From assembly GCF_964355755.1 (NCBI RefSeq), contig NC_092677.1, positions 890,101-954,100 of the forward strand: 64,000 nt of DNA, given 5' to 3'. The translations under genes and the position numbers were made by a program. Origin of the DNA: Antedon mediterranea. Lineage: Eukaryota > Animalia > Echinodermata. The notes beneath the pieces are model-generated. The model made no database searches, had not been told where the DNA came from, and was given only the letters and a program-made list of their open reading frames with translations. This document shows, piece after piece, positions 1 through 64,000 of the stretch. The stretch's first letter is position 1; every line of letters begins with the position of its first letter.

Positions 1-2
1 CT

Positions 3-3000
3 ATGATGTTATGTTCCGCTTCTGTGTTCGATGAAAGCAACTTGGAAAATGTCGATGTTGATGAACCTAGTACGTCTTATCAGTATAAATGTAGTACACG
101 ATTATCTGACAAGAATATTGATTCTAAAGTTAAAGGTCAAAAACATAATAAAGAAACTCATGTCTCATCAAGTAATGGATGGCAAAGTGATAGTGATATT
201 GAAATTGTTAATGTTCAGTATGAAGAAAGACCTGACAAGAATTTTAAATTTATTCCTATCTCAGAAGCACAAAAGAAAAACATGTGTAATGAAGTACGCA
301 TTCATTGTGAACATACCGATATGAATTGTGGTATTAACAGAGCTAGTCAGATTGGACATCCTCTTCAAATTACGAATATTACAGGTGATGGTAATTGTTT
401 TTATCGTGCAATTTCATACATTATTTCTGGGACTGAAGATAATCATTTACTTTTAAGAAGAGCAATTACTAATCATTTATTGGAAACTGATGACTTATTT
501 ATTAATACATTTAGTCACAAATATAGATCAGTTAAGGAATATGTGTTTAAAAAAAGAGTAATGGATAATGGAACGTGGGCATCCAATACTGAAATAAGTG
601 CAATGGCAAATTTGCTTAATACAGATATTTATTCATTTAATGATCAACTTTTGACGTGGCAATTGTTTTCTGCTAAAAAGCCGGGAAGAATAGATGATGT
701 TACAACTGAAAATGGTATATATATTTTGTACACCATGAATGTGCATTTTAATGTAGTGGAATCTGTCAATGTGAGTCAAAATAATGTTCAGGAAACAACA
801 GGACAAGTTGATATGAATGTCACATCGAAGAAACGAAAGAAAACGGGAGAAGAAACTTGGGACACATTTGAAGATATAGAACCAACACACAAACAGAGTA
901 AAACTGTTGAAAGCCCTTGTTCGGAAAGCAGAGTAAAAATATTGAGCGGAAAACGAAAACAATCTTATAGAATTAGAAAAGAAAAAGCAAAGAATCGACA
1001 GAGAAATAAACGGGAAAGAGAAGAAAAAAATAATTCAGAAGAAACAAATGAACTCGGACACAAATATCAAAGTGATTCTGTATACACAGAGGAAAAGAAA
1101 CGCAAAGTAAAAGAGACACAAAAAATAAGATATTGTGATGATGATTATAAATTACAAAAAAGGAAGGAAAACAGAGAAAGACAACGCAAAATGTATAGAT
1201 GTGAACCTGAATATAAAGTTAAGGTACGAAATAAAGCTAAACATCACTACAACCTTGATTTGGATTACCGAACAACCAAAAAAGAAACAATGAAGAGTAG
1301 ATACGACAATGATACAATGTTTAGAAATAAAACTAAACAAAATAATAAACAAAGAAATAAGGAAAGGTATCACAATGATCCACAATTTCGACAAAATTTG
1401 AAGCAAAATTTAGCAAAGAAGTATTGTAATAATTCACATTTCAGAGAAAACATTAACCAAAAATTGACAGAGAAGTATCGGGGGAATTTGAAATTTCGAC
1501 AAAACTTTAAGCAGAAATTGGCAGAGAAGTATCAAAGTAATTTGAAATTTAGACAAAACTGTAAAGAAAAATTTACTGAAAAGTATCGGAGTAATTTGAA
1601 ATTTAGACAAAACCTTAAAGACAAACTGGCAGAAAAGTATCGGAGTAATTTGAAATTTAGACAAAAATGCAAAGACAAATTGGCAGAAAAGTATCTGAGT
1701 AATTTGAAATTTAGACAAAACTGTAAAGAAAAATTTACTGAAAAGTATCGGAGTAATTTGAAATTTAGACAAAACTTTAAAGACAAACTGGCAGAAAAGT
1801 ATCGGAGTAATTTGAAATTTAGACAAAAATGCAAAGACAAATTGGCAGAAAAGTATCGGAGTAATTTAAAATTTAGACAAAAATGTAAAGACAAATTGGT
1901 AGAAAAGTATCGGAGTAATTTGAAATTTAGACAAAACTGTAAGCAGAAATTGGCAGAGAAATATCGAGATAATTTAAAATTTCGTCAAAGATGTAAGCAA
2001 AAGTGTAAGCAAAGATTTACAGAAAAGTATCATGGTGATGAAGGGTTCCGGAAAAAAATCATGAAGAAAAACTTGAAAAATCGGGAAAAAAAAACCACAG
2101 AAAACACTAATTTTGATATTGTTTTAGAAAACTTCAGGAAAACAGTTTCTCGTGGTCCTGAATATGTTTGTTGTATATGCTTTAAATTGTTATTCAAAGA
2201 TCAAGTTATGAAGTGCATCAAAGCTAAATACAAAAATAAGGCTTGTATAAATGAAAAGTATTTGCATATTTGCAATAATGAATGTAATAAACCTTGTCAA
2301 TTTTTCGAATCTCCAAGGTGTCGTTTATGGATTTGTTTCACGTGCCACAGGAAAATGTTAAACGGAAAAGTTCCTGCAGAAGCCAATTCAAACAATTTAC
2401 AACTACACGATATTCCTCCTGAGCTCAGGTGTTTAAATAATTTAGAGCAGCATTTGATTGGATTAAACATTCCTTTTATGAAATTAATGAATTTACCAAA
2501 AGGTGGACAGCATGGAATACATGGACCAGTCGTATGTGTACCTTCAAATACTATTGAAACTGTAAAAATGTTGCCTAGACCAGAGGTTGATGATCAATTA
2601 ATATCTGTAAAATTGAAGCGAAAGTTGTCTTACAAAGGTTATTACAAATATAAATTTGTTAACACTGCCAATGTTATTCAAGCTCTTAGATATTTACAAG
2701 ATCATAACAAGTGCTACTTTGATATAGCTATTAATGAAGAATGGCACAATTATTTATCTGAAGATAACATGGAAAATGAAACTACTAATGAAGATGAAAA
2801 CAATGAAGAAGAAGAAAAAGAAGAAGAAGTAGAAGACCGATTATGTGGTGTTACCTTTGATACAAGTCTTCAACCTGTTGACAGGCGACAAAATTTGGTT
2901 GATGAATATTTTAATGACATAATTTGTTGTGCACCATGTGAAAATAATAGTCCTATTGCATTGTTAAGTAATAAAAGCAATGAAGCAAAATCATTTCCAG

Positions 3001-6000
3001 TGCTATTTCCAACAGGTCAACCGACATTCCATGATACGAGAGATGTTAAAATAACACTTGGACGTTATTTTCATAATAGATTAATGCATATAGATAACAG
3101 GTTTGCACAAAATACGGAATTCATATTTTATGCTCAATCTTTATATGAACTTCAGCAAATTTTATCAAGTATTTCCATTGCATTACGAAAAGGGTCAAGT
3201 AAAAAGGATGATTTTAGCAAAGTTACTGTATCCGATTTAAAAAATGTTACCAAAATTGAGGAGATTTTAAAATCTGATAGGGGTTATAAATTTTTAAAAC
3301 AAATTCGTGGAACTCCACCGTACTGGCAAGCTACACAGAAAGATATAATAGCAATGGTTAGACAGATTGGAAAGCCAACATTCTTTCTTTCATTCTCAAG
3401 TGCTGACTTCCGTTGGAAAGAAATAATGACGACATTGTTAAATCAGTCAGGAGACCAAAGAAACATTGAAGAATTAGAATGGGCAGATAAATGTAATTTG
3501 TTGAAATCAAATCCAGTGACTGTTGCCAGAATGTTTGATAAACGCTTTCATACTTTTTTGAAAAATGTAATTTTGTCTGAAGCACAGCCTATTGGTAAAG
3601 TCGTAGATTATTTTTACCGAATTGAATTTCAAATGAGAGGAAGTCCGCATGTTCATATGTTAGTGTGGGTTGAAAATGCTCCTATTTTTGGTACGGATAA
3701 AGATAAAGATGTTATTAATTTTGTCGATAAATATATTTCTTGTGCTGTGCCATGTGAAACTGTAGATCGTGAACTGAATGAAATTGTTAAAAGTGTGCAA
3801 ATTCACAGTAAAAGACATTCTAAATCATGTAAAAAAAAGGGAACAAATTGCAGATTTAACTTTCCCAGACAACCTTCTGGAAATACATTTGTTATGAGAC
3901 CTACAATTGTGGATAAAGACAATGATGATAATGATGACAATAAACAAGCAATGGAGCTATTAACCTCAGTAAAAGATGCTGTGACTAATGAAGAAACATA
4001 TAAAAATGCAATAGAACTTTTCCAAAGTTTAGGTATTACACAGAGTGCATTTGAGAAAGCAAATAATTGTGTAGCTACTGAGGAAAAAATTGTTATAAAG
4101 AGAAACCCCCAAGATGTGTGGGTAAATCAATATAATCCTTCCTTATTGAGAGCATGGAATGCTAATATGGATATTCAATATATTACAAATGTATATGCAT
4201 GTATAATTTACGTTATAGGATATATGTCAAAATCTGAACGGGAAATGGGTTTACTGTTAAATCATGCAGCATCAGAAGTAAAAGAAGGCAATGAAGATGC
4301 TAGGCAAAGTTTGCGAAAACTTGGTAATGTTTATATGAATAATCGAGAAGTGTCTGCACAAGAAAGTATTTATCGTGTTTGTAGTTTAAGATTAAAAGAA
4401 TGTTCAAGGAAAGTTGAATTTATCCCAGTAGGACCTAATCCTGTCAGAATGAGTTTACCACTAAGTGTAATTAAAAACAAAGCAGATGATGATGTAAGTG
4501 CATGGTTGCCAAATAAGATCGACAAATATAAAGCTCGACCTAACATTTCTGAATTTAATAAAATGTGCCTTGCAAAATTTTGTTCAGAATATAGAATATT
4601 GAGTTCATCAGAAATGAAAGGAAACAAACAAAAAAAGAATGTATTTCAGTTAAAAAAACAGTTGGGATTCATCCAAAAAAGAACACGAACTAGTAATGCT
4701 ATAGTAAGATACCCTCGATTTCCAATGGATACAGCACCTGAGAAATATTTTTTGAGTATACTTCAGTTATTTCTACCATTTCGAAAAGATGAACAGTTAA
4801 AACCTCCAAATTTTGAAACGTATGAACAATTTCATGAGAAAGGATGTGTGAAATTATGTGGCTGTCAATTACAAACGGTAAAGTCAATAGTTCATGGAAA
4901 CATGGAACAATATGAAAAAAGTGCTGATGATGTTGAAGAAGCACAGGAATGTTTATCAAAATTTGGACCACAAGAAGATGCATGGAGTTTATTATGTCCA
5001 GAAAGCGAAAAAGAAAGGTTAGACAACCCAAAGCCAAATGTAGAGGTTGATGATGAAGAAGATGAATTTTTCATTCCAGATTTTGGAATTCAAAAAAATC
5101 ATACATCTAAAGTAGAGTCTAATTCATCTAATATTCCAAGACCAGAATTGAACAAAATGATTCGATCTTTAAATGAAAAACAACAACATATATTTTATAA
5201 GACAAGACAATGGTGTTTAGACAAAGCTAATGGTAAAAAACCTGAAGCATTTTACACTTTCATAACTGGTGGCGCTGGTACAGGAAAAAGTCATTTGGTA
5301 AACTGTATTTATAATGAAGCGACACGTATTCTTGGAAAAATTATGGAAAATCCCGATGATTTGTCAATATTGAAATTAGCTCCTACAGGAATTGCAGCAT
5401 ATAATATTAAAGGCCAAACAATTCATAGCGCTTTGTCTATCCCGATTAATATTTCACTTCCGTATCAACCACTTGGAGAAGAAAAAATAAGTGCACTTCG
5501 TAATAAATTAGGCCAGTTGCAAATTGTTAATATAGATGAAATATCAATGGTAAATCAAAGGTTACTTTGGTATATCCACGGACGATTAAGGCAAATAAAA
5601 CAAGTACGCAACGATAGTCCATTTGGTAACATTTCAATAATTGCTGTTGGTGATTTTTATCAGTTACCCCCGGTTATGGGCAGTTCGTTATACAAAGACA
5701 CATTGGAAAGCTCACTGTGGATAGATAACTTTAAGCAAGTACAGTTAGATCAAATCATGAGGCAAAAAGAAGATAAAGAATTTGCTTTATTGTTAAACAA
5801 ATTGCGTACAAAAGAAAAACATGATTGTTTGTCTGATAACGATTTATTAGTTCTAAAATCACGTGAAACAGGTGAAGAATGTGAAGATGCTGTTCACATT
5901 TACCCACGCAACAAACAAGTTGATGAATGGAATAAAAAAATGTTGCACAAAACCTGTACAGACATTGTATGCATTGAAGCAGAAGATAGTGTAGTAAACG

Positions 6001-7199
6001 CCAAGAAACAGACCAAAAATTGTGACAAACCTCGGAATTCACGTAAAACTAGTTTACTAAATTATTTGTGGATTGCACTTAATGCCAGAGTGATGTTGAT
6101 TAAAAATGTAGATGTTAAAAAAGGCTTAACGAATGGATGTATGGGACATGTTTATGAAATAGTCAAACCCAATAATAACGCCAAACCAGTATCTATTAAA
6201 GTAAAGTTTGATAATAATGACATTGGTATTCAGGCAATTGAAATGTTTAAAGAATCTATGGGGGAAAAATACAGTCGAAAACAATTTCCTCTCAAATTAG
6301 CATATGCATGCACAGTTCATAAAGTGCAAGGAATGACAATGGATAAAGCAGTGGTTTGCCTTAAAGATACTTTTACGCATGGACAAGCATATGTAGGCCT
6401 CAGTCGTGTTACTTCAATATCTGGACTTACTATTGAAAATTTTAAACCTAGTCTGATTTATTGTGATCCAAACATAAAGAAGTGCTTAAATAATATGGAT
6501 TCATACGTACAATGTGATAAACAAGGTCATGATTCGGATTCTAGATTTTCAATAATGTTACATAACATTCAAGGGCTTAAACAACATTTTGTTGATCTTC
6601 AGTATAATGATTTGTTTATGAATTCTAATATACTATGTCTAACTGAAACATGGTTGAACAAGGATGATGATGTTTTTGACGTACGCATTGAGCCGTATAA
6701 ATGTTATCACCAAGCAAGGTATGATTCGTATTCTAATACAAATGATCTCAGTTCCAAAATAAAACATCAGGCTCATGGTGGCGTTGCAGTGTATGTCAAG
6801 AACACGTCTTCAAGCAGATTAAACATATGTAATAATGATATAGAAGCAGTTTCATTTTTAATAACAAGTCCGATTTCTATTGCCGTGTCAGTAATTTATC
6901 GACCCCCAAGTTATGATATTAATCAATTCTGTCAAAATTTGAGAAAATATTTGGAAGAGTTACAAAAAATGAGTACAAAATGTATTGTAATGGGGGATTT
7001 TAATGAAAATCTTTTCAAACAATCTTCCAGAGTGAATAATTTAATGTCAGAGAATGAATACCGACAACATGTTACATGTTCCACCACTGAAAACAATACA
7101 TTGATTGATCATGTCTATAGCAAAGGTCTTGATTCAGTACAGGCTGAAGTAATTCCAATTTATTATAGCTATCATGAAGCCATTCAAATTAAATTTTAA
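3..7199 (+). CDS. Helentron RepHel-endonuclease protein, C-terminal 2398 aa (5'-truncated by the window edge)
   Basis: OTU motif GDGNCFYRAIS; HUH motif RIEFQMRGSPHVHMLVW; catalytic Tyr motif YVIGYMSK; Pif1/SF1 motifs GGAGTGKS, DEISM, GDFYQLPPV, TVHKVQGMT, GQAYVGLSRV; APE/EEP motifs HNIQGL, LTETW, YRPP, GDFN, IDHVY. Matches the C-terminal part of 40734..50168 apart from 4 visible substitutions. Confidence 0.95.
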   Translation: MMLCSASVFDESNLENVDVDEPSTSYQYKCSTRLSDKNIDSKVKGQKHNKETHVSSSNGWQSDSDIEIVNVQYEERPDKNFKFIPISEAQKKNMCNEVRIHCEHTDMNCGINRASQIGHPLQITNITGDGNCFYRAISYIISGTEDNHLLLRRAITNHLLETDDLFINTFSHKYRSVKEYVFKKRVMDNGTWASNTEISAMANLLNTDIYSFNDQLLTWQLFSAKKPGRIDDVTTENGIYILYTMNVHFNVVESVNVSQNNVQETTGQVDMNVTSKKRKKTGEETWDTFEDIEPTHKQSKTVESPCSESRVKILSGKRKQSYRIRKEKAKNRQRNKREREEKNNSEETNELGHKYQSDSVYTEEKKRKVKETQKIRYCDDDYKLQKRKENRERQRKMYRCEPEYKVKVRNKAKHHYNLDLDYRTTKKETMKSRYDNDTMFRNKTKQNNKQRNKERYHNDPQFRQNLKQNLAKKYCNNSHFRENINQKLTEKYRGNLKFRQNFKQKLAEKYQSNLKFRQNCKEKFTEKYRSNLKFRQNLKDKLAEKYRSNLKFRQKCKDKLAEKYLSNLKFRQNCKEKFTEKYRSNLKFRQNFKDKLAEKYRSNLKFRQKCKDKLAEKYRSNLKFRQKCKDKLVEKYRSNLKFRQNCKQKLAEKYRDNLKFRQRCKQKCKQRFTEKYHGDEGFRKKIMKKNLKNREKKTTENTNFDIVLENFRKTVSRGPEYVCCICFKLLFKDQVMKCIKAKYKNKACINEKYLHICNNECNKPCQFFESPRCRLWICFTCHRKMLNGKVPAEANSNNLQLHDIPPELRCLNNLEQHLIGLNIPFMKLMNLPKGGQHGIHGPVVCVPSNTIETVKMLPRPEVDDQLISVKLKRKLSYKGYYKYKFVNTANVIQALRYLQDHNKCYFDIAINEEWHNYLSEDNMENETTNEDENNEEEEKEEEVEDRLCGVTFDTSLQPVDRRQNLVDEYFNDIICCAPCENNSPIALLSNKSNEAKSFPVLFPTGQPTFHDTRDVKITLGRYFHNRLMHIDNRFAQNTEFIFYAQSLYELQQILSSISIALRKGSSKKDDFSKVTVSDLKNVTKIEEILKSDRGYKFLKQIRGTPPYWQATQKDIIAMVRQIGKPTFFLSFSSADFRWKEIMTTLLNQSGDQRNIEELEWADKCNLLKSNPVTVARMFDKRFHTFLKNVILSEAQPIGKVVDYFYRIEFQMRGSPHVHMLVWVENAPIFGTDKDKDVINFVDKYISCAVPCETVDRELNEIVKSVQIHSKRHSKSCKKKGTNCRFNFPRQPSGNTFVMRPTIVDKDNDDNDDNKQAMELLTSVKDAVTNEETYKNAIELFQSLGITQSAFEKANNCVATEEKIVIKRNPQDVWVNQYNPSLLRAWNANMDIQYITNVYACIIYVIGYMSKSEREMGLLLNHAASEVKEGNEDARQSLRKLGNVYMNNREVSAQESIYRVCSLRLKECSRKVEFIPVGPNPVRMSLPLSVIKNKADDDVSAWLPNKIDKYKARPNISEFNKMCLAKFCSEYRILSSSEMKGNKQKKNVFQLKKQLGFIQKRTRTSNAIVRYPRFPMDTAPEKYFLSILQLFLPFRKDEQLKPPNFETYEQFHEKGCVKLCGCQLQTVKSIVHGNMEQYEKSADDVEEAQECLSKFGPQEDAWSLLCPESEKERLDNPKPNVEVDDEEDEFFIPDFGIQKNHTSKVESNSSNIPRPELNKMIRSLNEKQQHIFYKTRQWCLDKANGKKPEAFYTFITGGAGTGKSHLVNCIYNEATRILGKIMENPDDLSILKLAPTGIAAYNIKGQTIHSALSIPINISLPYQPLGEEKISALRNKLGQLQIVNIDEISMVNQRLLWYIHGRLRQIKQVRNDSPFGNISIIAVGDFYQLPPVMGSSLYKDTLESSLWIDNFKQVQLDQIMRQKEDKEFALLLNKLRTKEKHDCLSDNDLLVLKSRETGEECEDAVHIYPRNKQVDEWNKKMLHKTCTDIVCIEAEDSVVNAKKQTKNCDKPRNSRKTSLLNYLWIALNARVMLIKNVDVKKGLTNGCMGHVYEIVKPNNNAKPVSIKVKFDNNDIGIQAIEMFKESMGEKYSRKQFPLKLAYACTVHKVQGMTMDKAVVCLKDTFTHGQAYVGLSRVTSISGLTIENFKPSLIYCDPNIKKCLNNMDSYVQCDKQGHDSDSRFSIMLHNIQGLKQHFVDLQYNDLFMNSNILCLTETWLNKDDDVFDVRIEPYKCYHQARYDSYSNTNDLSSKIKHQAHGGVAVYVKNTSSSRLNICNNDIEAVSFLITSPISIAVSVIYRPPSYDINQFCQNLRKYLEELQKMSTKCIVMGDFNENLFKQSSRVNNLMSENEYRQHVTCSTTENNTLIDHVYSKGLDSVQAEVIPIYYSYHEAIQIKF
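1360..2030 (+). repeat. In-frame 45-bp minisatellite encoding a basic 15-aa repeat (EKYRSNLKFRQNCKxKL-like)
   Basis: Repeated gaaaagtatcggagtaatttgaaatttagacaaaa with 45-bp period; repeat is visible in the translation. Confidence 0.92.
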
Positions 7200-7341
7200 T
7201 TGTAGCAATGGTTTTTAAGTATTTCTGTGAATAGAATTCAGAATAGAATACTATAAAAACTTTTTAAGAATTGAAAATAGAACTGGATACAAATCAAGAA
7301 AAAAAACAATTTATAAAAACAAGCTGAAAATCATTATGACT

Positions 7342-8485
7342 CTCTATGAACGAGGGGCAGCGAGTAATCTGTAACTTCAACCCATGTCATTCTCCTGTAT
7401 AGGAGAAACAGTATCTGGTGACTAAACACATTTTAATCTTGTTTTTATGTGAGTTATATTATTAAAGATATTGTTCTGAATTTGAATATGCAATGTTGCA
7501 ATCTGTGCACATAATAATTGTTCAATATTTACCGGTATTCAAATAATGTTAAAAATAAAAAGTTATATTTCACAGAAGAAGAAAATACGTTTTGTTTTAT
7601 ACGATTACCAATACTTCATTAGGTCTATACATACTTTCATTTGTATAATTGTTTTTGTATATTTTTTTTGTTATCTATCCAGGTCCACATGAAATTACTA
7701 ATACAGTAATTTACTCATTTGGAAGAATAATCAATTATTATCTATGCAAGAGGGGCAGTGAATAATCTGTAACTTCAACACATGTCATTCTCCTGTATAG
7801 TGGAAACAATATCTGGTGAGTAAACACATTTTAATCTTGTTTTTATGTGAGTTATATAATATTGTTCTGAATTTGAATATGCAATATTTCAATATCTACC
7901 GGTATTCAAGTAATGTTAAAAATAAACAGTTACATTTTACAGAAGAAGAAAATATGTTTTGTTTTATACGATTACCAATACTTTATTAGGTCTACACATA
8001 CTTTCAGTTGTATAATTGCTTTTAATATTTTTTTTTCTATCTATCCAGGTCCACATGAAATTACTAATACAGTAATTTATTCATTTGCAAGAATAATCAA
8101 TTTATTATCTATGCACGAGGGGCAGCGAATAATGTGTAACTTCAACCATGTCATTCTCCTGTGTAGGAGAAACAATATCTGGTGAGTAAACACATTTTAA
8201 TCTTGTTTTTATATGAGTTATATTATTATAAATATTGTTCTGAATTTGAATATGCAATGTTGCAATCTGTGTATATAATAATCTTTCAATATCTACCGGT
8301 TTTCAAGTAATGTTAAAAATAAAAATTACATTTTACAGAAGAAGAAAATACGTTTTGTTTTATACGATTACCAATACTTTATTAGGTCTACACATACTTT
8401 CAGTTTTGTTTTCTATCTATGCAGGTCCACATGAAATTCCTAATACAGCAATTTACAAGAATTTTGCAAGAATAATCAATTTATT
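7342..8485 (+). repeat. Three diverged ~370-400-bp tandem repeats downstream of the RepHel stop, with splice-site-flanked micro-exon-like segments
   Basis: ctatg..cgaggggcagcga..aatctgtaacttcaac recurs near 7344, 7742 and 8109. Examples: tagGAGAAACAATATCTGgtgagt (8167-8181) and ccagGTCCACATGAAATTACTAATACAgtaatt (7683-7705). Confidence 0.85.
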
Positions 8486-9000
8486 TTGTTTTGATTTTTA
8501 GGTGTACAATGGAATGGTTTCATCTCTTTAATTAATAATGGGATCCGAATGTTTAGGCAGTCACTAATGCAGTCGTTCGCTCTTTAATAACATTTGTCTA
8601 AACGCGGCAAATTATTAAATTAATAATCATATTAATAGTTATTGTTAAAAAATAACAATCTTCTATAAATAGATCAATAAATATGCGTTTAATGAATCCT
8701 CAACTAACAAATTACCATGTAAATAATGTACTAATATGTAAATTTACTGATTACCAAAATGTTGATGAACTACTGTATAGTATAAACAGCCTACTATATT
8801 TTGACAATTTTGTACCATTTGCAATAACCAATGAAAGCTTATATAAATACCGGTACACATTTTATACAGATTTGTGTGTTTTCTTCAATTTGTTTGAAAT
8901 AAAAGATTATTTTTAACAGTTATGGTGTGATAATATTAGCTTTATCAGAAATATTATATCTATTGGAGCAAGTTTCACTGGTAACTGAGATAATTGATCA

Positions 9001-9143
9001 GATCAAATCACAGAGCAGAGAAGACAAAAAATTGTTATTGTTATTATTATTCACACATGTAACTGGTCAGTAATCCATAAGATCAAATCACAGAGCAGAG
9101 GAGACAACAAATTGTTATTATTATTATTCACACATGTAACCGG
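9001..9143. repeat. 80-bp-period tandem duplication
   Basis: gatcaaatcacagagcagag..ttcacacatgtaac at 9001 and 9081; also in copy 2 at 51971 and 52051. Confidence 0.85.
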
Positions 9144-9149
9144 TTTTAG

Positions 9150-10520
9150 TGTAGTATATTATGGTGTTTAGAACTGAAATTACGGGAGAAAACATGTTTT
9201 GATGTCATCAAAATGAAACATAAAAGTATGTCCATTTTCGGGAAATAATTCATCTCAACGATAACATAATTAAATAATATAATATAAAAAATATAATGAA
9301 ATTTGGCACGTACAACTGAGATGCGTAATATGCCAAAAAACAAATAAAAATCCTACCTTTCCTATTACTGGCCATAACATGACCTCATAGCATAACCCGA
9401 TAGCATGACCTCGCAGCATCCGATAGGAAAACTTTTAAAAACGATTTTAATGAATTGTGCCTATTTTGTGTCATACGTCTAGTATATACTAATACATTGA
9501 AGCATAGAAAAAATTACGAGACCCATATTTTTAACATGATGACGTCATCAAAATAAAACATGAAGGTAACAATTTTAGAGAATAATTATCTAAATAATTA
9601 TATTCTTAGAAGTTGAAGAAATTTGGGCACGCTGGCAATTTTTAAGCCATCTTTTGAGTGACATAAATATGTGTACAGTGCTGACAGCAAATTACACAGA
9701 ATACACTGTTACATGTTATTATAATTTAATTATCTAAATAATTACATTAATACAAATTTGAAGAAATTTGGGAACGTTAACCTGAGATGCGCTCTATAAA
9801 CACAATTAATTTTTACGAAAGAGATGAAAATCTGACTTTTTAAATTCAACTGACCATATGATGACGTCATGAAATCAGATAGACAAAATTTGTATATGAC
9901 TTCATATCTACAATTCAACAATTACCATAAGTTTTGATCACGTGGGTCACTTTGTTAACTCATGTGTGAAAAAAATTGATTTGTCAAGAACATTAAAACG
10001 CATTAGCGCGATGCGCTCTATTAACTGGGATTAACTAATACAAAATATAAAAAAATCTATTTTTAAAATTTGAGTGGCCAATATGGTGACGTCAGAACAT
10101 CTTTTAGGTACAAATTGTACATTAATTGATAACTACAACTCATTAGCTTCTATAATACATTTAAAAAAATGGTGTAACCTGCCATCCTGAGGAGCTAGAA
10201 CTGAATCAAAATAGGTATATTTTTGAAAAAAATTGTATTATATTACCCATTCTTTAGCAAACGATTTCTAAAGTTTAACATGCACGTGCATCGTTAATTT
10301 GCAATAAAAATTCATGAAAATGAATGAAATCGTGAACGTAGGCCTATGACCAACAAAAATCAATTGCAAAACACATTTTTCTACGCTTTGTACGAGCTGT
10401 GCGCACAAGTGCGTGCGCAAAACGCAAACAATTTAGACAGTTTTGAAATGCTCAAATGACCTGACATGTACGCAAATTAAATAGAAATTAATTTGGCGTA
10501 TTTTTAAATTTCACTCGTAA
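9150..10520. repeat. Degenerate relics of non-autonomous-unit sequence inside the autonomous element
   Basis: Shares atgatgacgtcatc, gagatgcgctcta, ggccatatgatgacgtca and ttgaaatgctcaaatgacctga with array units; closest to 27580-27900. Confidence 0.75.
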
Positions 10521-11689
10521 AAAATAAACAAATTTGATTCAGGTTTTCCGCAGCGCAAACACCACATGCACGTCATACGTTAGAATATTGCACAGAGAAA
10601 AAACGATTATGCCATTGAAAAAAATGTTAGTGTGCCCTCTATTTTGTGTCACGTCTAAGTATATACGGTATACACTATATACTGTATACGTACTACATAC
10701 AGTGCAGAAAAGGTGAAAAGAAGTGACCAAAGTTATTTACGCTTTTGAACATGATGACGTCATAACAATTTTAAAAATGGTAAATCATGCGAAAGATAAT
10801 TGATTGACCTAGACAAAATAAAAAAAATGAGGGAAATGGAATACGGATAAGTGGAGATGCGCTCTATTAAATGTGATGAGCTATGACGAAAGAGACAAAA
10901 ATCCTATATTTGATATTCGAGTGGCCATACAATGACGTCACAATGTCCGGTTAGCCATATCGATGCATGATTTGATATTTACAACTCATCTACTTCCAGA
11001 ATCTGAAATTTTAAAAATTTTCACCTCGGAGTTTAGAATCTATGACTTTTTAAAAAAAGGCATAATTTTCACGAATTTTTGAACTTTTTCAACAAAAACG
11101 CGCGAAAATTGTTCAATTCTACGTGCTCGTATGACGTGATTTTAAGTTGAAATTGTTTGAAAGTTTGTAAAATTACTAGAAAAGGCTGAAAAAACAAAAA
11201 TCAAGCAAAAAAAACATGTTTTTGCCTTACGTGCGCACGCGCGCGTAAAAAAATTGCGCACGCGTGGGAATTTTTGAAATGCTCAAAATGACATGAAACG
11301 CGTAGAAAGTTGATTAGAAATGGATATTTCGCAATTTGAAATTTTAAACGCGCGTGCGCGCGTAACTTTATGTCAAACATGCCATTTTTAATCCATAGAA
11401 AGTTTGCGCATGATATAACTTAAATTTTCACGAAGTTTCAATAGAAAATGACTTTTGGTTTTCAATCTATGATCAATCATTGAAATTCATAAAATCGCGC
11501 GTAACTTACGCTGCGCGACTCCAAATTCATAAAAAAAAGTTTCGTGCACATCTACAGCTACAGGGCAATCTTATGACAAAGTTATAGAATCTTATGTTGA
11601 CTAGAATTAGAGATACGCTGCGAACAAAAATCGTGGAAAGAAAGAAGAAAATAGAAAAAAAAAGAGAAAAAAAATAAAAAAAATAAAAA

Positions 11690-11838
11690 AGATCCTGACA
11701 ATAACAAGGGGTTATCCGCCAAGTGCGGATAACCAAAAAAAAAAAGATCCTGACAATAACAAGAGGTTATCCGCCAAGTGCGGATAACCAAAAAGATCCT
11801 GACAATAACAAGGGGTTATCCGCCAAGTGCGGATAACC
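11690..11838. repeat. Stack of three Helentron right termini separated by A-runs
   Basis: gatcctgacaataacaag(g/a)ggttatccgccaagtgcggataacc three times, ending at 11734, 11789 and 11838. Confidence 0.93.
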
Positions 11839-11840
11839 AA

Positions 11841-14800
11841 CTAGATTTGAACTCGTCACTACGGACGAGTTAGGTTATCCGCAGCGCAAACGCCACGTGC
11901 ACGTCATACGTTAGAATAATGCGCGCAGAAAAACGATTATGCCATTGAAAAAATGTTAGTGCGCTCTCTCTTTTGCGTCACGTCAAAGTATATACGGTAT
12001 ACACTGTATTCCGTATACGTACTAGATACAGTGCAGAATAGGTGAAAATAAGGGACCCAAGTTATTGACGCTTTTGGACATGATGACGTCATCACAATTT
12101 AAAAAATGGTAGATTATGCGAAAGATAATTGATTGGCCTAGACAATATAACAAAATTGGGAGAAATGGAATACGGATAAGTGGAGATGCGCTCTATTAAA
12201 TTTGATGAGCTATGCGAAAGTGACAAAAATCCTATATTTTATATTCGAGTGGCCATACAATGACGTCGCAATGTCCGGTTAGCCATATCGATGCATGATT
12301 TGATATCTACAACTCATCTCCTTTCAGAATCTGAAATTTTAAAAATGTTCACCACGGAGTTTAGAATCTATGACTTTTTAAAGAAAGGCATAATTTTCAC
12401 AAATTTTTGAACTTTTTCATCAAAAACGAGCGCAAATTGTTCAATTCTACGTGCTCGTATGACGTGATTTTAAGTCGAAATTAATTGAAAATTGGTAAAT
12501 TTACTAAAAAAGGCTGAAAAAACAAAAATCAAGCAAAAAAAAGATGTTTTTGCGCTACGTGCGCACGCGCGCGTAAAAAAATGCGCAAGCGTGGGAATTT
12601 TTGAAATGCTCAAAATGACATGAAACGCGTAGAAAGTTGATTAGAAATGGATTTTTTGCAATTTGAAATTTTAAACGCGCGTGCGCGCGTAACTTTCTAC
12701 GTAACCTGCAATTTTTAATCCATAGAAAGTTTGCGCTTGATATGACTTAAATTTTCACAAAGTTTCAATTCAAAATGACTTTTGGTTTTTATTCTATGAT
12801 CAATCATTGAAATTCATAAAATCGCGCGTAACTTACGCTGCGCAACTCCAAATTCGTCCAAAAGCTTGGCTGCACATCTACAGCTATAGGTCAATCTTAT
12901 GACAAAGTTATACAATTTTATGTTGGCCAGAATTAGAGATACGCTGCGAACAAAATTCGTGGAAAGAAAGAAGAACATAGACTAGATTTGAACTCGTCAC
13001 TACGGACGAGTTAGGTTATCCGCAGTGCAAAGGCCACGTGCACGTCATACGTTAGAATATTGCGCGCAGAAAAACGATTAAGGCATTGCAACAATTTCAG
13101 TGCGCTCTCTATTTTTCGTCACGTCTGAGTATATACGGTATACACTATATACTGTATACGTACTACATACAGTGCAGAATAGGTGAAAATAAGTGACCAA
13201 AGTTATTGACGCTTTTGGACATGATGATGTCAACACAATTTAAAAAATGGTAGATTATGCGAAAGATAATTGATTGGCCTAGACAATATAACAAAATGGG
13301 GGGAAATGGAATACGGATAAGTGGAGATGCGCTCTATTAAATGTGATGAGCTATGCGAAAGAGACAAAAATCCTATATTTTATATTCGAGTGGCCATACG
13401 ATGACGTCACAATGTGCGGTTAGCCATATCGAAGCATGCTTTGATATCTATAACTCATCTACTTCCAGAATCTGAAATTTTAAAAATTTTCACCTCGGAG
13501 TTTAGAATCTATGACTTTTTAAAAAAAGGCATAATTTTCACGAATTTTTGAACTTTTTCATCAAAAACGCGCGCAAATTGTTCAATTCTACGTGCTTGTA
13601 TGACGTGATTTGAAGTCGAAATTGATTGAAAATTGGTAAATTTACTAGAAAAATCTGAAAAAACAAAAATCCAGCAAAAAAAAGAGGCTTCTGCGCTAAG
13701 TGCGCACGCGCGCGTAAAAAATTGCGCACGTGTGGGAATTTTTGAAATGCTCAAAATGACCTGAGACGCGTAGAAAGTTGATTAGAAATTGATTTTACGC
13801 ATTTTGAAATTTTAAACGCGCGTGCGCTCGTAACTTTATGTGAAACATGCCATTTTTAATCCATAGAAAGTTTGCGCATGATATGACTTAAATGTTCACC
13901 AAGTTTCAATACAAAATGACTTTTGGTTTTTAATCTATGATCAATCATTGAAATTCATAAAATCGCGCGTAACTTACGCTGCGCCACTCCAAAATTGTCC
14001 AAAATCTTGGCTGCACATCTACAGCTATAGCTCAATGTTATGAAAAATTTACACTATCTTATGGTAGCCAGAAGATAGAGATATGCTGCGGACAAAATTC
14101 GTGGAAAGAAAGAAGAATAAAGAAAAAAAAAACTAGATTTGAACTCGTCACTACGGACGAGTTAGGTTATCCGCAGCGCAAAAGCCACGTGCACGTCATA
14201 CGCTAGAATATTGCGCGCAGAAAAACGATTATGCCATTGAAAAAAATGTTAGTGCGCTCTCTATTTTGTGTCACGTCTGAGTATATACGGTATACACTAT
14301 ATACAGTATACGTACTACATACAGAGCTGAATAGGTGAAAATAAGGGACACAAGTAATTGACTCTTTTGGACATGATGACGTCATCACAATTTAAAAAAT
14401 GGTAGATTATGCAAAAGATAATTGATTTGCCTAGATAATATAACAAAATGGGGGGAAATGGAATATGGATAAGTGGAGATGCGCTCTATTAAATGTGATG
14501 AGCTATGCAAAAGAGACAAAAATCCTATATTTTATATTTGAGTGGCCATAAGATGACGTCACAATGTCCGGTTAGCCATATTGATGCATGATTTGATATC
14601 TACAACTCATCTACTTCGAGAATCTGAAATTTTAAAAATGTTCACCACGGAGTTTAGAATCTATGACTTTTTAAATAAAGGCATGATTTTCACGATTTTT
14701 TGAACTTTTTCATAAAAAACGCGCGCAAATTGTTCAATTCGACGTGCTTGTATGACGTAATTTTAAGTCGAAATTGATTGAAAATTGGTAAATTTACTAG

Positions 14801-17800
14801 AAAAGGCCGAAAAAACAAAAATCAGGCAAAAAAAAGATGTTTTTGCGCTACGTGCGCACGTGCGCGTAAAAATATTGCGCACACGTGGGAATTTTTGAAA
14901 TGCTCAAAATGACATGAAACGCGTAGAAAGTTGATTAGAAATTGATTTTTCGCATTTTGAAATTTTAAACGCGCATGCGCGCGTAACTTTTTGTAAAACA
15001 TGCAAATTTTAATCCATAGAAAGTTTGCGCATGATATGACTTAGATTTTCACTAAGTTTGAATACAAAATGACTTTTAGTTTTTAATCTATGATCAATAA
15101 TTGAAATTCATAAAATCACGCGTAACTTACGCTGCGCAACTTCAAAATTGTCCAAAAGCTTGGCTGCACATCTACAGCTACAGGTTAATCTTATGACAAA
15201 GTTATACAATCTTATGTTGCCCAGAATTAGAGATACGCTGCGAACAAAATTCGTGGAAAGAAAGAAGATTAAAGAAAAACTAGATTTGAACTCGTCACTA
15301 CGGACGAGTTAGGTTATCCGCAGCGCAAAGGCCACGCGCACGTCATACGTTAAAATATTGCGCGCAGAAAAACGATTAAGTCATTGAAACAATTTCAGTG
15401 TGCTCTCTATTTTTCGTCACGTCTGAGTATATACGGTATACACTATATACTGTATACGTACTACATACAGTGCAGAATAGGTGAAAGTAAGTGACCAAAG
15501 TTATTGACGCTTTTGAACATGATGACGTCATCACAATTTTGAAAATGGTGAATCGTGCGAAAGATAATTGATAGACCTAGACAACATAAAAAAATGGAGG
15601 GAAATGGAATACAAATAAGTGAAGATGCGCTATATTAAATGTGACGAGCTACGAGGAAAGAGACAAAAATCCTATATTTTATATTCGAGTGGCCATACGA
15701 TGACGTCACAATGTCCAGTTAGCCATATTGATGCATGATTTTATATCTGCAACTCATCTACTACCAGAATATGTAATTATAAAAAAGTTCACCACGTAGT
15801 TTAGAATCTATGACTGTTTAAAAAAAGGCATAATTTTGACAAATTTTTGAACTTTTTCATCAAAAATGCGCGTAAATTGTTTAATTCTACGTGCTCGTAT
15901 GACGTGATTTTAAGTCGAAATTGTTTGAAAGTTGGTAAATTTACTAAAAAATACAGGAAAAACAAAAATCAAGCCAAAAAATGATGTTTTTGCGCTACGT
16001 GCGCACGCGCGCGTAAAAAAAATGCGCACCCGTGGGAATTTTTGAAATGCTGAAAATGACATGAAACGCGTAGAAAGTTGATTAGAAATTTATTTTTCGC
16101 ATTTTGAAATTTCAAACGCGCGTGCGCGCGTAACATTTTGTGAAACATGCCATTTTTAATCCATAGAAAGTTTGCGCATAATATGACTTAAATTTTCACC
16201 AAGTTTCAATACAAAATGGCTTTTAGTTTTTATTCTATGATCAATCAGTGAAATTCATAAAATCGCGCGTAACTTACGCTGCGCGACACGAAATTCGAAA
16301 AAAAAAGTTTCTTGCACATCTACAGCTACAGGGCAATCTTTTGACAAAGTTATACAATCATATGTTGGCCAGAATTAGAGATACGCTGCGCACAAAAAAT
16401 GGGGGAGAAGGGTGTAAGGAAAGAAATAAATACTAGATTTGAACTCGTCACTACGGACGAGTTAGGTTATCCGCGGCGCAAAAGCCACGCGCATGACACC
16501 TAAGTTAGAATATTGCGCGCAGAAAAACGATTATACCATTGAAAAAATGTTAGTGAGCCCTCTATTTTGCGTCGCGTCTAAGTGTGCACGGTATACACTA
16601 TATACTGTATACGTACTACATAAAGTGCAGAATAGGTGAAAATAAGTGACCAAAGTTGTTGACGATTTTGCAAATGATGACGTTATAACAGTCTTAAAAA
16701 TTGTTAACCATGCGAAAGATAATTGATTGACCTAGACAATATAAAAAAATTGAGGGAAATGGAATACGGATAAGTAGAGATGCGCTCTATTAAATGTGAC
16801 CAGCTATGACGAAAGAGAAAAAACTCCTATATTTTATATTCGAGTGGCCATACGATGACGTCATAATGCTTGGTTAGCCATATTAATGCATGATTCGATA
16901 AAAACAACTCATCTACTTCCAGAATATGTAATTTAAAAAAAGTTCACCGCGTAGTTTAGAATTTATGACTGTTTAAAAAAAGGCATAATTTTGACGAATT
17001 TCTGAACTTTTTTTTAAAAATGCGCGCAAATTGTCAAATTTTAAGTGCTCGTATGAGGTGATATTAAGTCGAAATTGTATAAAAATTGGTAAAATTACTA
17101 GAAAATACTGGAAAAACAAAAATCAAGCAAAAAAAAATTGTTTTTGCGCTACGTGCGCACGCGCGCGTAAAAAAAGTGCGCATGCCTGGCAATTTTTGAA
17201 ATGCTCAAAATGACATGAAACGCGTAGAAAGTTGATTAGAAGTTGATTTTTTGCATTTTGAAATTTTAAACGTGCGTGCGCACGTAACTTTTAGCGCAAT
17301 CTGCCATTTTTAATCCATAGAAAGTTTGCGCTTGATATGACTTAAATTTTCACCAAGTTTCAATACAAAATGACTTTTGGTTTTTAATCTATGATCAATC
17401 ATTGAAATTCATAAAATTGCGCGTAACTTACGCTGCGCGACTCAAAATTCATAAAAAAAAGTTTCTTGCACATCTACAGCAACAGGGCAATATTTTTCCA
17501 AAGTTATACAATCATATGTTGGCCAGAATTAGAGATAGGCTGCGAACAAAATTCGTGGAAAGAAAGAAGAATAAAGAAAAAAAAAAAAAAAAAAAAAAAA
17601 GATCCTTACAATAACAAGGGGTTATCCGCCAAGTGCGGATAACCAACTAGATTTGAACTCGTCACTACGGACGAGTTAGGTTATCCGCAGTGCAAAAGCC
17701 ACGTGCACGTCATACGTTAGAATAGTGCGCGCAAAAAAATAAAACGATTATGGCATTGAAAAATGTTAGTGCGCTCTCTATGTTGTGTCGCGTCTAAGTA

Positions 17801-18796
17801 TATACGGTATAACACTATATACTGTATACGTACTACATACAGTGCAGAATAGGTGAAAATAAGTGACCAAAGTTATTGACGCATTTGAATATGATGACGT
17901 CATCACAATTTTTAAAATGGTGGATCATGCGAAAGGTAATTGATTGATCTAGACAATATAAAAAAATTGAGTGAAATGGAATAAGGATAAGTAGAGATGC
18001 GCTCTATTAAATTGACGAGCTATGACGAAAGAGAAAAAAATCCTATATTTTATATTCGGGTGGCCATACGATGACGTCACAATGTCTGGTTAGCCATATC
18101 AATGCATGATTCGAGAAAAACAACTCATCTACTTCCAGAATCTGAAATTTTAAATATTTTCACCTCGGAGTTTAGAATCTATGACTGTTTTAAAAAAGGC
18201 ATAATTTTGACGAATTATTGAACTTTTTCTTCAAAAACGCGCGCAAATTGTTCAATTCTACGTGCTCGTATGACGTGATTTTAAGTCGAAATTGATTGAA
18301 AATTGGTAAATGTACTAGAAAAGGCTGAAAAAACAAAAATCAAGCAAAAAAAAGATGTTTTTGCGCTACGTGCGCACGCGCGCGTAAAAAAATTGCGCAC
18401 GTGTGGGAATTTTTGAAATGCTCAAAATGACATGAAACGCATAGAAAGTTGATTAGAAATTGATTTTTCGCATTTTGAAATTTCAAACGCGCGTGCGCGC
18501 GTAACTTTTTGTGAAACATGCCATTTTTAATCCATAGAAAGTTTGCGCATGATCTCACTTAAATTTTCACAAAGTTTCAATACAAAACAACTTTTAGTTT
18601 TTATTCTATGATCAATCATTGAAATTCATAAAATCGCGCGTAACTTACGCTGCGCAACTCCAAAATCGTCCAAAAGCTTGGCTGCACATCTACAGCTATA
18701 GGTCAACCTTATGAAAAAGTTATACAATCTTATGTTGGCCACAAGATAGAGATGTGCTGCGAACAAAATTCGGGGAAAGAAAGAAGAATAACATAG

Positions 18797-18827
<31 letters not shown>

Positions 18828-21241
18828 TCCTGACAATAACAAGGGGTTATCCGCCAAGTGCGGATAACCAACTAGATTTGAACTCGTCACTACGGACGAG
18901 TTAGGTTATCCGCATCGCAAAACCCACGCGCATGACACCTAAGTTAGAATATTGCGCGCAGAAAAACGATTATGCCATTGAAAAAATGTTAGTGAGCCCT
19001 CTATTTTGTGTCGCGTCTAAGTGTTTACGGTATACACTATATACTGTATACGTACTACGTACAGTGCAGAATAGGTGAAAATAAGTGACCAAAGTTATTG
19101 ACGCATTTGAACATGATGACGTCATCACAATTTTAAATATGGTGAATCATGCGAAAGATAATTGATTGATCTAGACAATATAAAAAAATTGAGTGAAATG
19201 GAATACGGATAAGTGGAGATGCGCTCTATTAAATTTGACGAGCTATGACGAAAGTGAAAAAAATCCTATATTTCATATTTGAGGGGCCAAAGGATGACGT
19301 CACAATGTCCGGTTAGCCATATCAATGCATGATTCGAGAAAAACAACTACTCTACTTCCAGAATATGTAATTTTAAAAAAGTTCACCACGTAGTTTAGAA
19401 TTTATGACTGTTTAAAAAAAGGTCTAATTTTGACAATTTTTTGAAGTTTTTCATCAAAAACACGCGCAAATTATCCAATTCTACGTGCTCGTGTGACGTG
19501 ATTTTAAGTCGAAATTGATTGAAAATTCATAAATTTACTAGAAAAGGCTGAAAAAACAAAAATCAAGCCAAAAAAAGATGTTTTTGCGCTACGTGCGCAC
19601 GCGCGCGTAAAAAAATTGCGCACGAGTGGGAATTTTTGAAATGCTCAAAATGACCTGAAACGCATAGAAAGTTGATTAGAAACGGATTTTTCGCAATTTG
19701 TAATTTTAAACGCGCATGCGCGCGTAACTTTTTGTGCAACCTGCCATTTTTAATCCATAGAAAGTTTGCACCTAATATAACTTAAATTTTCACCAAGTTT
19801 CAATACAAAATGACTTTTGGTTTTTAATCTATGATCAATCATTGAAATTCATAAAATCGCGCGTAACTTACGCTGCGCGACTCAAAATTCATAAAAAAAA
19901 GTTTCATGCACATCTACAGCTACAGGGCAATCTTATGACAAAGTTACACAATCTTATGTTAGCCAGAAGATAGAGATATGCTGCGAACAAAAATCGTGGA
20001 AAGAAAGAAGAAAATAGAAAAAAAAAGAGAAAAATAAAAAAAAAAAAAAAGATCCTGACAATAACAAGGGGTTATCCGCCAAGTGCGGATAACCAACTAG
20101 ATTTGAACTCGTCACTACGGACGAGTTAGGTTATCCGCAGCGCAAAATCCACGTGCACGTCGTACGTTAGAATATTGCGCGCAGATAAACGATGATGCCA
20201 TTGAAACAATTTTAGTTTTCTCTCTATTTTGCGTCACGTCTAAGTATATACGGTATACACTATATTATACTCTATACGTACTACATACAGTGCAGAATAG
20301 GTGAAAGTTAGTGACCAAAGTTATTGACGCTTTTGGACATGATGACGTCATCACAATTTTTAAACTAATGAATCATGCGAAAGATAATTGATTGACTTAG
20401 ACAATATAAAGAAATGGAGGGCAATGGAATACGGATAAGTGGAGATGCGCTCTATTAAATGTGATGAGCTATACGAAAGAGAAAAAAATCCTATATTTTA
20501 TATTTGAGTGGCCATACGATGACGTCACAATGTACAGTTAGCTATATTGATGCATGATTCGATATCTACAACTCATCTACTTCCACAATATGTAATTTAA
20601 AAAAAGTTCACCACGTAGTTTAGAATCTATGACTTTTTAAAAAAAGGCATAATTTTCACAAATTTTTGAACTTTTCATCAAAAACGCGCGCAAATTGTTC
20701 AATTCTACGTGCTCGTATGACGTGATTTTAAGTCAAAATCCATTGAAAATTGGTAAATTTACTAGAAAAGGCTGAAAAAACAAAAATTAAGCAAAAAAAA
20801 TATGTTTTTGCGCTAAATGCGCACGCGCGCGTAAAAAAATTGCGCACGCGTGGGAATTTTTGAAATGCTCAAAATGACCTGAAACGCGTAGAAAGTTGAT
20901 TAGAAATTGATTTTACGCATTTTGAAATTTTAAACGCGCGGGCGCGCATAACTTTCTGTCAAACATGCAATTTTTAATCCATAGAAAGTTGGAGAATATT
21001 ATGACTTAAATTTTCACCAAGTTTCAATACAAAATGACTTTTAGTTTTTATTCAAAGATCAATCATTGAAATTCATAAAATCGCGCGTAACTTACGCTGC
21101 GCGACTCGAAATTCGAAAAAAAAAATGTCATGCACATCTACATCTACAGGCCAATCTTATAACAAAGAATATAGAATCATATGTTGGCTAGAATTAGAGA
21201 TACGCTGCGAACAAAATTCGTGGAAAGAAAGAAGAATAAAG

Positions 21242-21282
<41 letters not shown>

Positions 21283-24200
21283 TCCTGACAATAACAAGGG
21301 GTTATCCGCCAAGTGCGGATAACCAACTAGATTTGAACTCGTCACTACGGACGAGTTAGGTTATCCGCAGCGCAAAAGCCACGTGCACGTCGTACGTTAG
21401 AATATTGCGCGCAGATAAACGATGATGCCATTGAAACAATTTCAGTTTTCTCTCTATTTTGCGTCACGTCTAAGTATATACGGTATACACTATATTATAC
21501 TCTATACGTACTACATACAGTGCAGAATAGGTGAAAATAAGTGACCAAAGTTATTGACGCTTTTGGACATGATGACGTCATCACAATTTTTAAACTAATG
21601 AATCATGCGAAAGATAATTGATTGACTTAGACAATATAAAGAAATGGAGGGCAATGGAATACGGATAAGTGGAGATGCGCTCTATTAAATGTGATGAGCT
21701 ATACGAAAGAGAAAAAAATCCTATATTTTATATTTGAGTGGCCATACGATGACGTCACAATGTCCAGTTAGCTATATTGATGCATGATTCGATATCTACA
21801 ACTCATCTACTTCCACAATATGTAATTTAAAAAAAGTTCACCACGTAGTTTAGAATCTATGACTTTTTAAAAAAAGGCATAATTTTCACGAATTTTTGAA
21901 CTTTTTCATCAAAAACGCGCGCAAATTGTTCAATTCTACGTGCTCGTATGACGTGATTTTAAGTCAAAATCCATTGAAAATTGGTAAATTTACTAGAAAA
22001 GGCTGAAAAAACAAAAGCCAAGCAAAAAAAATATGTTTTTGCGCTACGTGCGCACGCGCGCGTAAAAAAATGCGCGCTGGTGGGAATTTTTGAAATGCTC
22101 AAAATGACCTGAAACGCGTAGAAAGTTGATTAGAAATTGATTTTTCGCGACTTGAAATTTTAAACGCGCGTGCGCGCGTAATTTTTGCGCAACCTGCCAT
22201 TTTTAATCTACAGAAAGTTTGCGCTTTATATGACTTATATTTTCACCAAGTTTCAATACAAAATGACTTTTGGTTTTTAATCTATGATCAATAATTGAAA
22301 TTCATAAAATCGCGCGTAACTAACGCTGCGCGACTCGAAATTTGAAAAAAAAAGTTTCTTGCACATCTACAGATATAGGGCAATCTTTTGACAAAGTTAT
22401 ACAATCTTCTGTTGGCTAGAATTAGAGATACGCTGCCCACAAAAAATGGGAGAGAAGTGTGGAAAGAAAGAAATAAATACTAGATTTGAACTCGTCACTA
22501 CGGACGAGTTAGGTTATCCGCAGCGCAAAAGCCACGTGCACGTCATACGTTAGAATATTGAGCGCAAAAAAAAAAACGATTATGGCATTGAAAAATGTTA
22601 GTGCGCTCTCTATTTTGCGTCGCGTCTAAGTATATACGGTATAACACTATATACTGTATACGTACTACATACAGTGCAGAATAGGTGAAAATAAGTGACC
22701 AAAGTTATTGACGCATTTGAACATGATGACGTCATCACAATTTTTAAAATCGTGGATCATGCGAAAGATAATTGATTGATCTAGACAATATAAAAAAATT
22801 GAGTGAAATGGAATAAGGATAAGTAGAGATGCGCTCTATTAAATTGACGAGCTATGACGAAAGAGAAAAAAATCCTATATTTTATATTCGGGTGGCCATA
22901 CGATGACGTCACAATGTCCGGTTAGCCATATCAATGCATGATTCGAGAAAAACAACTCATCTACTTCCAGAATATGTAATTTTAAAAAAGTTCACCACGT
23001 AGTTTAGAATTTATGACTGTTTAAAAAAAGGTCTAATTTTGACGATTTTTTGAAGTTTTTCATCAAAAACACGCGCAAATTATCCAATTCTACGTGCTCG
23101 TGTGACGTGATTTTAAGTCTAAATTGATTGAAAATTTATAAATTTACTAGAAAAGGCTGAAAAAACAAAAATCAAGCAAAAAAAAGATGTTTTTGCGCTA
23201 TGTGCGCACGCGCGCGTAAAAAATTTGCGCACGCGTGGGAATTTTTGAAATGCTCAAAATGACATGAAATGCATAGAAAGTTGATTAGAAATTGATTTTT
23301 CGCATTTTGAAATTTTAAACGCGCGTGCGCGCGTAACTTTTTGCAAAACATGCCATTTTTAATCCATAGAAAGTTTGCGCATGATATGACTTAAATTTTC
23401 ACCAAGTTTCAATACAAAATGACTTTTGGTTTTTAATCTATGATCAATCATTGAAATTCATAAAATCGCGCGTAACTTACGCTGCGCAACTCCGAAATCG
23501 TCCAAAAGCTTGGCTGCACATCTACAGCTATAGGTCAATCTTATGACAAAGTTATACAATCTTATGTTGGCCAGAATTAGAGATATGCGACCAACAAAAT
23601 TCGTGGAAAGAAAGAAGAACATAGAAAAAAAAAAAAAAAAAAAAAAAAGATCCTGACAATAACAAGGGGTTATCCGCCAAGTGCGGATAACCAACTAGAT
23701 TTGAACTCGTCACTACGGACGAGTTAGGTTATCCGCAGAGCAAACGCCACGTGCACGTCATACGTTAGAATATTGTGCAGAGAAAACCATTATGCCATTG
23801 AAAAAATGTTAGTGCGCTCTCTATTTTACGTCACGCCTAAGTATACACAGTATACACTATACATTGTATACGTACTACATACAGTGAAGAATATGTGAAA
23901 ATAAGTGGCCCAAGTTATTGGCGCTTTTGGACATGATGACGTCATCACAATTTTAAAAACGGTATATCATGCAAAAGATAATTGATTGGCATAGACAATA
24001 TAAAAAAATGGGGGAAAATGGAATTCGGATAAGTGGAGATGCGCTCTATTAAATGTGATGAGCTATGACGAAAGAGACAAAAATCCTATATTTTATATTC
24101 GAGTGGCCATACGATGACGTCACTATGTCCTGTTAGCCATATCGATGCATGATTCGATATCTACAACTCATCAACTTCCAGAATGTGTAATTTAAAAAAA

Positions 24201-27200
24201 GTTCACCTCGTAGTTTACAATCTATGACTGTTTTAAAAAAGGCATAATTTTGACAAATTTTTGAACTTTTTCTTCAAAAACGCGCGCAAATTGTTCAATT
24301 CTACGTGCTTGTATGACGTGATTTTAAGTCGAAATTGATTGAAAGTTGGTAAATTTACTAGAAAAGGCTGAAAAAACAAAAATCAAGCAAAAAAAAGATG
24401 TTTTTGCGCTACGTGCGCACGCGCGCGTAAAAAAAATGCGCACGCCTGGGAATTTTTGAAATGCTCAAAATGCCCTGAAACGCGTAGAAAGTTGATTAGA
24501 AATGAATATTTCGCAATTTGAAATTTTAAACGCGCGTGCTCGCGTAACTTTATGTCAAACATGCCATTTTTAATCCATAGAAAGTTTGCGCATGATATAA
24601 CTTAAATTTTCACGAAGTTTCAATAGAAAATGACTTTTGGTTTTCAATCTATGATCAATCATTGAAATTCATAAAATCGCGCGTAACTTGCGCTGCGCGA
24701 CTCCAAATTCATAAAAAAAAGTTTCTTGCACATCTACAGCTACAGGGCAATCTTATGACAAAGTTATAGAATCTTATGTTGACTAGAATTAGAGATACGC
24801 TGCGAACAAAAATCGTGGAAAGAAAGAAGAAAATAGAAAAAAAAAGAGAAAAAAAATAAAAAAAATAAAAAAGATCCTGACAATAACAAGGGGTTATCCG
24901 CCAAGTGCGGATAACCAACTAGATTTGAACTCGTCACTACGGACGAGTTAGGTTATCCGCAGAGCAAAAGCCACGTGCACGTCATACGTTAGAATATTGC
25001 GCAGAGAAAAACATTATGCCATTGAAAAAATGTTAGTGCGCTCTCTATTTTACGTCACGTCTAAGTATACACAGTATACACTATATATTGTATACGTACT
25101 ACATACAGTGAAGAATATGTGAAAATAAGTGGCCCAAGTTATTGACGCTTTTGGACATGATGACGTCATCACAATTTTAAAAACGGTATATCATGCGAAA
25201 GATAATTGATTGGCATAGACAATATAAAAAAATGGGGGGAAATGGAATTGGGATAAGTGGAGATGCGCTCTATTAAATGTGATGAGCTATGACAAAAGAG
25301 ACAAAAATCCTATATTTTATATTTGAGTGGCCATACGATGACGTCACTATGTCCTGTTAGCCATATCGATGCATGATTCGATATCTAAAACTAATCAACT
25401 TCCAGAATATGTAATTTTAAAAAAGTTCACCACGTAGTTTACAATCTATGACTGTTTTAAAAAAGGCATAATTTTGACAAATTTTTGACCTTTTTCATCA
25501 AAAACGCGCGCAAATTGTTCAATTCTACGTGCTCGTATGACGTGATTTTAATTCAAAATTGATTGAAAATTGGTAAATTTACTAGAAAAAGCTGAAAAAA
25601 CAAAAATCAAGCAAAAAAAAAATGTTTTTGCGCTAAGTGCGCACGCGCGCGTAAAAAAACTGCGCATGCGTGGGAATTTTTGAAATGTTCAAAATGACCT
25701 GAAACGCGTAGAAAGTTGATTAGAAATTGATTTTACGCATTTTGAAATTTTAAACGCGCGTGCGCGCGTAATTTTTTGTGAAACATGCCATTTTTAATCC
25801 ATAAAAAGTTTGCGCTTAATATGACTTAAATTTTCACTAAGTTTCAAAACAAAATGACTTATAGTTTTTAATCTATGATCAATCATTGAAATTCATAAAA
25901 TCGCACTTAACTTACGCTGCGCGACTCTAAAGTCAAAAAACGAAACGTCCTGCACATCTACCGCTACAGGTCAATATTATGACAAAGTTACACAATCTTA
26001 TGTTGGCCAGAATTAGAGATATGCGACCAACAAAATTCGTGGAAAGAAAGAAGAAAATAGAAAAAAAAAGAGAAAAAAAATAAAAAAAAAAAGATCCTGA
26101 CAATAACAAGGGGTTATCCGCCAAGAGCGGATAACCAACTAGATTTGAACTCGTCACTACGGACGAGTTAGGTTATCCGCAGCGCAAAAGCCACGTGCAC
26201 GTCGTACGTTAGAATATTGCGCGCAGAAAAACGATTATGCCATTGAAAAAAATGTTAGTGCGCTCTCTATTTTGTGTCACGTCAAAGTATATACGGTATA
26301 CACTATATTCTGTATACGTACTACATACAGTGCAGAATAGGTGAAAATAAGGGACCAAAGTTATTGACGCTTTTGGACATGATGACGTCATCATAATTTA
26401 AAAAATGGTAGATTATGCGAAAGATAATTGATTGGCCTAGACAATAATAACAAAATTGAAGGAAATGGAATACGGATAAGTGGAGATGCGCTCTATTAAA
26501 TGTGACGAGCTATGACGAAAGAGACAAAAATCCTATATTTCATATTCGAGTGGCCAAACGATGACGTCACAATGTCCGGTTAGCCATATCGATGCATGAT
26601 TCTATATCTACAACTCATCAACTTCCAGAATGTGTAATTTAAAAAAAGTTCACCTCGTAGTTTACAATCTATGACTGTTTTAAAAAAGGCATAATTTTGA
26701 GGAATTTTTGAACTTTTTCTTCAAAAACGCGCGCAAATTGTTCAATTCTACGTGCTCGTATGACGTGATTTTATGTCGAAATTGATTAAAAATTGGTAGA
26801 ATTACTAGAAAAGGCTGAAAAAACAAAAATCAAGCAAAAAAAAGATGTTTTTGCGCTAATTGCGCACGCGCGCGTAAAAAAATTGCGCACGCGTGGGAAT
26901 TTTTTAAATGTTCAAAATGACCTGAAACGCGTAGAAAGTTGATTAGAAATTGATTTTACGCATTTTGAAATTTTGAACGCGCGTGCGCGCGTAACTTTCT
27001 GTCAAACATGCCATTTTTAATCCATAGAAAGTTTTAGCATGTTATGACTTAAATTTTCACCAAGTTTCAATACAAAATGACTTTTAGTTTTTAATCTATG
27101 ATCAATCATTGAAATTCATAAAATCGCGCGTAACTTACGCTGCGCAACTCCGAAATCGTCGAAAAGCTTCGCTGCACATCTACAGCTATAGGTCAATCTT

Positions 27201-30200
27201 ATGACAAAGTTATACAATGTTATGTTGAGAAGATTTAGAGATACATGCGCAACAAAATTCTGGGAAAGAAAGAAGAAAAAAGAAAAAAAAGAAAAAAAAT
27301 AAGAAAAAAAAAAAAAAGATCCTGACAATAACAAGGGGTTATCCGCCAAGTGCGGATAACCAACTAGATTTGAACTCGTCACTTTGACGAGTTCGGGTTA
27401 TCCGCGCATACGCAACATGCACGTACTTTAAACTATATGAACCTCGACAATTATTATGCCATCCTTTGACATGAAATAAAAATGTTTACAGTGCTGAATT
27501 GTACCTATTATGTAGCATACACCATATTACAGTATTTTACAGAATAAACTGTATATATGTTATATACAGTGTAGCATAGACGGAATTACGAGACCCATCT
27601 TTTAAATCCAATTATTAACACGATGACATCATCAAATTGACATATAAAGATAACCACTTTGGAAGATAATTATCTAAATAATTACATTAAAACAAATTTG
27701 AAGAATTTTGGGAACGTAAAAGTGAGATGCGCTCTCGTTTAAACGCAATGAACTTTGACGCAAGAGATGAAAATATGACTTTTTTAATTCAACTGGCCAT
27801 ATGATGACGTCACAACATCTGATTGGCAAAATATTCACATCAATTCATATCTACAATCCAATAGCTTCCAGAAAACGTTTTAATCATGATTATTACTTTT
27901 TAATCTGACGAGCTATAACAGATTGATATTTACTGTAAAGATGAAAATAAGTGACCCAAGTTATTTACGTTTTTAGACATGATGACGTCATAAAAATTAA
28001 AATATTTTTAATTCATGCGAAAGATAGTTGATTGACGTAGACAATATTACAATTTCGGGGGAAATGGAATACGTATAAGCGAGATGCGGTTTGTTGAATG
28101 TGATGAGCAATAACGAAAGAGTAAAAAATCCTATATTTTACATTCGTGTGGCCATACGATGACGTCATAACATTCGAGTGGTAAAGGTTCGGCATGAATT
28201 CATATCTACAACATATCTGCTTACATATTAAATTAAAAAAATTGGGGGTCGTGGATGATCCTGAGGAGCTATAATAGATTAAAAATAGGCTTAATTTTGA
28301 CAATATGTTGTCACTTTTGCAACTAAAACGCACGCAAATGGTGTAAATCAACGTGTTCGTATGACGTCATTTTAATTTGAAATGATGTCAATCTTTTTTA
28401 AAATAACTAGGAAAGACTGTAAAATTATAATTCAAGAGAAAAACACATGATTTTCATGCTCCGTGCGCACCTTACGCGTAATTTTTTTCGCGCGCGTGGG
28501 AATTTTTGACATGCTCAAAATGTCATGATCAGCGTAGAAAGTTGATTAGAAATTAATTTTGCGCATTTTAAATTTTTAAATGCGCGTGCGCGCGTAACTT
28601 CTTGTGAAACATGTCATTTTTAATCCATAGAAAGTTTGCCCTTAATTTAACTTAAATTTTCACCAAGTTTCAATATAAAATTACTTTTGGTTTATAATCT
28701 ATGACCAATCATTGAAATTCATAAAATCGCGCGTAACTTACGCTGCGCGACTCTAAAGTCATATAACGAAGTTTCTTGCACATCTACAGCTACAGGTCAA
28801 TCTTATGACAAAGTTATACAATCTTATGTTGACAAGGATGAGAGATATGCGACGCACAAAAATCCGGGAAAGAAAGAAGAATAAAGATGAAGAAAAAAGA
28901 TATTTACAATAACAAGGGTTATCCGCAACTTACTAGTTGCGGATAACCAACTAGATTTGAACTCGTCACTACGGACGAGTTAGGTTATCCGCAGAGCAAA
29001 AGCCACGTGCACGTCATACGTTAGAATATTGCGCAGAGAAAAACATTATGCCATTGAAAAAATGTTAGTGCGCTCTCTATTTTACGTCACGTCTAAGTAT
29101 ACACTGTATACACTATATATTGTATACGTACTACATACAGTGAAGAATATGTGAAAATAAGTGGCCCAAGTTATTGACGCTTTTGGACATGATGACGTCA
29201 TCACAATTTTAAAAACGGTATATCATGCGAAACATAATTGATTGGCATAGACAATATAAAAAAATGGGGGGAAATGGAATTGGGATAAGTGAAGATGCGC
29301 TCTATTAAATGTGATGAGCTATGACGAAAGAGACAAAAATCCTATATTTTATATTTGAGTGGCCATACGATGACGTCACTATGTCCTGTTAGCCATATCG
29401 ATGCATGATTCGATATCTACAACTCATCAACTTCCGGAATGTGTAATTTAAAAGAAGTTCACCTCGTAGTTTACAATCTATGACTGTTTTAAAAAAGGCA
29501 TAATTTTGACGAATTTTTCTACTTTTTCTTCAAAAACGCGCGCAAATTGTTCAATTCTACGTGCTCGTATGACGTGATTTTAAGTCGAAATTGATTGAAA
29601 ATTGGTAAATTTACTAGAAAAGGCTGAAAAAACAAAAATCAAGCAAAAAAAACATGTTTTTGCGCTACGTGCGCACGCGCGCGTAAAAAAAATGCGCACG
29701 CGTGGAAATTTTTGAAATGCTCAAAATGCCCTGAAACGCGTAGAAAGTTGATTAGAAATGGATATTTCGCAATTTGAAATTTTAAACGCGCGTGCGCGCG
29801 TAACTTTATGTCAAACATGCCATTTTTAATCCATAGAAAGTTTGCCCTTGATATGACTTAAATGTTCACCAAGTGTCATTACAAAATGACTTTTGGTTTT
29901 TAGTCTATGTTAAATACGCGAAATTCATAAAATCGCGCGTAGCTTACGCTGCGCGACTCTAAAGAAAAAAAACGAGCTGTCCTGCACTTCTACAGATAGA
30001 GGTAAATCTTCTGACAAAGTTATACGATGTAATGTTGATCAGAATTTGAGATACACGTGACACAAAATTTTGGGAAAGAAAGAAGAATAACATAGAAAAA
30101 AAACTAGATTTGAACTCGTCACTACGGACGAGTTAGGTTATCCGCAGCGCAAAAGCCACGTGCACGTCATACGTTAGAATAGTGCGCGCAGAAAAACGAT

Positions 30201-33200
30201 TATGCCATTGAAAAAAATGTTAGTGCGCTCTCTATTTTGCGTCACGTCTAAGTATATACGGTATACACTATATTATACTCTATACGTACTACATACAGTG
30301 CAGAATAGGTGAAAATAAGTGACCAAAGTTATTGACGCTTTTGGACATGATGACGTCATCACAATTTTTAAACTAATAAATCATGCGAAAGATAATTGAT
30401 TGACTTAGACAATATAAAGAAATGGAGGGCAATGGAATACGGATAAGTGGAGATGCGCTCTATTAAATGTGATGAGCTATACGAAAGAGACAAAAATCCT
30501 ATATTTTATATTTGAGTGGCCATACGATGACGTCACAATGTCCAGTTAGCTATATTGATGCATGATTCGATATCTACAACTCATCTACTTCCACAATATG
30601 GAATTTAAAAAAAGTTCACCACGTAGTTTAGAATCTATGACTTTTTAAAAAAAGGCATAACTTTCACGAATTTTTTAACTTTTTCATCAAAAACGCGCGC
30701 AAATTGTTCAATTCTACGTGCTCGTATGACATGATTTTAAGTCAAAATCCATTGAAAATTGGTAAATTTACTAGAAAAGGCTGAAAAAACAAAAATCAAG
30801 CAAAAAAAATATGTTTTTGCGCTACGTGCGCACGCGCGCGTAAAAAAATGCGCGCTGGTGGGAATTTTTGAAATGCTCAAAATGACCTGAAACGCGTAGA
30901 AAGTTGATTAGAAATTGATTTTTCGCAATTTAAAATTTTAAACGCGCGTGCGCGCGTAACTTTTTGCGCAACCTGCCATTTTTAATCTACAAAAAATTTG
31001 CGCTTTATATGACTTAAATTTTCACCAAGTTTCAATACAAAATGACTTTTGGTTTTTAATCTATGATCAATAATTGAAATTCATAAAATCGCGCGTAACT
31101 TACGCTGCGCAAATCAAAATTTGAAAAAAAAAGTTTCTTGCACATCTACAGATATAGGGCAATCTTTTGACAATGTTATACAATCTTCTGTTGGCTAGAA
31201 TTAGAGATACGCTGCCCACAAAAAATGGGAGAGAAGTGTGGAAAGAAAGAAATAAATACTAGATTTGAACTCGTCACTACGGACGAGTTAGGTTATCCGC
31301 AGCGCAAAAGCCACGTGCGTCATACGTTAGAATATTGCGCGCAGAAAAACGATTATGCCATTGAAAAAAATGTTAGTGAGCCCTCTATTTTGCGTCACGT
31401 CTAAGTATATACGGTATACGCTATACTGTATACGTACTACATACAGTGCAGAATAGGTGAAAATAAGTGACCAAAGTTATTGACGCTTTTACAAATGATG
31501 ACGTCATAACAATCTTAAAAATTGTTAACCATGCGAAAGATAATTGATTGACCTCGAAAATATAACAAAATGGGGGGAAATGGAATACGGATAAGTAGAG
31601 ATGCGCTCTATTAAATGTGATGAGCTATGCGAAAGAGACAAAAATCCTATATTTTATATTCGAGTGGCCATACGATGACGTCACAATGTCCGGTTAGCCA
31701 TATGGATGCATGATTTGATATCTACAACTCATCTACATTCAGAATATGTAATTTTAAAAAAGTTCACCACGTAGTTTAGAATCTATGACTGTTTAAAAAA
31801 AGGCATAATTTTGACAAATTTTTGAACTTTTTCATCAAAAACGTGCGTAAATTGTTTAATTCTACGTGCTCGTATGACGTGATTTTAAGTCGAAATTGTT
31901 TGAAAGTTGGTAAATTTACTAAAAAAGACAGGAAAAACAAAAATCTAGCAAAGAAATGATGTTTTTGCACTACGTGCGCACGCGCGCGTAAAAAAATTGC
32001 GCACGCGTGGGAATTTTTGAAATGCTCAAAATGACATGAAACGCGTAGAAAGTTGATTAGAAATTGATTTTTTGCATTTTGAAATTTTAAACGCGCGTGC
32101 ACGCGTAACTTTTTGTAAAACATGCCATTTTTAATCCATAGAAAGTTTGCGCTTGATATGACTTAAATTTTCACCAAGTTTCAATACAAAATGACTTTTG
32201 ATTTTTAATCTATGATCAATCATTGAAATTCATAAAATCGCGCGTAACTTACGTTGCGCGACTCTAAAGTTAAAAAACGAAACGTCCTGCACATCTACAG
32301 CTAGAGGTCAATCTTATGACAAAGTTACACAATCTTATATTGGCCAGAATTAGAGATACGCTGCGAACAAAATTCCGGGAAAGAAAGAAGAATAAGATAG
32401 AAAAAAAAAAAAAAGAAAAAAAAAGATCCTGACAATAACAAGGGGTTATCCGCCAAGTGCGGATAACCAACTAGATTTGAACTCGTCACTACGGACGAGT
32501 TAGGTTATCCGCAGTGCAAAAGCCACGTGCACGTCATACGTTAGTGCGCGCAAAAAAATAAAACGATTATGGCATTGAAAAATGTTAGTGCGCTCTCTAT
32601 GTTGCGTCGCGTCTAAGTATATACGGTATAACACTATATACTGTATACGTACTACATACAGTGCAGAATAGGTGAAAATAAGTGACCAAAGTTATTGACG
32701 CATTTGAACATGATGCCGTCATCACAATTTTTAAAATGGTGGATCATGCAAAAGGTAATTGATTGATCTAGACAATATAAAAAAATTGAGTGAAATGGAA
32801 TAGGGATAAGTAGAGATGCGCTCTATTAAATTAACGAGCTATGACGAAAGAGAAAAAAATCCTATATTTTATATTCGGGTGGCCATACGATGACGTCACA
32901 ATGTCTGGTTAGCCATATCAATGCATGATTCGAGAAAAACAACTCATTTACTTCCAGAATCTGAAATTTTAAATATTTTCACCTCGGAGTTTAGAATCTA
33001 TGACTTTTTAAAAAAAGGCATAATTTTCACAAATTTTTGAACTTTTTCATCAAAAACACGCGCAAATTGTTCAATTCTACGTGCTCGTATGACGTGATTT
33101 TAAGTCGAAATTGATTGAAAATTGGTAAATGTACTAGAAAAAACTGAAAAAACAAAAATCAAGCAAAAAAAAGATGTTTTTGCGCTACGTGCGCACGCGC

Positions 33201-33749
33201 GCGTAAAAAATATGCGCACGCGTGGGAATTTTTGAAATGCTCAAAATGACCTGAAACGCGTAGAAAGTTGATTAGAAATGAATTTTTCGCAATTTGAAAT
33301 TTTAAACGCGCGTGCGCGCGTAACTTTATGTCAAACATGCCATTTTTAATCCATAGAAAGTTTGCCCTTGATATGACTTAAATGTTCACCAAGTGTCATT
33401 ACAAAATGACTTTTGCTTTTTAGTCTATGTTAAATACGCGAAATTCATAAAATCGCGCGTAGCTTACGCTGCGCGACTCTAAAGTAAAAAAACGAGCTGT
33501 CCTGCACTTCTACACATAGAGGTAAATCTTCTGACAAAGTTATACGATGTAATGTTGATCAGAATTTGAGATACACGTGACACAAAATTTTGGGAAAGAA
33601 AGAAGAATAACATAGAAAAAAAAAAAAAAAAAAAAAAAGATCCTGACAATAACAAGAGGTTATCCGCCAAGTGCGGATAACCAAAAAAAAAAAAAAAAAA
33701 AAAAAGATCCTGACAATAACAAGAGGTTATCCGCCAAGTGCGGATAACC
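11841..33749. mobile_element. Head-to-tail array of 18 non-autonomous Helentron-associated (HINE/DINE-1-like) elements
   Basis: CTAGATTTGAACTCGTCAC..GACGAGTT..GGTTATCCGC starts at 11841, 12982, 14133, 15280, 16433, 17647, 18872, 20097, 21327, 22480, 23695, 24919, 26139, 27364, 28951, 30104, 31259 and 32471. Termini match the autonomous element; no coding capacity; units visibly differ from each other. Confidence 0.92.
27364..28948. mobile_element. Divergent ~1.59-kb non-autonomous Helentron unit (second family)
   Basis: Left hairpin GAACTCGTCA-CTT-TGACGAGTTC; right palindrome GGTTATCCGCAACT-TACT-AGTTGCGGATAACC (28917-28948); extra internal module. Confidence 0.88.
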
Positions 33750-34766
33750 AACTAGATTTGAACTCGTCACTGCGGACGAGTTAGGTTATCCGCGAAAACG
33801 CAACGTCTAATAATATACACGTAGAATACATATAATAGGTCTGACGTGAAAACTAATTTTCGTTATTCGTTAAATATTGGTAATTTTGGCGAGGATTGCA
33901 TGCCATACTGTAGGTGAACCGAATTTCGAGAAAATTCGACAACGTGTTGTGTTGTGGTATGTCGTTGGTAAACTCCATGTTGGTTTTTAAGAGTCGCTCT
34001 CTGATAATATTGTTACAAATACCATTTTATATCGTCGAACTTCAACGATTAAATAAATAAATAACAAACTCAAGTTTGTTGAGAATTGATATACTATAAG
34101 AAATAGGTAAGAAATTATGTGGATTGTTTGATTTGTAGTTGTTTTGTAATTGCTACTTACTAACGATACCCTAGCCTACTATAGATATACGGAAGGATGT
34201 CAGACTTTCAGAGACGGCCGGCAAACGTCGTGACGTTTTTCAGCCCGATGGCTTTCGTAGCAGCACGACAATCGTGTATGGCCATGTGTATGTTAAATAC
34301 GGTCCCGGTAAATACGAACAAATATGTCTGCTACATTCATAGTGTACCTAGGCCTAGCCTGTACAAGAATACTTGCTGTTTTTAGTAGGACTAAACGGCG
34401 CTAGTTCCCTTTTGCACCTGGCTTATATTATATTAACTCTAGCTTAATTTTTAGTTGTATAAATTCTTAAAGAGAAGAAACAATGACTCGTTCTTCTTAC
34501 AATAGCATGTTGTCTAGGCTTACTCCAGTAGTCCTAGTAGTAGTGACGTAGGTCAGCGCAGTTCCCTTTCGCACCTGTCATTGTTACAAATATTGTGGAT
34601 GTTTTGATCACAATTTGTATTGATATTTATAATAATAATATATTTTTGTCTTGTAGCTGTTGGAAGAGATACACAATTGTTTCTACTTTAGTATCTCTAG
34701 AATATTGTAAGTAGTGTATATTAAATAAATAGTTTGTAGAGATGATTAATGGTTTCATGATTGGGA

Positions 34767-37700
34767 GTGAACTGTTGCCTGTTATTTTGTAGGCATTTTC
34801 TATTATGAAACATTTACATAATTCAGATTTTATTGTTTGTGAATAAAATAAGTTATTTTGAGGAAATTTCTTAATTTTTCAGACATTGATTAAGAAGCTT
34901 GTTGATTTGGAAAAAGTGTTAATGTTGTTTATTACCATTATCAATGTTTTTCCTTGTTTTTTTTAGATTGTAGAAAATATACAGTTTCAGCTACAGCTGT
35001 GAGTATCAGTAGATTATTTGTTAAACGGAGAAAACATATTTTCCTTGCTTTGTGAACTGTTGCCTGTTATTTTGTAGGCATTTTATATTATGAAACATTT
35101 AAATAATTCAGATTTTATGGTTTGTGAATAAGATATTAAATGAACGTAGTATTGAGACAACATGTAGACCCCAATCAGCCGGCCCATACCCAAAGTTATT
35201 TTGAGGAAATTTCTTAATTTTTCAGACATTGATTAAGAAGCTTGTTGATTTGGAAAAAGTGTTAATGTTGTTTATCGCCATTATCAATGTTTTTCCTTGT
35301 TTTTTTTAGATTGTAGAAAATTAACAGTTTCAGCTACAGCTGTGAGTATTAGTAGATTATCTGTTAAATGGAGAAAACATATTTTCCTTACTTTGTGAAC
35401 TGTTGCTTGCCCTAATCAGCCGGCCCATACCCAAAGTCATTTTGAGGAAATTTCCTAATTTTTCAGACATTGATTAAGAAGCATGTTGATTTAGCAAAAG
35501 GGTTAATGTTGTTTATTGCCATTATCAATGTTTTCCTTGTTGTTTTTAGATTGTAGAAAATATACAGTGTTAGCTACAGCTGTGAGTATTAGTAGGTTAT
35601 CTGTTAAATTGAGAAAACATATTTTTCTTACTTTGTGAACAGTTGCCTGTTATTTTGTAGGCATTTTCTATTATGAAACATTTACAGCATTCAGATTTTA
35701 TGGTTTGTGAATAAAATAATAAATGAAATTAGCATTGAGACAACACAGGCCGTAACCAGCTGTCTCATACCCAAAGTCATTTTGAGGAATTTCTTAATTT
35801 TTCAGACCTCGATTAAGAAGCATGTTGATTTGGAAAAAGTGTTAATGTTGTTTATTGCCATTATCAATGTTTTTCCTTGTTTTTTTTTTAGATTGTAGAA
35901 AATTAACAGTTTCAGCTACAGCTGTGAGTATTAGTAGATTATCTGTTAAACGGAGAAAACATATTTTCCTTACTTTGTGAACTGTTGCCTGTTATTTTGT
36001 AGGCATTTTATATTATGAAACATTTACATAATTCAGATTTTATGGTTTGTGAATAAGATATTAAATGAAATTAGTATTGAGACAACATGTAGACCCCAAT
36101 CAGCCGGCCCATACCCAAAGTTATTTTGAGAAAATTTCTTAATTTTTCAGACATTGATTAGAAGCATGTTGATTTAGCAAAAGGGTTAATGTTGTTTATT
36201 GCCATTATCAATGTTTTTTCTTGTTGTTTTTAGATTATAGAAAATATACAGTGTTAGCTATAGCTGTGAGTATTAGTAGATTATCTGTTAAACGGAGAAA
36301 ACATATTTTCCTTACTTTGTGAACAGTTGCCTGTTATTTTGTAGGCATTTTCTATTATGAAACATTTACAGCATTCAGATTTTATGGTTTGTGAATAAAA
36401 TATTAAATGAAATTAGCATTGAGAAAACATGTAGGCCCTAACCAGCTGTCTCATACCCAAAGTCATTTTGAGGAATTTCTAAATTTTTCAGACCTCGATT
36501 AAGAAGCATGTTGATTTGGAAAAAGTGTTAATGTTGTTTATTGCCAATTATTAATGTTTTTCCTTGTTTTTTTTTTAGATTGTAGAAAATATACAGTGTC
36601 AGCTACAGCTGTGAGTATTAGTAGATTATCTGCTAAACAGAGAAAACATATTTTCCTTACTTTGTGAACTGTTGCCTGTTATTTTGTAGGCATTTTCTAT
36701 TATGAAACATTTACATCATTCAGATTTTATGGTTTGTGAATAAAATATTAAATGAAATTAGCATTGAGACAACATGTAGGCCCCAATTAGCCGACCCATA
36801 CCCAAAGTCATTTTGAGGAAATTTCTTAATTTTTCAGACATTGATTAAGAAGCTTGTTGATTTGGAAAAAGTGATAATGTTGTTTATTGCCATTATCAAT
36901 GTTTTTCCTTGTTTTTTTTTAGATTTTAGAAAATATACAGTTTCAGCTACAGCTGTGAGTATCAGTAGATTATCTGTTAAACGGAGAAAACATATTTTCC
37001 TTACTTTGTGAACTGTTGCCTGTTATTTTGTAGACATTTTCTATTATGAAACATTTACGTAATTCAGATTTTATTGTTTGTGATCAAACAATTAAATGAA
37101 ATTACCATTGAGACAACATGTAGGCCGCAATCAGCCGGCCCATACCCAAAGTCATTTTGAGGAAATTTCCTAATTTTTCAGACATTGATTAAGAAGCATG
37201 TTGATTTGGAAAAAGTGTTAATGTTGTTTATTGCCATTATTAATGTTTTTCCTTGTTTTTTTTAGATTGTAGAAAATTAACAGTTTCAGCTACAGCTGTG
37301 AGTATTAGTAGATTATCTGTTAAACGGAGAAAACATATTTTCCTTACTTTGTGAACTGTTGCCTGTTATTTTGTAGGCATTTTATATTATGAAACATTTA
37401 AATAATTTAGATTTTATGGTTTGTGAATACGATATTAAATGAAAGTAGTATTGAGACAACATGTAGACCCTAACCAGCCGTCCCATACCTAAAGTCATTT
37501 TAAGGAAATTTCTTAATTTTTCAGACATTGATTAAGAAGCATGTTGATTTAGAAAAAGTGTTAATGTTGTTTATTGCCATTATTAATGTTTTTTCTTGTT
37601 TTTTTTAGATTGTAGAAAATTAACAGTTTCAGCTACAGCTGTGAGTATTAGTAGATTATCTGTTAAACGGAGAAAACATATTTTCCTTACTTTGTGAACT

Positions 37701-39076
37701 GTTGCCTGTTATTTTGTAGGCATTTTATATTATGAAACATTTACATAATTCAGATTTTATGGTTTGTGAATAAGATATTAAATGAAAGTAGTTTTGAGAC
37801 AACATGTAGACCCCAATCATCTGGCCCATACCCAAAGTTATTTTGAGGAAATTTCTTAATTTTTCAGACATTGATTAAGAAGCTTGTTGATTTGGAAAAA
37901 GTGTTAATGTTGTTTATTACCATTATCAATGTTTTTCCTTGTTTTTTTTAGATTGTAGAAAATATACAGTTTCAGCTACAGCTGTGAGTATCAGTAGATT
38001 ATTTGTTAAACGGAGAAAACATATTTTCCTTGCTTTGTGAACTGTTGCCTGTTATTTTGTAGGCATTTTATATTATGAAACATTTACATAATTCAGATTT
38101 TATGGTTTGTGAATAAGATATTAAATGAAATTAGTTTTGAGACAACATGTAGACCCCAATCATCTGGCCCATATCCAAAGTTATTTTGAGGAAATTTCTT
38201 AATTTTTCAGACATTGATTAAGAAGCATGTTGATTTAACAAAAGGGTTAATGTTGTTTTTTTGCCATTATCAATGTTTTTCCTTGTTGTTTTTAGATTGT
38301 AGAAAATATACAGTGTTAGCTACAGCTGTGAGTATCAGTAGGTTATCTGTTAAACGGAGAAAACATATTTTCCTTACTTTGTGAACAGTTGCCTGTTATT
38401 TTGTAGGCATTTTCTATTATGTAACATTTACATAATTCAGATTTTATGGTTTGTGAATAAAATATTAAATGAAATTAGCATTAAGACAACATGTAGGCCT
38501 AACCAGCTGTCTCATACCCAAAGTCATTTTAAGGAATTTCTTAATTTTTCAGACATTGATTAAAAAGCATGTTGATTTGGAAAAAGTGTTAATGTTGTTT
38601 ATTGCCAATTATTAATGTTTTTCCTTGTTTTTTTTTTTAGATTGTAGAACATATACAGTGTCAGCTACAGCTGTGAGTATTAGTAGATTATCTGTTAAAC
38701 GGATAAAACATATTTTCTTTACTTTGTGAACCGTTGCCTGTTATTTTGTAGGCATGTTCTATTATGAAACATTTACATAATTCAGATTTTATGGTTTGTG
38801 AATAAAATATTAAATGAAATTAGCATTGAGACAACATGTAGGCCCTAACCAGCTGTCTAATACCCAAATTCATTTTGAGAAAATTTCTTAATTTTTCAGA
38901 CATTGATTAAGAAGCATGTTGATTTTGAAAAAGTGTTAATGTTGTTTATTGCCATTATTAATGATTTTCCTTTTATTTTTTAGATTGTAGTTGTACAGAA
39001 AATATACAGTGCCAGTTACAGCTGTGAGTATTAGAAAATTATCTGTAAAACGGAAAAAACATATTTTCCTTACTTT
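34767..39076 (+). repeat. About 13 copies of a ~343-bp repeat, each an intron-like segment plus a 32-nt micro-exon-like segment
   Basis: ttttttag|ATTGTAGAAAATATACAGTTTCAGCTACAGCT|gtgagt, with exon starts at 34967, 35310, 35550, 35892, 36234, 36579, 36923, 37266, 37609, 37952, 38296, 38641 and 38984 (the last has an insertion). Confidence 0.9.
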
Positions 39077-39811
39077 ATGCCCTCCAATAATTGATAAACA
39101 TGTGTTGTTTGTAAATTTACTATACTGAGTGACCAAATATGTTTGTGTATAAAATTCTATTTTATTAGAACATTGAATAGTTAAACCTATTTTCAGATTA
39201 ATTTTGAAGGTGAAATTGTTATGAAAGAATTTGTTTCCGACACATTCCATGTAATGAAGTTTTGACATATTTTTAGGTCAAAATATCTTCTATAGTGATT
39301 TATTTATATTGTATAAACCAAAGTCACAAATATATTATCACAATTTACTTCAAAATTTGGGACAATCATCCTTTTTAACATAAATGTGGTGGTCAGTTTC
39401 TCCAGACATAAATTTGCAATTTTATAAAATGGGTCTATCCTGAATTTAGTAATGAGTTGGTCCTAATTTGTTTTGCTAGGCCCAATAGATCATGTTACAT
39501 TCCACAGGGGGGATGTGTATATTATTATTTAGGTATTTGTAAAAACACTGATTTATCTACTGATTCAATTTATAATTGTTTGACTGTAATTCTTAGTACT
39601 GTACAGTGTATCTTAAAATTAATAACTAACTCTTTTTTTTTCTTTTATTGTAGGTGACTGTCTTATATAAACCCACTGGATCTCAGAAGAGATCCGGGTC
39701 TTTAGAAAAAGATCCACTCTCCAAAGAGAGTTTCTACGAGGGGTTACCGAATTTTAATATTTATGCACAATTTCTTTTTAAACATTTTTTAAAAGTATCT
39801 TTGAAACATTC

Positions 39812-40170
39812 AGTAAAACCTTGAAGTAAACAGAAGTTTATCACAAGGAAAAAACTAATAAACAAAAGTTTATTACAAACCATTTTTGCAAAAGCAAAAG
39901 TGTAAAACCTTGAAGATAACAAAAGTTAATCACAAGGAAACAACTAATAAACAAAAGTTTATTACAAAACCATTTTTGCAAAAGCAAAAGTGTCAAACCT
40001 TGAAGATAACAGAAGTTAATCACAAGGAAACAACTAATAAACAAAAGTTTATTACAAAACCATTTTTGCAAAAGCAAAAGTGTAAAACCTTGAAGATAAC
40101 AGAAGTTAATCACAAGGAAACAACTAATAAACAAAAGTTTATTACAAAACCATTTTTGCAAAAGCAAAAG
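39812..40170. repeat. 90-bp tandem repeat, about 4 copies
   Basis: tgtaaaaccttgaagataacagaagttaatcacaagg..gcaaaagcaaaag at ~39812, 39901, 39991 and 40081. Confidence 0.9.
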
Positions 40171-40733
40171 TTTAAAGTTAAAGTTTGATTATACAAACAA
40201 AAGTTTGAAGAATAAAACAGAAGCTTATTATAAAGAAATAAATATTAAACAGAGTATATTACAAAAGAATTAATTAAAGACGATTTAAAGATCACTTTTA
40301 TTTGAATCTGTTATTAAGTAGAATTGTAAAAAGAATAAAAATTAGAATCTGAAACTATTTAGCATAACCAAGTATTAAAGAGAAGTTTAAAATAATATTT
40401 ATAATAATATTAAATAGTATTTCATTAAGCCAATATTAAGCAGAAGCTAATTTTTTTATTCAGTGAAATTGTATAATTGAACTATTGAAAAAAAAGCAGA
40501 CAAAAAAAAATATATTAAAAGAAAAAAAATTAGGACAAAAATTAAAAATCATAGAAACAAAAGACAATATAAAATTGAATTGTTTTTGGAATTTTAATAA
40601 TTTATTTTGTTTTAGCAAGGATTTCTTGAATTGATAAAAAGAACTTAATTGTAATATTCATTGGAATTGCAGAATACAAAGTTTATTAATTTGAAGAAAT
40701 TTGTAGGTTTGTTTCTTATACAAATTTTAAATA

Positions 40734-43700
40734 ATGGATATGGAATTCATAACATTAGTTGGTATCTTTTTGTTGATTATCTTTACAATGATAATTTATT
40801 TGTGTAAGAATGTGAATAAAGAAGTTACAAGTAAAAAGCAGATTTTTGTCAATACAACTGGTAATGTTAATAATGGAGTTATGGATAAGACAGCAGAATT
40901 TAAAATAGTTGTTAATGACATCTTGGACCTACTTGATGAATGCTGTTCAACTGAGAATGTCAAAGACGACAGAAATGATGATACAGGTAATGTCAATTGT
41001 GAATTTATGAAAGATACAACTGAATTTAAAGGAATAATTGATGATATCATAAACATATTATCTTATGGTACAGAGGTCACTTCAGAGTTTGATGATACAT
41101 GCGATTTCTGTAATATTGAAGTGAAAGTAGACGACAATTGCATAACATGTGACTGTTGTAGTCAATATTTTCATGTGAAATGTGTAAGAGATGTTTTTGA
41201 AGACAAACTATGTAATTCCAGGGTAATTTGGATTTGTTCAATGTGTGGGAATAATAATTTTGTTGATAACATGTTTGGCGAAATAGGTATTCCCTGTCAT
41301 TTCAATAGATATACGATTCTAGAACCTGATGAATCTGTTACTTCAGACTTTCCAGAATTAATGAAAAATAAAGAAAAACGTTGTAATAATGCCAAATTAA
41401 AATGTCAACAAACAGGAAGTGAAGATTTACTTGGTAGTGATTGGATCAGAGTAAGATCAAAGAAAAGAACCGACAACAGAAAAAAAAGATGTAAAAATAG
41501 AGGAAATAAGAAAAGGAGAAAGCGCGTTATAAATGGTATAAGTATAGAACCAGGTGTAAAATATATTGGCAAAGGTGTAAAAGATTTCTATGAAAGACAA
41601 AATAATAACAAAATGGAATGGAATATGAATACAAATACTTACAGAGAATACAACAAAGAAAATGGTAAAACGAATATATTGGGAAATTCACAAACAATAA
41701 TTGACGACAGTGGTAGGCCTATGTGTGATGATTTGAAAAATACAAAAGTAACGCACGGAATACAACAACAATCAGGTGGTGGTTCGAAACGTTTACGAAA
41801 TAACAAGGGTCGTTTTGTCAAAACTAAGAAGATTGATAACAAAAAAGCACAAGGTAATGTGAATTTAAAGAATGATTGTGATACTATGGAACGGTTTGGC
41901 AAAGATATAAAGAACATGGGTAATAATGACAATTCTGAAACGAAAACTGACGAGGATTTTAAAATGAAATGTACTGTAGAAAACGACAACACAGCGACTG
42001 ACGATGCGAAAGCACAAAATAATAGCAAAATGAATGACAGAAGTAGAATAATTGATAGTAATGGTACAGATCATAAAAATCAAACATGTGCAAGTTGTGA
42101 ATTTGAGGAAAATGAAGTATTGATAATTGATGACGGATGCAAAAAAGCAGTGACTGAAAAACTTAGGTCCCATACTAAACCTAAATGTGACCAACATACT
42201 ATCGATCCGGATATTGAAGTTTTAAGAAAAAATAATTTTTCGGAAGAATTGATAATCGATGATGTACCAAAACAAAAAAATACACGAAAAAGGCAGAAAA
42301 CACAATCAATAAATGAATTACAAGTATATAATAGTAATGAAAATATAACTGTAGCACAGGGTAATTTTAATCAAGGGAATTATAGATTTGGCTTTGCTAG
42401 TGGTAAACAGTGTGTTGCAAATAGTCTTGTAGCTATTCTTTATTCTACAAAGAGGAATGGAAATGAATTTTACACCAAAGACCTTGATACAATATTGACT
42501 CTTGGAAATGAGTTGTACCGTTACATTCAGAAAGATTCCACTATGCACGAGGACCTTTTAATGATTTCTGAACTGCCGAAAGAATTGGATATCTTGGATA
42601 ACACATTTGTAATATCTCCCAAAGAATCAGTTTTTGGCATAATAGATGGGAATCTCGAATTTATGGCTGAATATGGAGCCTTGTCATTAAACCAAGCTCT
42701 TGAACAAGAATTACACCAACATGATGCATTTTTTATGAATTTCAACAGAAGCACATTTTCTATTATCAAACGTGTAAATGGATTTCTTATATTTGATCCA
42801 CATGCAAGAGATCGATTTGGTTGTGTTAGTGAACATGGAAAGAGTATTTTAATTTACAGTCCATCTTGGCAAGGTGTGTACGATTATTGTATAAGATTAG
42901 CAAGGTCAATGAACTGTAATTTACATGAAACCGAGTTTGAACTGACTGGTGTAAATATTGAAAATAAGTCTATGATGTTATGTTCCGCTTCTGTGTTCGA
43001 TGAAAGCAACTTGGAAAATGTCGATGTTGATGAACCTAGTACGTCTTATCAGTATAAATGTAGTACACGATTATCTGACAAGAATATTGATTCTAAAGTT
43101 AAAGGTCAAAAACATAATAAAGAAACTCATGTCTCATCAAGTAATGGATGGCAAAGTGATAGTGATATTGAAATTGTTAATGTTCAGTATGAAGAAAGAC
43201 CTGACAAGAATTTTAAATTTATTCCTATCTCAGAAGCACAAAAGAAAAACATGTGTAATGAAGTACGCATTCATTGTGAACATACCGATATGAATTGTGG
43301 TATTAACAGAGCTAGTCAGATTGGACATCCTCTTCAAATTACGAATATTACAGGTGATGGTAATTGTTTTTATCGTGCAATTTCATACATTATTTCTGGG
43401 ACTGAAGATAATCATTTACTTTTAAGAAGAGCAATTACTAATCATTTATTGGAAACTGATGACTTATTTATTAATACATTTAGTCACAAATATAGATCAG
43501 TTAAGGAATATGTGTTTAAAAAAAGAGTAATGGATAATGGAACGTGGGCATCCAATACTGAAATAAGTGCAATGGCAAATTTGCTTAATACAGATATTTA
43601 TTCATTTAATGATCAACTTTTGACGTGGCAATTGTTTTCTGCTAAAAAGCCGGGAAGAATAGATGATGTTACAACTGAAAATGGTATATATATTTTGTAC

Positions 43701-46700
43701 ACCATGAATGTGCATTTTAATGTAGTGGAATCTGTCAATGTGAGTCAAAATAATGTTCAGGAAACAACAGGACAAGTTGATATGAATGTCACATCGAAGA
43801 AACGAAAGAAAACGGGAGAAGAAACTTGGGACACATTTGAAGATATAGAACCAACACACAAACAGAGTAAAACTGTTGAAAGCCCTTGTTCGGAAAGCAG
43901 AGTAAAAATATTGAGCGGAAAACGAAAACAATCTTATAGAATTAGAAAAGAAAAAGCAAAGAATCGACAGAGAAATAAACGGGAAAGAGAAGAAAAAAAT
44001 AATTCAGAAGAAACAAATGAACTCGGACACAAATATCAAAGTGATTCTGTATACACAGAGGAAAAGAAACGCAAAGTAAAAGAGACACAAAAAATAAGAT
44101 ATTGTGATGATGATTATAAATTACAAAAAAGGAAGGAAAACAGAGAAAGACAACGCAAAATGTATAGATGTGAACCTGAATATAAAGTTAAGGTACGAAA
44201 TAAAGCTAAACATCACTACAACCTTGATTTGGATTACCGAACAACCAAAAAAGAAACAATGAAGAGTAGATACGACAATGATACAATGTTTAGAAATAAA
44301 ACTAAACAAAATAATAAACAAAGAAATAAGGAAAGGTATCACAATGATCCACAATTTCGACAAAATTTGAAGCAAAATTTAGCAAAGAAGTATTGTAATA
44401 ATTCACATTTCAGAGAAAACATTAACCAAAAATTGACAGAGAAGTATCGGGGGAATTTGAAATTTCGACAAAACTTTAAGCAGAAATTGGCAGAGAAGTA
44501 TCAAAGTAATTTGAAATTTAGACAAAACTGTAAAGAAAAATTTACTGAAAAGTATCGGAGTAATTTGAAATTTAGACAAAACCTTAAAGACAAACTGGCA
44601 GAAAAGTATCGGAGTAATTTGAAATTTAGACAAAAATGCAAAGACAAATTGGCAGAAAAGTATCTGAGTAATTTGAAATTTAGACAAAACTGTAAAGAAA
44701 AATTTACTGAAAAGTATCGGAGTAATTTGAAATTTAGACAAAACTTTAAAGACAAACTGGCAGAAAAGTATCGGAGTAATTTGAAATTTAGACAAAAATG
44801 CAAAGACAAATTGGCAGAAAAGTATCGGAGTAATTTAAAATTTAGACAAAAATGTAAAGACAAATTGGTAGAAAAGTATCGGAGTAATTTGAAATTTAGA
44901 CAAAACTGTAAGCAGAAATTGGCAGAGAAATATCGAGATAATTTAAAATTTCGTCAAAGATGTAAGCAAAAGTGTAAGCAAAGATTTACAGAAAAGTATC
45001 ATGGTGATGAAGGGTTCCGGAAAAAAATCATGAAGAAAAACTTGAAAAATCGGGAAAAAAAAACCACAGAAAACACTAATTTTGATATTGTTTTAGAAAA
45101 CTTCAGGAAAACAGTTTCTCGTGGTCCTGAATATGTTTGTTGTATATGCTTTAAATTGTTATTCAAAGATCAAGTTATGAAGTGCATCAAAGCTAAATAC
45201 AAAAATAAGGCTTGTATAAATGAAAAGTATTTGCATATTTGCAATAATGAATGTAATAAACCTTGTCAATTTTTCGAATCTCCAAGGTGTCGTTTATGGA
45301 TTTGTTTCACGTGCCACAGGAAAATGTTAAACGGAAAAGTTCCTGCAGAAGCCAATTCAAACAATTTACAACTACACGATATTCCTCCTGAGCTCAGGTG
45401 TTTAAATAATTTAGAGCAGCATTTGATTGGATTAAACATTCCTTTTATGAAATTAATGAATTTACCAAAAGGTGGACAGCATGGAATACATGGACCAGTC
45501 GTATGTGTACCTTCAAATACTATTGAAACTGTAAAAATGTTGCCTAGACCAGAGGTTGATGATCAATTAATATCTGTAAAATTGAAGCGAAAGTTGTCTT
45601 ACAAAGGTTATTACAAATATAAATTTGTTAACACTGCCAATGTTATTCAAGCTCTTAGATATTTACAAGATCATAACAAGTGCTACTTTGATATAGCTAT
45701 TAATGAAGAATGGCACAATTATTTATCTGAAGATAACATGGAAAATGAAACTACTAATGAAGATGAAAACAATGAAGAAGAAGAAAAAGAAGAAGAAGTA
45801 GAAGACCGATTATGTGGTGTTACCTTTGATACAAGTCTTCAACCTGTTGACAGGCGACAAAATTTGGTTGATGAATATTTTAATGACATAATTTGTTGTG
45901 CACCATGTGAAAATAATAGTCCTATTGCATTGTTAAGTAATAAAAGCAATGAAGCAAAATCATTTCCAGTGCTATTTCCAACAGGTCAACCGACATTCCA
46001 TGATACGAGAGATGTTAAAATAACACTTGGACGTTATTTTCATAATAGATTAATGCATATAGATAACAGGTTTGCACAAAATACGGAATTCATATTTTAT
46101 GCTCAATCTTTATATGAACTTCAGCAAATTTTATCAAGTATTTCCATTGCATTACGAAAAGGGTCAAGAAAAAAGGATGATTTTAGCAAAGTTACTGTAT
46201 CCGATTTAAAAAATGTTACCAAAATTGAGGAGATTTTAAAATCTGATAGGGGTTATAAATTTTTAAAACAAATTCGTGGAACTCCACCGTACTGGCAAGC
46301 TACACAGAAAGATATAATAGCAATGGTTAGACAGATTGGAAAGCCAACATTCTTTCTTTCATTCTCAAGTGCTGACTTCCGTTGGAAAGAAATAATGACG
46401 ACATTGTTAAATCAGTCAGGAGACCAAAGAAACATTGAAGAATTAGAATGGGCAGATAAATGTAATTTGTTGAAATCAAATCCAGTGACTGTTGCCAGAA
46501 TGTTTGATAAACGCTTTCATACTTTTTTGAAAAATGTAATTTTGTCTGAAGCACAGCCTATTGGTAAAGTCGTAGATTATTTTTACCGAATTGAATTTCA
46601 AATGAGAGGAAGTCCGCATGTTCATATGTTAGTGTGGGTTGAAAATGCTCCTATTTTTGGTACGGATAAAGATAAAGATGTTATTAATTTTGTCGATAAA

Positions 46701-49700
46701 TATATTTCTTGTGCTGTGCCATGTGAAACTGTAGATCGTGAACTGAATGAAATTGTTAAAAGTGTGCAAATTCACAGTAAAAGACATTCTAAATCATGTA
46801 AAAAAAAGGGAACAAATTGCAGATTTAACTTTCCCAGACAACCTTCTGGAAATACATTTGTTATGAGACCTACAATTGTGGATAAAGACAATGATGATAA
46901 TGATGACAATAAACAAGCAATGGAGCTATTAACCTCAGTAAAAGATGCTGTGACTAATGAAGAAACATATAAAAATGCAATAGAACTTTTCCAAAGTTTA
47001 GGTATTACACAGAGTGCATTTGAGAAAGCAAATAATTGTGTAGCTACTGAGGAAAAAATTGTTATAAAGAGAAACCCCCAAGATGTGTGGGTAAATCAAT
47101 ATAATCCTTCCTTATTGAGAGCATGGAATGCTAATATGGATATTCAATATATTACAAATGTATATGCATGTATAATTTACGTTATAGGATATATGTCAAA
47201 ATCTGAACGGGAAATGGGTTTACTGTTAAATCATGCAGCATCAGAAGTAAAAGAAGGCAATGAAGATGCTAGGCAAAGTTTGCGAAAACTTGGTAATGTT
47301 TATATGAATAATCGAGAAGTGTCTGCACAAGAAAGTATTTATCGTGTTTGTAGTTTAAGATTAAAAGAATGTTCAAGGAAAGTTGAATTTATCCCAGTAG
47401 GACCTAATCCTGTCAGAATGAGTTTACCACTAAGTGTAATTAAAAACAAAGCAGATGATGATGTAAGTGCATGGTTGCCAAATAAGATCGACAAATATAA
47501 AGCTCGACCTAACATTTCTGAATTTAATAAAATGTGCCTTGCAAAATTTTGTTCAGAATATAGAATATTGAGTTCATCAGAAATGAAAGGAAACAAACAA
47601 AAAAAGAATGTATTTCAGTTAAAAAAACAGTTGGGATTCATCCAAAAAAGAACACGAACTAGTAATGCTATAGTAAGATACCCTCGATTTCCAATGGATA
47701 CAGCACCTGAGAAATATTTTTTGAGTATACTTCAGTTATTTCTACCATTTCGAAAAGATGAACAGTTAAAACCTCCAAATTTTGAAACGTATGAACAATT
47801 TCATGAGAAAGGATGTGTGAAATTATGTGGCTGTCAATTACAAACGGTAAAGTCAATAGTTCATGGAAACATGGAACAATATGAAAAAAGTGCTGATGAT
47901 GTTGAAGAAGCACAGGAATGTTTATCAAAATTTGGACCACAAGAAGATGCATGGAGTTTATTATGTCCAGAAAGCGAAAAAGAAAGGTTAGACAACCCAA
48001 AGCCAAATGTAGAGGTTGATGATGAAGAAGATGAATTTTTCATTCCAGATTTTGGAATTCAAAAAAATCATACATCTAAAGTAGAGTCTAATTCATCTAA
48101 TATTCCAAGACCAGAATTGAACAAAATGATTCGATCTTTAAATGAAAAACAACAACATATATTTTATAAGACAAGACAATGGTGTTTAGACAAAGCTAAT
48201 GGTAAAAAACCTGAAGCATTTTACACTTTCATAACTGGTGGCGCTGGTACAGGAAAAAGTCATTTGGTAAACTGTATTTATAATGAAGCGACACGTATTC
48301 TTGGAAAAATTATGGAAAATCCCGATGATTTGTCAATATTGAAATTAGCTCCTACAGGAATTGCAGCATATAATATTAAAGGCCAAACAATTCATAGCGC
48401 TTTGTCTATCCCGATTAATATTTCACTTCCGTATCAACCACTTGGAGAAGAAAAAATAAGTGCACTTCGTAATAAATTAGGCCAGTTGCAAATTGTTATT
48501 ATAGATGAAATATCAATGGTAAATCAAAGGTTACTTTGGTATATCCACGGACGATTAAGGCAAATAAAACAAGTACGCAACGATAGTCCATTTGGTAACA
48601 TTTCAATAATTGCTGTTGGTGATTTTTATCAGTTACCCCCGGTTATGGGCAGTTCGTTATACAAAGACACATTGGAAAGCTCACTGTGGATAGATAACTT
48701 TAAGCAAGTACAGTTAGATCAAATCATGAGGCAAAAAGAAGATAAAGAATTTGCTTTATTGTTAAACAAATTGCGTACAAAAGAAAAACATGATTGTTTG
48801 TCTGATAACGATTTATTAGTTCTAAAATCACGTGAAACAGGTGAAGAATGTGAAGATGCTGTTCACATTTACCCACGCAACAAACAAGTTGATGAATGGA
48901 ATAAAAAAATGTTGCACAAAACCTGTACAGACATTGTATGCATTGAAGCAGAAGATAGTGTAGTAAACGCCAATAAACAGACCAAAAATTGTGACAAACC
49001 TCGGAATTCACGTAAAACTAGTTTACTAAATTATTTGTGGATTGCACTTAATGCCAGAGTGATGTTGATTAAAAATGTAGATGTTAAAAAAGGCTTAACG
49101 AATGGATGTATGGGACATGTTTATGAAATAGTCAAACCCAATAATAACGCCAAACCAGTATCTATTAAAGTAAAGTTTGATAATAATGACATTGGTATTC
49201 AGGCAATTGAAATGTTTAAAGAATCTATGGGGGAAAAATACAGTCGAAAACAATTTCCTCTCAAATTAGCATATGCATGCACAGTTCATAAAGTGCAAGG
49301 AATGACAATGGATAAAGCAGTGGTTTGCCTTAAAGATACTTTTACGCATGGACAAGCATATGTAGGCCTCAGTCGTGTTACTTCAATATCTGGACTTACT
49401 ATTGAAAATTTTAAACCTAGTCTGATTTATTGTGATCCAAACATAAAGAAGTGCTTAAATAATATGGATTCATACGTACAATGTGATAAACAAGGTCATG
49501 ATTCGGATTCTAGATTTTCAATAATGTTACATAACATTCAAGGGCTTAAACAACATTTTGTTGATCTTCAGTGTAATGATTTGTTTATGAATTCTAATAT
49601 ACTATGTCTAACTGAAACATGGTTGAACAAGGATGATGATGTTTTTGACGTACGCATTGAGCCGTATAAATGTTATCACCAAGCAAGGTATGATTCGTAT

Positions 49701-50168
49701 TCTAATACAAATGATCTCAGTTCCAAAATAAAACATCAGGCTCATGGTGGCGTTGCAGTGTATGTCAAGAACACGTCTTCAAGCAGATTAAACATATGTA
49801 ATAATGATATAGAAGCAGTTTCATTTTTAATAACAAGTCCGATTTCTATTGCCGTGTCAGTAATTTATCGACCCCCAAGTTATGATATTAATCAATTCTG
49901 TCAAAATTTGAGAAAATATTTGGAAGAGTTACAAAAAATGAGTACAAAATGTATTGTAATGGGGGATTTTAATGAAAATCTTTTCAAACAATCTTCCAGA
50001 GTGAATAATTTAATGTCAGAGAATGAATACCGACAACATGTTACATGTTCCACCACTGAAAACAATACATTGATTGATCATGTCTATAGCAAAGGTCTTG
50101 ATTCAGTACAGGCTGAAGTAATTCCAATTTATTATAGCTATCATGAAGCCATTCAAATTAAATTTTAA
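40734..50168 (+). CDS. Full-length Helentron transposase, 3144 aa: hydrophobic N-terminus, PHD finger, herpes-tegument-like cysteine protease, OTU protease, 15-aa repeats, Cys-rich region, HUH Rep, Pif1 helicase, APE endonuclease
   Basis: Single uninterrupted ORF. PHD-like C4HC3 (CDFC..CITCDCC..FHVKC..WICSMC, ~41100-41246); QGNFNQG..GKQCVANSL..FDPH (~42350-42960); OTU GDGNCFYRAIS (~43346); HUH ~46611; Walker A ~48237; APE from ~49515. Domain calls are by motif recognition, not by search. Confidence 0.95.
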   Translation: MDMEFITLVGIFLLIIFTMIIYLCKNVNKEVTSKKQIFVNTTGNVNNGVMDKTAEFKIVVNDILDLLDECCSTENVKDDRNDDTGNVNCEFMKDTTEFKGIIDDIINILSYGTEVTSEFDDTCDFCNIEVKVDDNCITCDCCSQYFHVKCVRDVFEDKLCNSRVIWICSMCGNNNFVDNMFGEIGIPCHFNRYTILEPDESVTSDFPELMKNKEKRCNNAKLKCQQTGSEDLLGSDWIRVRSKKRTDNRKKRCKNRGNKKRRKRVINGISIEPGVKYIGKGVKDFYERQNNNKMEWNMNTNTYREYNKENGKTNILGNSQTIIDDSGRPMCDDLKNTKVTHGIQQQSGGGSKRLRNNKGRFVKTKKIDNKKAQGNVNLKNDCDTMERFGKDIKNMGNNDNSETKTDEDFKMKCTVENDNTATDDAKAQNNSKMNDRSRIIDSNGTDHKNQTCASCEFEENEVLIIDDGCKKAVTEKLRSHTKPKCDQHTIDPDIEVLRKNNFSEELIIDDVPKQKNTRKRQKTQSINELQVYNSNENITVAQGNFNQGNYRFGFASGKQCVANSLVAILYSTKRNGNEFYTKDLDTILTLGNELYRYIQKDSTMHEDLLMISELPKELDILDNTFVISPKESVFGIIDGNLEFMAEYGALSLNQALEQELHQHDAFFMNFNRSTFSIIKRVNGFLIFDPHARDRFGCVSEHGKSILIYSPSWQGVYDYCIRLARSMNCNLHETEFELTGVNIENKSMMLCSASVFDESNLENVDVDEPSTSYQYKCSTRLSDKNIDSKVKGQKHNKETHVSSSNGWQSDSDIEIVNVQYEERPDKNFKFIPISEAQKKNMCNEVRIHCEHTDMNCGINRASQIGHPLQITNITGDGNCFYRAISYIISGTEDNHLLLRRAITNHLLETDDLFINTFSHKYRSVKEYVFKKRVMDNGTWASNTEISAMANLLNTDIYSFNDQLLTWQLFSAKKPGRIDDVTTENGIYILYTMNVHFNVVESVNVSQNNVQETTGQVDMNVTSKKRKKTGEETWDTFEDIEPTHKQSKTVESPCSESRVKILSGKRKQSYRIRKEKAKNRQRNKREREEKNNSEETNELGHKYQSDSVYTEEKKRKVKETQKIRYCDDDYKLQKRKENRERQRKMYRCEPEYKVKVRNKAKHHYNLDLDYRTTKKETMKSRYDNDTMFRNKTKQNNKQRNKERYHNDPQFRQNLKQNLAKKYCNNSHFRENINQKLTEKYRGNLKFRQNFKQKLAEKYQSNLKFRQNCKEKFTEKYRSNLKFRQNLKDKLAEKYRSNLKFRQKCKDKLAEKYLSNLKFRQNCKEKFTEKYRSNLKFRQNFKDKLAEKYRSNLKFRQKCKDKLAEKYRSNLKFRQKCKDKLVEKYRSNLKFRQNCKQKLAEKYRDNLKFRQRCKQKCKQRFTEKYHGDEGFRKKIMKKNLKNREKKTTENTNFDIVLENFRKTVSRGPEYVCCICFKLLFKDQVMKCIKAKYKNKACINEKYLHICNNECNKPCQFFESPRCRLWICFTCHRKMLNGKVPAEANSNNLQLHDIPPELRCLNNLEQHLIGLNIPFMKLMNLPKGGQHGIHGPVVCVPSNTIETVKMLPRPEVDDQLISVKLKRKLSYKGYYKYKFVNTANVIQALRYLQDHNKCYFDIAINEEWHNYLSEDNMENETTNEDENNEEEEKEEEVEDRLCGVTFDTSLQPVDRRQNLVDEYFNDIICCAPCENNSPIALLSNKSNEAKSFPVLFPTGQPTFHDTRDVKITLGRYFHNRLMHIDNRFAQNTEFIFYAQSLYELQQILSSISIALRKGSRKKDDFSKVTVSDLKNVTKIEEILKSDRGYKFLKQIRGTPPYWQATQKDIIAMVRQIGKPTFFLSFSSADFRWKEIMTTLLNQSGDQRNIEELEWADKCNLLKSNPVTVARMFDKRFHTFLKNVILSEAQPIGKVVDYFYRIEFQMRGSPHVHMLVWVENAPIFGTDKDKDVINFVDKYISCAVPCETVDRELNEIVKSVQIHSKRHSKSCKKKGTNCRFNFPRQPSGNTFVMRPTIVDKDNDDNDDNKQAMELLTSVKDAVTNEETYKNAIELFQSLGITQSAFEKANNCVATEEKIVIKRNPQDVWVNQYNPSLLRAWNANMDIQYITNVYACIIYVIGYMSKSEREMGLLLNHAASEVKEGNEDARQSLRKLGNVYMNNREVSAQESIYRVCSLRLKECSRKVEFIPVGPNPVRMSLPLSVIKNKADDDVSAWLPNKIDKYKARPNISEFNKMCLAKFCSEYRILSSSEMKGNKQKKNVFQLKKQLGFIQKRTRTSNAIVRYPRFPMDTAPEKYFLSILQLFLPFRKDEQLKPPNFETYEQFHEKGCVKLCGCQLQTVKSIVHGNMEQYEKSADDVEEAQECLSKFGPQEDAWSLLCPESEKERLDNPKPNVEVDDEEDEFFIPDFGIQKNHTSKVESNSSNIPRPELNKMIRSLNEKQQHIFYKTRQWCLDKANGKKPEAFYTFITGGAGTGKSHLVNCIYNEATRILGKIMENPDDLSILKLAPTGIAAYNIKGQTIHSALSIPINISLPYQPLGEEKISALRNKLGQLQIVIIDEISMVNQRLLWYIHGRLRQIKQVRNDSPFGNISIIAVGDFYQLPPVMGSSLYKDTLESSLWIDNFKQVQLDQIMRQKEDKEFALLLNKLRTKEKHDCLSDNDLLVLKSRETGEECEDAVHIYPRNKQVDEWNKKMLHKTCTDIVCIEAEDSVVNANKQTKNCDKPRNSRKTSLLNYLWIALNARVMLIKNVDVKKGLTNGCMGHVYEIVKPNNNAKPVSIKVKFDNNDIGIQAIEMFKESMGEKYSRKQFPLKLAYACTVHKVQGMTMDKAVVCLKDTFTHGQAYVGLSRVTSISGLTIENFKPSLIYCDPNIKKCLNNMDSYVQCDKQGHDSDSRFSIMLHNIQGLKQHFVDLQCNDLFMNSNILCLTETWLNKDDDVFDVRIEPYKCYHQARYDSYSNTNDLSSKIKHQAHGGVAVYVKNTSSSRLNICNNDIEAVSFLITSPISIAVSVIYRPPSYDINQFCQNLRKYLEELQKMSTKCIVMGDFNENLFKQSSRVNNLMSENEYRQHVTCSTTENNTLIDHVYSKGLDSVQAEVIPIYYSYHEAIQIKF
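44329..45000 (+). repeat. In-frame 45-bp minisatellite (copy 2)
   Basis: Same as 1360-2030. Confidence 0.92.
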
Positions 50169-50311
50169 TTGTAGCAATGGTTTTTAAGTATTTCTGTGAA
50201 TAGAATTCAGAATAGAATACTATAAAAACTTTTTAAGAATTGAAAATAGAACTGGATACAAATCAAGAAAAAAAAACAATTTATAAAAACAAGCTGAAAA
50301 TCATTATGACT

Positions 50312-51455
50312 CTCTATGAACGAGGGGCAGCGAGTAATCTGTAACTTCAACCCATGTCATTCTCCTGTATAGGAGAAACAGTATCTGGTGACTAAACACA
50401 TTTTAATCTTGTTTTTATGTGAGTTATATTATTAAAGATATTGTTCTGAATTTGAATATGCAATGTTGCAATCTGTGCACATAATAATTGTTCAATATTT
50501 ACCGGTATTCAAATAATGTTAAAAATAAAAAGTTATATTTCACAGAAGAAGAAAATACGTTTTGTTTTATACGATTACCAATACTTCATTAGGTCTATAC
50601 ATACTTTCATTTGTATAATTGTTTTTGTATATTTTTTTTGTTATCTATCCAGGTCCACATGAAATTACTAATACAGTAATTTACTCATTTGGAAGAATAA
50701 TCAATTATTATCTATGCAAGAGGGGCAGTGAATAATCTGTAACTTCAACACATGTCATTCTCCTGTATAGTGGAAACAATATCTGGTGAGTAAACACATT
50801 TTAATCTTGTTTTTATGTGAGTTATATAATATTGTTCTGAATTTGAATATGCAATATTTCAATATCTACCGGTATTCAAGTAATGTTAAAAATAAACAGT
50901 TACATTTTACAGAAGAAGAAAATATGTTTTGTTTTATACGATTACCAATACTTTATTAGGTCTACACATACTTTCAGTTGTATAATTGCTTTTAATATTT
51001 TTTTTTCTATCTATCCAGGTCCACATGAAATTACTAATACAGTAATTTATTCATTTGCAAGAATAATCAATTTATTATCTATGCACGAGGGGCAGCGAAT
51101 AATATGTAACTTCAACCATGTCATTCTCCTGTATAGGAGAAACAATATCTGGTGAGTAAACACATTTTAATCTTGTTTTTATATGAGTTATATTATTATA
51201 AATATTGTTCTGAATTTGAATATGCAATGTTGCAATCTGTGTATATAATAATCTTTCAATATCTACCGGTTTTCAAGTAATGTTAAAAATAAAAATTACA
51301 TTTTACAGAAGAAGAAAATACGTTTTGTTTTATACGATTACCAATACTTTATTAGGTCTACACATACTTTCAGTTTTGTTTTCTATCTATGCAGGTCCAC
51401 ATGAAATTCCTAATACAGCAATTTACAAGAATTTTGCAAGAATAATCAATTTATT
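50312..51455 (+). repeat. Three ~370-400-bp repeats downstream of the ORF (copy 2)
   Basis: Near-identical to 7342-8485. Confidence 0.85.
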
Positions 51456-54400
51456 TTGTTTTGATTTTTAGGTGTACAATGGAATGGTTTCATCTCTTTA
51501 ATTAATAATGGGATCCGAATGTTTAGGCAGTCACTAATGCAGTCGTTCGCTCTTTAATAACATTTGTCTAAACGCGGCAAATTATTAAATTAATAATCAT
51601 ATTAATAGTTATTGTTAAAAAATAACAATCTTCTATAAATAGATCAATAAATATGCGTTTAATGAATCCTCAACTAACAAATTACCATGTAAATAATGTA
51701 CTAATATGTAAATTTACTGATTACCAAAATGTTGATGAACTACTGTATAGTATAAACAGCCTACTATATTTTGACAATTTTGTACCATTTGCAATAACCA
51801 ATGAAAGCTTATATAAATACCGGTACACATTTTATACAGATTTGTGTGTTTTCTTCAATTTGTTTGAAATAAAAGATTATTTTTAACAGTTATGGTGTGA
51901 TAATATTAGCTTTATCAGAAATATTATATCTATTGGAGCAAGTTTCACTGGTAACTGAGATAATTGATCAGATCAAATCACAGAGCAGAGAAGACAAAAA
52001 ATTGTTATTGTTATTATTATTCACACATGTAACTGGTCAGTAATCCATAAGATCAAATCACAGAGCAGAGGAGACAACAAATTGTTATTATTATTATTCA
52101 CACATGTAACCGGTTTTAGTGTAGTATATTATGGTGTTTAGAACTGAAATTACGGGAGAAAACATGTTTTGATGTCATCAAAATGAAACATAAAAGTATG
52201 TCCATTTTCGGGAAATAATTCATCTCAACGATAACATAATTAAATAATATAATATAAAAAATATAATGAAATTTGGCACGTACAACTGAGATGCGTAATA
52301 TGCCAAAAAACAAATAAAAATCCTACCTTTCCTATTACTGGCCATAACATGACCTCATAGCATAACCCGATAGCATGACCTCGCAGCATCCGATAGGAAA
52401 ACTTTTAAAAACGATTTTAATGAATTGTGCCTATTTTGTGTCATACGTCTAGTATATACTAATACATTGAAGCATAGAAAAAATTACGAGACCCATATTT
52501 TTAACATGATGACGTCATCAAAATAAAACATGAAGGTAACAATTTTAGAGAATAATTATCTAAATAATTATATTCTTAGAAGTTGAAGAAATTTGGGCAC
52601 GCTGGCAATTTTTAAGCCATCTTTTGAGTGACATAAATATGTGTACAGTGCTGACAGCAAATTACACAGAATACACTGTTACATGTTATATAATTTAATT
52701 ATCTAAATAATTACATTAATACAAATTTGAAGAAATTTGGGAACGTTAACCTGAGATGCGCTCTATAAACACAATTAATTTTTACGAAAGAGATGAAAAT
52801 CTGACTTTTTAAATTCAACTGACCATATGATGACGTCATGAAATCAGATAGACAAAATTTGTATATGACTTCATATCTACAATTCAACAATTACCATAAG
52901 TTTTGATCACGTGGGTCACTTTGTTAACTCATGTGTGAAAAAAATTGATTTGTCAAGAACATTAAAACGCATTAGCGCGATGCGCTCTATTAACTGGGAT
53001 TAACTAATACAAAATATAAAAAAATCTATTTTTAAAATTTGAGTGGCCAATATGGTGACGTCAGAACATCTTTTAGGTACAAATTGTACATTAATTGATA
53101 ACTACAACTCATTAGCTTCTATAATACATTTAAAAAAATGGTGTAACCTGCCATCCTGAGGAGCTAGAACTGAATCAAAATAGGTATATTTTTGAAAAAA
53201 ATTGTATTATATTACCCATTCTTTAGCAAACGATTTCTAAAGTTTAACATGCACGTGCATCGTTAATTTGCAATAAAAATTCATGAAAATGAATGAAATC
53301 GTGAACGTAGGCCTATGACCAACAAAAATCAATTGCAAAACACATTTTTCTACGCTTTGTACGAGCTGTGCGCACAAGTGCGTGCGCAAAACGCAAACAA
53401 TTTAGACAGTTTTGAAATGCTCAAATGACCTGACATGTACGCAAATTAAATAGAAATTAATTTGGCGTATTTTTAAATTTCACTCGTAAAAAATAAACAA
53501 ATTTGATTCAGGTTTTCCGCAGCGCAAACACCACATGCACGTCATACGTTAGAATATTGCACAGAGAAAAAACGATTATGCCATTGAAAAAAATGTTAGT
53601 GTGCCCTCTATTTTGTGTCACGTCTAAGTATATACGGTATACACTATATACTGTATACGTACTACATACAGTGCAGAAAAGGTGAAAAGAAGTGACCAAA
53701 GTTATTTACGCTTTTGAACATGATGACGTCATAACAATTTTAAAAATGGTAAATCATGCGAAAGATAATTGATTGACCTAGACAAAATAAAAAAAATGAG
53801 GGAAATGGAATACGGATAAGTGGAGATGCGCTCTATTAAATGTGATGAGCTATGACGAAAGAGACAAAAATCCTATATTTGATATTCGAGTGGCCATACG
53901 ATAACGTCACAATGTCCGGTTAGCCATATCGATGCATGATTTGATATTTACAACTCATCTACTTCCAGAATCTGAAATTTTAAAAATTTTCACCTCGGAG
54001 TTTAGAATCTATGACTTTTTAAAAAAAGGCATAATTTTCACGAATTTTTGAACTTTTTCAACAAAAACGCGCGAAAATTGTTCAATTCTACGTGCTCGTA
54101 TGACGTGATTTTAAGTTGAAATTGTTTGAAAGTTTGTAAAATTACTAGAAAAGGCTGAAAAAACAAAAATCAAGCAAAAAAAACATGTTTTTGCCTTACG
54201 TGCGCACGCGCGCGTAAAAAAATTGCGCACGCGTGGGAATTTTTGAAATGCTCAAAATGACATGAAACGCGTAGAAAGTTGATTAGAAATGGATATTTCG
54301 CAATTTGAAATTTTAAACGCGCGTGCGCGCGTAACTTTATGTCAAACATGCCATTTTTAATCCATAGAAAGTTTGCGCATGATATAACTTAAATTTTCAC

Positions 54401-54658
54401 GAAGTTTCAATAGAAAATGACTTTTGGTTTTCAATCTATGATCAATCATTGAAATTCATAAAATCGCGCGTAACTTACGCTGCGCGACTCCAAATTCATA
54501 AAAAAAAGTTTCTTGCACATCTACAGCTACAGGGCAATCTTATGACAAAGTTATAGAATCTTATGTTGACTAGAATTAGAGATACGCTGCGAACAAAAAT
54601 CGTGGAAAGAAAGAAGAAAATAGAAAAAAAAAGAGAAAAAAAATAAAAAAAATAAAAA

Positions 54659-54882
54659 AGATCCTGACAATAACAAGGGGTTATCCGCCAAGTGCGGATA
54701 ACCAAAAAAAAAAAAAAAAAAAAAAAAGATCCTGACAATAACAAGAGGTTATCCGCCAAGTGCGGATAACCAAAAAAAAAAGATCCTGACAATAACAAGA
54801 GGTTATCCGCCAAGTGCGGATAACCAAAAAAAAAAAAAGATCCTGACAATAACAAGGGGTTATCCGCCAAGTGCGGATAACC
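54659..54882. repeat. Stack of four Helentron right termini separated by A-runs
   Basis: Terminal palindromes end at 54703, 54771, 54825 and 54882. Confidence 0.93.
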
Positions 54883-55057
54883 AACTAGATCTAAACTCGT
54901 CACTTGAGGACGAGTTTGGTTATCCGCCCGCAACAAAACGTATCTTGCGTATTCAAGTACTTCTAAGTTATGACTTTTCCCAAAAAAAGTAGGCTATTCA
55001 AAATTAAAACTGCCCCTTCAGTGTAATAACCAAATAAACCCTTTTAATTAATTGTTT

Positions 55058-55129
55058 CCCCGTGACGGGACTCGAACCCGGTACCTCTTATACCAAAGTC
55101 GGTTGCACTACACATCGAGCCATATGAGC
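55058..55129 (-). pseudogene. tRNA-derived (tRNA-Pro TGG-like) segment with Pol III A/B boxes inside a non-autonomous Helentron
   Basis: Minus strand GCTCATATGGCTCGATGTGTAGTGCAACCGACTTTGGTATAAGAGGTACCGGGTTCGAGTCCCG: A-box-like TGGCTCGATGTG, T-arm CGGG-TTCGAGT-CCCG; acceptor and anticodon stems pair poorly. Confidence 0.65.
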
Positions 55130-56625
55130 ACCTGCTGAAGAAAATCTGAAGAAAGAGTACTCGTTCATTCGGTATGTCGTGAACCCCGTCGATGCAAGTT
55201 GATTATTACATATCGAACTTAAATCATAATTTTTACTATGATGAAATCTTCACAAATTTTAAACAGTGACATATTATGAAAGTGCATACTTTCAAGTTTT
55301 ATATATTAACATGTAAAGAAAAAAGATAAACGTTATGTTTATTGTTTTACTCTTTGAATATGTTTATGTTTGTTTGATGATAATTTTTTTCAAAAATTAC
55401 ATTTAATATGCAAATAATGTAGCCATCAAACACTTTTTAACATTCAAGACTATAATAAATTAGACCTATGATTAATACACTACAAGAAAATAAAATAAAA
55501 AATGGGGGTAACCTAGCATTCTGATGAACTGTTTCGTTTTTAAAAGTAGACATATTTTGGAACATTTTCACAATTTGTTGACGTTTTCGTGCGCAACCTG
55601 TCATGTTTAACGTGCTCGTAGAACGCCATTTCAAGTTGAAAAGTGAATAAAATAACGTAAAATTGTTAACCGAAGATTTAAAAACACAAATCGTGTAAAA
55701 GAAATGCTCATACCTATTCCCTGCGCCGTGCGCGCGTAAAAATGTGCGCACCAGTGGTAATTTTTTAAACGCTTAAAATGACCTGAATCGTGCTCTAATT
55801 TAATCAGAAATTGATTTGAAGCATTTTAAAATTTCAAACGCCATTTACGCGCGCACTTTCTAATGTTACAAATTGCGGTAGCGTTAAAAAAAGTTAACTA
55901 TTGATGTGAAGCAAATGTGGCTGAAAATGACGTTAAAAATATTCATTTGTTTCGAAGTTATAACCGATTTAAGATTTTCAGAAAATCACGCGTAACTTAC
56001 GCTACGCGGCTCTGACATCGTAAAAAAGCTTGGCCGGACAACTTCAGTAAAATGTCTAAATGCTGAACAAGTTACAACATATTATGTTTACACGTTGAAG
56101 AGAAACAGCGTGCACAAAATAAGAAGAGTAAAATATTTCAAACGCAATTTACGCGAAAACTTTCTAGTCTCCAAAAATTTGTTAAACATTCCAAAAGTTA
56201 GCCATTGATCTGAAGAAAACGTGGCTGAAAATTTCGTTAAAAAATATTTATCGGTTTCGAAGTTATGACCGATTTAAGATTTTCAGAAAATCGCGCGTGA
56301 CTTACGCTACGCGGATCTGACAGCGTCCAAAAGCTTGGCAGAACATCTTCAGTTAAATGTCTAAATGTTGACCAAGTTACAACATGTTATATTAATACGT
56401 TGAAGAGAAAACGCGTGCACAAAATCTGAGAAAGAAAGAAGAATAATAAAACTAGAACTTAAACTCGTCACTTGAGGACGAGTTTGGTTATCCGCCCGCC
56501 ACAAAACGTATCTTGCGTATTCAAGTACTTCTCAGTTATGACTTTTCCAAAAAAAGTAGCCTATTCAAAAGTAAAACTGCCCGTTCGGTGTAATAACCAT
56601 TTAAATCCTGTTATTTAATTACTTT

Positions 56626-56696
56626 CCCGTGATGGGATTCGATCCCGGTACCTCTGATACCAAAGCCGGTGGCACTACACATCGAGCCATATGAGC
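56626..56696 (-). pseudogene. Second tRNA-derived segment
   Basis: Homolog of 55058-55129 with B box mutated to GGATCGAATCCC. Confidence 0.55.
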
Positions 56697-57836
56697 ACCT
56701 GCTGAAGAGAATCCGAAGAAAGTTAACTCGTCCATTCGGTATGTCGTGAACCACTCGATGCAGATAGATTATTACTTACCAAACTAAATCATAATTTTCA
56801 CTATGATGAAATCTTCACAAATTTTAACCAGTGACATATTATGAAAGTGCATACTTTTAAGTTTTATATATTAACATGTGAAGAAAAAAGATAAACGTTA
56901 TGTTTATTGTTTTGCTCTTTGAATATGTTATTGTTTGTTTGATGATAAAAATTTCGAAAATTATATTTAATATGCAAATAATGTAGCCATCAAACACGTT
57001 TTAACATTCAACACTATAATAAATCAGACCTATGATTCATACACTGCAATAAAATAAAATAAAAAATAGGGGTAACCTTGCATTCTGATGAACTGTATCA
57101 TTTTTAAAAGTATACATATTTTGCAACATTTTCACAATTTGTGAACATTTTACGTGCGCAACCAGTCATGTTTAACGTGCTCGTAGAACGCCATTTGAAG
57201 TTGAAAAGTGAATGAAATAACGTAAAATTGTTAACCGAAGATTGAAAAACACAAATCGTGCAAAAGAAATGCTCATACGTGTTTCCTGCACCGTGCGCGC
57301 GTAAAAATGTGCGCACCTGGTGGCAATTTTTTAAACGCTTAAAATGACCTGAATCGTGCTCTAATTTAATCAGAAATTGATTTGGAGCATTTTAAAATTT
57401 CAAACGCCGTTTACTCGCGCACTTTCCAATGTTACAAATTTCGGTAGCGATAAAAAAGTTAGCAATTGATGTGAAGCAAACGTGGCTCAAAATTACGTTA
57501 AAAAATATTCATCTGTTTCGAAGTTATGATCAACTTAGGATTTTCTGAAAATCGCGCGTGACTTACGCTACGCGGCTCTGCCAGCGTCCAAAAGCTTGGC
57601 TGCACATCTTCAGCTAAATGTCTAAATGTTTACCAAGTTACAACATGTTATGTTAACAGGTTGCAGAGAAAAGCTGAACACAAAAATCGGCGGAAATAGA
57701 GAAGAATAATAAAAAAAAAGTAACACTACAATTCCAAGGGCTTATCCGCTTGAGGCGGATAACCAAAAAAAAAAAAAAAAAGGTAACACTACAATAACAA
57801 GGGCTTATCCGCTTGAGGCGGATAACCAATAAATAA

Positions 57837-57884
57837 AGATTTTGACAGAATCAAGAGGTTATATGCATATCATGCATATAACCT
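57837..57884. mobile_element. Orphan right terminus of a fourth Helentron family
   Basis: agattttgacagaatcaag-AGGTTATATGCAT-ATC-ATGCATATAACCT aligns with agatcctgacaataacaagaggttatccgc..gcggataacc; perfect 13-bp stem at 57856-57884. Confidence 0.8.
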
Positions 57885-58566
57885 AATAAATGTTATCAAT
57901 TATTGAAGCACAATTATCGGATATTCTAGTAGAACTTTTTATGATTGGCTGAAATGACTGAGAAAATATTGTGTCTAAGTGTGATTGGATAGTGTTGTCA
58001 GTAGATTGTTGGAGTAAGTTTGTGTTATCGTCTCCCACAAGGTAAGCTTTCTTTTTTTCTAGATTAATCATTTGCATTACACATGTTAATTCATCATCAA
58101 ACTTTTGCAAGGAACGTGAGGGTGGTCTATAAACTATTCCACAAATAACATTATTTCCTGATTCTAACTCAATCTCAATAAAAATAGTCTCTGCTTCAGT
58201 CATACAAGATGACAGATCATTTCTAATAATATATGTTAGTTTGTTGGTAACATAGAACGCTACCCCACCACCTCTCTTATCCTTCCTATCATTGTGAATC
58301 AAACTGTAGCCTGGTAACTGGTATAGATTAATATTATCTTTTTCGGTTAACCAGGTTTCACTGAAGGCAATGACGGAGAAGGCATGTACGAGTGAGTCTA
58401 AATAGTTTGAGATTAAGTCAAACTTATTAGCAACACTACGACAGTTTAGTCCAAATATAGAAAAATTTGATGATAAATTAGAATGTTCAAGTGAAGAAAT
58501 TAAGTTATCTTCGTTAAAATATTCTGTGCTCACATTTACATTATCAGAAAGGTCACATTCAAACAT
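57883..58566 (-). pseudogene. LINE (CR1/L2-like) ORF2 fragment, APE endonuclease domain, interrupted
   Basis: LNCRS, FSETWL, GGGVAFYV, VYRPP, GDDN (degenerate GDxN), TRI..IIDNIY; the frame ends exactly at the Helentron terminus. Confidence 0.85.
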
Positions 58567-58662
58567 TTAAATTAGACAGAAAAGGAAATGACAAATAAAT
58601 AAAATTGTTTTATACCGACCGACATATTGACATACCGATATTCATTTTGGTATACTTGTTAA

Positions 58663-61600
58663 AGGACAACTTGACCGAGGACTATATTTTAACAACGTAT
58701 TAGGGATGTACACATGATTTCAGAACAATCGCGAGATTAAGGATATCACCACACACACGCTCGCCGTACAGCCGTCGGGGCGTCGCCGACAATTGCTGTG
58801 ACGTCAATGGTTCATCTAACTGAATATCTAGGCCTACTATGAGTTTGTTAACATACAAGAGACAGGTACCGTGTTGAACCCACAAATGTAAAAACGCCCA
58901 CAAATGTGAAAACAACCACAAATGTGAAAACGCATCACCCACAAATGTGAAAACAACCACAAATGTGAAAACGCATCACCCACAAATGTGAAAACAACCA
59001 CAAATGTGAAAACGCATCAACCACAAATGTAATAAACAGCGCCCACAAATGTGAAAACGATCATCGCCCACAAATGTGATAACGCCCACAAATGTAAAAA
59101 AAAATGAGAATTTTTCGGCCACAAATTTAAAAAAAAAAATCAGATCAAATTTAATGCTAGATTCAGACAAACATTATGTCATGATTGTATTGAGTTGTTT
59201 GTTCACGATACGTCTGTTAGGGTCGTCGTTAACACGTTGGATTATTATAATTTGCTGCTCATGCGCGCGATATTTGCACGTTAACTCGTTTGTTTAATGA
59301 ACGTAATAGTTCAAGACAATATTTGTTATTTGCTGCGCAAGGTCAAGGCCATGTTATATCATTGTTGCTTCTAGTGTGTGGTTGTTGGCTTACTATTATT
59401 TATGTACGTATAGTTATAAGTCGATGTTCGATGTTTTTTTGCGCGTGCACACGATACTAAAAGGTCAAGGTTAAATTGCTACTTGTATGTAGTTATGTGG
59501 TTATTAACTCGTTGGCTTACTGTTATGTACGTATAGTTCAAGTCGATGTTCGATTCGATGTTTTTTGTGCGCGTGCACGATACTACAAAGGTCATGACTT
59601 GTATACCATTGCTACTTGTGGTGTGTGGTTGTTAACTCGTTGGCTTACTGATATGTACGTATAGTTTCAAGTCGAAGTTCGATGTTTTGCGCGCGTGCAC
59701 AATACTACAAGGTCAAGGTTATACAGTGTCGGTGGATGATGTATAACGAAAGTTCTGTGAAATTAGACATTTTGTTGGTAGACAATAATGACAATGTTGT
59801 AGTTTGTGTTTTTTTTTATTATATTGTGTGCAGTATTAAATTTAAAAGAAGAAGAAGCTGTAAAATCCACAAATTATTATTATTATTTCTATTGTCTATA
59901 ATCTAATGTCTGTACACACACAGTAGGGATTCCCCAGCAAGATGTCTAAGGCAAGACATCCCGACATTTCCACCCCTTGATGTTTTATGCTTGAAATAGA
60001 AATTGACACCATTATCAATTCAATGCTTTTATGTGTTTAATTAATTTATATCAGAACTACCTTTTAATTACACATAAACATAAAGATTTAAATAAATTAT
60101 TTAACAAAATTAAAGATATACTGTATGTGGTGTGTATATATAAATAACAAGGCACATAATAAATTCCAATTTATTTTAATGTATTTAGGTGACTAATTGG
60201 GTCGAGCTCTGGTCTTGCTTGGTCTTCCTTTCGTTCACTTTTACCTTTGTTATAAAAAATACATAGACAAACTAAGGTATTTATATCAATTGTGTATGTA
60301 TTTTTGTGGTTTAACATAAAGTAATAATTTTCCAGTTGATAAATAAATCTGTTTACGGCGGCGTTTTTTGTAAGAAATAGTTCTTGTTTAAACCTAAATC
60401 TAAACCTAAACTTCTGTAAAATTATGGTGTTTAATAATATAAATTAACATCAATTTTAAAACTGTAGTGATTACCGACGAAACTGTAAACATGAAACTGT
60501 GTTGGAAGTTTACAGAAAGGTGAGGATGTGATTGCAAAAAAAATACATATTATTAAACTATATCGGATAGGAATAAACAGAAATTAAGGTACAGTAGCTA
60601 CTATTTGTGTGTAAATCCGCCTATTGCTCAATATATTTGTGTTGAAAAAAATATTTAAAAGTACAAATCTATCATTATCATAAATTAGTATTATTTTGCT
60701 TAATTGTATATTCTTCATCATTTTAAGAAATGGAAAATTTTTAATATTTATTATCTACATAACTTGCAAGTTATATCTATTATTTATAAATATGGGACTA
60801 ATATTATTACCAATCTCCGTGTCAAATATTGAGATAGTTAAGTTGGAGCAGGTGTGTATAGCCTTTCAACATCGCGCTTAAAGTTAAATTTTAATGCATT
60901 CAATAGGTAATATTATTCTCCGTATATCTTTATAATTATCCGCTAAAAATAGATTTACAAATTAAACAATAAGCATCAGATTAAATCACGAATGTAAATA
61001 GTAGTATAGTAGGAAGTTTTGTCCATTAGTATAATTGTTATAGATTTCATAGTATGTTTTATAGAATACATGTTCGTGACAAGTTTGATACTATCGTATC
61101 GTGTATTATGTTTGGTTGGATATTGGTGTTACGGTATTATTCTATGTTACAATTTGTTTATCGCTCTAAAATAAAGAAATATTCTTGTATTAGTTGTTCT
61201 TGCTCTAGCTGTTGTATTATTATCTTGTGGTTACAGTTTTGTAAAAAAATTGAACATTAGGAACTACTGCAATAACTGAACGACGAGTATAGCATTGATC
61301 TTGTAGTATCGTGTACACCGAGCATCGACTTGGAGCTATAATACGTACATAATACTAATATAGTAAGCCCAACTGCACTTCAAGCAGCAATGCACGCGCA
61401 CAAAAAACATCGAATCGACCATCGACTTGGAACTATACGTACATAACAATAAGCCAACGAGTTAACAACCACAAGTAGCAATAGATATGACCTTGACCTT
61501 GAGGTATCGTGTACGCGCCCAAAAACATCGAATCGAGCATCGACTTGGAACTATACGTACATAACAGTAAGCCAACGAGTTAATAACCACACACTACATA

Positions 61601-62475
61601 CAAGTAGCAATTTAACCTTGACCTTGTTGTATCGTGTGCGCGCGCAAAAAAAATAACGAACATCGACTTATAACTATACGTACATAATAGTAAGCCAACA
61701 ACCACACACTAGAAGCAACAATGATATAACATGGTCTTGACCTTGAAGTATGGTGCACGCGCGCAGCAAATAACAAATATTGTCTTGAACTATTACGTTC
61801 ATTAAACAAACGAGTTAACGTGCAAATATCACGCGCACGAGCAGCAAATGATAATAATCCAACGTGTTAACGACGACCCTAACAGACGTATCGTGAACAA
61901 ACAACTCAATACAATCATGATATTGTCTGAATCTAGCATTAAATTTGATCTGATTTTTTTTACATTTGTGGGCGAAAAAGTCTCTCTTTTTTTTACATTT
62001 GTGGGCGTTATCACATTTGTGGGCGATGATCGTTTTCACATTTGTGGGCGCTGTTTTCACATTTGTGGTTGATGCGTTTTCACATTTGTGGTTGTTTTCA
62101 CATTTGTGGGTGATGCGTTTTCACATTTGTGGTTGTTTTCACATTTGTGGGTGATGCGTTTTCACATTTGTGGTTGTTTTCACATTTGTGGGCATTTTCA
62201 CATTTGTGGGTTCAACATACCGTCACATCAATTGCTAATTTGACCTGTATTAGGCTTAAATTTGCAAAAATGTTTAGTCTGGTATTTTGAAGAAACACTT
62301 CACAACACAATATCCAGATAGGCAAAAGAAAGAAGAAAAAAATTCAACATTTCATATTTTTTACGATTTATTTAAAAAATGTGTTTACTAGAAATGTTCG
62401 CGCTTGTTCTGAAATCATATGTAGGCCTACATCCCAAATACGTTGTTAAAATATGGTCCTCGGTCAAGTTCTCCT
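58663..62475. mobile_element. TTAA-flanked MITE (Kolobok-like), about 460 bp without its insert
   Basis: TTAA|AGGACAACTTGACCGAGGACTATATTTTAACAACGTATT on the left and AATACGTTGTTAAAATATGGTCCTCGGTCAAGTTCTCCT|TTAA on the right; ~70-bp imperfect TIRs. TTAA target duplication with AGG termini fits Kolobok. Confidence 0.8.
58872..62217. mobile_element. Non-autonomous foldback-type DNA transposon with TGTTG..CAACA ends, 5-bp TSD and ~850-900-bp TIRs
   Basis: TACCG|TGTTGAACCCACAAATG ... CATTTGTGGGTTCAACA|TACCG; TIRs contain CCACAAATGTGAAAA repeats; no coding ORF inside. Confidence 0.9.
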
Positions 62476-62485
62476 TTAATTAATT

Positions 62486-62765
62486 GAGAACAGTATTAAA
62501 CTGGATCGTACATTAATGTTATTGTATATTAAGTTTATCCTATTCTTTATCAGTGTGTTCAAGTATACCAAAATGACTATAGTCGAGAACAGTGTTAAAC
62601 GGAATCGTACATTGATGTTATTTGTTGTATAATATATTGTTAAGTTTATCCTATTCTTTATCACTGTGCTCAAGTATACCAAAATGACTATAGTTGAGAA
62701 CATTGTTAAACTGGATCGTAGCCTAAATTAATGTTATTTGTTGTATATTGTTATGTTTATCCTTT
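62486..62765. repeat. ~100-110-bp tandem repeat, about 2.7 copies
   Basis: gagaaca.t.ttaaac.ggatcgtac..caagtataccaaaatgactatagt recurs near 62486, 62585 and 62696. Confidence 0.8.
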
Positions 62766-63095
62766 GCTTTACTGTGCTTTGATTTGGTTGCCCCGCCCCC
62801 ATATGCTGCCTACTAAATTAGGATTCCCTAGCTTTTCTATAAAAATTGAAGTACCCACAATGCACGTTATACGGAAGTCATAGTCTTGTAAAATACAGAC
62901 ACAATAGTTTTTATCGTATTGTTTTTATTTAAATATCAGTAAGATTGTCTTGTAATTGTAAATAACTAAAATGAGCGAATGTATACAAGTGTTCATAAAT
63001 TATGGAAAGCCAAACCCGCCAAAAATACATAATACATACCATCCACCAATAATTAATTCGTACAAAATTCAAACCATCCAATATTATCTCATGCA

Positions 63096-63500
63096 CAGGC
63101 CCGTATGCAGCATTTATAATGGGGGGGGGTGCGAGCGAAGCGAGCAACAATGGCTGGGGGCCAGGGGGCCGCCAAGGGCCCCCGGTCAGGGTCCAGGGGC
63201 CGAAGGCCCTGAAAAAATTGGCGTTATTTGACATTCTAAAGACTGATGTAAGACTCTCTGTTGTGGCTTGGGCTAGTTGAACGATGGACACCAGAACTTA
63301 ACGCTTTCATGATGAGGCCAACTCAGCAGGGGTGGCGCCAGGATCTTCCCGACGCGGGGGCTACATTCCCCGACGAGGGGGCTATGCGAGCGAAGCGAGC
63401 ATCACTAGGCTGAGGGCCAGGGGCCGCCAAGGGCTCCCGGTAGGGGTCCAGGGGGCGAAGCCCCCGGAAGCAACGCGTTCTAGCGTCATTTGAGGTCTTT
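63096..63500. mobile_element. Probable left ends of two GC-rich MITE-like elements
   Basis: CAGGCCCGTA (63096) and CAGGGGTGGCGCCAGG (63327), each followed by GCGAGCGAAGCGAGC..GGGCCAGGGGGCCGCCAAGGGC..GGGTCCAGGGG; partner ends not seen in the window. Confidence 0.5.
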
Positions 63501-64000
63501 TTAATCAGATTTAGGGTAGCCATTTTTTCCATTTTTTATAATGCATAAATAAAATACTGCGTGCAAAAAAACGATGCGCGATGACTGTTTCAATCCATAT
63601 TTTTCAATTTAAAAAATAAAAGTTCAAAGAAAATTTAGAAAAATAGAGTTGGAGGTCCCGGAAATTGGACTTATTATACCTCAAAACATGAAAAAAAATA
63701 TATAAGTCCCTATCATGGGTTGTGACTGAGCTAAGAAATGTTAGATAGAGATGTTAGGTCCCGGAAAATGTACTTCTTGTTCTTCGAAATATGACCAGCT
63801 TTATTGTTGGGGCTGAGCTAAGAAAATGTTTAAAACTAGAGCTGCAGGTCTTCAAAAAATTGCATTTTATACTTTGGAAACATCAGGCCTAGAGGCTTAA
63901 AAAACGCAAGCGTAGACCTTTTTCAGTCGGGGAAAAAGGTTTATTCCTCTCAGGTGTATGCATGCGTACCATCTGGACTTCCGAGTGGTGAGAAATTCAT

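Follow-up and report, generated by a model that had tools for sequence, protein, structure and literature searches.

A block of at least 57.9 kb of co-oriented Helentrons and HINEs in Antedon mediterranea that probably grew by insertion beside resident 5' hairpins

How a Helitron-type circle chooses and enters its target is an open question, and a block of transposon DNA in the feather star Antedon mediterranea bears on it. The window analyzed here, a stretch of 64,000 nucleotides (contig NC_092677.1, positions 890,101 to 954,100 of the forward strand), is tiled without a gap from position 1 to 57884 by co-oriented Helentron and HINE copies, as judged by self-comparison and end mapping. The array contains two coding Helentrons, 20 non-coding HINEs (17 of family A, 1 of family C and 2 of family B) and 8 extra 5' ends. 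Its 21 left ends, each consisting of CTAG, an 8-bp stem-loop and GGTTATCCGC, are the 3' ends of elements on the minus strand; the 22nd unit, autonomous copy 1, is truncated by the window start and has no left end in view. The left end of the array lies outside the window, so its length of 57.9 kb is a minimum. The hairpin 5' ends ("heads"), 22 in number, are found on the right-hand side of the units, the last of them being foreign (57857-57883). Adjoining units are separated by zero bases, and self-comparison of the window detected no minus-strand self-matches within 1..57884, all nine inverted matches being located beyond 58600. The initial annotation, which had counted 2 autonomous and 20 non-autonomous units plus a foreign terminus, all in one orientation and spanning more than 57 kb with no host DNA between them, is borne out on these points.

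Autonomous copy 2 (33752..54705, ∼21 kb, termini on the minus strand) is complete. Its single open frame (40731..50168, plus strand) encodes 3145 amino acids with Herpes_teg_N, OTU, DUF6570, Rep, PIF1 helicase and apurinic-type endonuclease domains, and a 343-bp tandem array of 10.7 copies (35409..39076) lies inside the element upstream of this frame. The Rep domain carries the HUH motif and two tyrosines; Rep (PF14214, E 3e-37) and PIF1 (PF05970, E 2e-28) reside in one ORF, as is typical of Helentrons, and the C-terminal endonuclease (PF03372), PF02338, PF20209 and PF04843 all score above the cut-off, so that the frame contains the OTU, DUF6570 and Herpes_teg_N markers given for HLE2 in the available part of PMC11417382. 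The termini likewise show the subterminal inverted repeats (subTIRs), 5' inverted repeat and 3' stem-loop of Helentrons. Among the homologues listed (at least 120), all contain PF14214 and PF05970 and most contain the HLE2 marker PF20209; the closest proteins come from A. mediterranea itself. By these domain and terminus criteria, the elements appear to be endonuclease-bearing Helentrons (HLE2). As far as the available parts of PMC4067079 and PMC11417382 (HLE2 subgroup b) describe the Helentron/HINE/DINE-1 system, the likeness extends to the presence of RepHel-endonuclease, OTU, DUF6570 and Herpes_teg_N in one frame, to subTIRs accompanied by a 5' inverted repeat and a 3' stem-loop, to an apparent TT target without duplication, and to non-coding derivatives with both ends in common. 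Unlike in the typical Helentron of these sources, the ORF runs opposite to the termini, an arrangement comparable to those of Helentron-Da-40 and "HLE2-reverse", and the 3' end is CTAG, as in the proto-Helentron.

Copy 1 (1..11736, termini on the minus strand, own head at 11710-11734), whose 3' part lies outside the window, carries an open RepHel-EN frame on the plus strand (3..7199, 2398 amino acids visible, no stop). Aligned with positions 42970-54705 of copy 2 over 11,737 columns, it differs by 9 substitutions and 2 one-base gaps (99.9% identity), and the two RepHel frames differ at 4 amino acids. Given this identity, part of the structure, chiefly this 11.7-kb near-identical pair, could in principle be a duplication made by the assembly; that is very improbable, as the two copies differ in their head stacks and neighbours, no two of the 20 small units are the same, and the GGATAACC-AA-CTAG type of junction is also found in run contigs.

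Four terminal families had originally been proposed to be mixed in the array. Subfamilies are indeed mixed at exact junctions (the A|C, C|A and A|B junctions connect units only 66-80% alike), but a 10-bp subTIR core is common to A, the autonomous copies, B and C, and the foreign head D alone has another core. Family C is 77% identical to A over 1033 columns (77-80% over aligned parts) and 80% identical to the autonomous arm, and B is 66-68% identical to A over aligned parts. The family-A HINEs are 97.6% identical to copy 2 over its first 42 bases and 89.7% identical over its final 1.2 kb. The small units conform to the definition of HINEs in being non-coding, having both ends in common with a coding partner and being present in high copy number; 15,919 contigs of run X4 map on one unit. 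ARAGORN detected no tRNA in the B units. The identical subTIR bases common to A, B, C and the coding copies number 10, compared with the 11 bp that the Helentron family rule assigns to one family (Thomas et al.; available part of PMC4067079). The shared core marks these groups as close relatives, namely close sister families that represent neither one family nor four unrelated ones.

From left to right, with all termini on the minus strand, copy 1 is followed by two stacked orphan heads (11735..11838, A-runs of 11 and 5) and three headless family-A HINEs (11841..15279; left ends at 11841, 12982 and 14133), in each of which the following unit interrupts the A-tract. Ten further family-A HINEs occupy 15280..27363 (left ends at 15280, 16433, 17647, 18872, 20097, 21327, 22480, 23695, 24919 and 26139); eight of these are complete, and those at 15280 and 21327 are headless and end in AAATAAATA. 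A complete family-C HINE of 1587 bp (27364..28950), with its own hairpin variants and a 14-bp head stem, precedes a nest (28951..33751) that comprises a headless A unit at 28951, a headless unit at 30104 and complete units at 31259 and 32471, and ends in an orphan head (33683-33749) whose variant is also that of the head of 32471. Behind copy 2 are stacked three orphan A-type heads (54704..54882, A-runs of 24, 10 and 13) and a family-B nest (54885..57827) of headless B1 (54885-56451), complete B2 (56452-57764) and an orphan B-type head (57765-57827), which comes after both B units and has several bases not shared with the head of B2 itself. The foreign head D (57828..57884), with its stem changed yet paired (13 bp), forms the right border of the array. 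A 227-codon open frame of the LINE endonuclease type in the flank (57883..58566, minus strand) stops exactly at head D; its match to PF03372 (E 0.0015) is below the family cut-off.

The rule that complete units abut as GGATAACC-AA-CTAG, given in the initial annotation, describes 13 of the 21 junctions, which are clean, lie directly outside the hairpin and join head-to-tail neighbours. At the remaining eight, the preceding unit lacks its 5' end: five of these junctions fall in the A-tract (the T-rich tract 22-41 bases inside the hairpin), and three are at one shared site ending in AAATAAATA. Every junction (21 of 21) is at, or no more than ∼100 bases from, a 5' end, and such zones hold 681 of the 9304 AA steps counted across the array (39 of 209 when a single unit is considered). 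Eight of the 22 heads are orphans stacked behind another head. If the three AAATAAATA units are set aside, the five headless units can be matched with five orphan heads like opening and closing brackets, and none stays unpaired; if these three are counted as opened, three units stay unclosed. This bracket-matched nesting, absent from the earlier description, is further evidence for serial insertion. On the element strand, a T comes directly after each of the 21 CTAG ends, and the heads begin with TT; the bracket pairs can serve as internal empty sites. The hairpins are real, with z scores of -4.7 to -9.4 in a folding test on 5 of 5 junction stretches. The subTIRs are 10-12 bp long, and in all 21 units with a left end in view the 3' copy is located 32-34 bases from that end; in a test of a fixed-spacing rule, cuts inside the head were spread over distances of 22-41 bases and did not pick out the 32-base spacing of the 3' end.

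On this evidence, the array probably grew copy by copy through insertion at T|T beside a resident 5' hairpin, rather than as a concatemer or by block duplication. A new copy would insert at the T|T step adjoining the hairpin of a resident copy, either directly outside it, which would generate the 13 head-to-tail junctions, or in the T-rich tract 22-41 bases inside it, which would generate the nests with their 5 headless units and 8 orphan heads. The predicted enzyme would bind the 10-bp core that the coding copies have in common with A, B and C, and would nick the target near the resident head, on that head's own strand, which would account for the single orientation; each arrival would bring a new head and T-tract, thereby multiplying the insertion targets. 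In related elements, the HUH-helicase transposase is established to strip off one strand, from the 5' end as far as the 3' CTAG, and to circularize it by joining its ends; joined-end circles (PMC4778049, PMC5148889) and self-insertion near 5' ends (PMC5148889) both have precedents. According to the available part of PMC4778049, Helraiser, the sole Helitron tested, showed no local hopping.

The same positions might also be filled by elements that merely prefer T-rich DNA, if the longest T-tracts happened to be by heads in a region where pile-up is harmless. Such a preference is established (PMC4067079), solitary-looking ends in run contigs have A-rich flanks, 31 of 75 A-runs of at least 8 lie in head zones, and the flank of the array is itself transposon DNA. 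This explanation is nevertheless doubtful: 13 of 21 junctions are at the bare TT between head and CTAG and not in a tract, the other 44 of the 75 A-runs and all T-runs of the other strand are unused (0 of 6435 opposite-strand TT steps), and ∼33 kb of AT-rich coding-element DNA contains no element end. Among A-runs of at least 6, 229 of 265 are outside head zones, and none of those contains an element end.

Local amplification, in which a concatemer or unequal exchange multiplied founder units that later diverged and were shuffled, with head stacks arising as short tandem duplications of 5' ends, would produce uniform orientation and exact junctions automatically. The family-A units have a mean identity of 89.8%, and adjacent ones are 90.5% identical (permutation p ∼0.05; Mantel p 0.09); no periodicity was detected at lags 1-9 (89.0-90.5%) and no block duplication was found in the array. 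The more alike neighbours, periodicity or block duplication expected of a concatemer or satellite are thus missing, in agreement with the original view that the array is neither one concatemer nor a positional duplication. In all eight near-identical (at least 96.5%) end pairs, the neighbours are unlike (87.7-92.4% identity in five; another family or a coding element in three), and none of the eight tracts crosses a junction. Three subfamilies and a 21-kb element are interleaved, and amplification leaves the headless units unexplained. On the other side, two adjacent pairs share tracts of 483 and 701 columns at 98-99%, indicating that local exchange occurred; units 21327 and 30104 show 97.5% identity, the same breakpoint occurs three times, there is no difference between the two heads at 33616-33751 (100% identity) and almost none between the coding copies, and plant Helitron arrays with several 5' ends have been ascribed to rolling-circle amplification (Xiong et al. 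2016, via the available parts of PMC12628747 and PMC5148889). On balance, we consider local amplification unlikely.

Insertion beside resident hairpins would not have been the only process at work. The bodies of the units have been shuffled by recombination, as incompatibility within units climbs with distance, from 0.18 to 0.46 (0 of 2000 permutations), and the unit tree (built without unit 15280, 6 of 16 forks open) is unreliable because the units are mosaic. The junctions are partly non-independent, with one breakpoint common to three headless units that have no orphan head. Units 28951 and 32471 have right ends with 98.8% identity. The two coding copies are followed by head stacks that resemble each other, and head-head stacks reach depths of 2907 and 1792 in X4, compared with ∼200-310 for single contigs; stacks may therefore travel with the element, and three of the five bracket matches may be fortuitous. 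Four of six A-type orphan heads carry a variant found in 1 of 12 attached heads (p 0.02), a bias not predicted by random nesting. Some multi-head or two-unit composites were presumably copied as one piece. The proposed serial insertion at existing termini is supported by the position of all junctions at or just inside a 5' end, but the array is not purely serial, being composed of mosaic units with some copied junctions.

Free HINE circles could also have entered resident copies by homologous recombination, each event adding a single exact circle junction, with no target choice by a transposase. Circles with joined ends are documented (PMC4778049, PMC5148889), and their recombination would account for exact junctions, one orientation, mosaic bodies and a genome-wide mix of alleles. 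However, it predicts that a right end and the next left end derive from one molecule, and similarity across junctions is not positive (rho -0.42; 0.999 of permutations as high or higher); nor can it produce pairs of headless units and orphan heads, or exact junctions where adjoining units are only 66-80% alike and neither body is a chimera with the other. This route appears improbable.

Copies elsewhere were surveyed in the assembled contigs of seven runs, the best sharing 0.56 of words; X4, X5 and X6 come from one sample that may be the source of the window and are therefore not independent. None of the contig pieces listed spans one whole unit, and the mapping on a unit skipped 23612-23694 (the head end) as repeat. 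Array alleles appear to follow the genome-wide majority pool, a point against local amplification: at 20 of 20 listed sites where at least 75% of X4 depth disagrees with unit 22480, the X4 majority letter is also that of most array units, and array letters correlate with X4 contig depth (rho 0.65, over 40 of 368 rows). The depth falls only to ∼65% of its peak across the junction in X4 and to 45% in X5, a weak hint of a genome-wide excess at termini. Crude shares of joined ends are 0.47, 0.27 and 0.21 in X4-X6 and 0.84 in X1, figures in which summed depth does not equal copy number and likeness cut-offs differ; a 58-base X1 contig (depth 84.8) matches the junction with 17 bases on one side, under the 31-base bridging rule. 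Solitary-looking ends are represented in X4 by 34 and 40 contigs. Dozens of contigs place element ends in unrelated flanks, and a few insertions elsewhere lie inside unit bodies, so calling the array a dedicated landing site was an overstatement. It is possible, though only as a tentative reading, that the transposase uses the 5' hairpin of a resident copy as an attachment site, and most of all any chromosomal CTAG|TT junction that copies the joint of the circle. Self-targeting would then be a main route of spread for this lineage; a large share of its ends would lie in mixed, cassette-like arrays, both in this species and in a second organism, with the site shared among sister families via the 10-bp core.

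Self-insertion, stacked 5' ends and tandem Helitrons are already in print for fungi and plants, the first two for Helitron2-type elements (PMC5148889). Dias et al. in 2016 reportedly described tandem Helitron insertions in Drosophila. FoHeli of Fusarium (Chellapan et al. 2016, PMC5148889) similarly has short 5' ends repeated behind one body, an element inserted 2 bp from another's 5' end, a self-insertion model and composites moving as a unit, and three tandem copies are reported from Metarhizium (PMC5148889); the FoHeli cases are a handful with 2-3 elements each, whereas the array has 22 elements of several subfamilies and both halves of its nests are visible. Closer cases may be found in the supplements of that paper (Table S6, Figures S11-S13). 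Plant centromere Helitron arrays (Xiong et al. 2016, via the available parts of PMC12628747 and PMC5148889) are also co-oriented with surplus 5' ends, but consist of truncated copies attributed to rolling-circle amplification, whereas the units here are mostly complete, ∼10% apart and of mixed subfamily. Transposon dimers formed by double insertion (McGurk and Barbash 2018, PMC5932611) likewise reuse one preferred site and yield tandems that can seed satellites; there the site is a host target with its duplication, and here it would be part of the element, apparently with nothing duplicated. Chaining and nesting of whole elements over more than 57 kb is not described for Helentron/HINE/DINE-1 in the available parts of PMC4067079 and PMC11417382, and no description of long mixed nested arrays of whole HINEs with their coding partner was found in the literature searched (mostly non-subscription papers). 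What appears to be new is the scale, the mixing of subfamilies and the presence on site of a predicted transposase with an unbroken frame.

To our knowledge, transposition of an endonuclease-bearing Helentron has yet to be achieved in the laboratory. The complete 21-kb element, with its unbroken 3145-aa frame and 99.9% identical twin, makes target choice directly assayable, and insertion beside an element's own 5' ends, suspected earlier for this class of transposons, is testable in this array. Genome annotation will mistake such blocks for 1.2-kb satellites. The usual explanation for the conversion of a transposon into a satellite-like array is a concatemer or unequal exchange; this block, with both halves of its nests in view, points to a third route, namely, repeated insertion beside the element's own end.

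The array (1..57884) comprises two coding Helentrons, copy 1 (1..11736, its 3′ part lying beyond the window start) and the complete copy 2 (33752..54705), and 20 non-coding units between and after them, 17 of family A, one of family C and two of family B. All elements share one orientation and adjoin without gaps until the foreign head D (57857-57883), bearing out the inventory in the initial annotation (two coding and 20 non-coding elements plus a foreign terminus, co-oriented and gapless). On the minus strand, a complete unit opens with TT, followed by a 10-bp hairpin (the head; its outer arm forms the 5′ subTIR) and then a T-rich tract; its other end is made up of the 3′ subTIR, an 8-bp stem-loop, and CTAG, with the 3′ subTIR lying 32 to 34 bases from the end in 21 of 21 cases. 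Family A units are 1.14 to 1.23 kb long, plus a stacked head where present, and correspond to the coding element's first 42 bases plus its final 1.2 kb. The same unit plan is found in HINEs, non-coding Helentron derivatives, in the available text of Thomas et al. (PMC4067079), and the ORF is reversed here as in the Helentron-Da-40 and HLE2-reverse type (available text of PMC11417382). All tested features of Helentron/HINE membership, the empty site and the tree aside, are present.

In the ORF listing of the window, long plus-strand frames span 3..7199 in copy 1 and, complete, 40731..50168 in copy 2. The latter encodes a 3145-aa protein with Herpes_teg_N, OTU, DUF6570, Helitron Rep, PIF1 helicase, and apurinic-type endonuclease domains (Pfam, all above cut-offs), whose HUH motif and two tyrosines agree with those of homologues. 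Across 11,737 aligned columns, the two copies show 9 substitutions and 2 one-base gaps, and their proteins differ by 4 residues; at P0001 residue 2590, directly ahead of the helicase Walker B acids, copy 1 has asparagine instead of isoleucine. With residues 1750-2900 as the query, the closest proteins among the 120 listed of 401 bear the name of the feather star Antedon mediterranea (81-85% across the full region and 92-93% in parts of it), followed by unnamed, sea-urchin, mollusc, and fish proteins; a crinoid is thus the likely source of the window. By eye, a cysteine-rich PHD-like finger lies near the N terminus (P0001 residues about 124-172), where no Pfam match at E 0.01 was found. The coding elements also contain a 343-bp tandem array (10.7 copies; 35409-39076), a 90-bp array (4 copies; 39813-40176), an in-frame 54-bp repeat (11 copies of an 18-residue basic unit; 44353-44962) and, by eye, three repeats of roughly 370 bp past the stop codon (about 7340-8470).

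Uniform AA-CTAG junctions had been proposed between complete units; 13 of 21 CTAG ends do directly follow a head, but 8 follow units lacking a head, five of them cut in the A-tract (A-runs of 1, 10, 5, 8, and 4) and three terminating in AAATAAATA. Fourteen of the 22 heads have a body of their own; the other 8, the orphans, form stacks behind another head. With the three AAATAAATA units set aside, heads close all left ends in bracket order and none is left open; counting these units as opened leaves three unclosed. Bracket matching, with these units set aside, yields nests at 28951-33749 and, in family B, at 54885-57827, and three shells run from 11841, 12982, and 14133 to 54882, 54825, and 54771. 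The family B nest, in which several bases distinguish the B-type orphan behind the B pair from the head next to it, is the cleanest. The outer shells are weaker nest evidence, because similar stacks trail both coding copies and further stacks occur among the run contigs, with about 6-10 times the depth of a single contig, a pattern to be expected of multi-head composites that are mobilized intact. Such movement has been shown in Fusarium (Chellapan et al., PMC5148889, available text). The shared-breakpoint headless units 15280, 21327, and 30104 (named by left-end coordinate) finish (16421-16432, 22468-22479, and 31247-31258) with the same 8 AT-rich bases that start the inner flank of head D (57828-57835), a weak hint that they may once have carried a D-like head.

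Identity among the 17 family A units is 85.6-97.5%. Local kinship is slight: adjacent units are 90.5% identical (permutation p 0.05) versus a mean of 89.8%, with 89.0-90.3% at lags 2-9 and a Mantel p of 0.09. These values rule out a single concatemer, in agreement with the claim of unlike neighbours, and the suggested check for units being nearest relatives in positional order revealed only this slight kinship. Fifteen long near-identical tracts are listed among the 19 rows compared, and a compatibility test indicates recombination (0.18 near, 0.46 far; 0/2000 permutations); clearly, recombination and some composite copying acted on top of array growth. Eight pairs have near-identical ends, and neighbours are shared in none of them. 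Across-junction similarity is negative (rho -0.42, P 0.001 on the low side by permutation; family A, 11841-33682; one of several tests), i.e., pairs alike at right ends tend to precede units unlike at left ends. Block duplication would instead give shared neighbours and positive across-junction similarity, so local amplification appears unlikely; recombination of circles carries the same expectations and is quite unlikely as well.

Of the array's AA steps, 7% fall within head zones, and of its 265 A-runs of at least six, 229 are located elsewhere; within the array, element ends were found neither outside these zones nor on the other strand. Beyond the window, the data consist of contigs only, from three runs of one sample (X4, X5, and X6) and from another organism (X1). 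Unrelated A-rich flanks precede CTAG in at least 34, 26, and 28 contigs of X4, X5, and X6, respectively, and lie behind the head in at least 40, 25, and 27; a few CTAG ends are joined inside unit bodies, at single-contig depth. Passive nesting in T-rich sequence seems very unlikely to explain the array. One A unit draws 15,919 X4 contigs, with identity from 99% down to under 90%, so family A is large and equals the array in diversity. The letters of the array track the whole run (rho 0.65 among 40 tool-selected rows listed of 368), and at high-frequency differences it agrees with the run at 20/20 among the rows listed, although arrays of this type may account for most of the run pool itself, limiting allele comparison. 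Contig depth carries on across the head-to-tail junction, a signal not convertible to a count. In X1, family A ends are present, and one short contig aligns to the head-to-tail junction with zero differences, again not convertible to a count. Assembly error is a highly improbable explanation of the array.

Insertion, amplification, recombination, nesting, and assembly error are not mutually exclusive. We consider it reasonably probable that the array grew by element-directed insertion next to resident heads. The earlier idea of serial insertion at the elements' own termini is partly supported, insofar as ends in the array are confined to head zones and alike-ended pairs have unlike neighbours, but recombination and some composite copying contributed too. 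In relatives, according to the available text of PMC4778049 and PMC5148889, a 5′ nick is followed by displacement of the strand, which terminates at the 3′ hairpin, and joined-end circles are active donors. In the array, the enzyme would dock at the 10-bp core common to resident heads, and the incoming element would be joined at the closest suitable T|T of the docked head's strand, either beyond the hairpin or 22-41 bases internal to it. In 2 of the 4 head-to-tail junctions folded, an 11-bp stem is predicted to form between one unit's 3′ subTIR and its neighbour's 5′ subTIR, the structure that would be expected of a circle joint, and such junctions may serve as both origin and target. Since every arrival brings a new head, growth would be self-feeding.

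Beyond head D, a LINE-type endonuclease frame (57883-58566, minus strand; 227 codons, no stops) is cut exactly at the head; the whole array therefore probably interrupts a LINE, the rest of which should be found past the left end. Further on are a 3.3-kb foldback-like element (58872-62217; inverted arms of about 850 bp, 90% identical, with 41-bp and 128-bp subrepeats) and, in an otherwise AT-rich flank, two related GC-rich segments of about 100 bases each (63080-63480), probably a small repeat element. Both B units contain a tRNA-like segment (55059-55125 and about 56626-56690, minus strand), with what we take by eye to be a B-box-like word; ARAGORN calls no tRNA in these units, and the segment may represent the head of a captured SINE.

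Self-insertion, multiple 5′ ends, and short tandems have been published for fungi (PMC5148889), plant arrays have been put down to rolling-circle amplification (Xiong 2016, via PMC12628747 and PMC5148889), and double insertion is known in Drosophila elements with host targets (PMC5932611), all according to the available text. The accessible portions of PMC7492417, PMC2374699, PMC6213432, PMC13085455, 10.64898/2026.09.17.752431, and PMC11934779 deal with internal repeats, TT preference, chromosome-end Helitrons, or nested LTR clusters, and arrays like the present one were not found in them; nor was a matching description found in the literature searched, which includes few subscription papers. 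The array is a real feature. Its value lies in its scale and in the way sister families are intermingled across exact junctions, and the intact transposase on site makes target choice open to testing.
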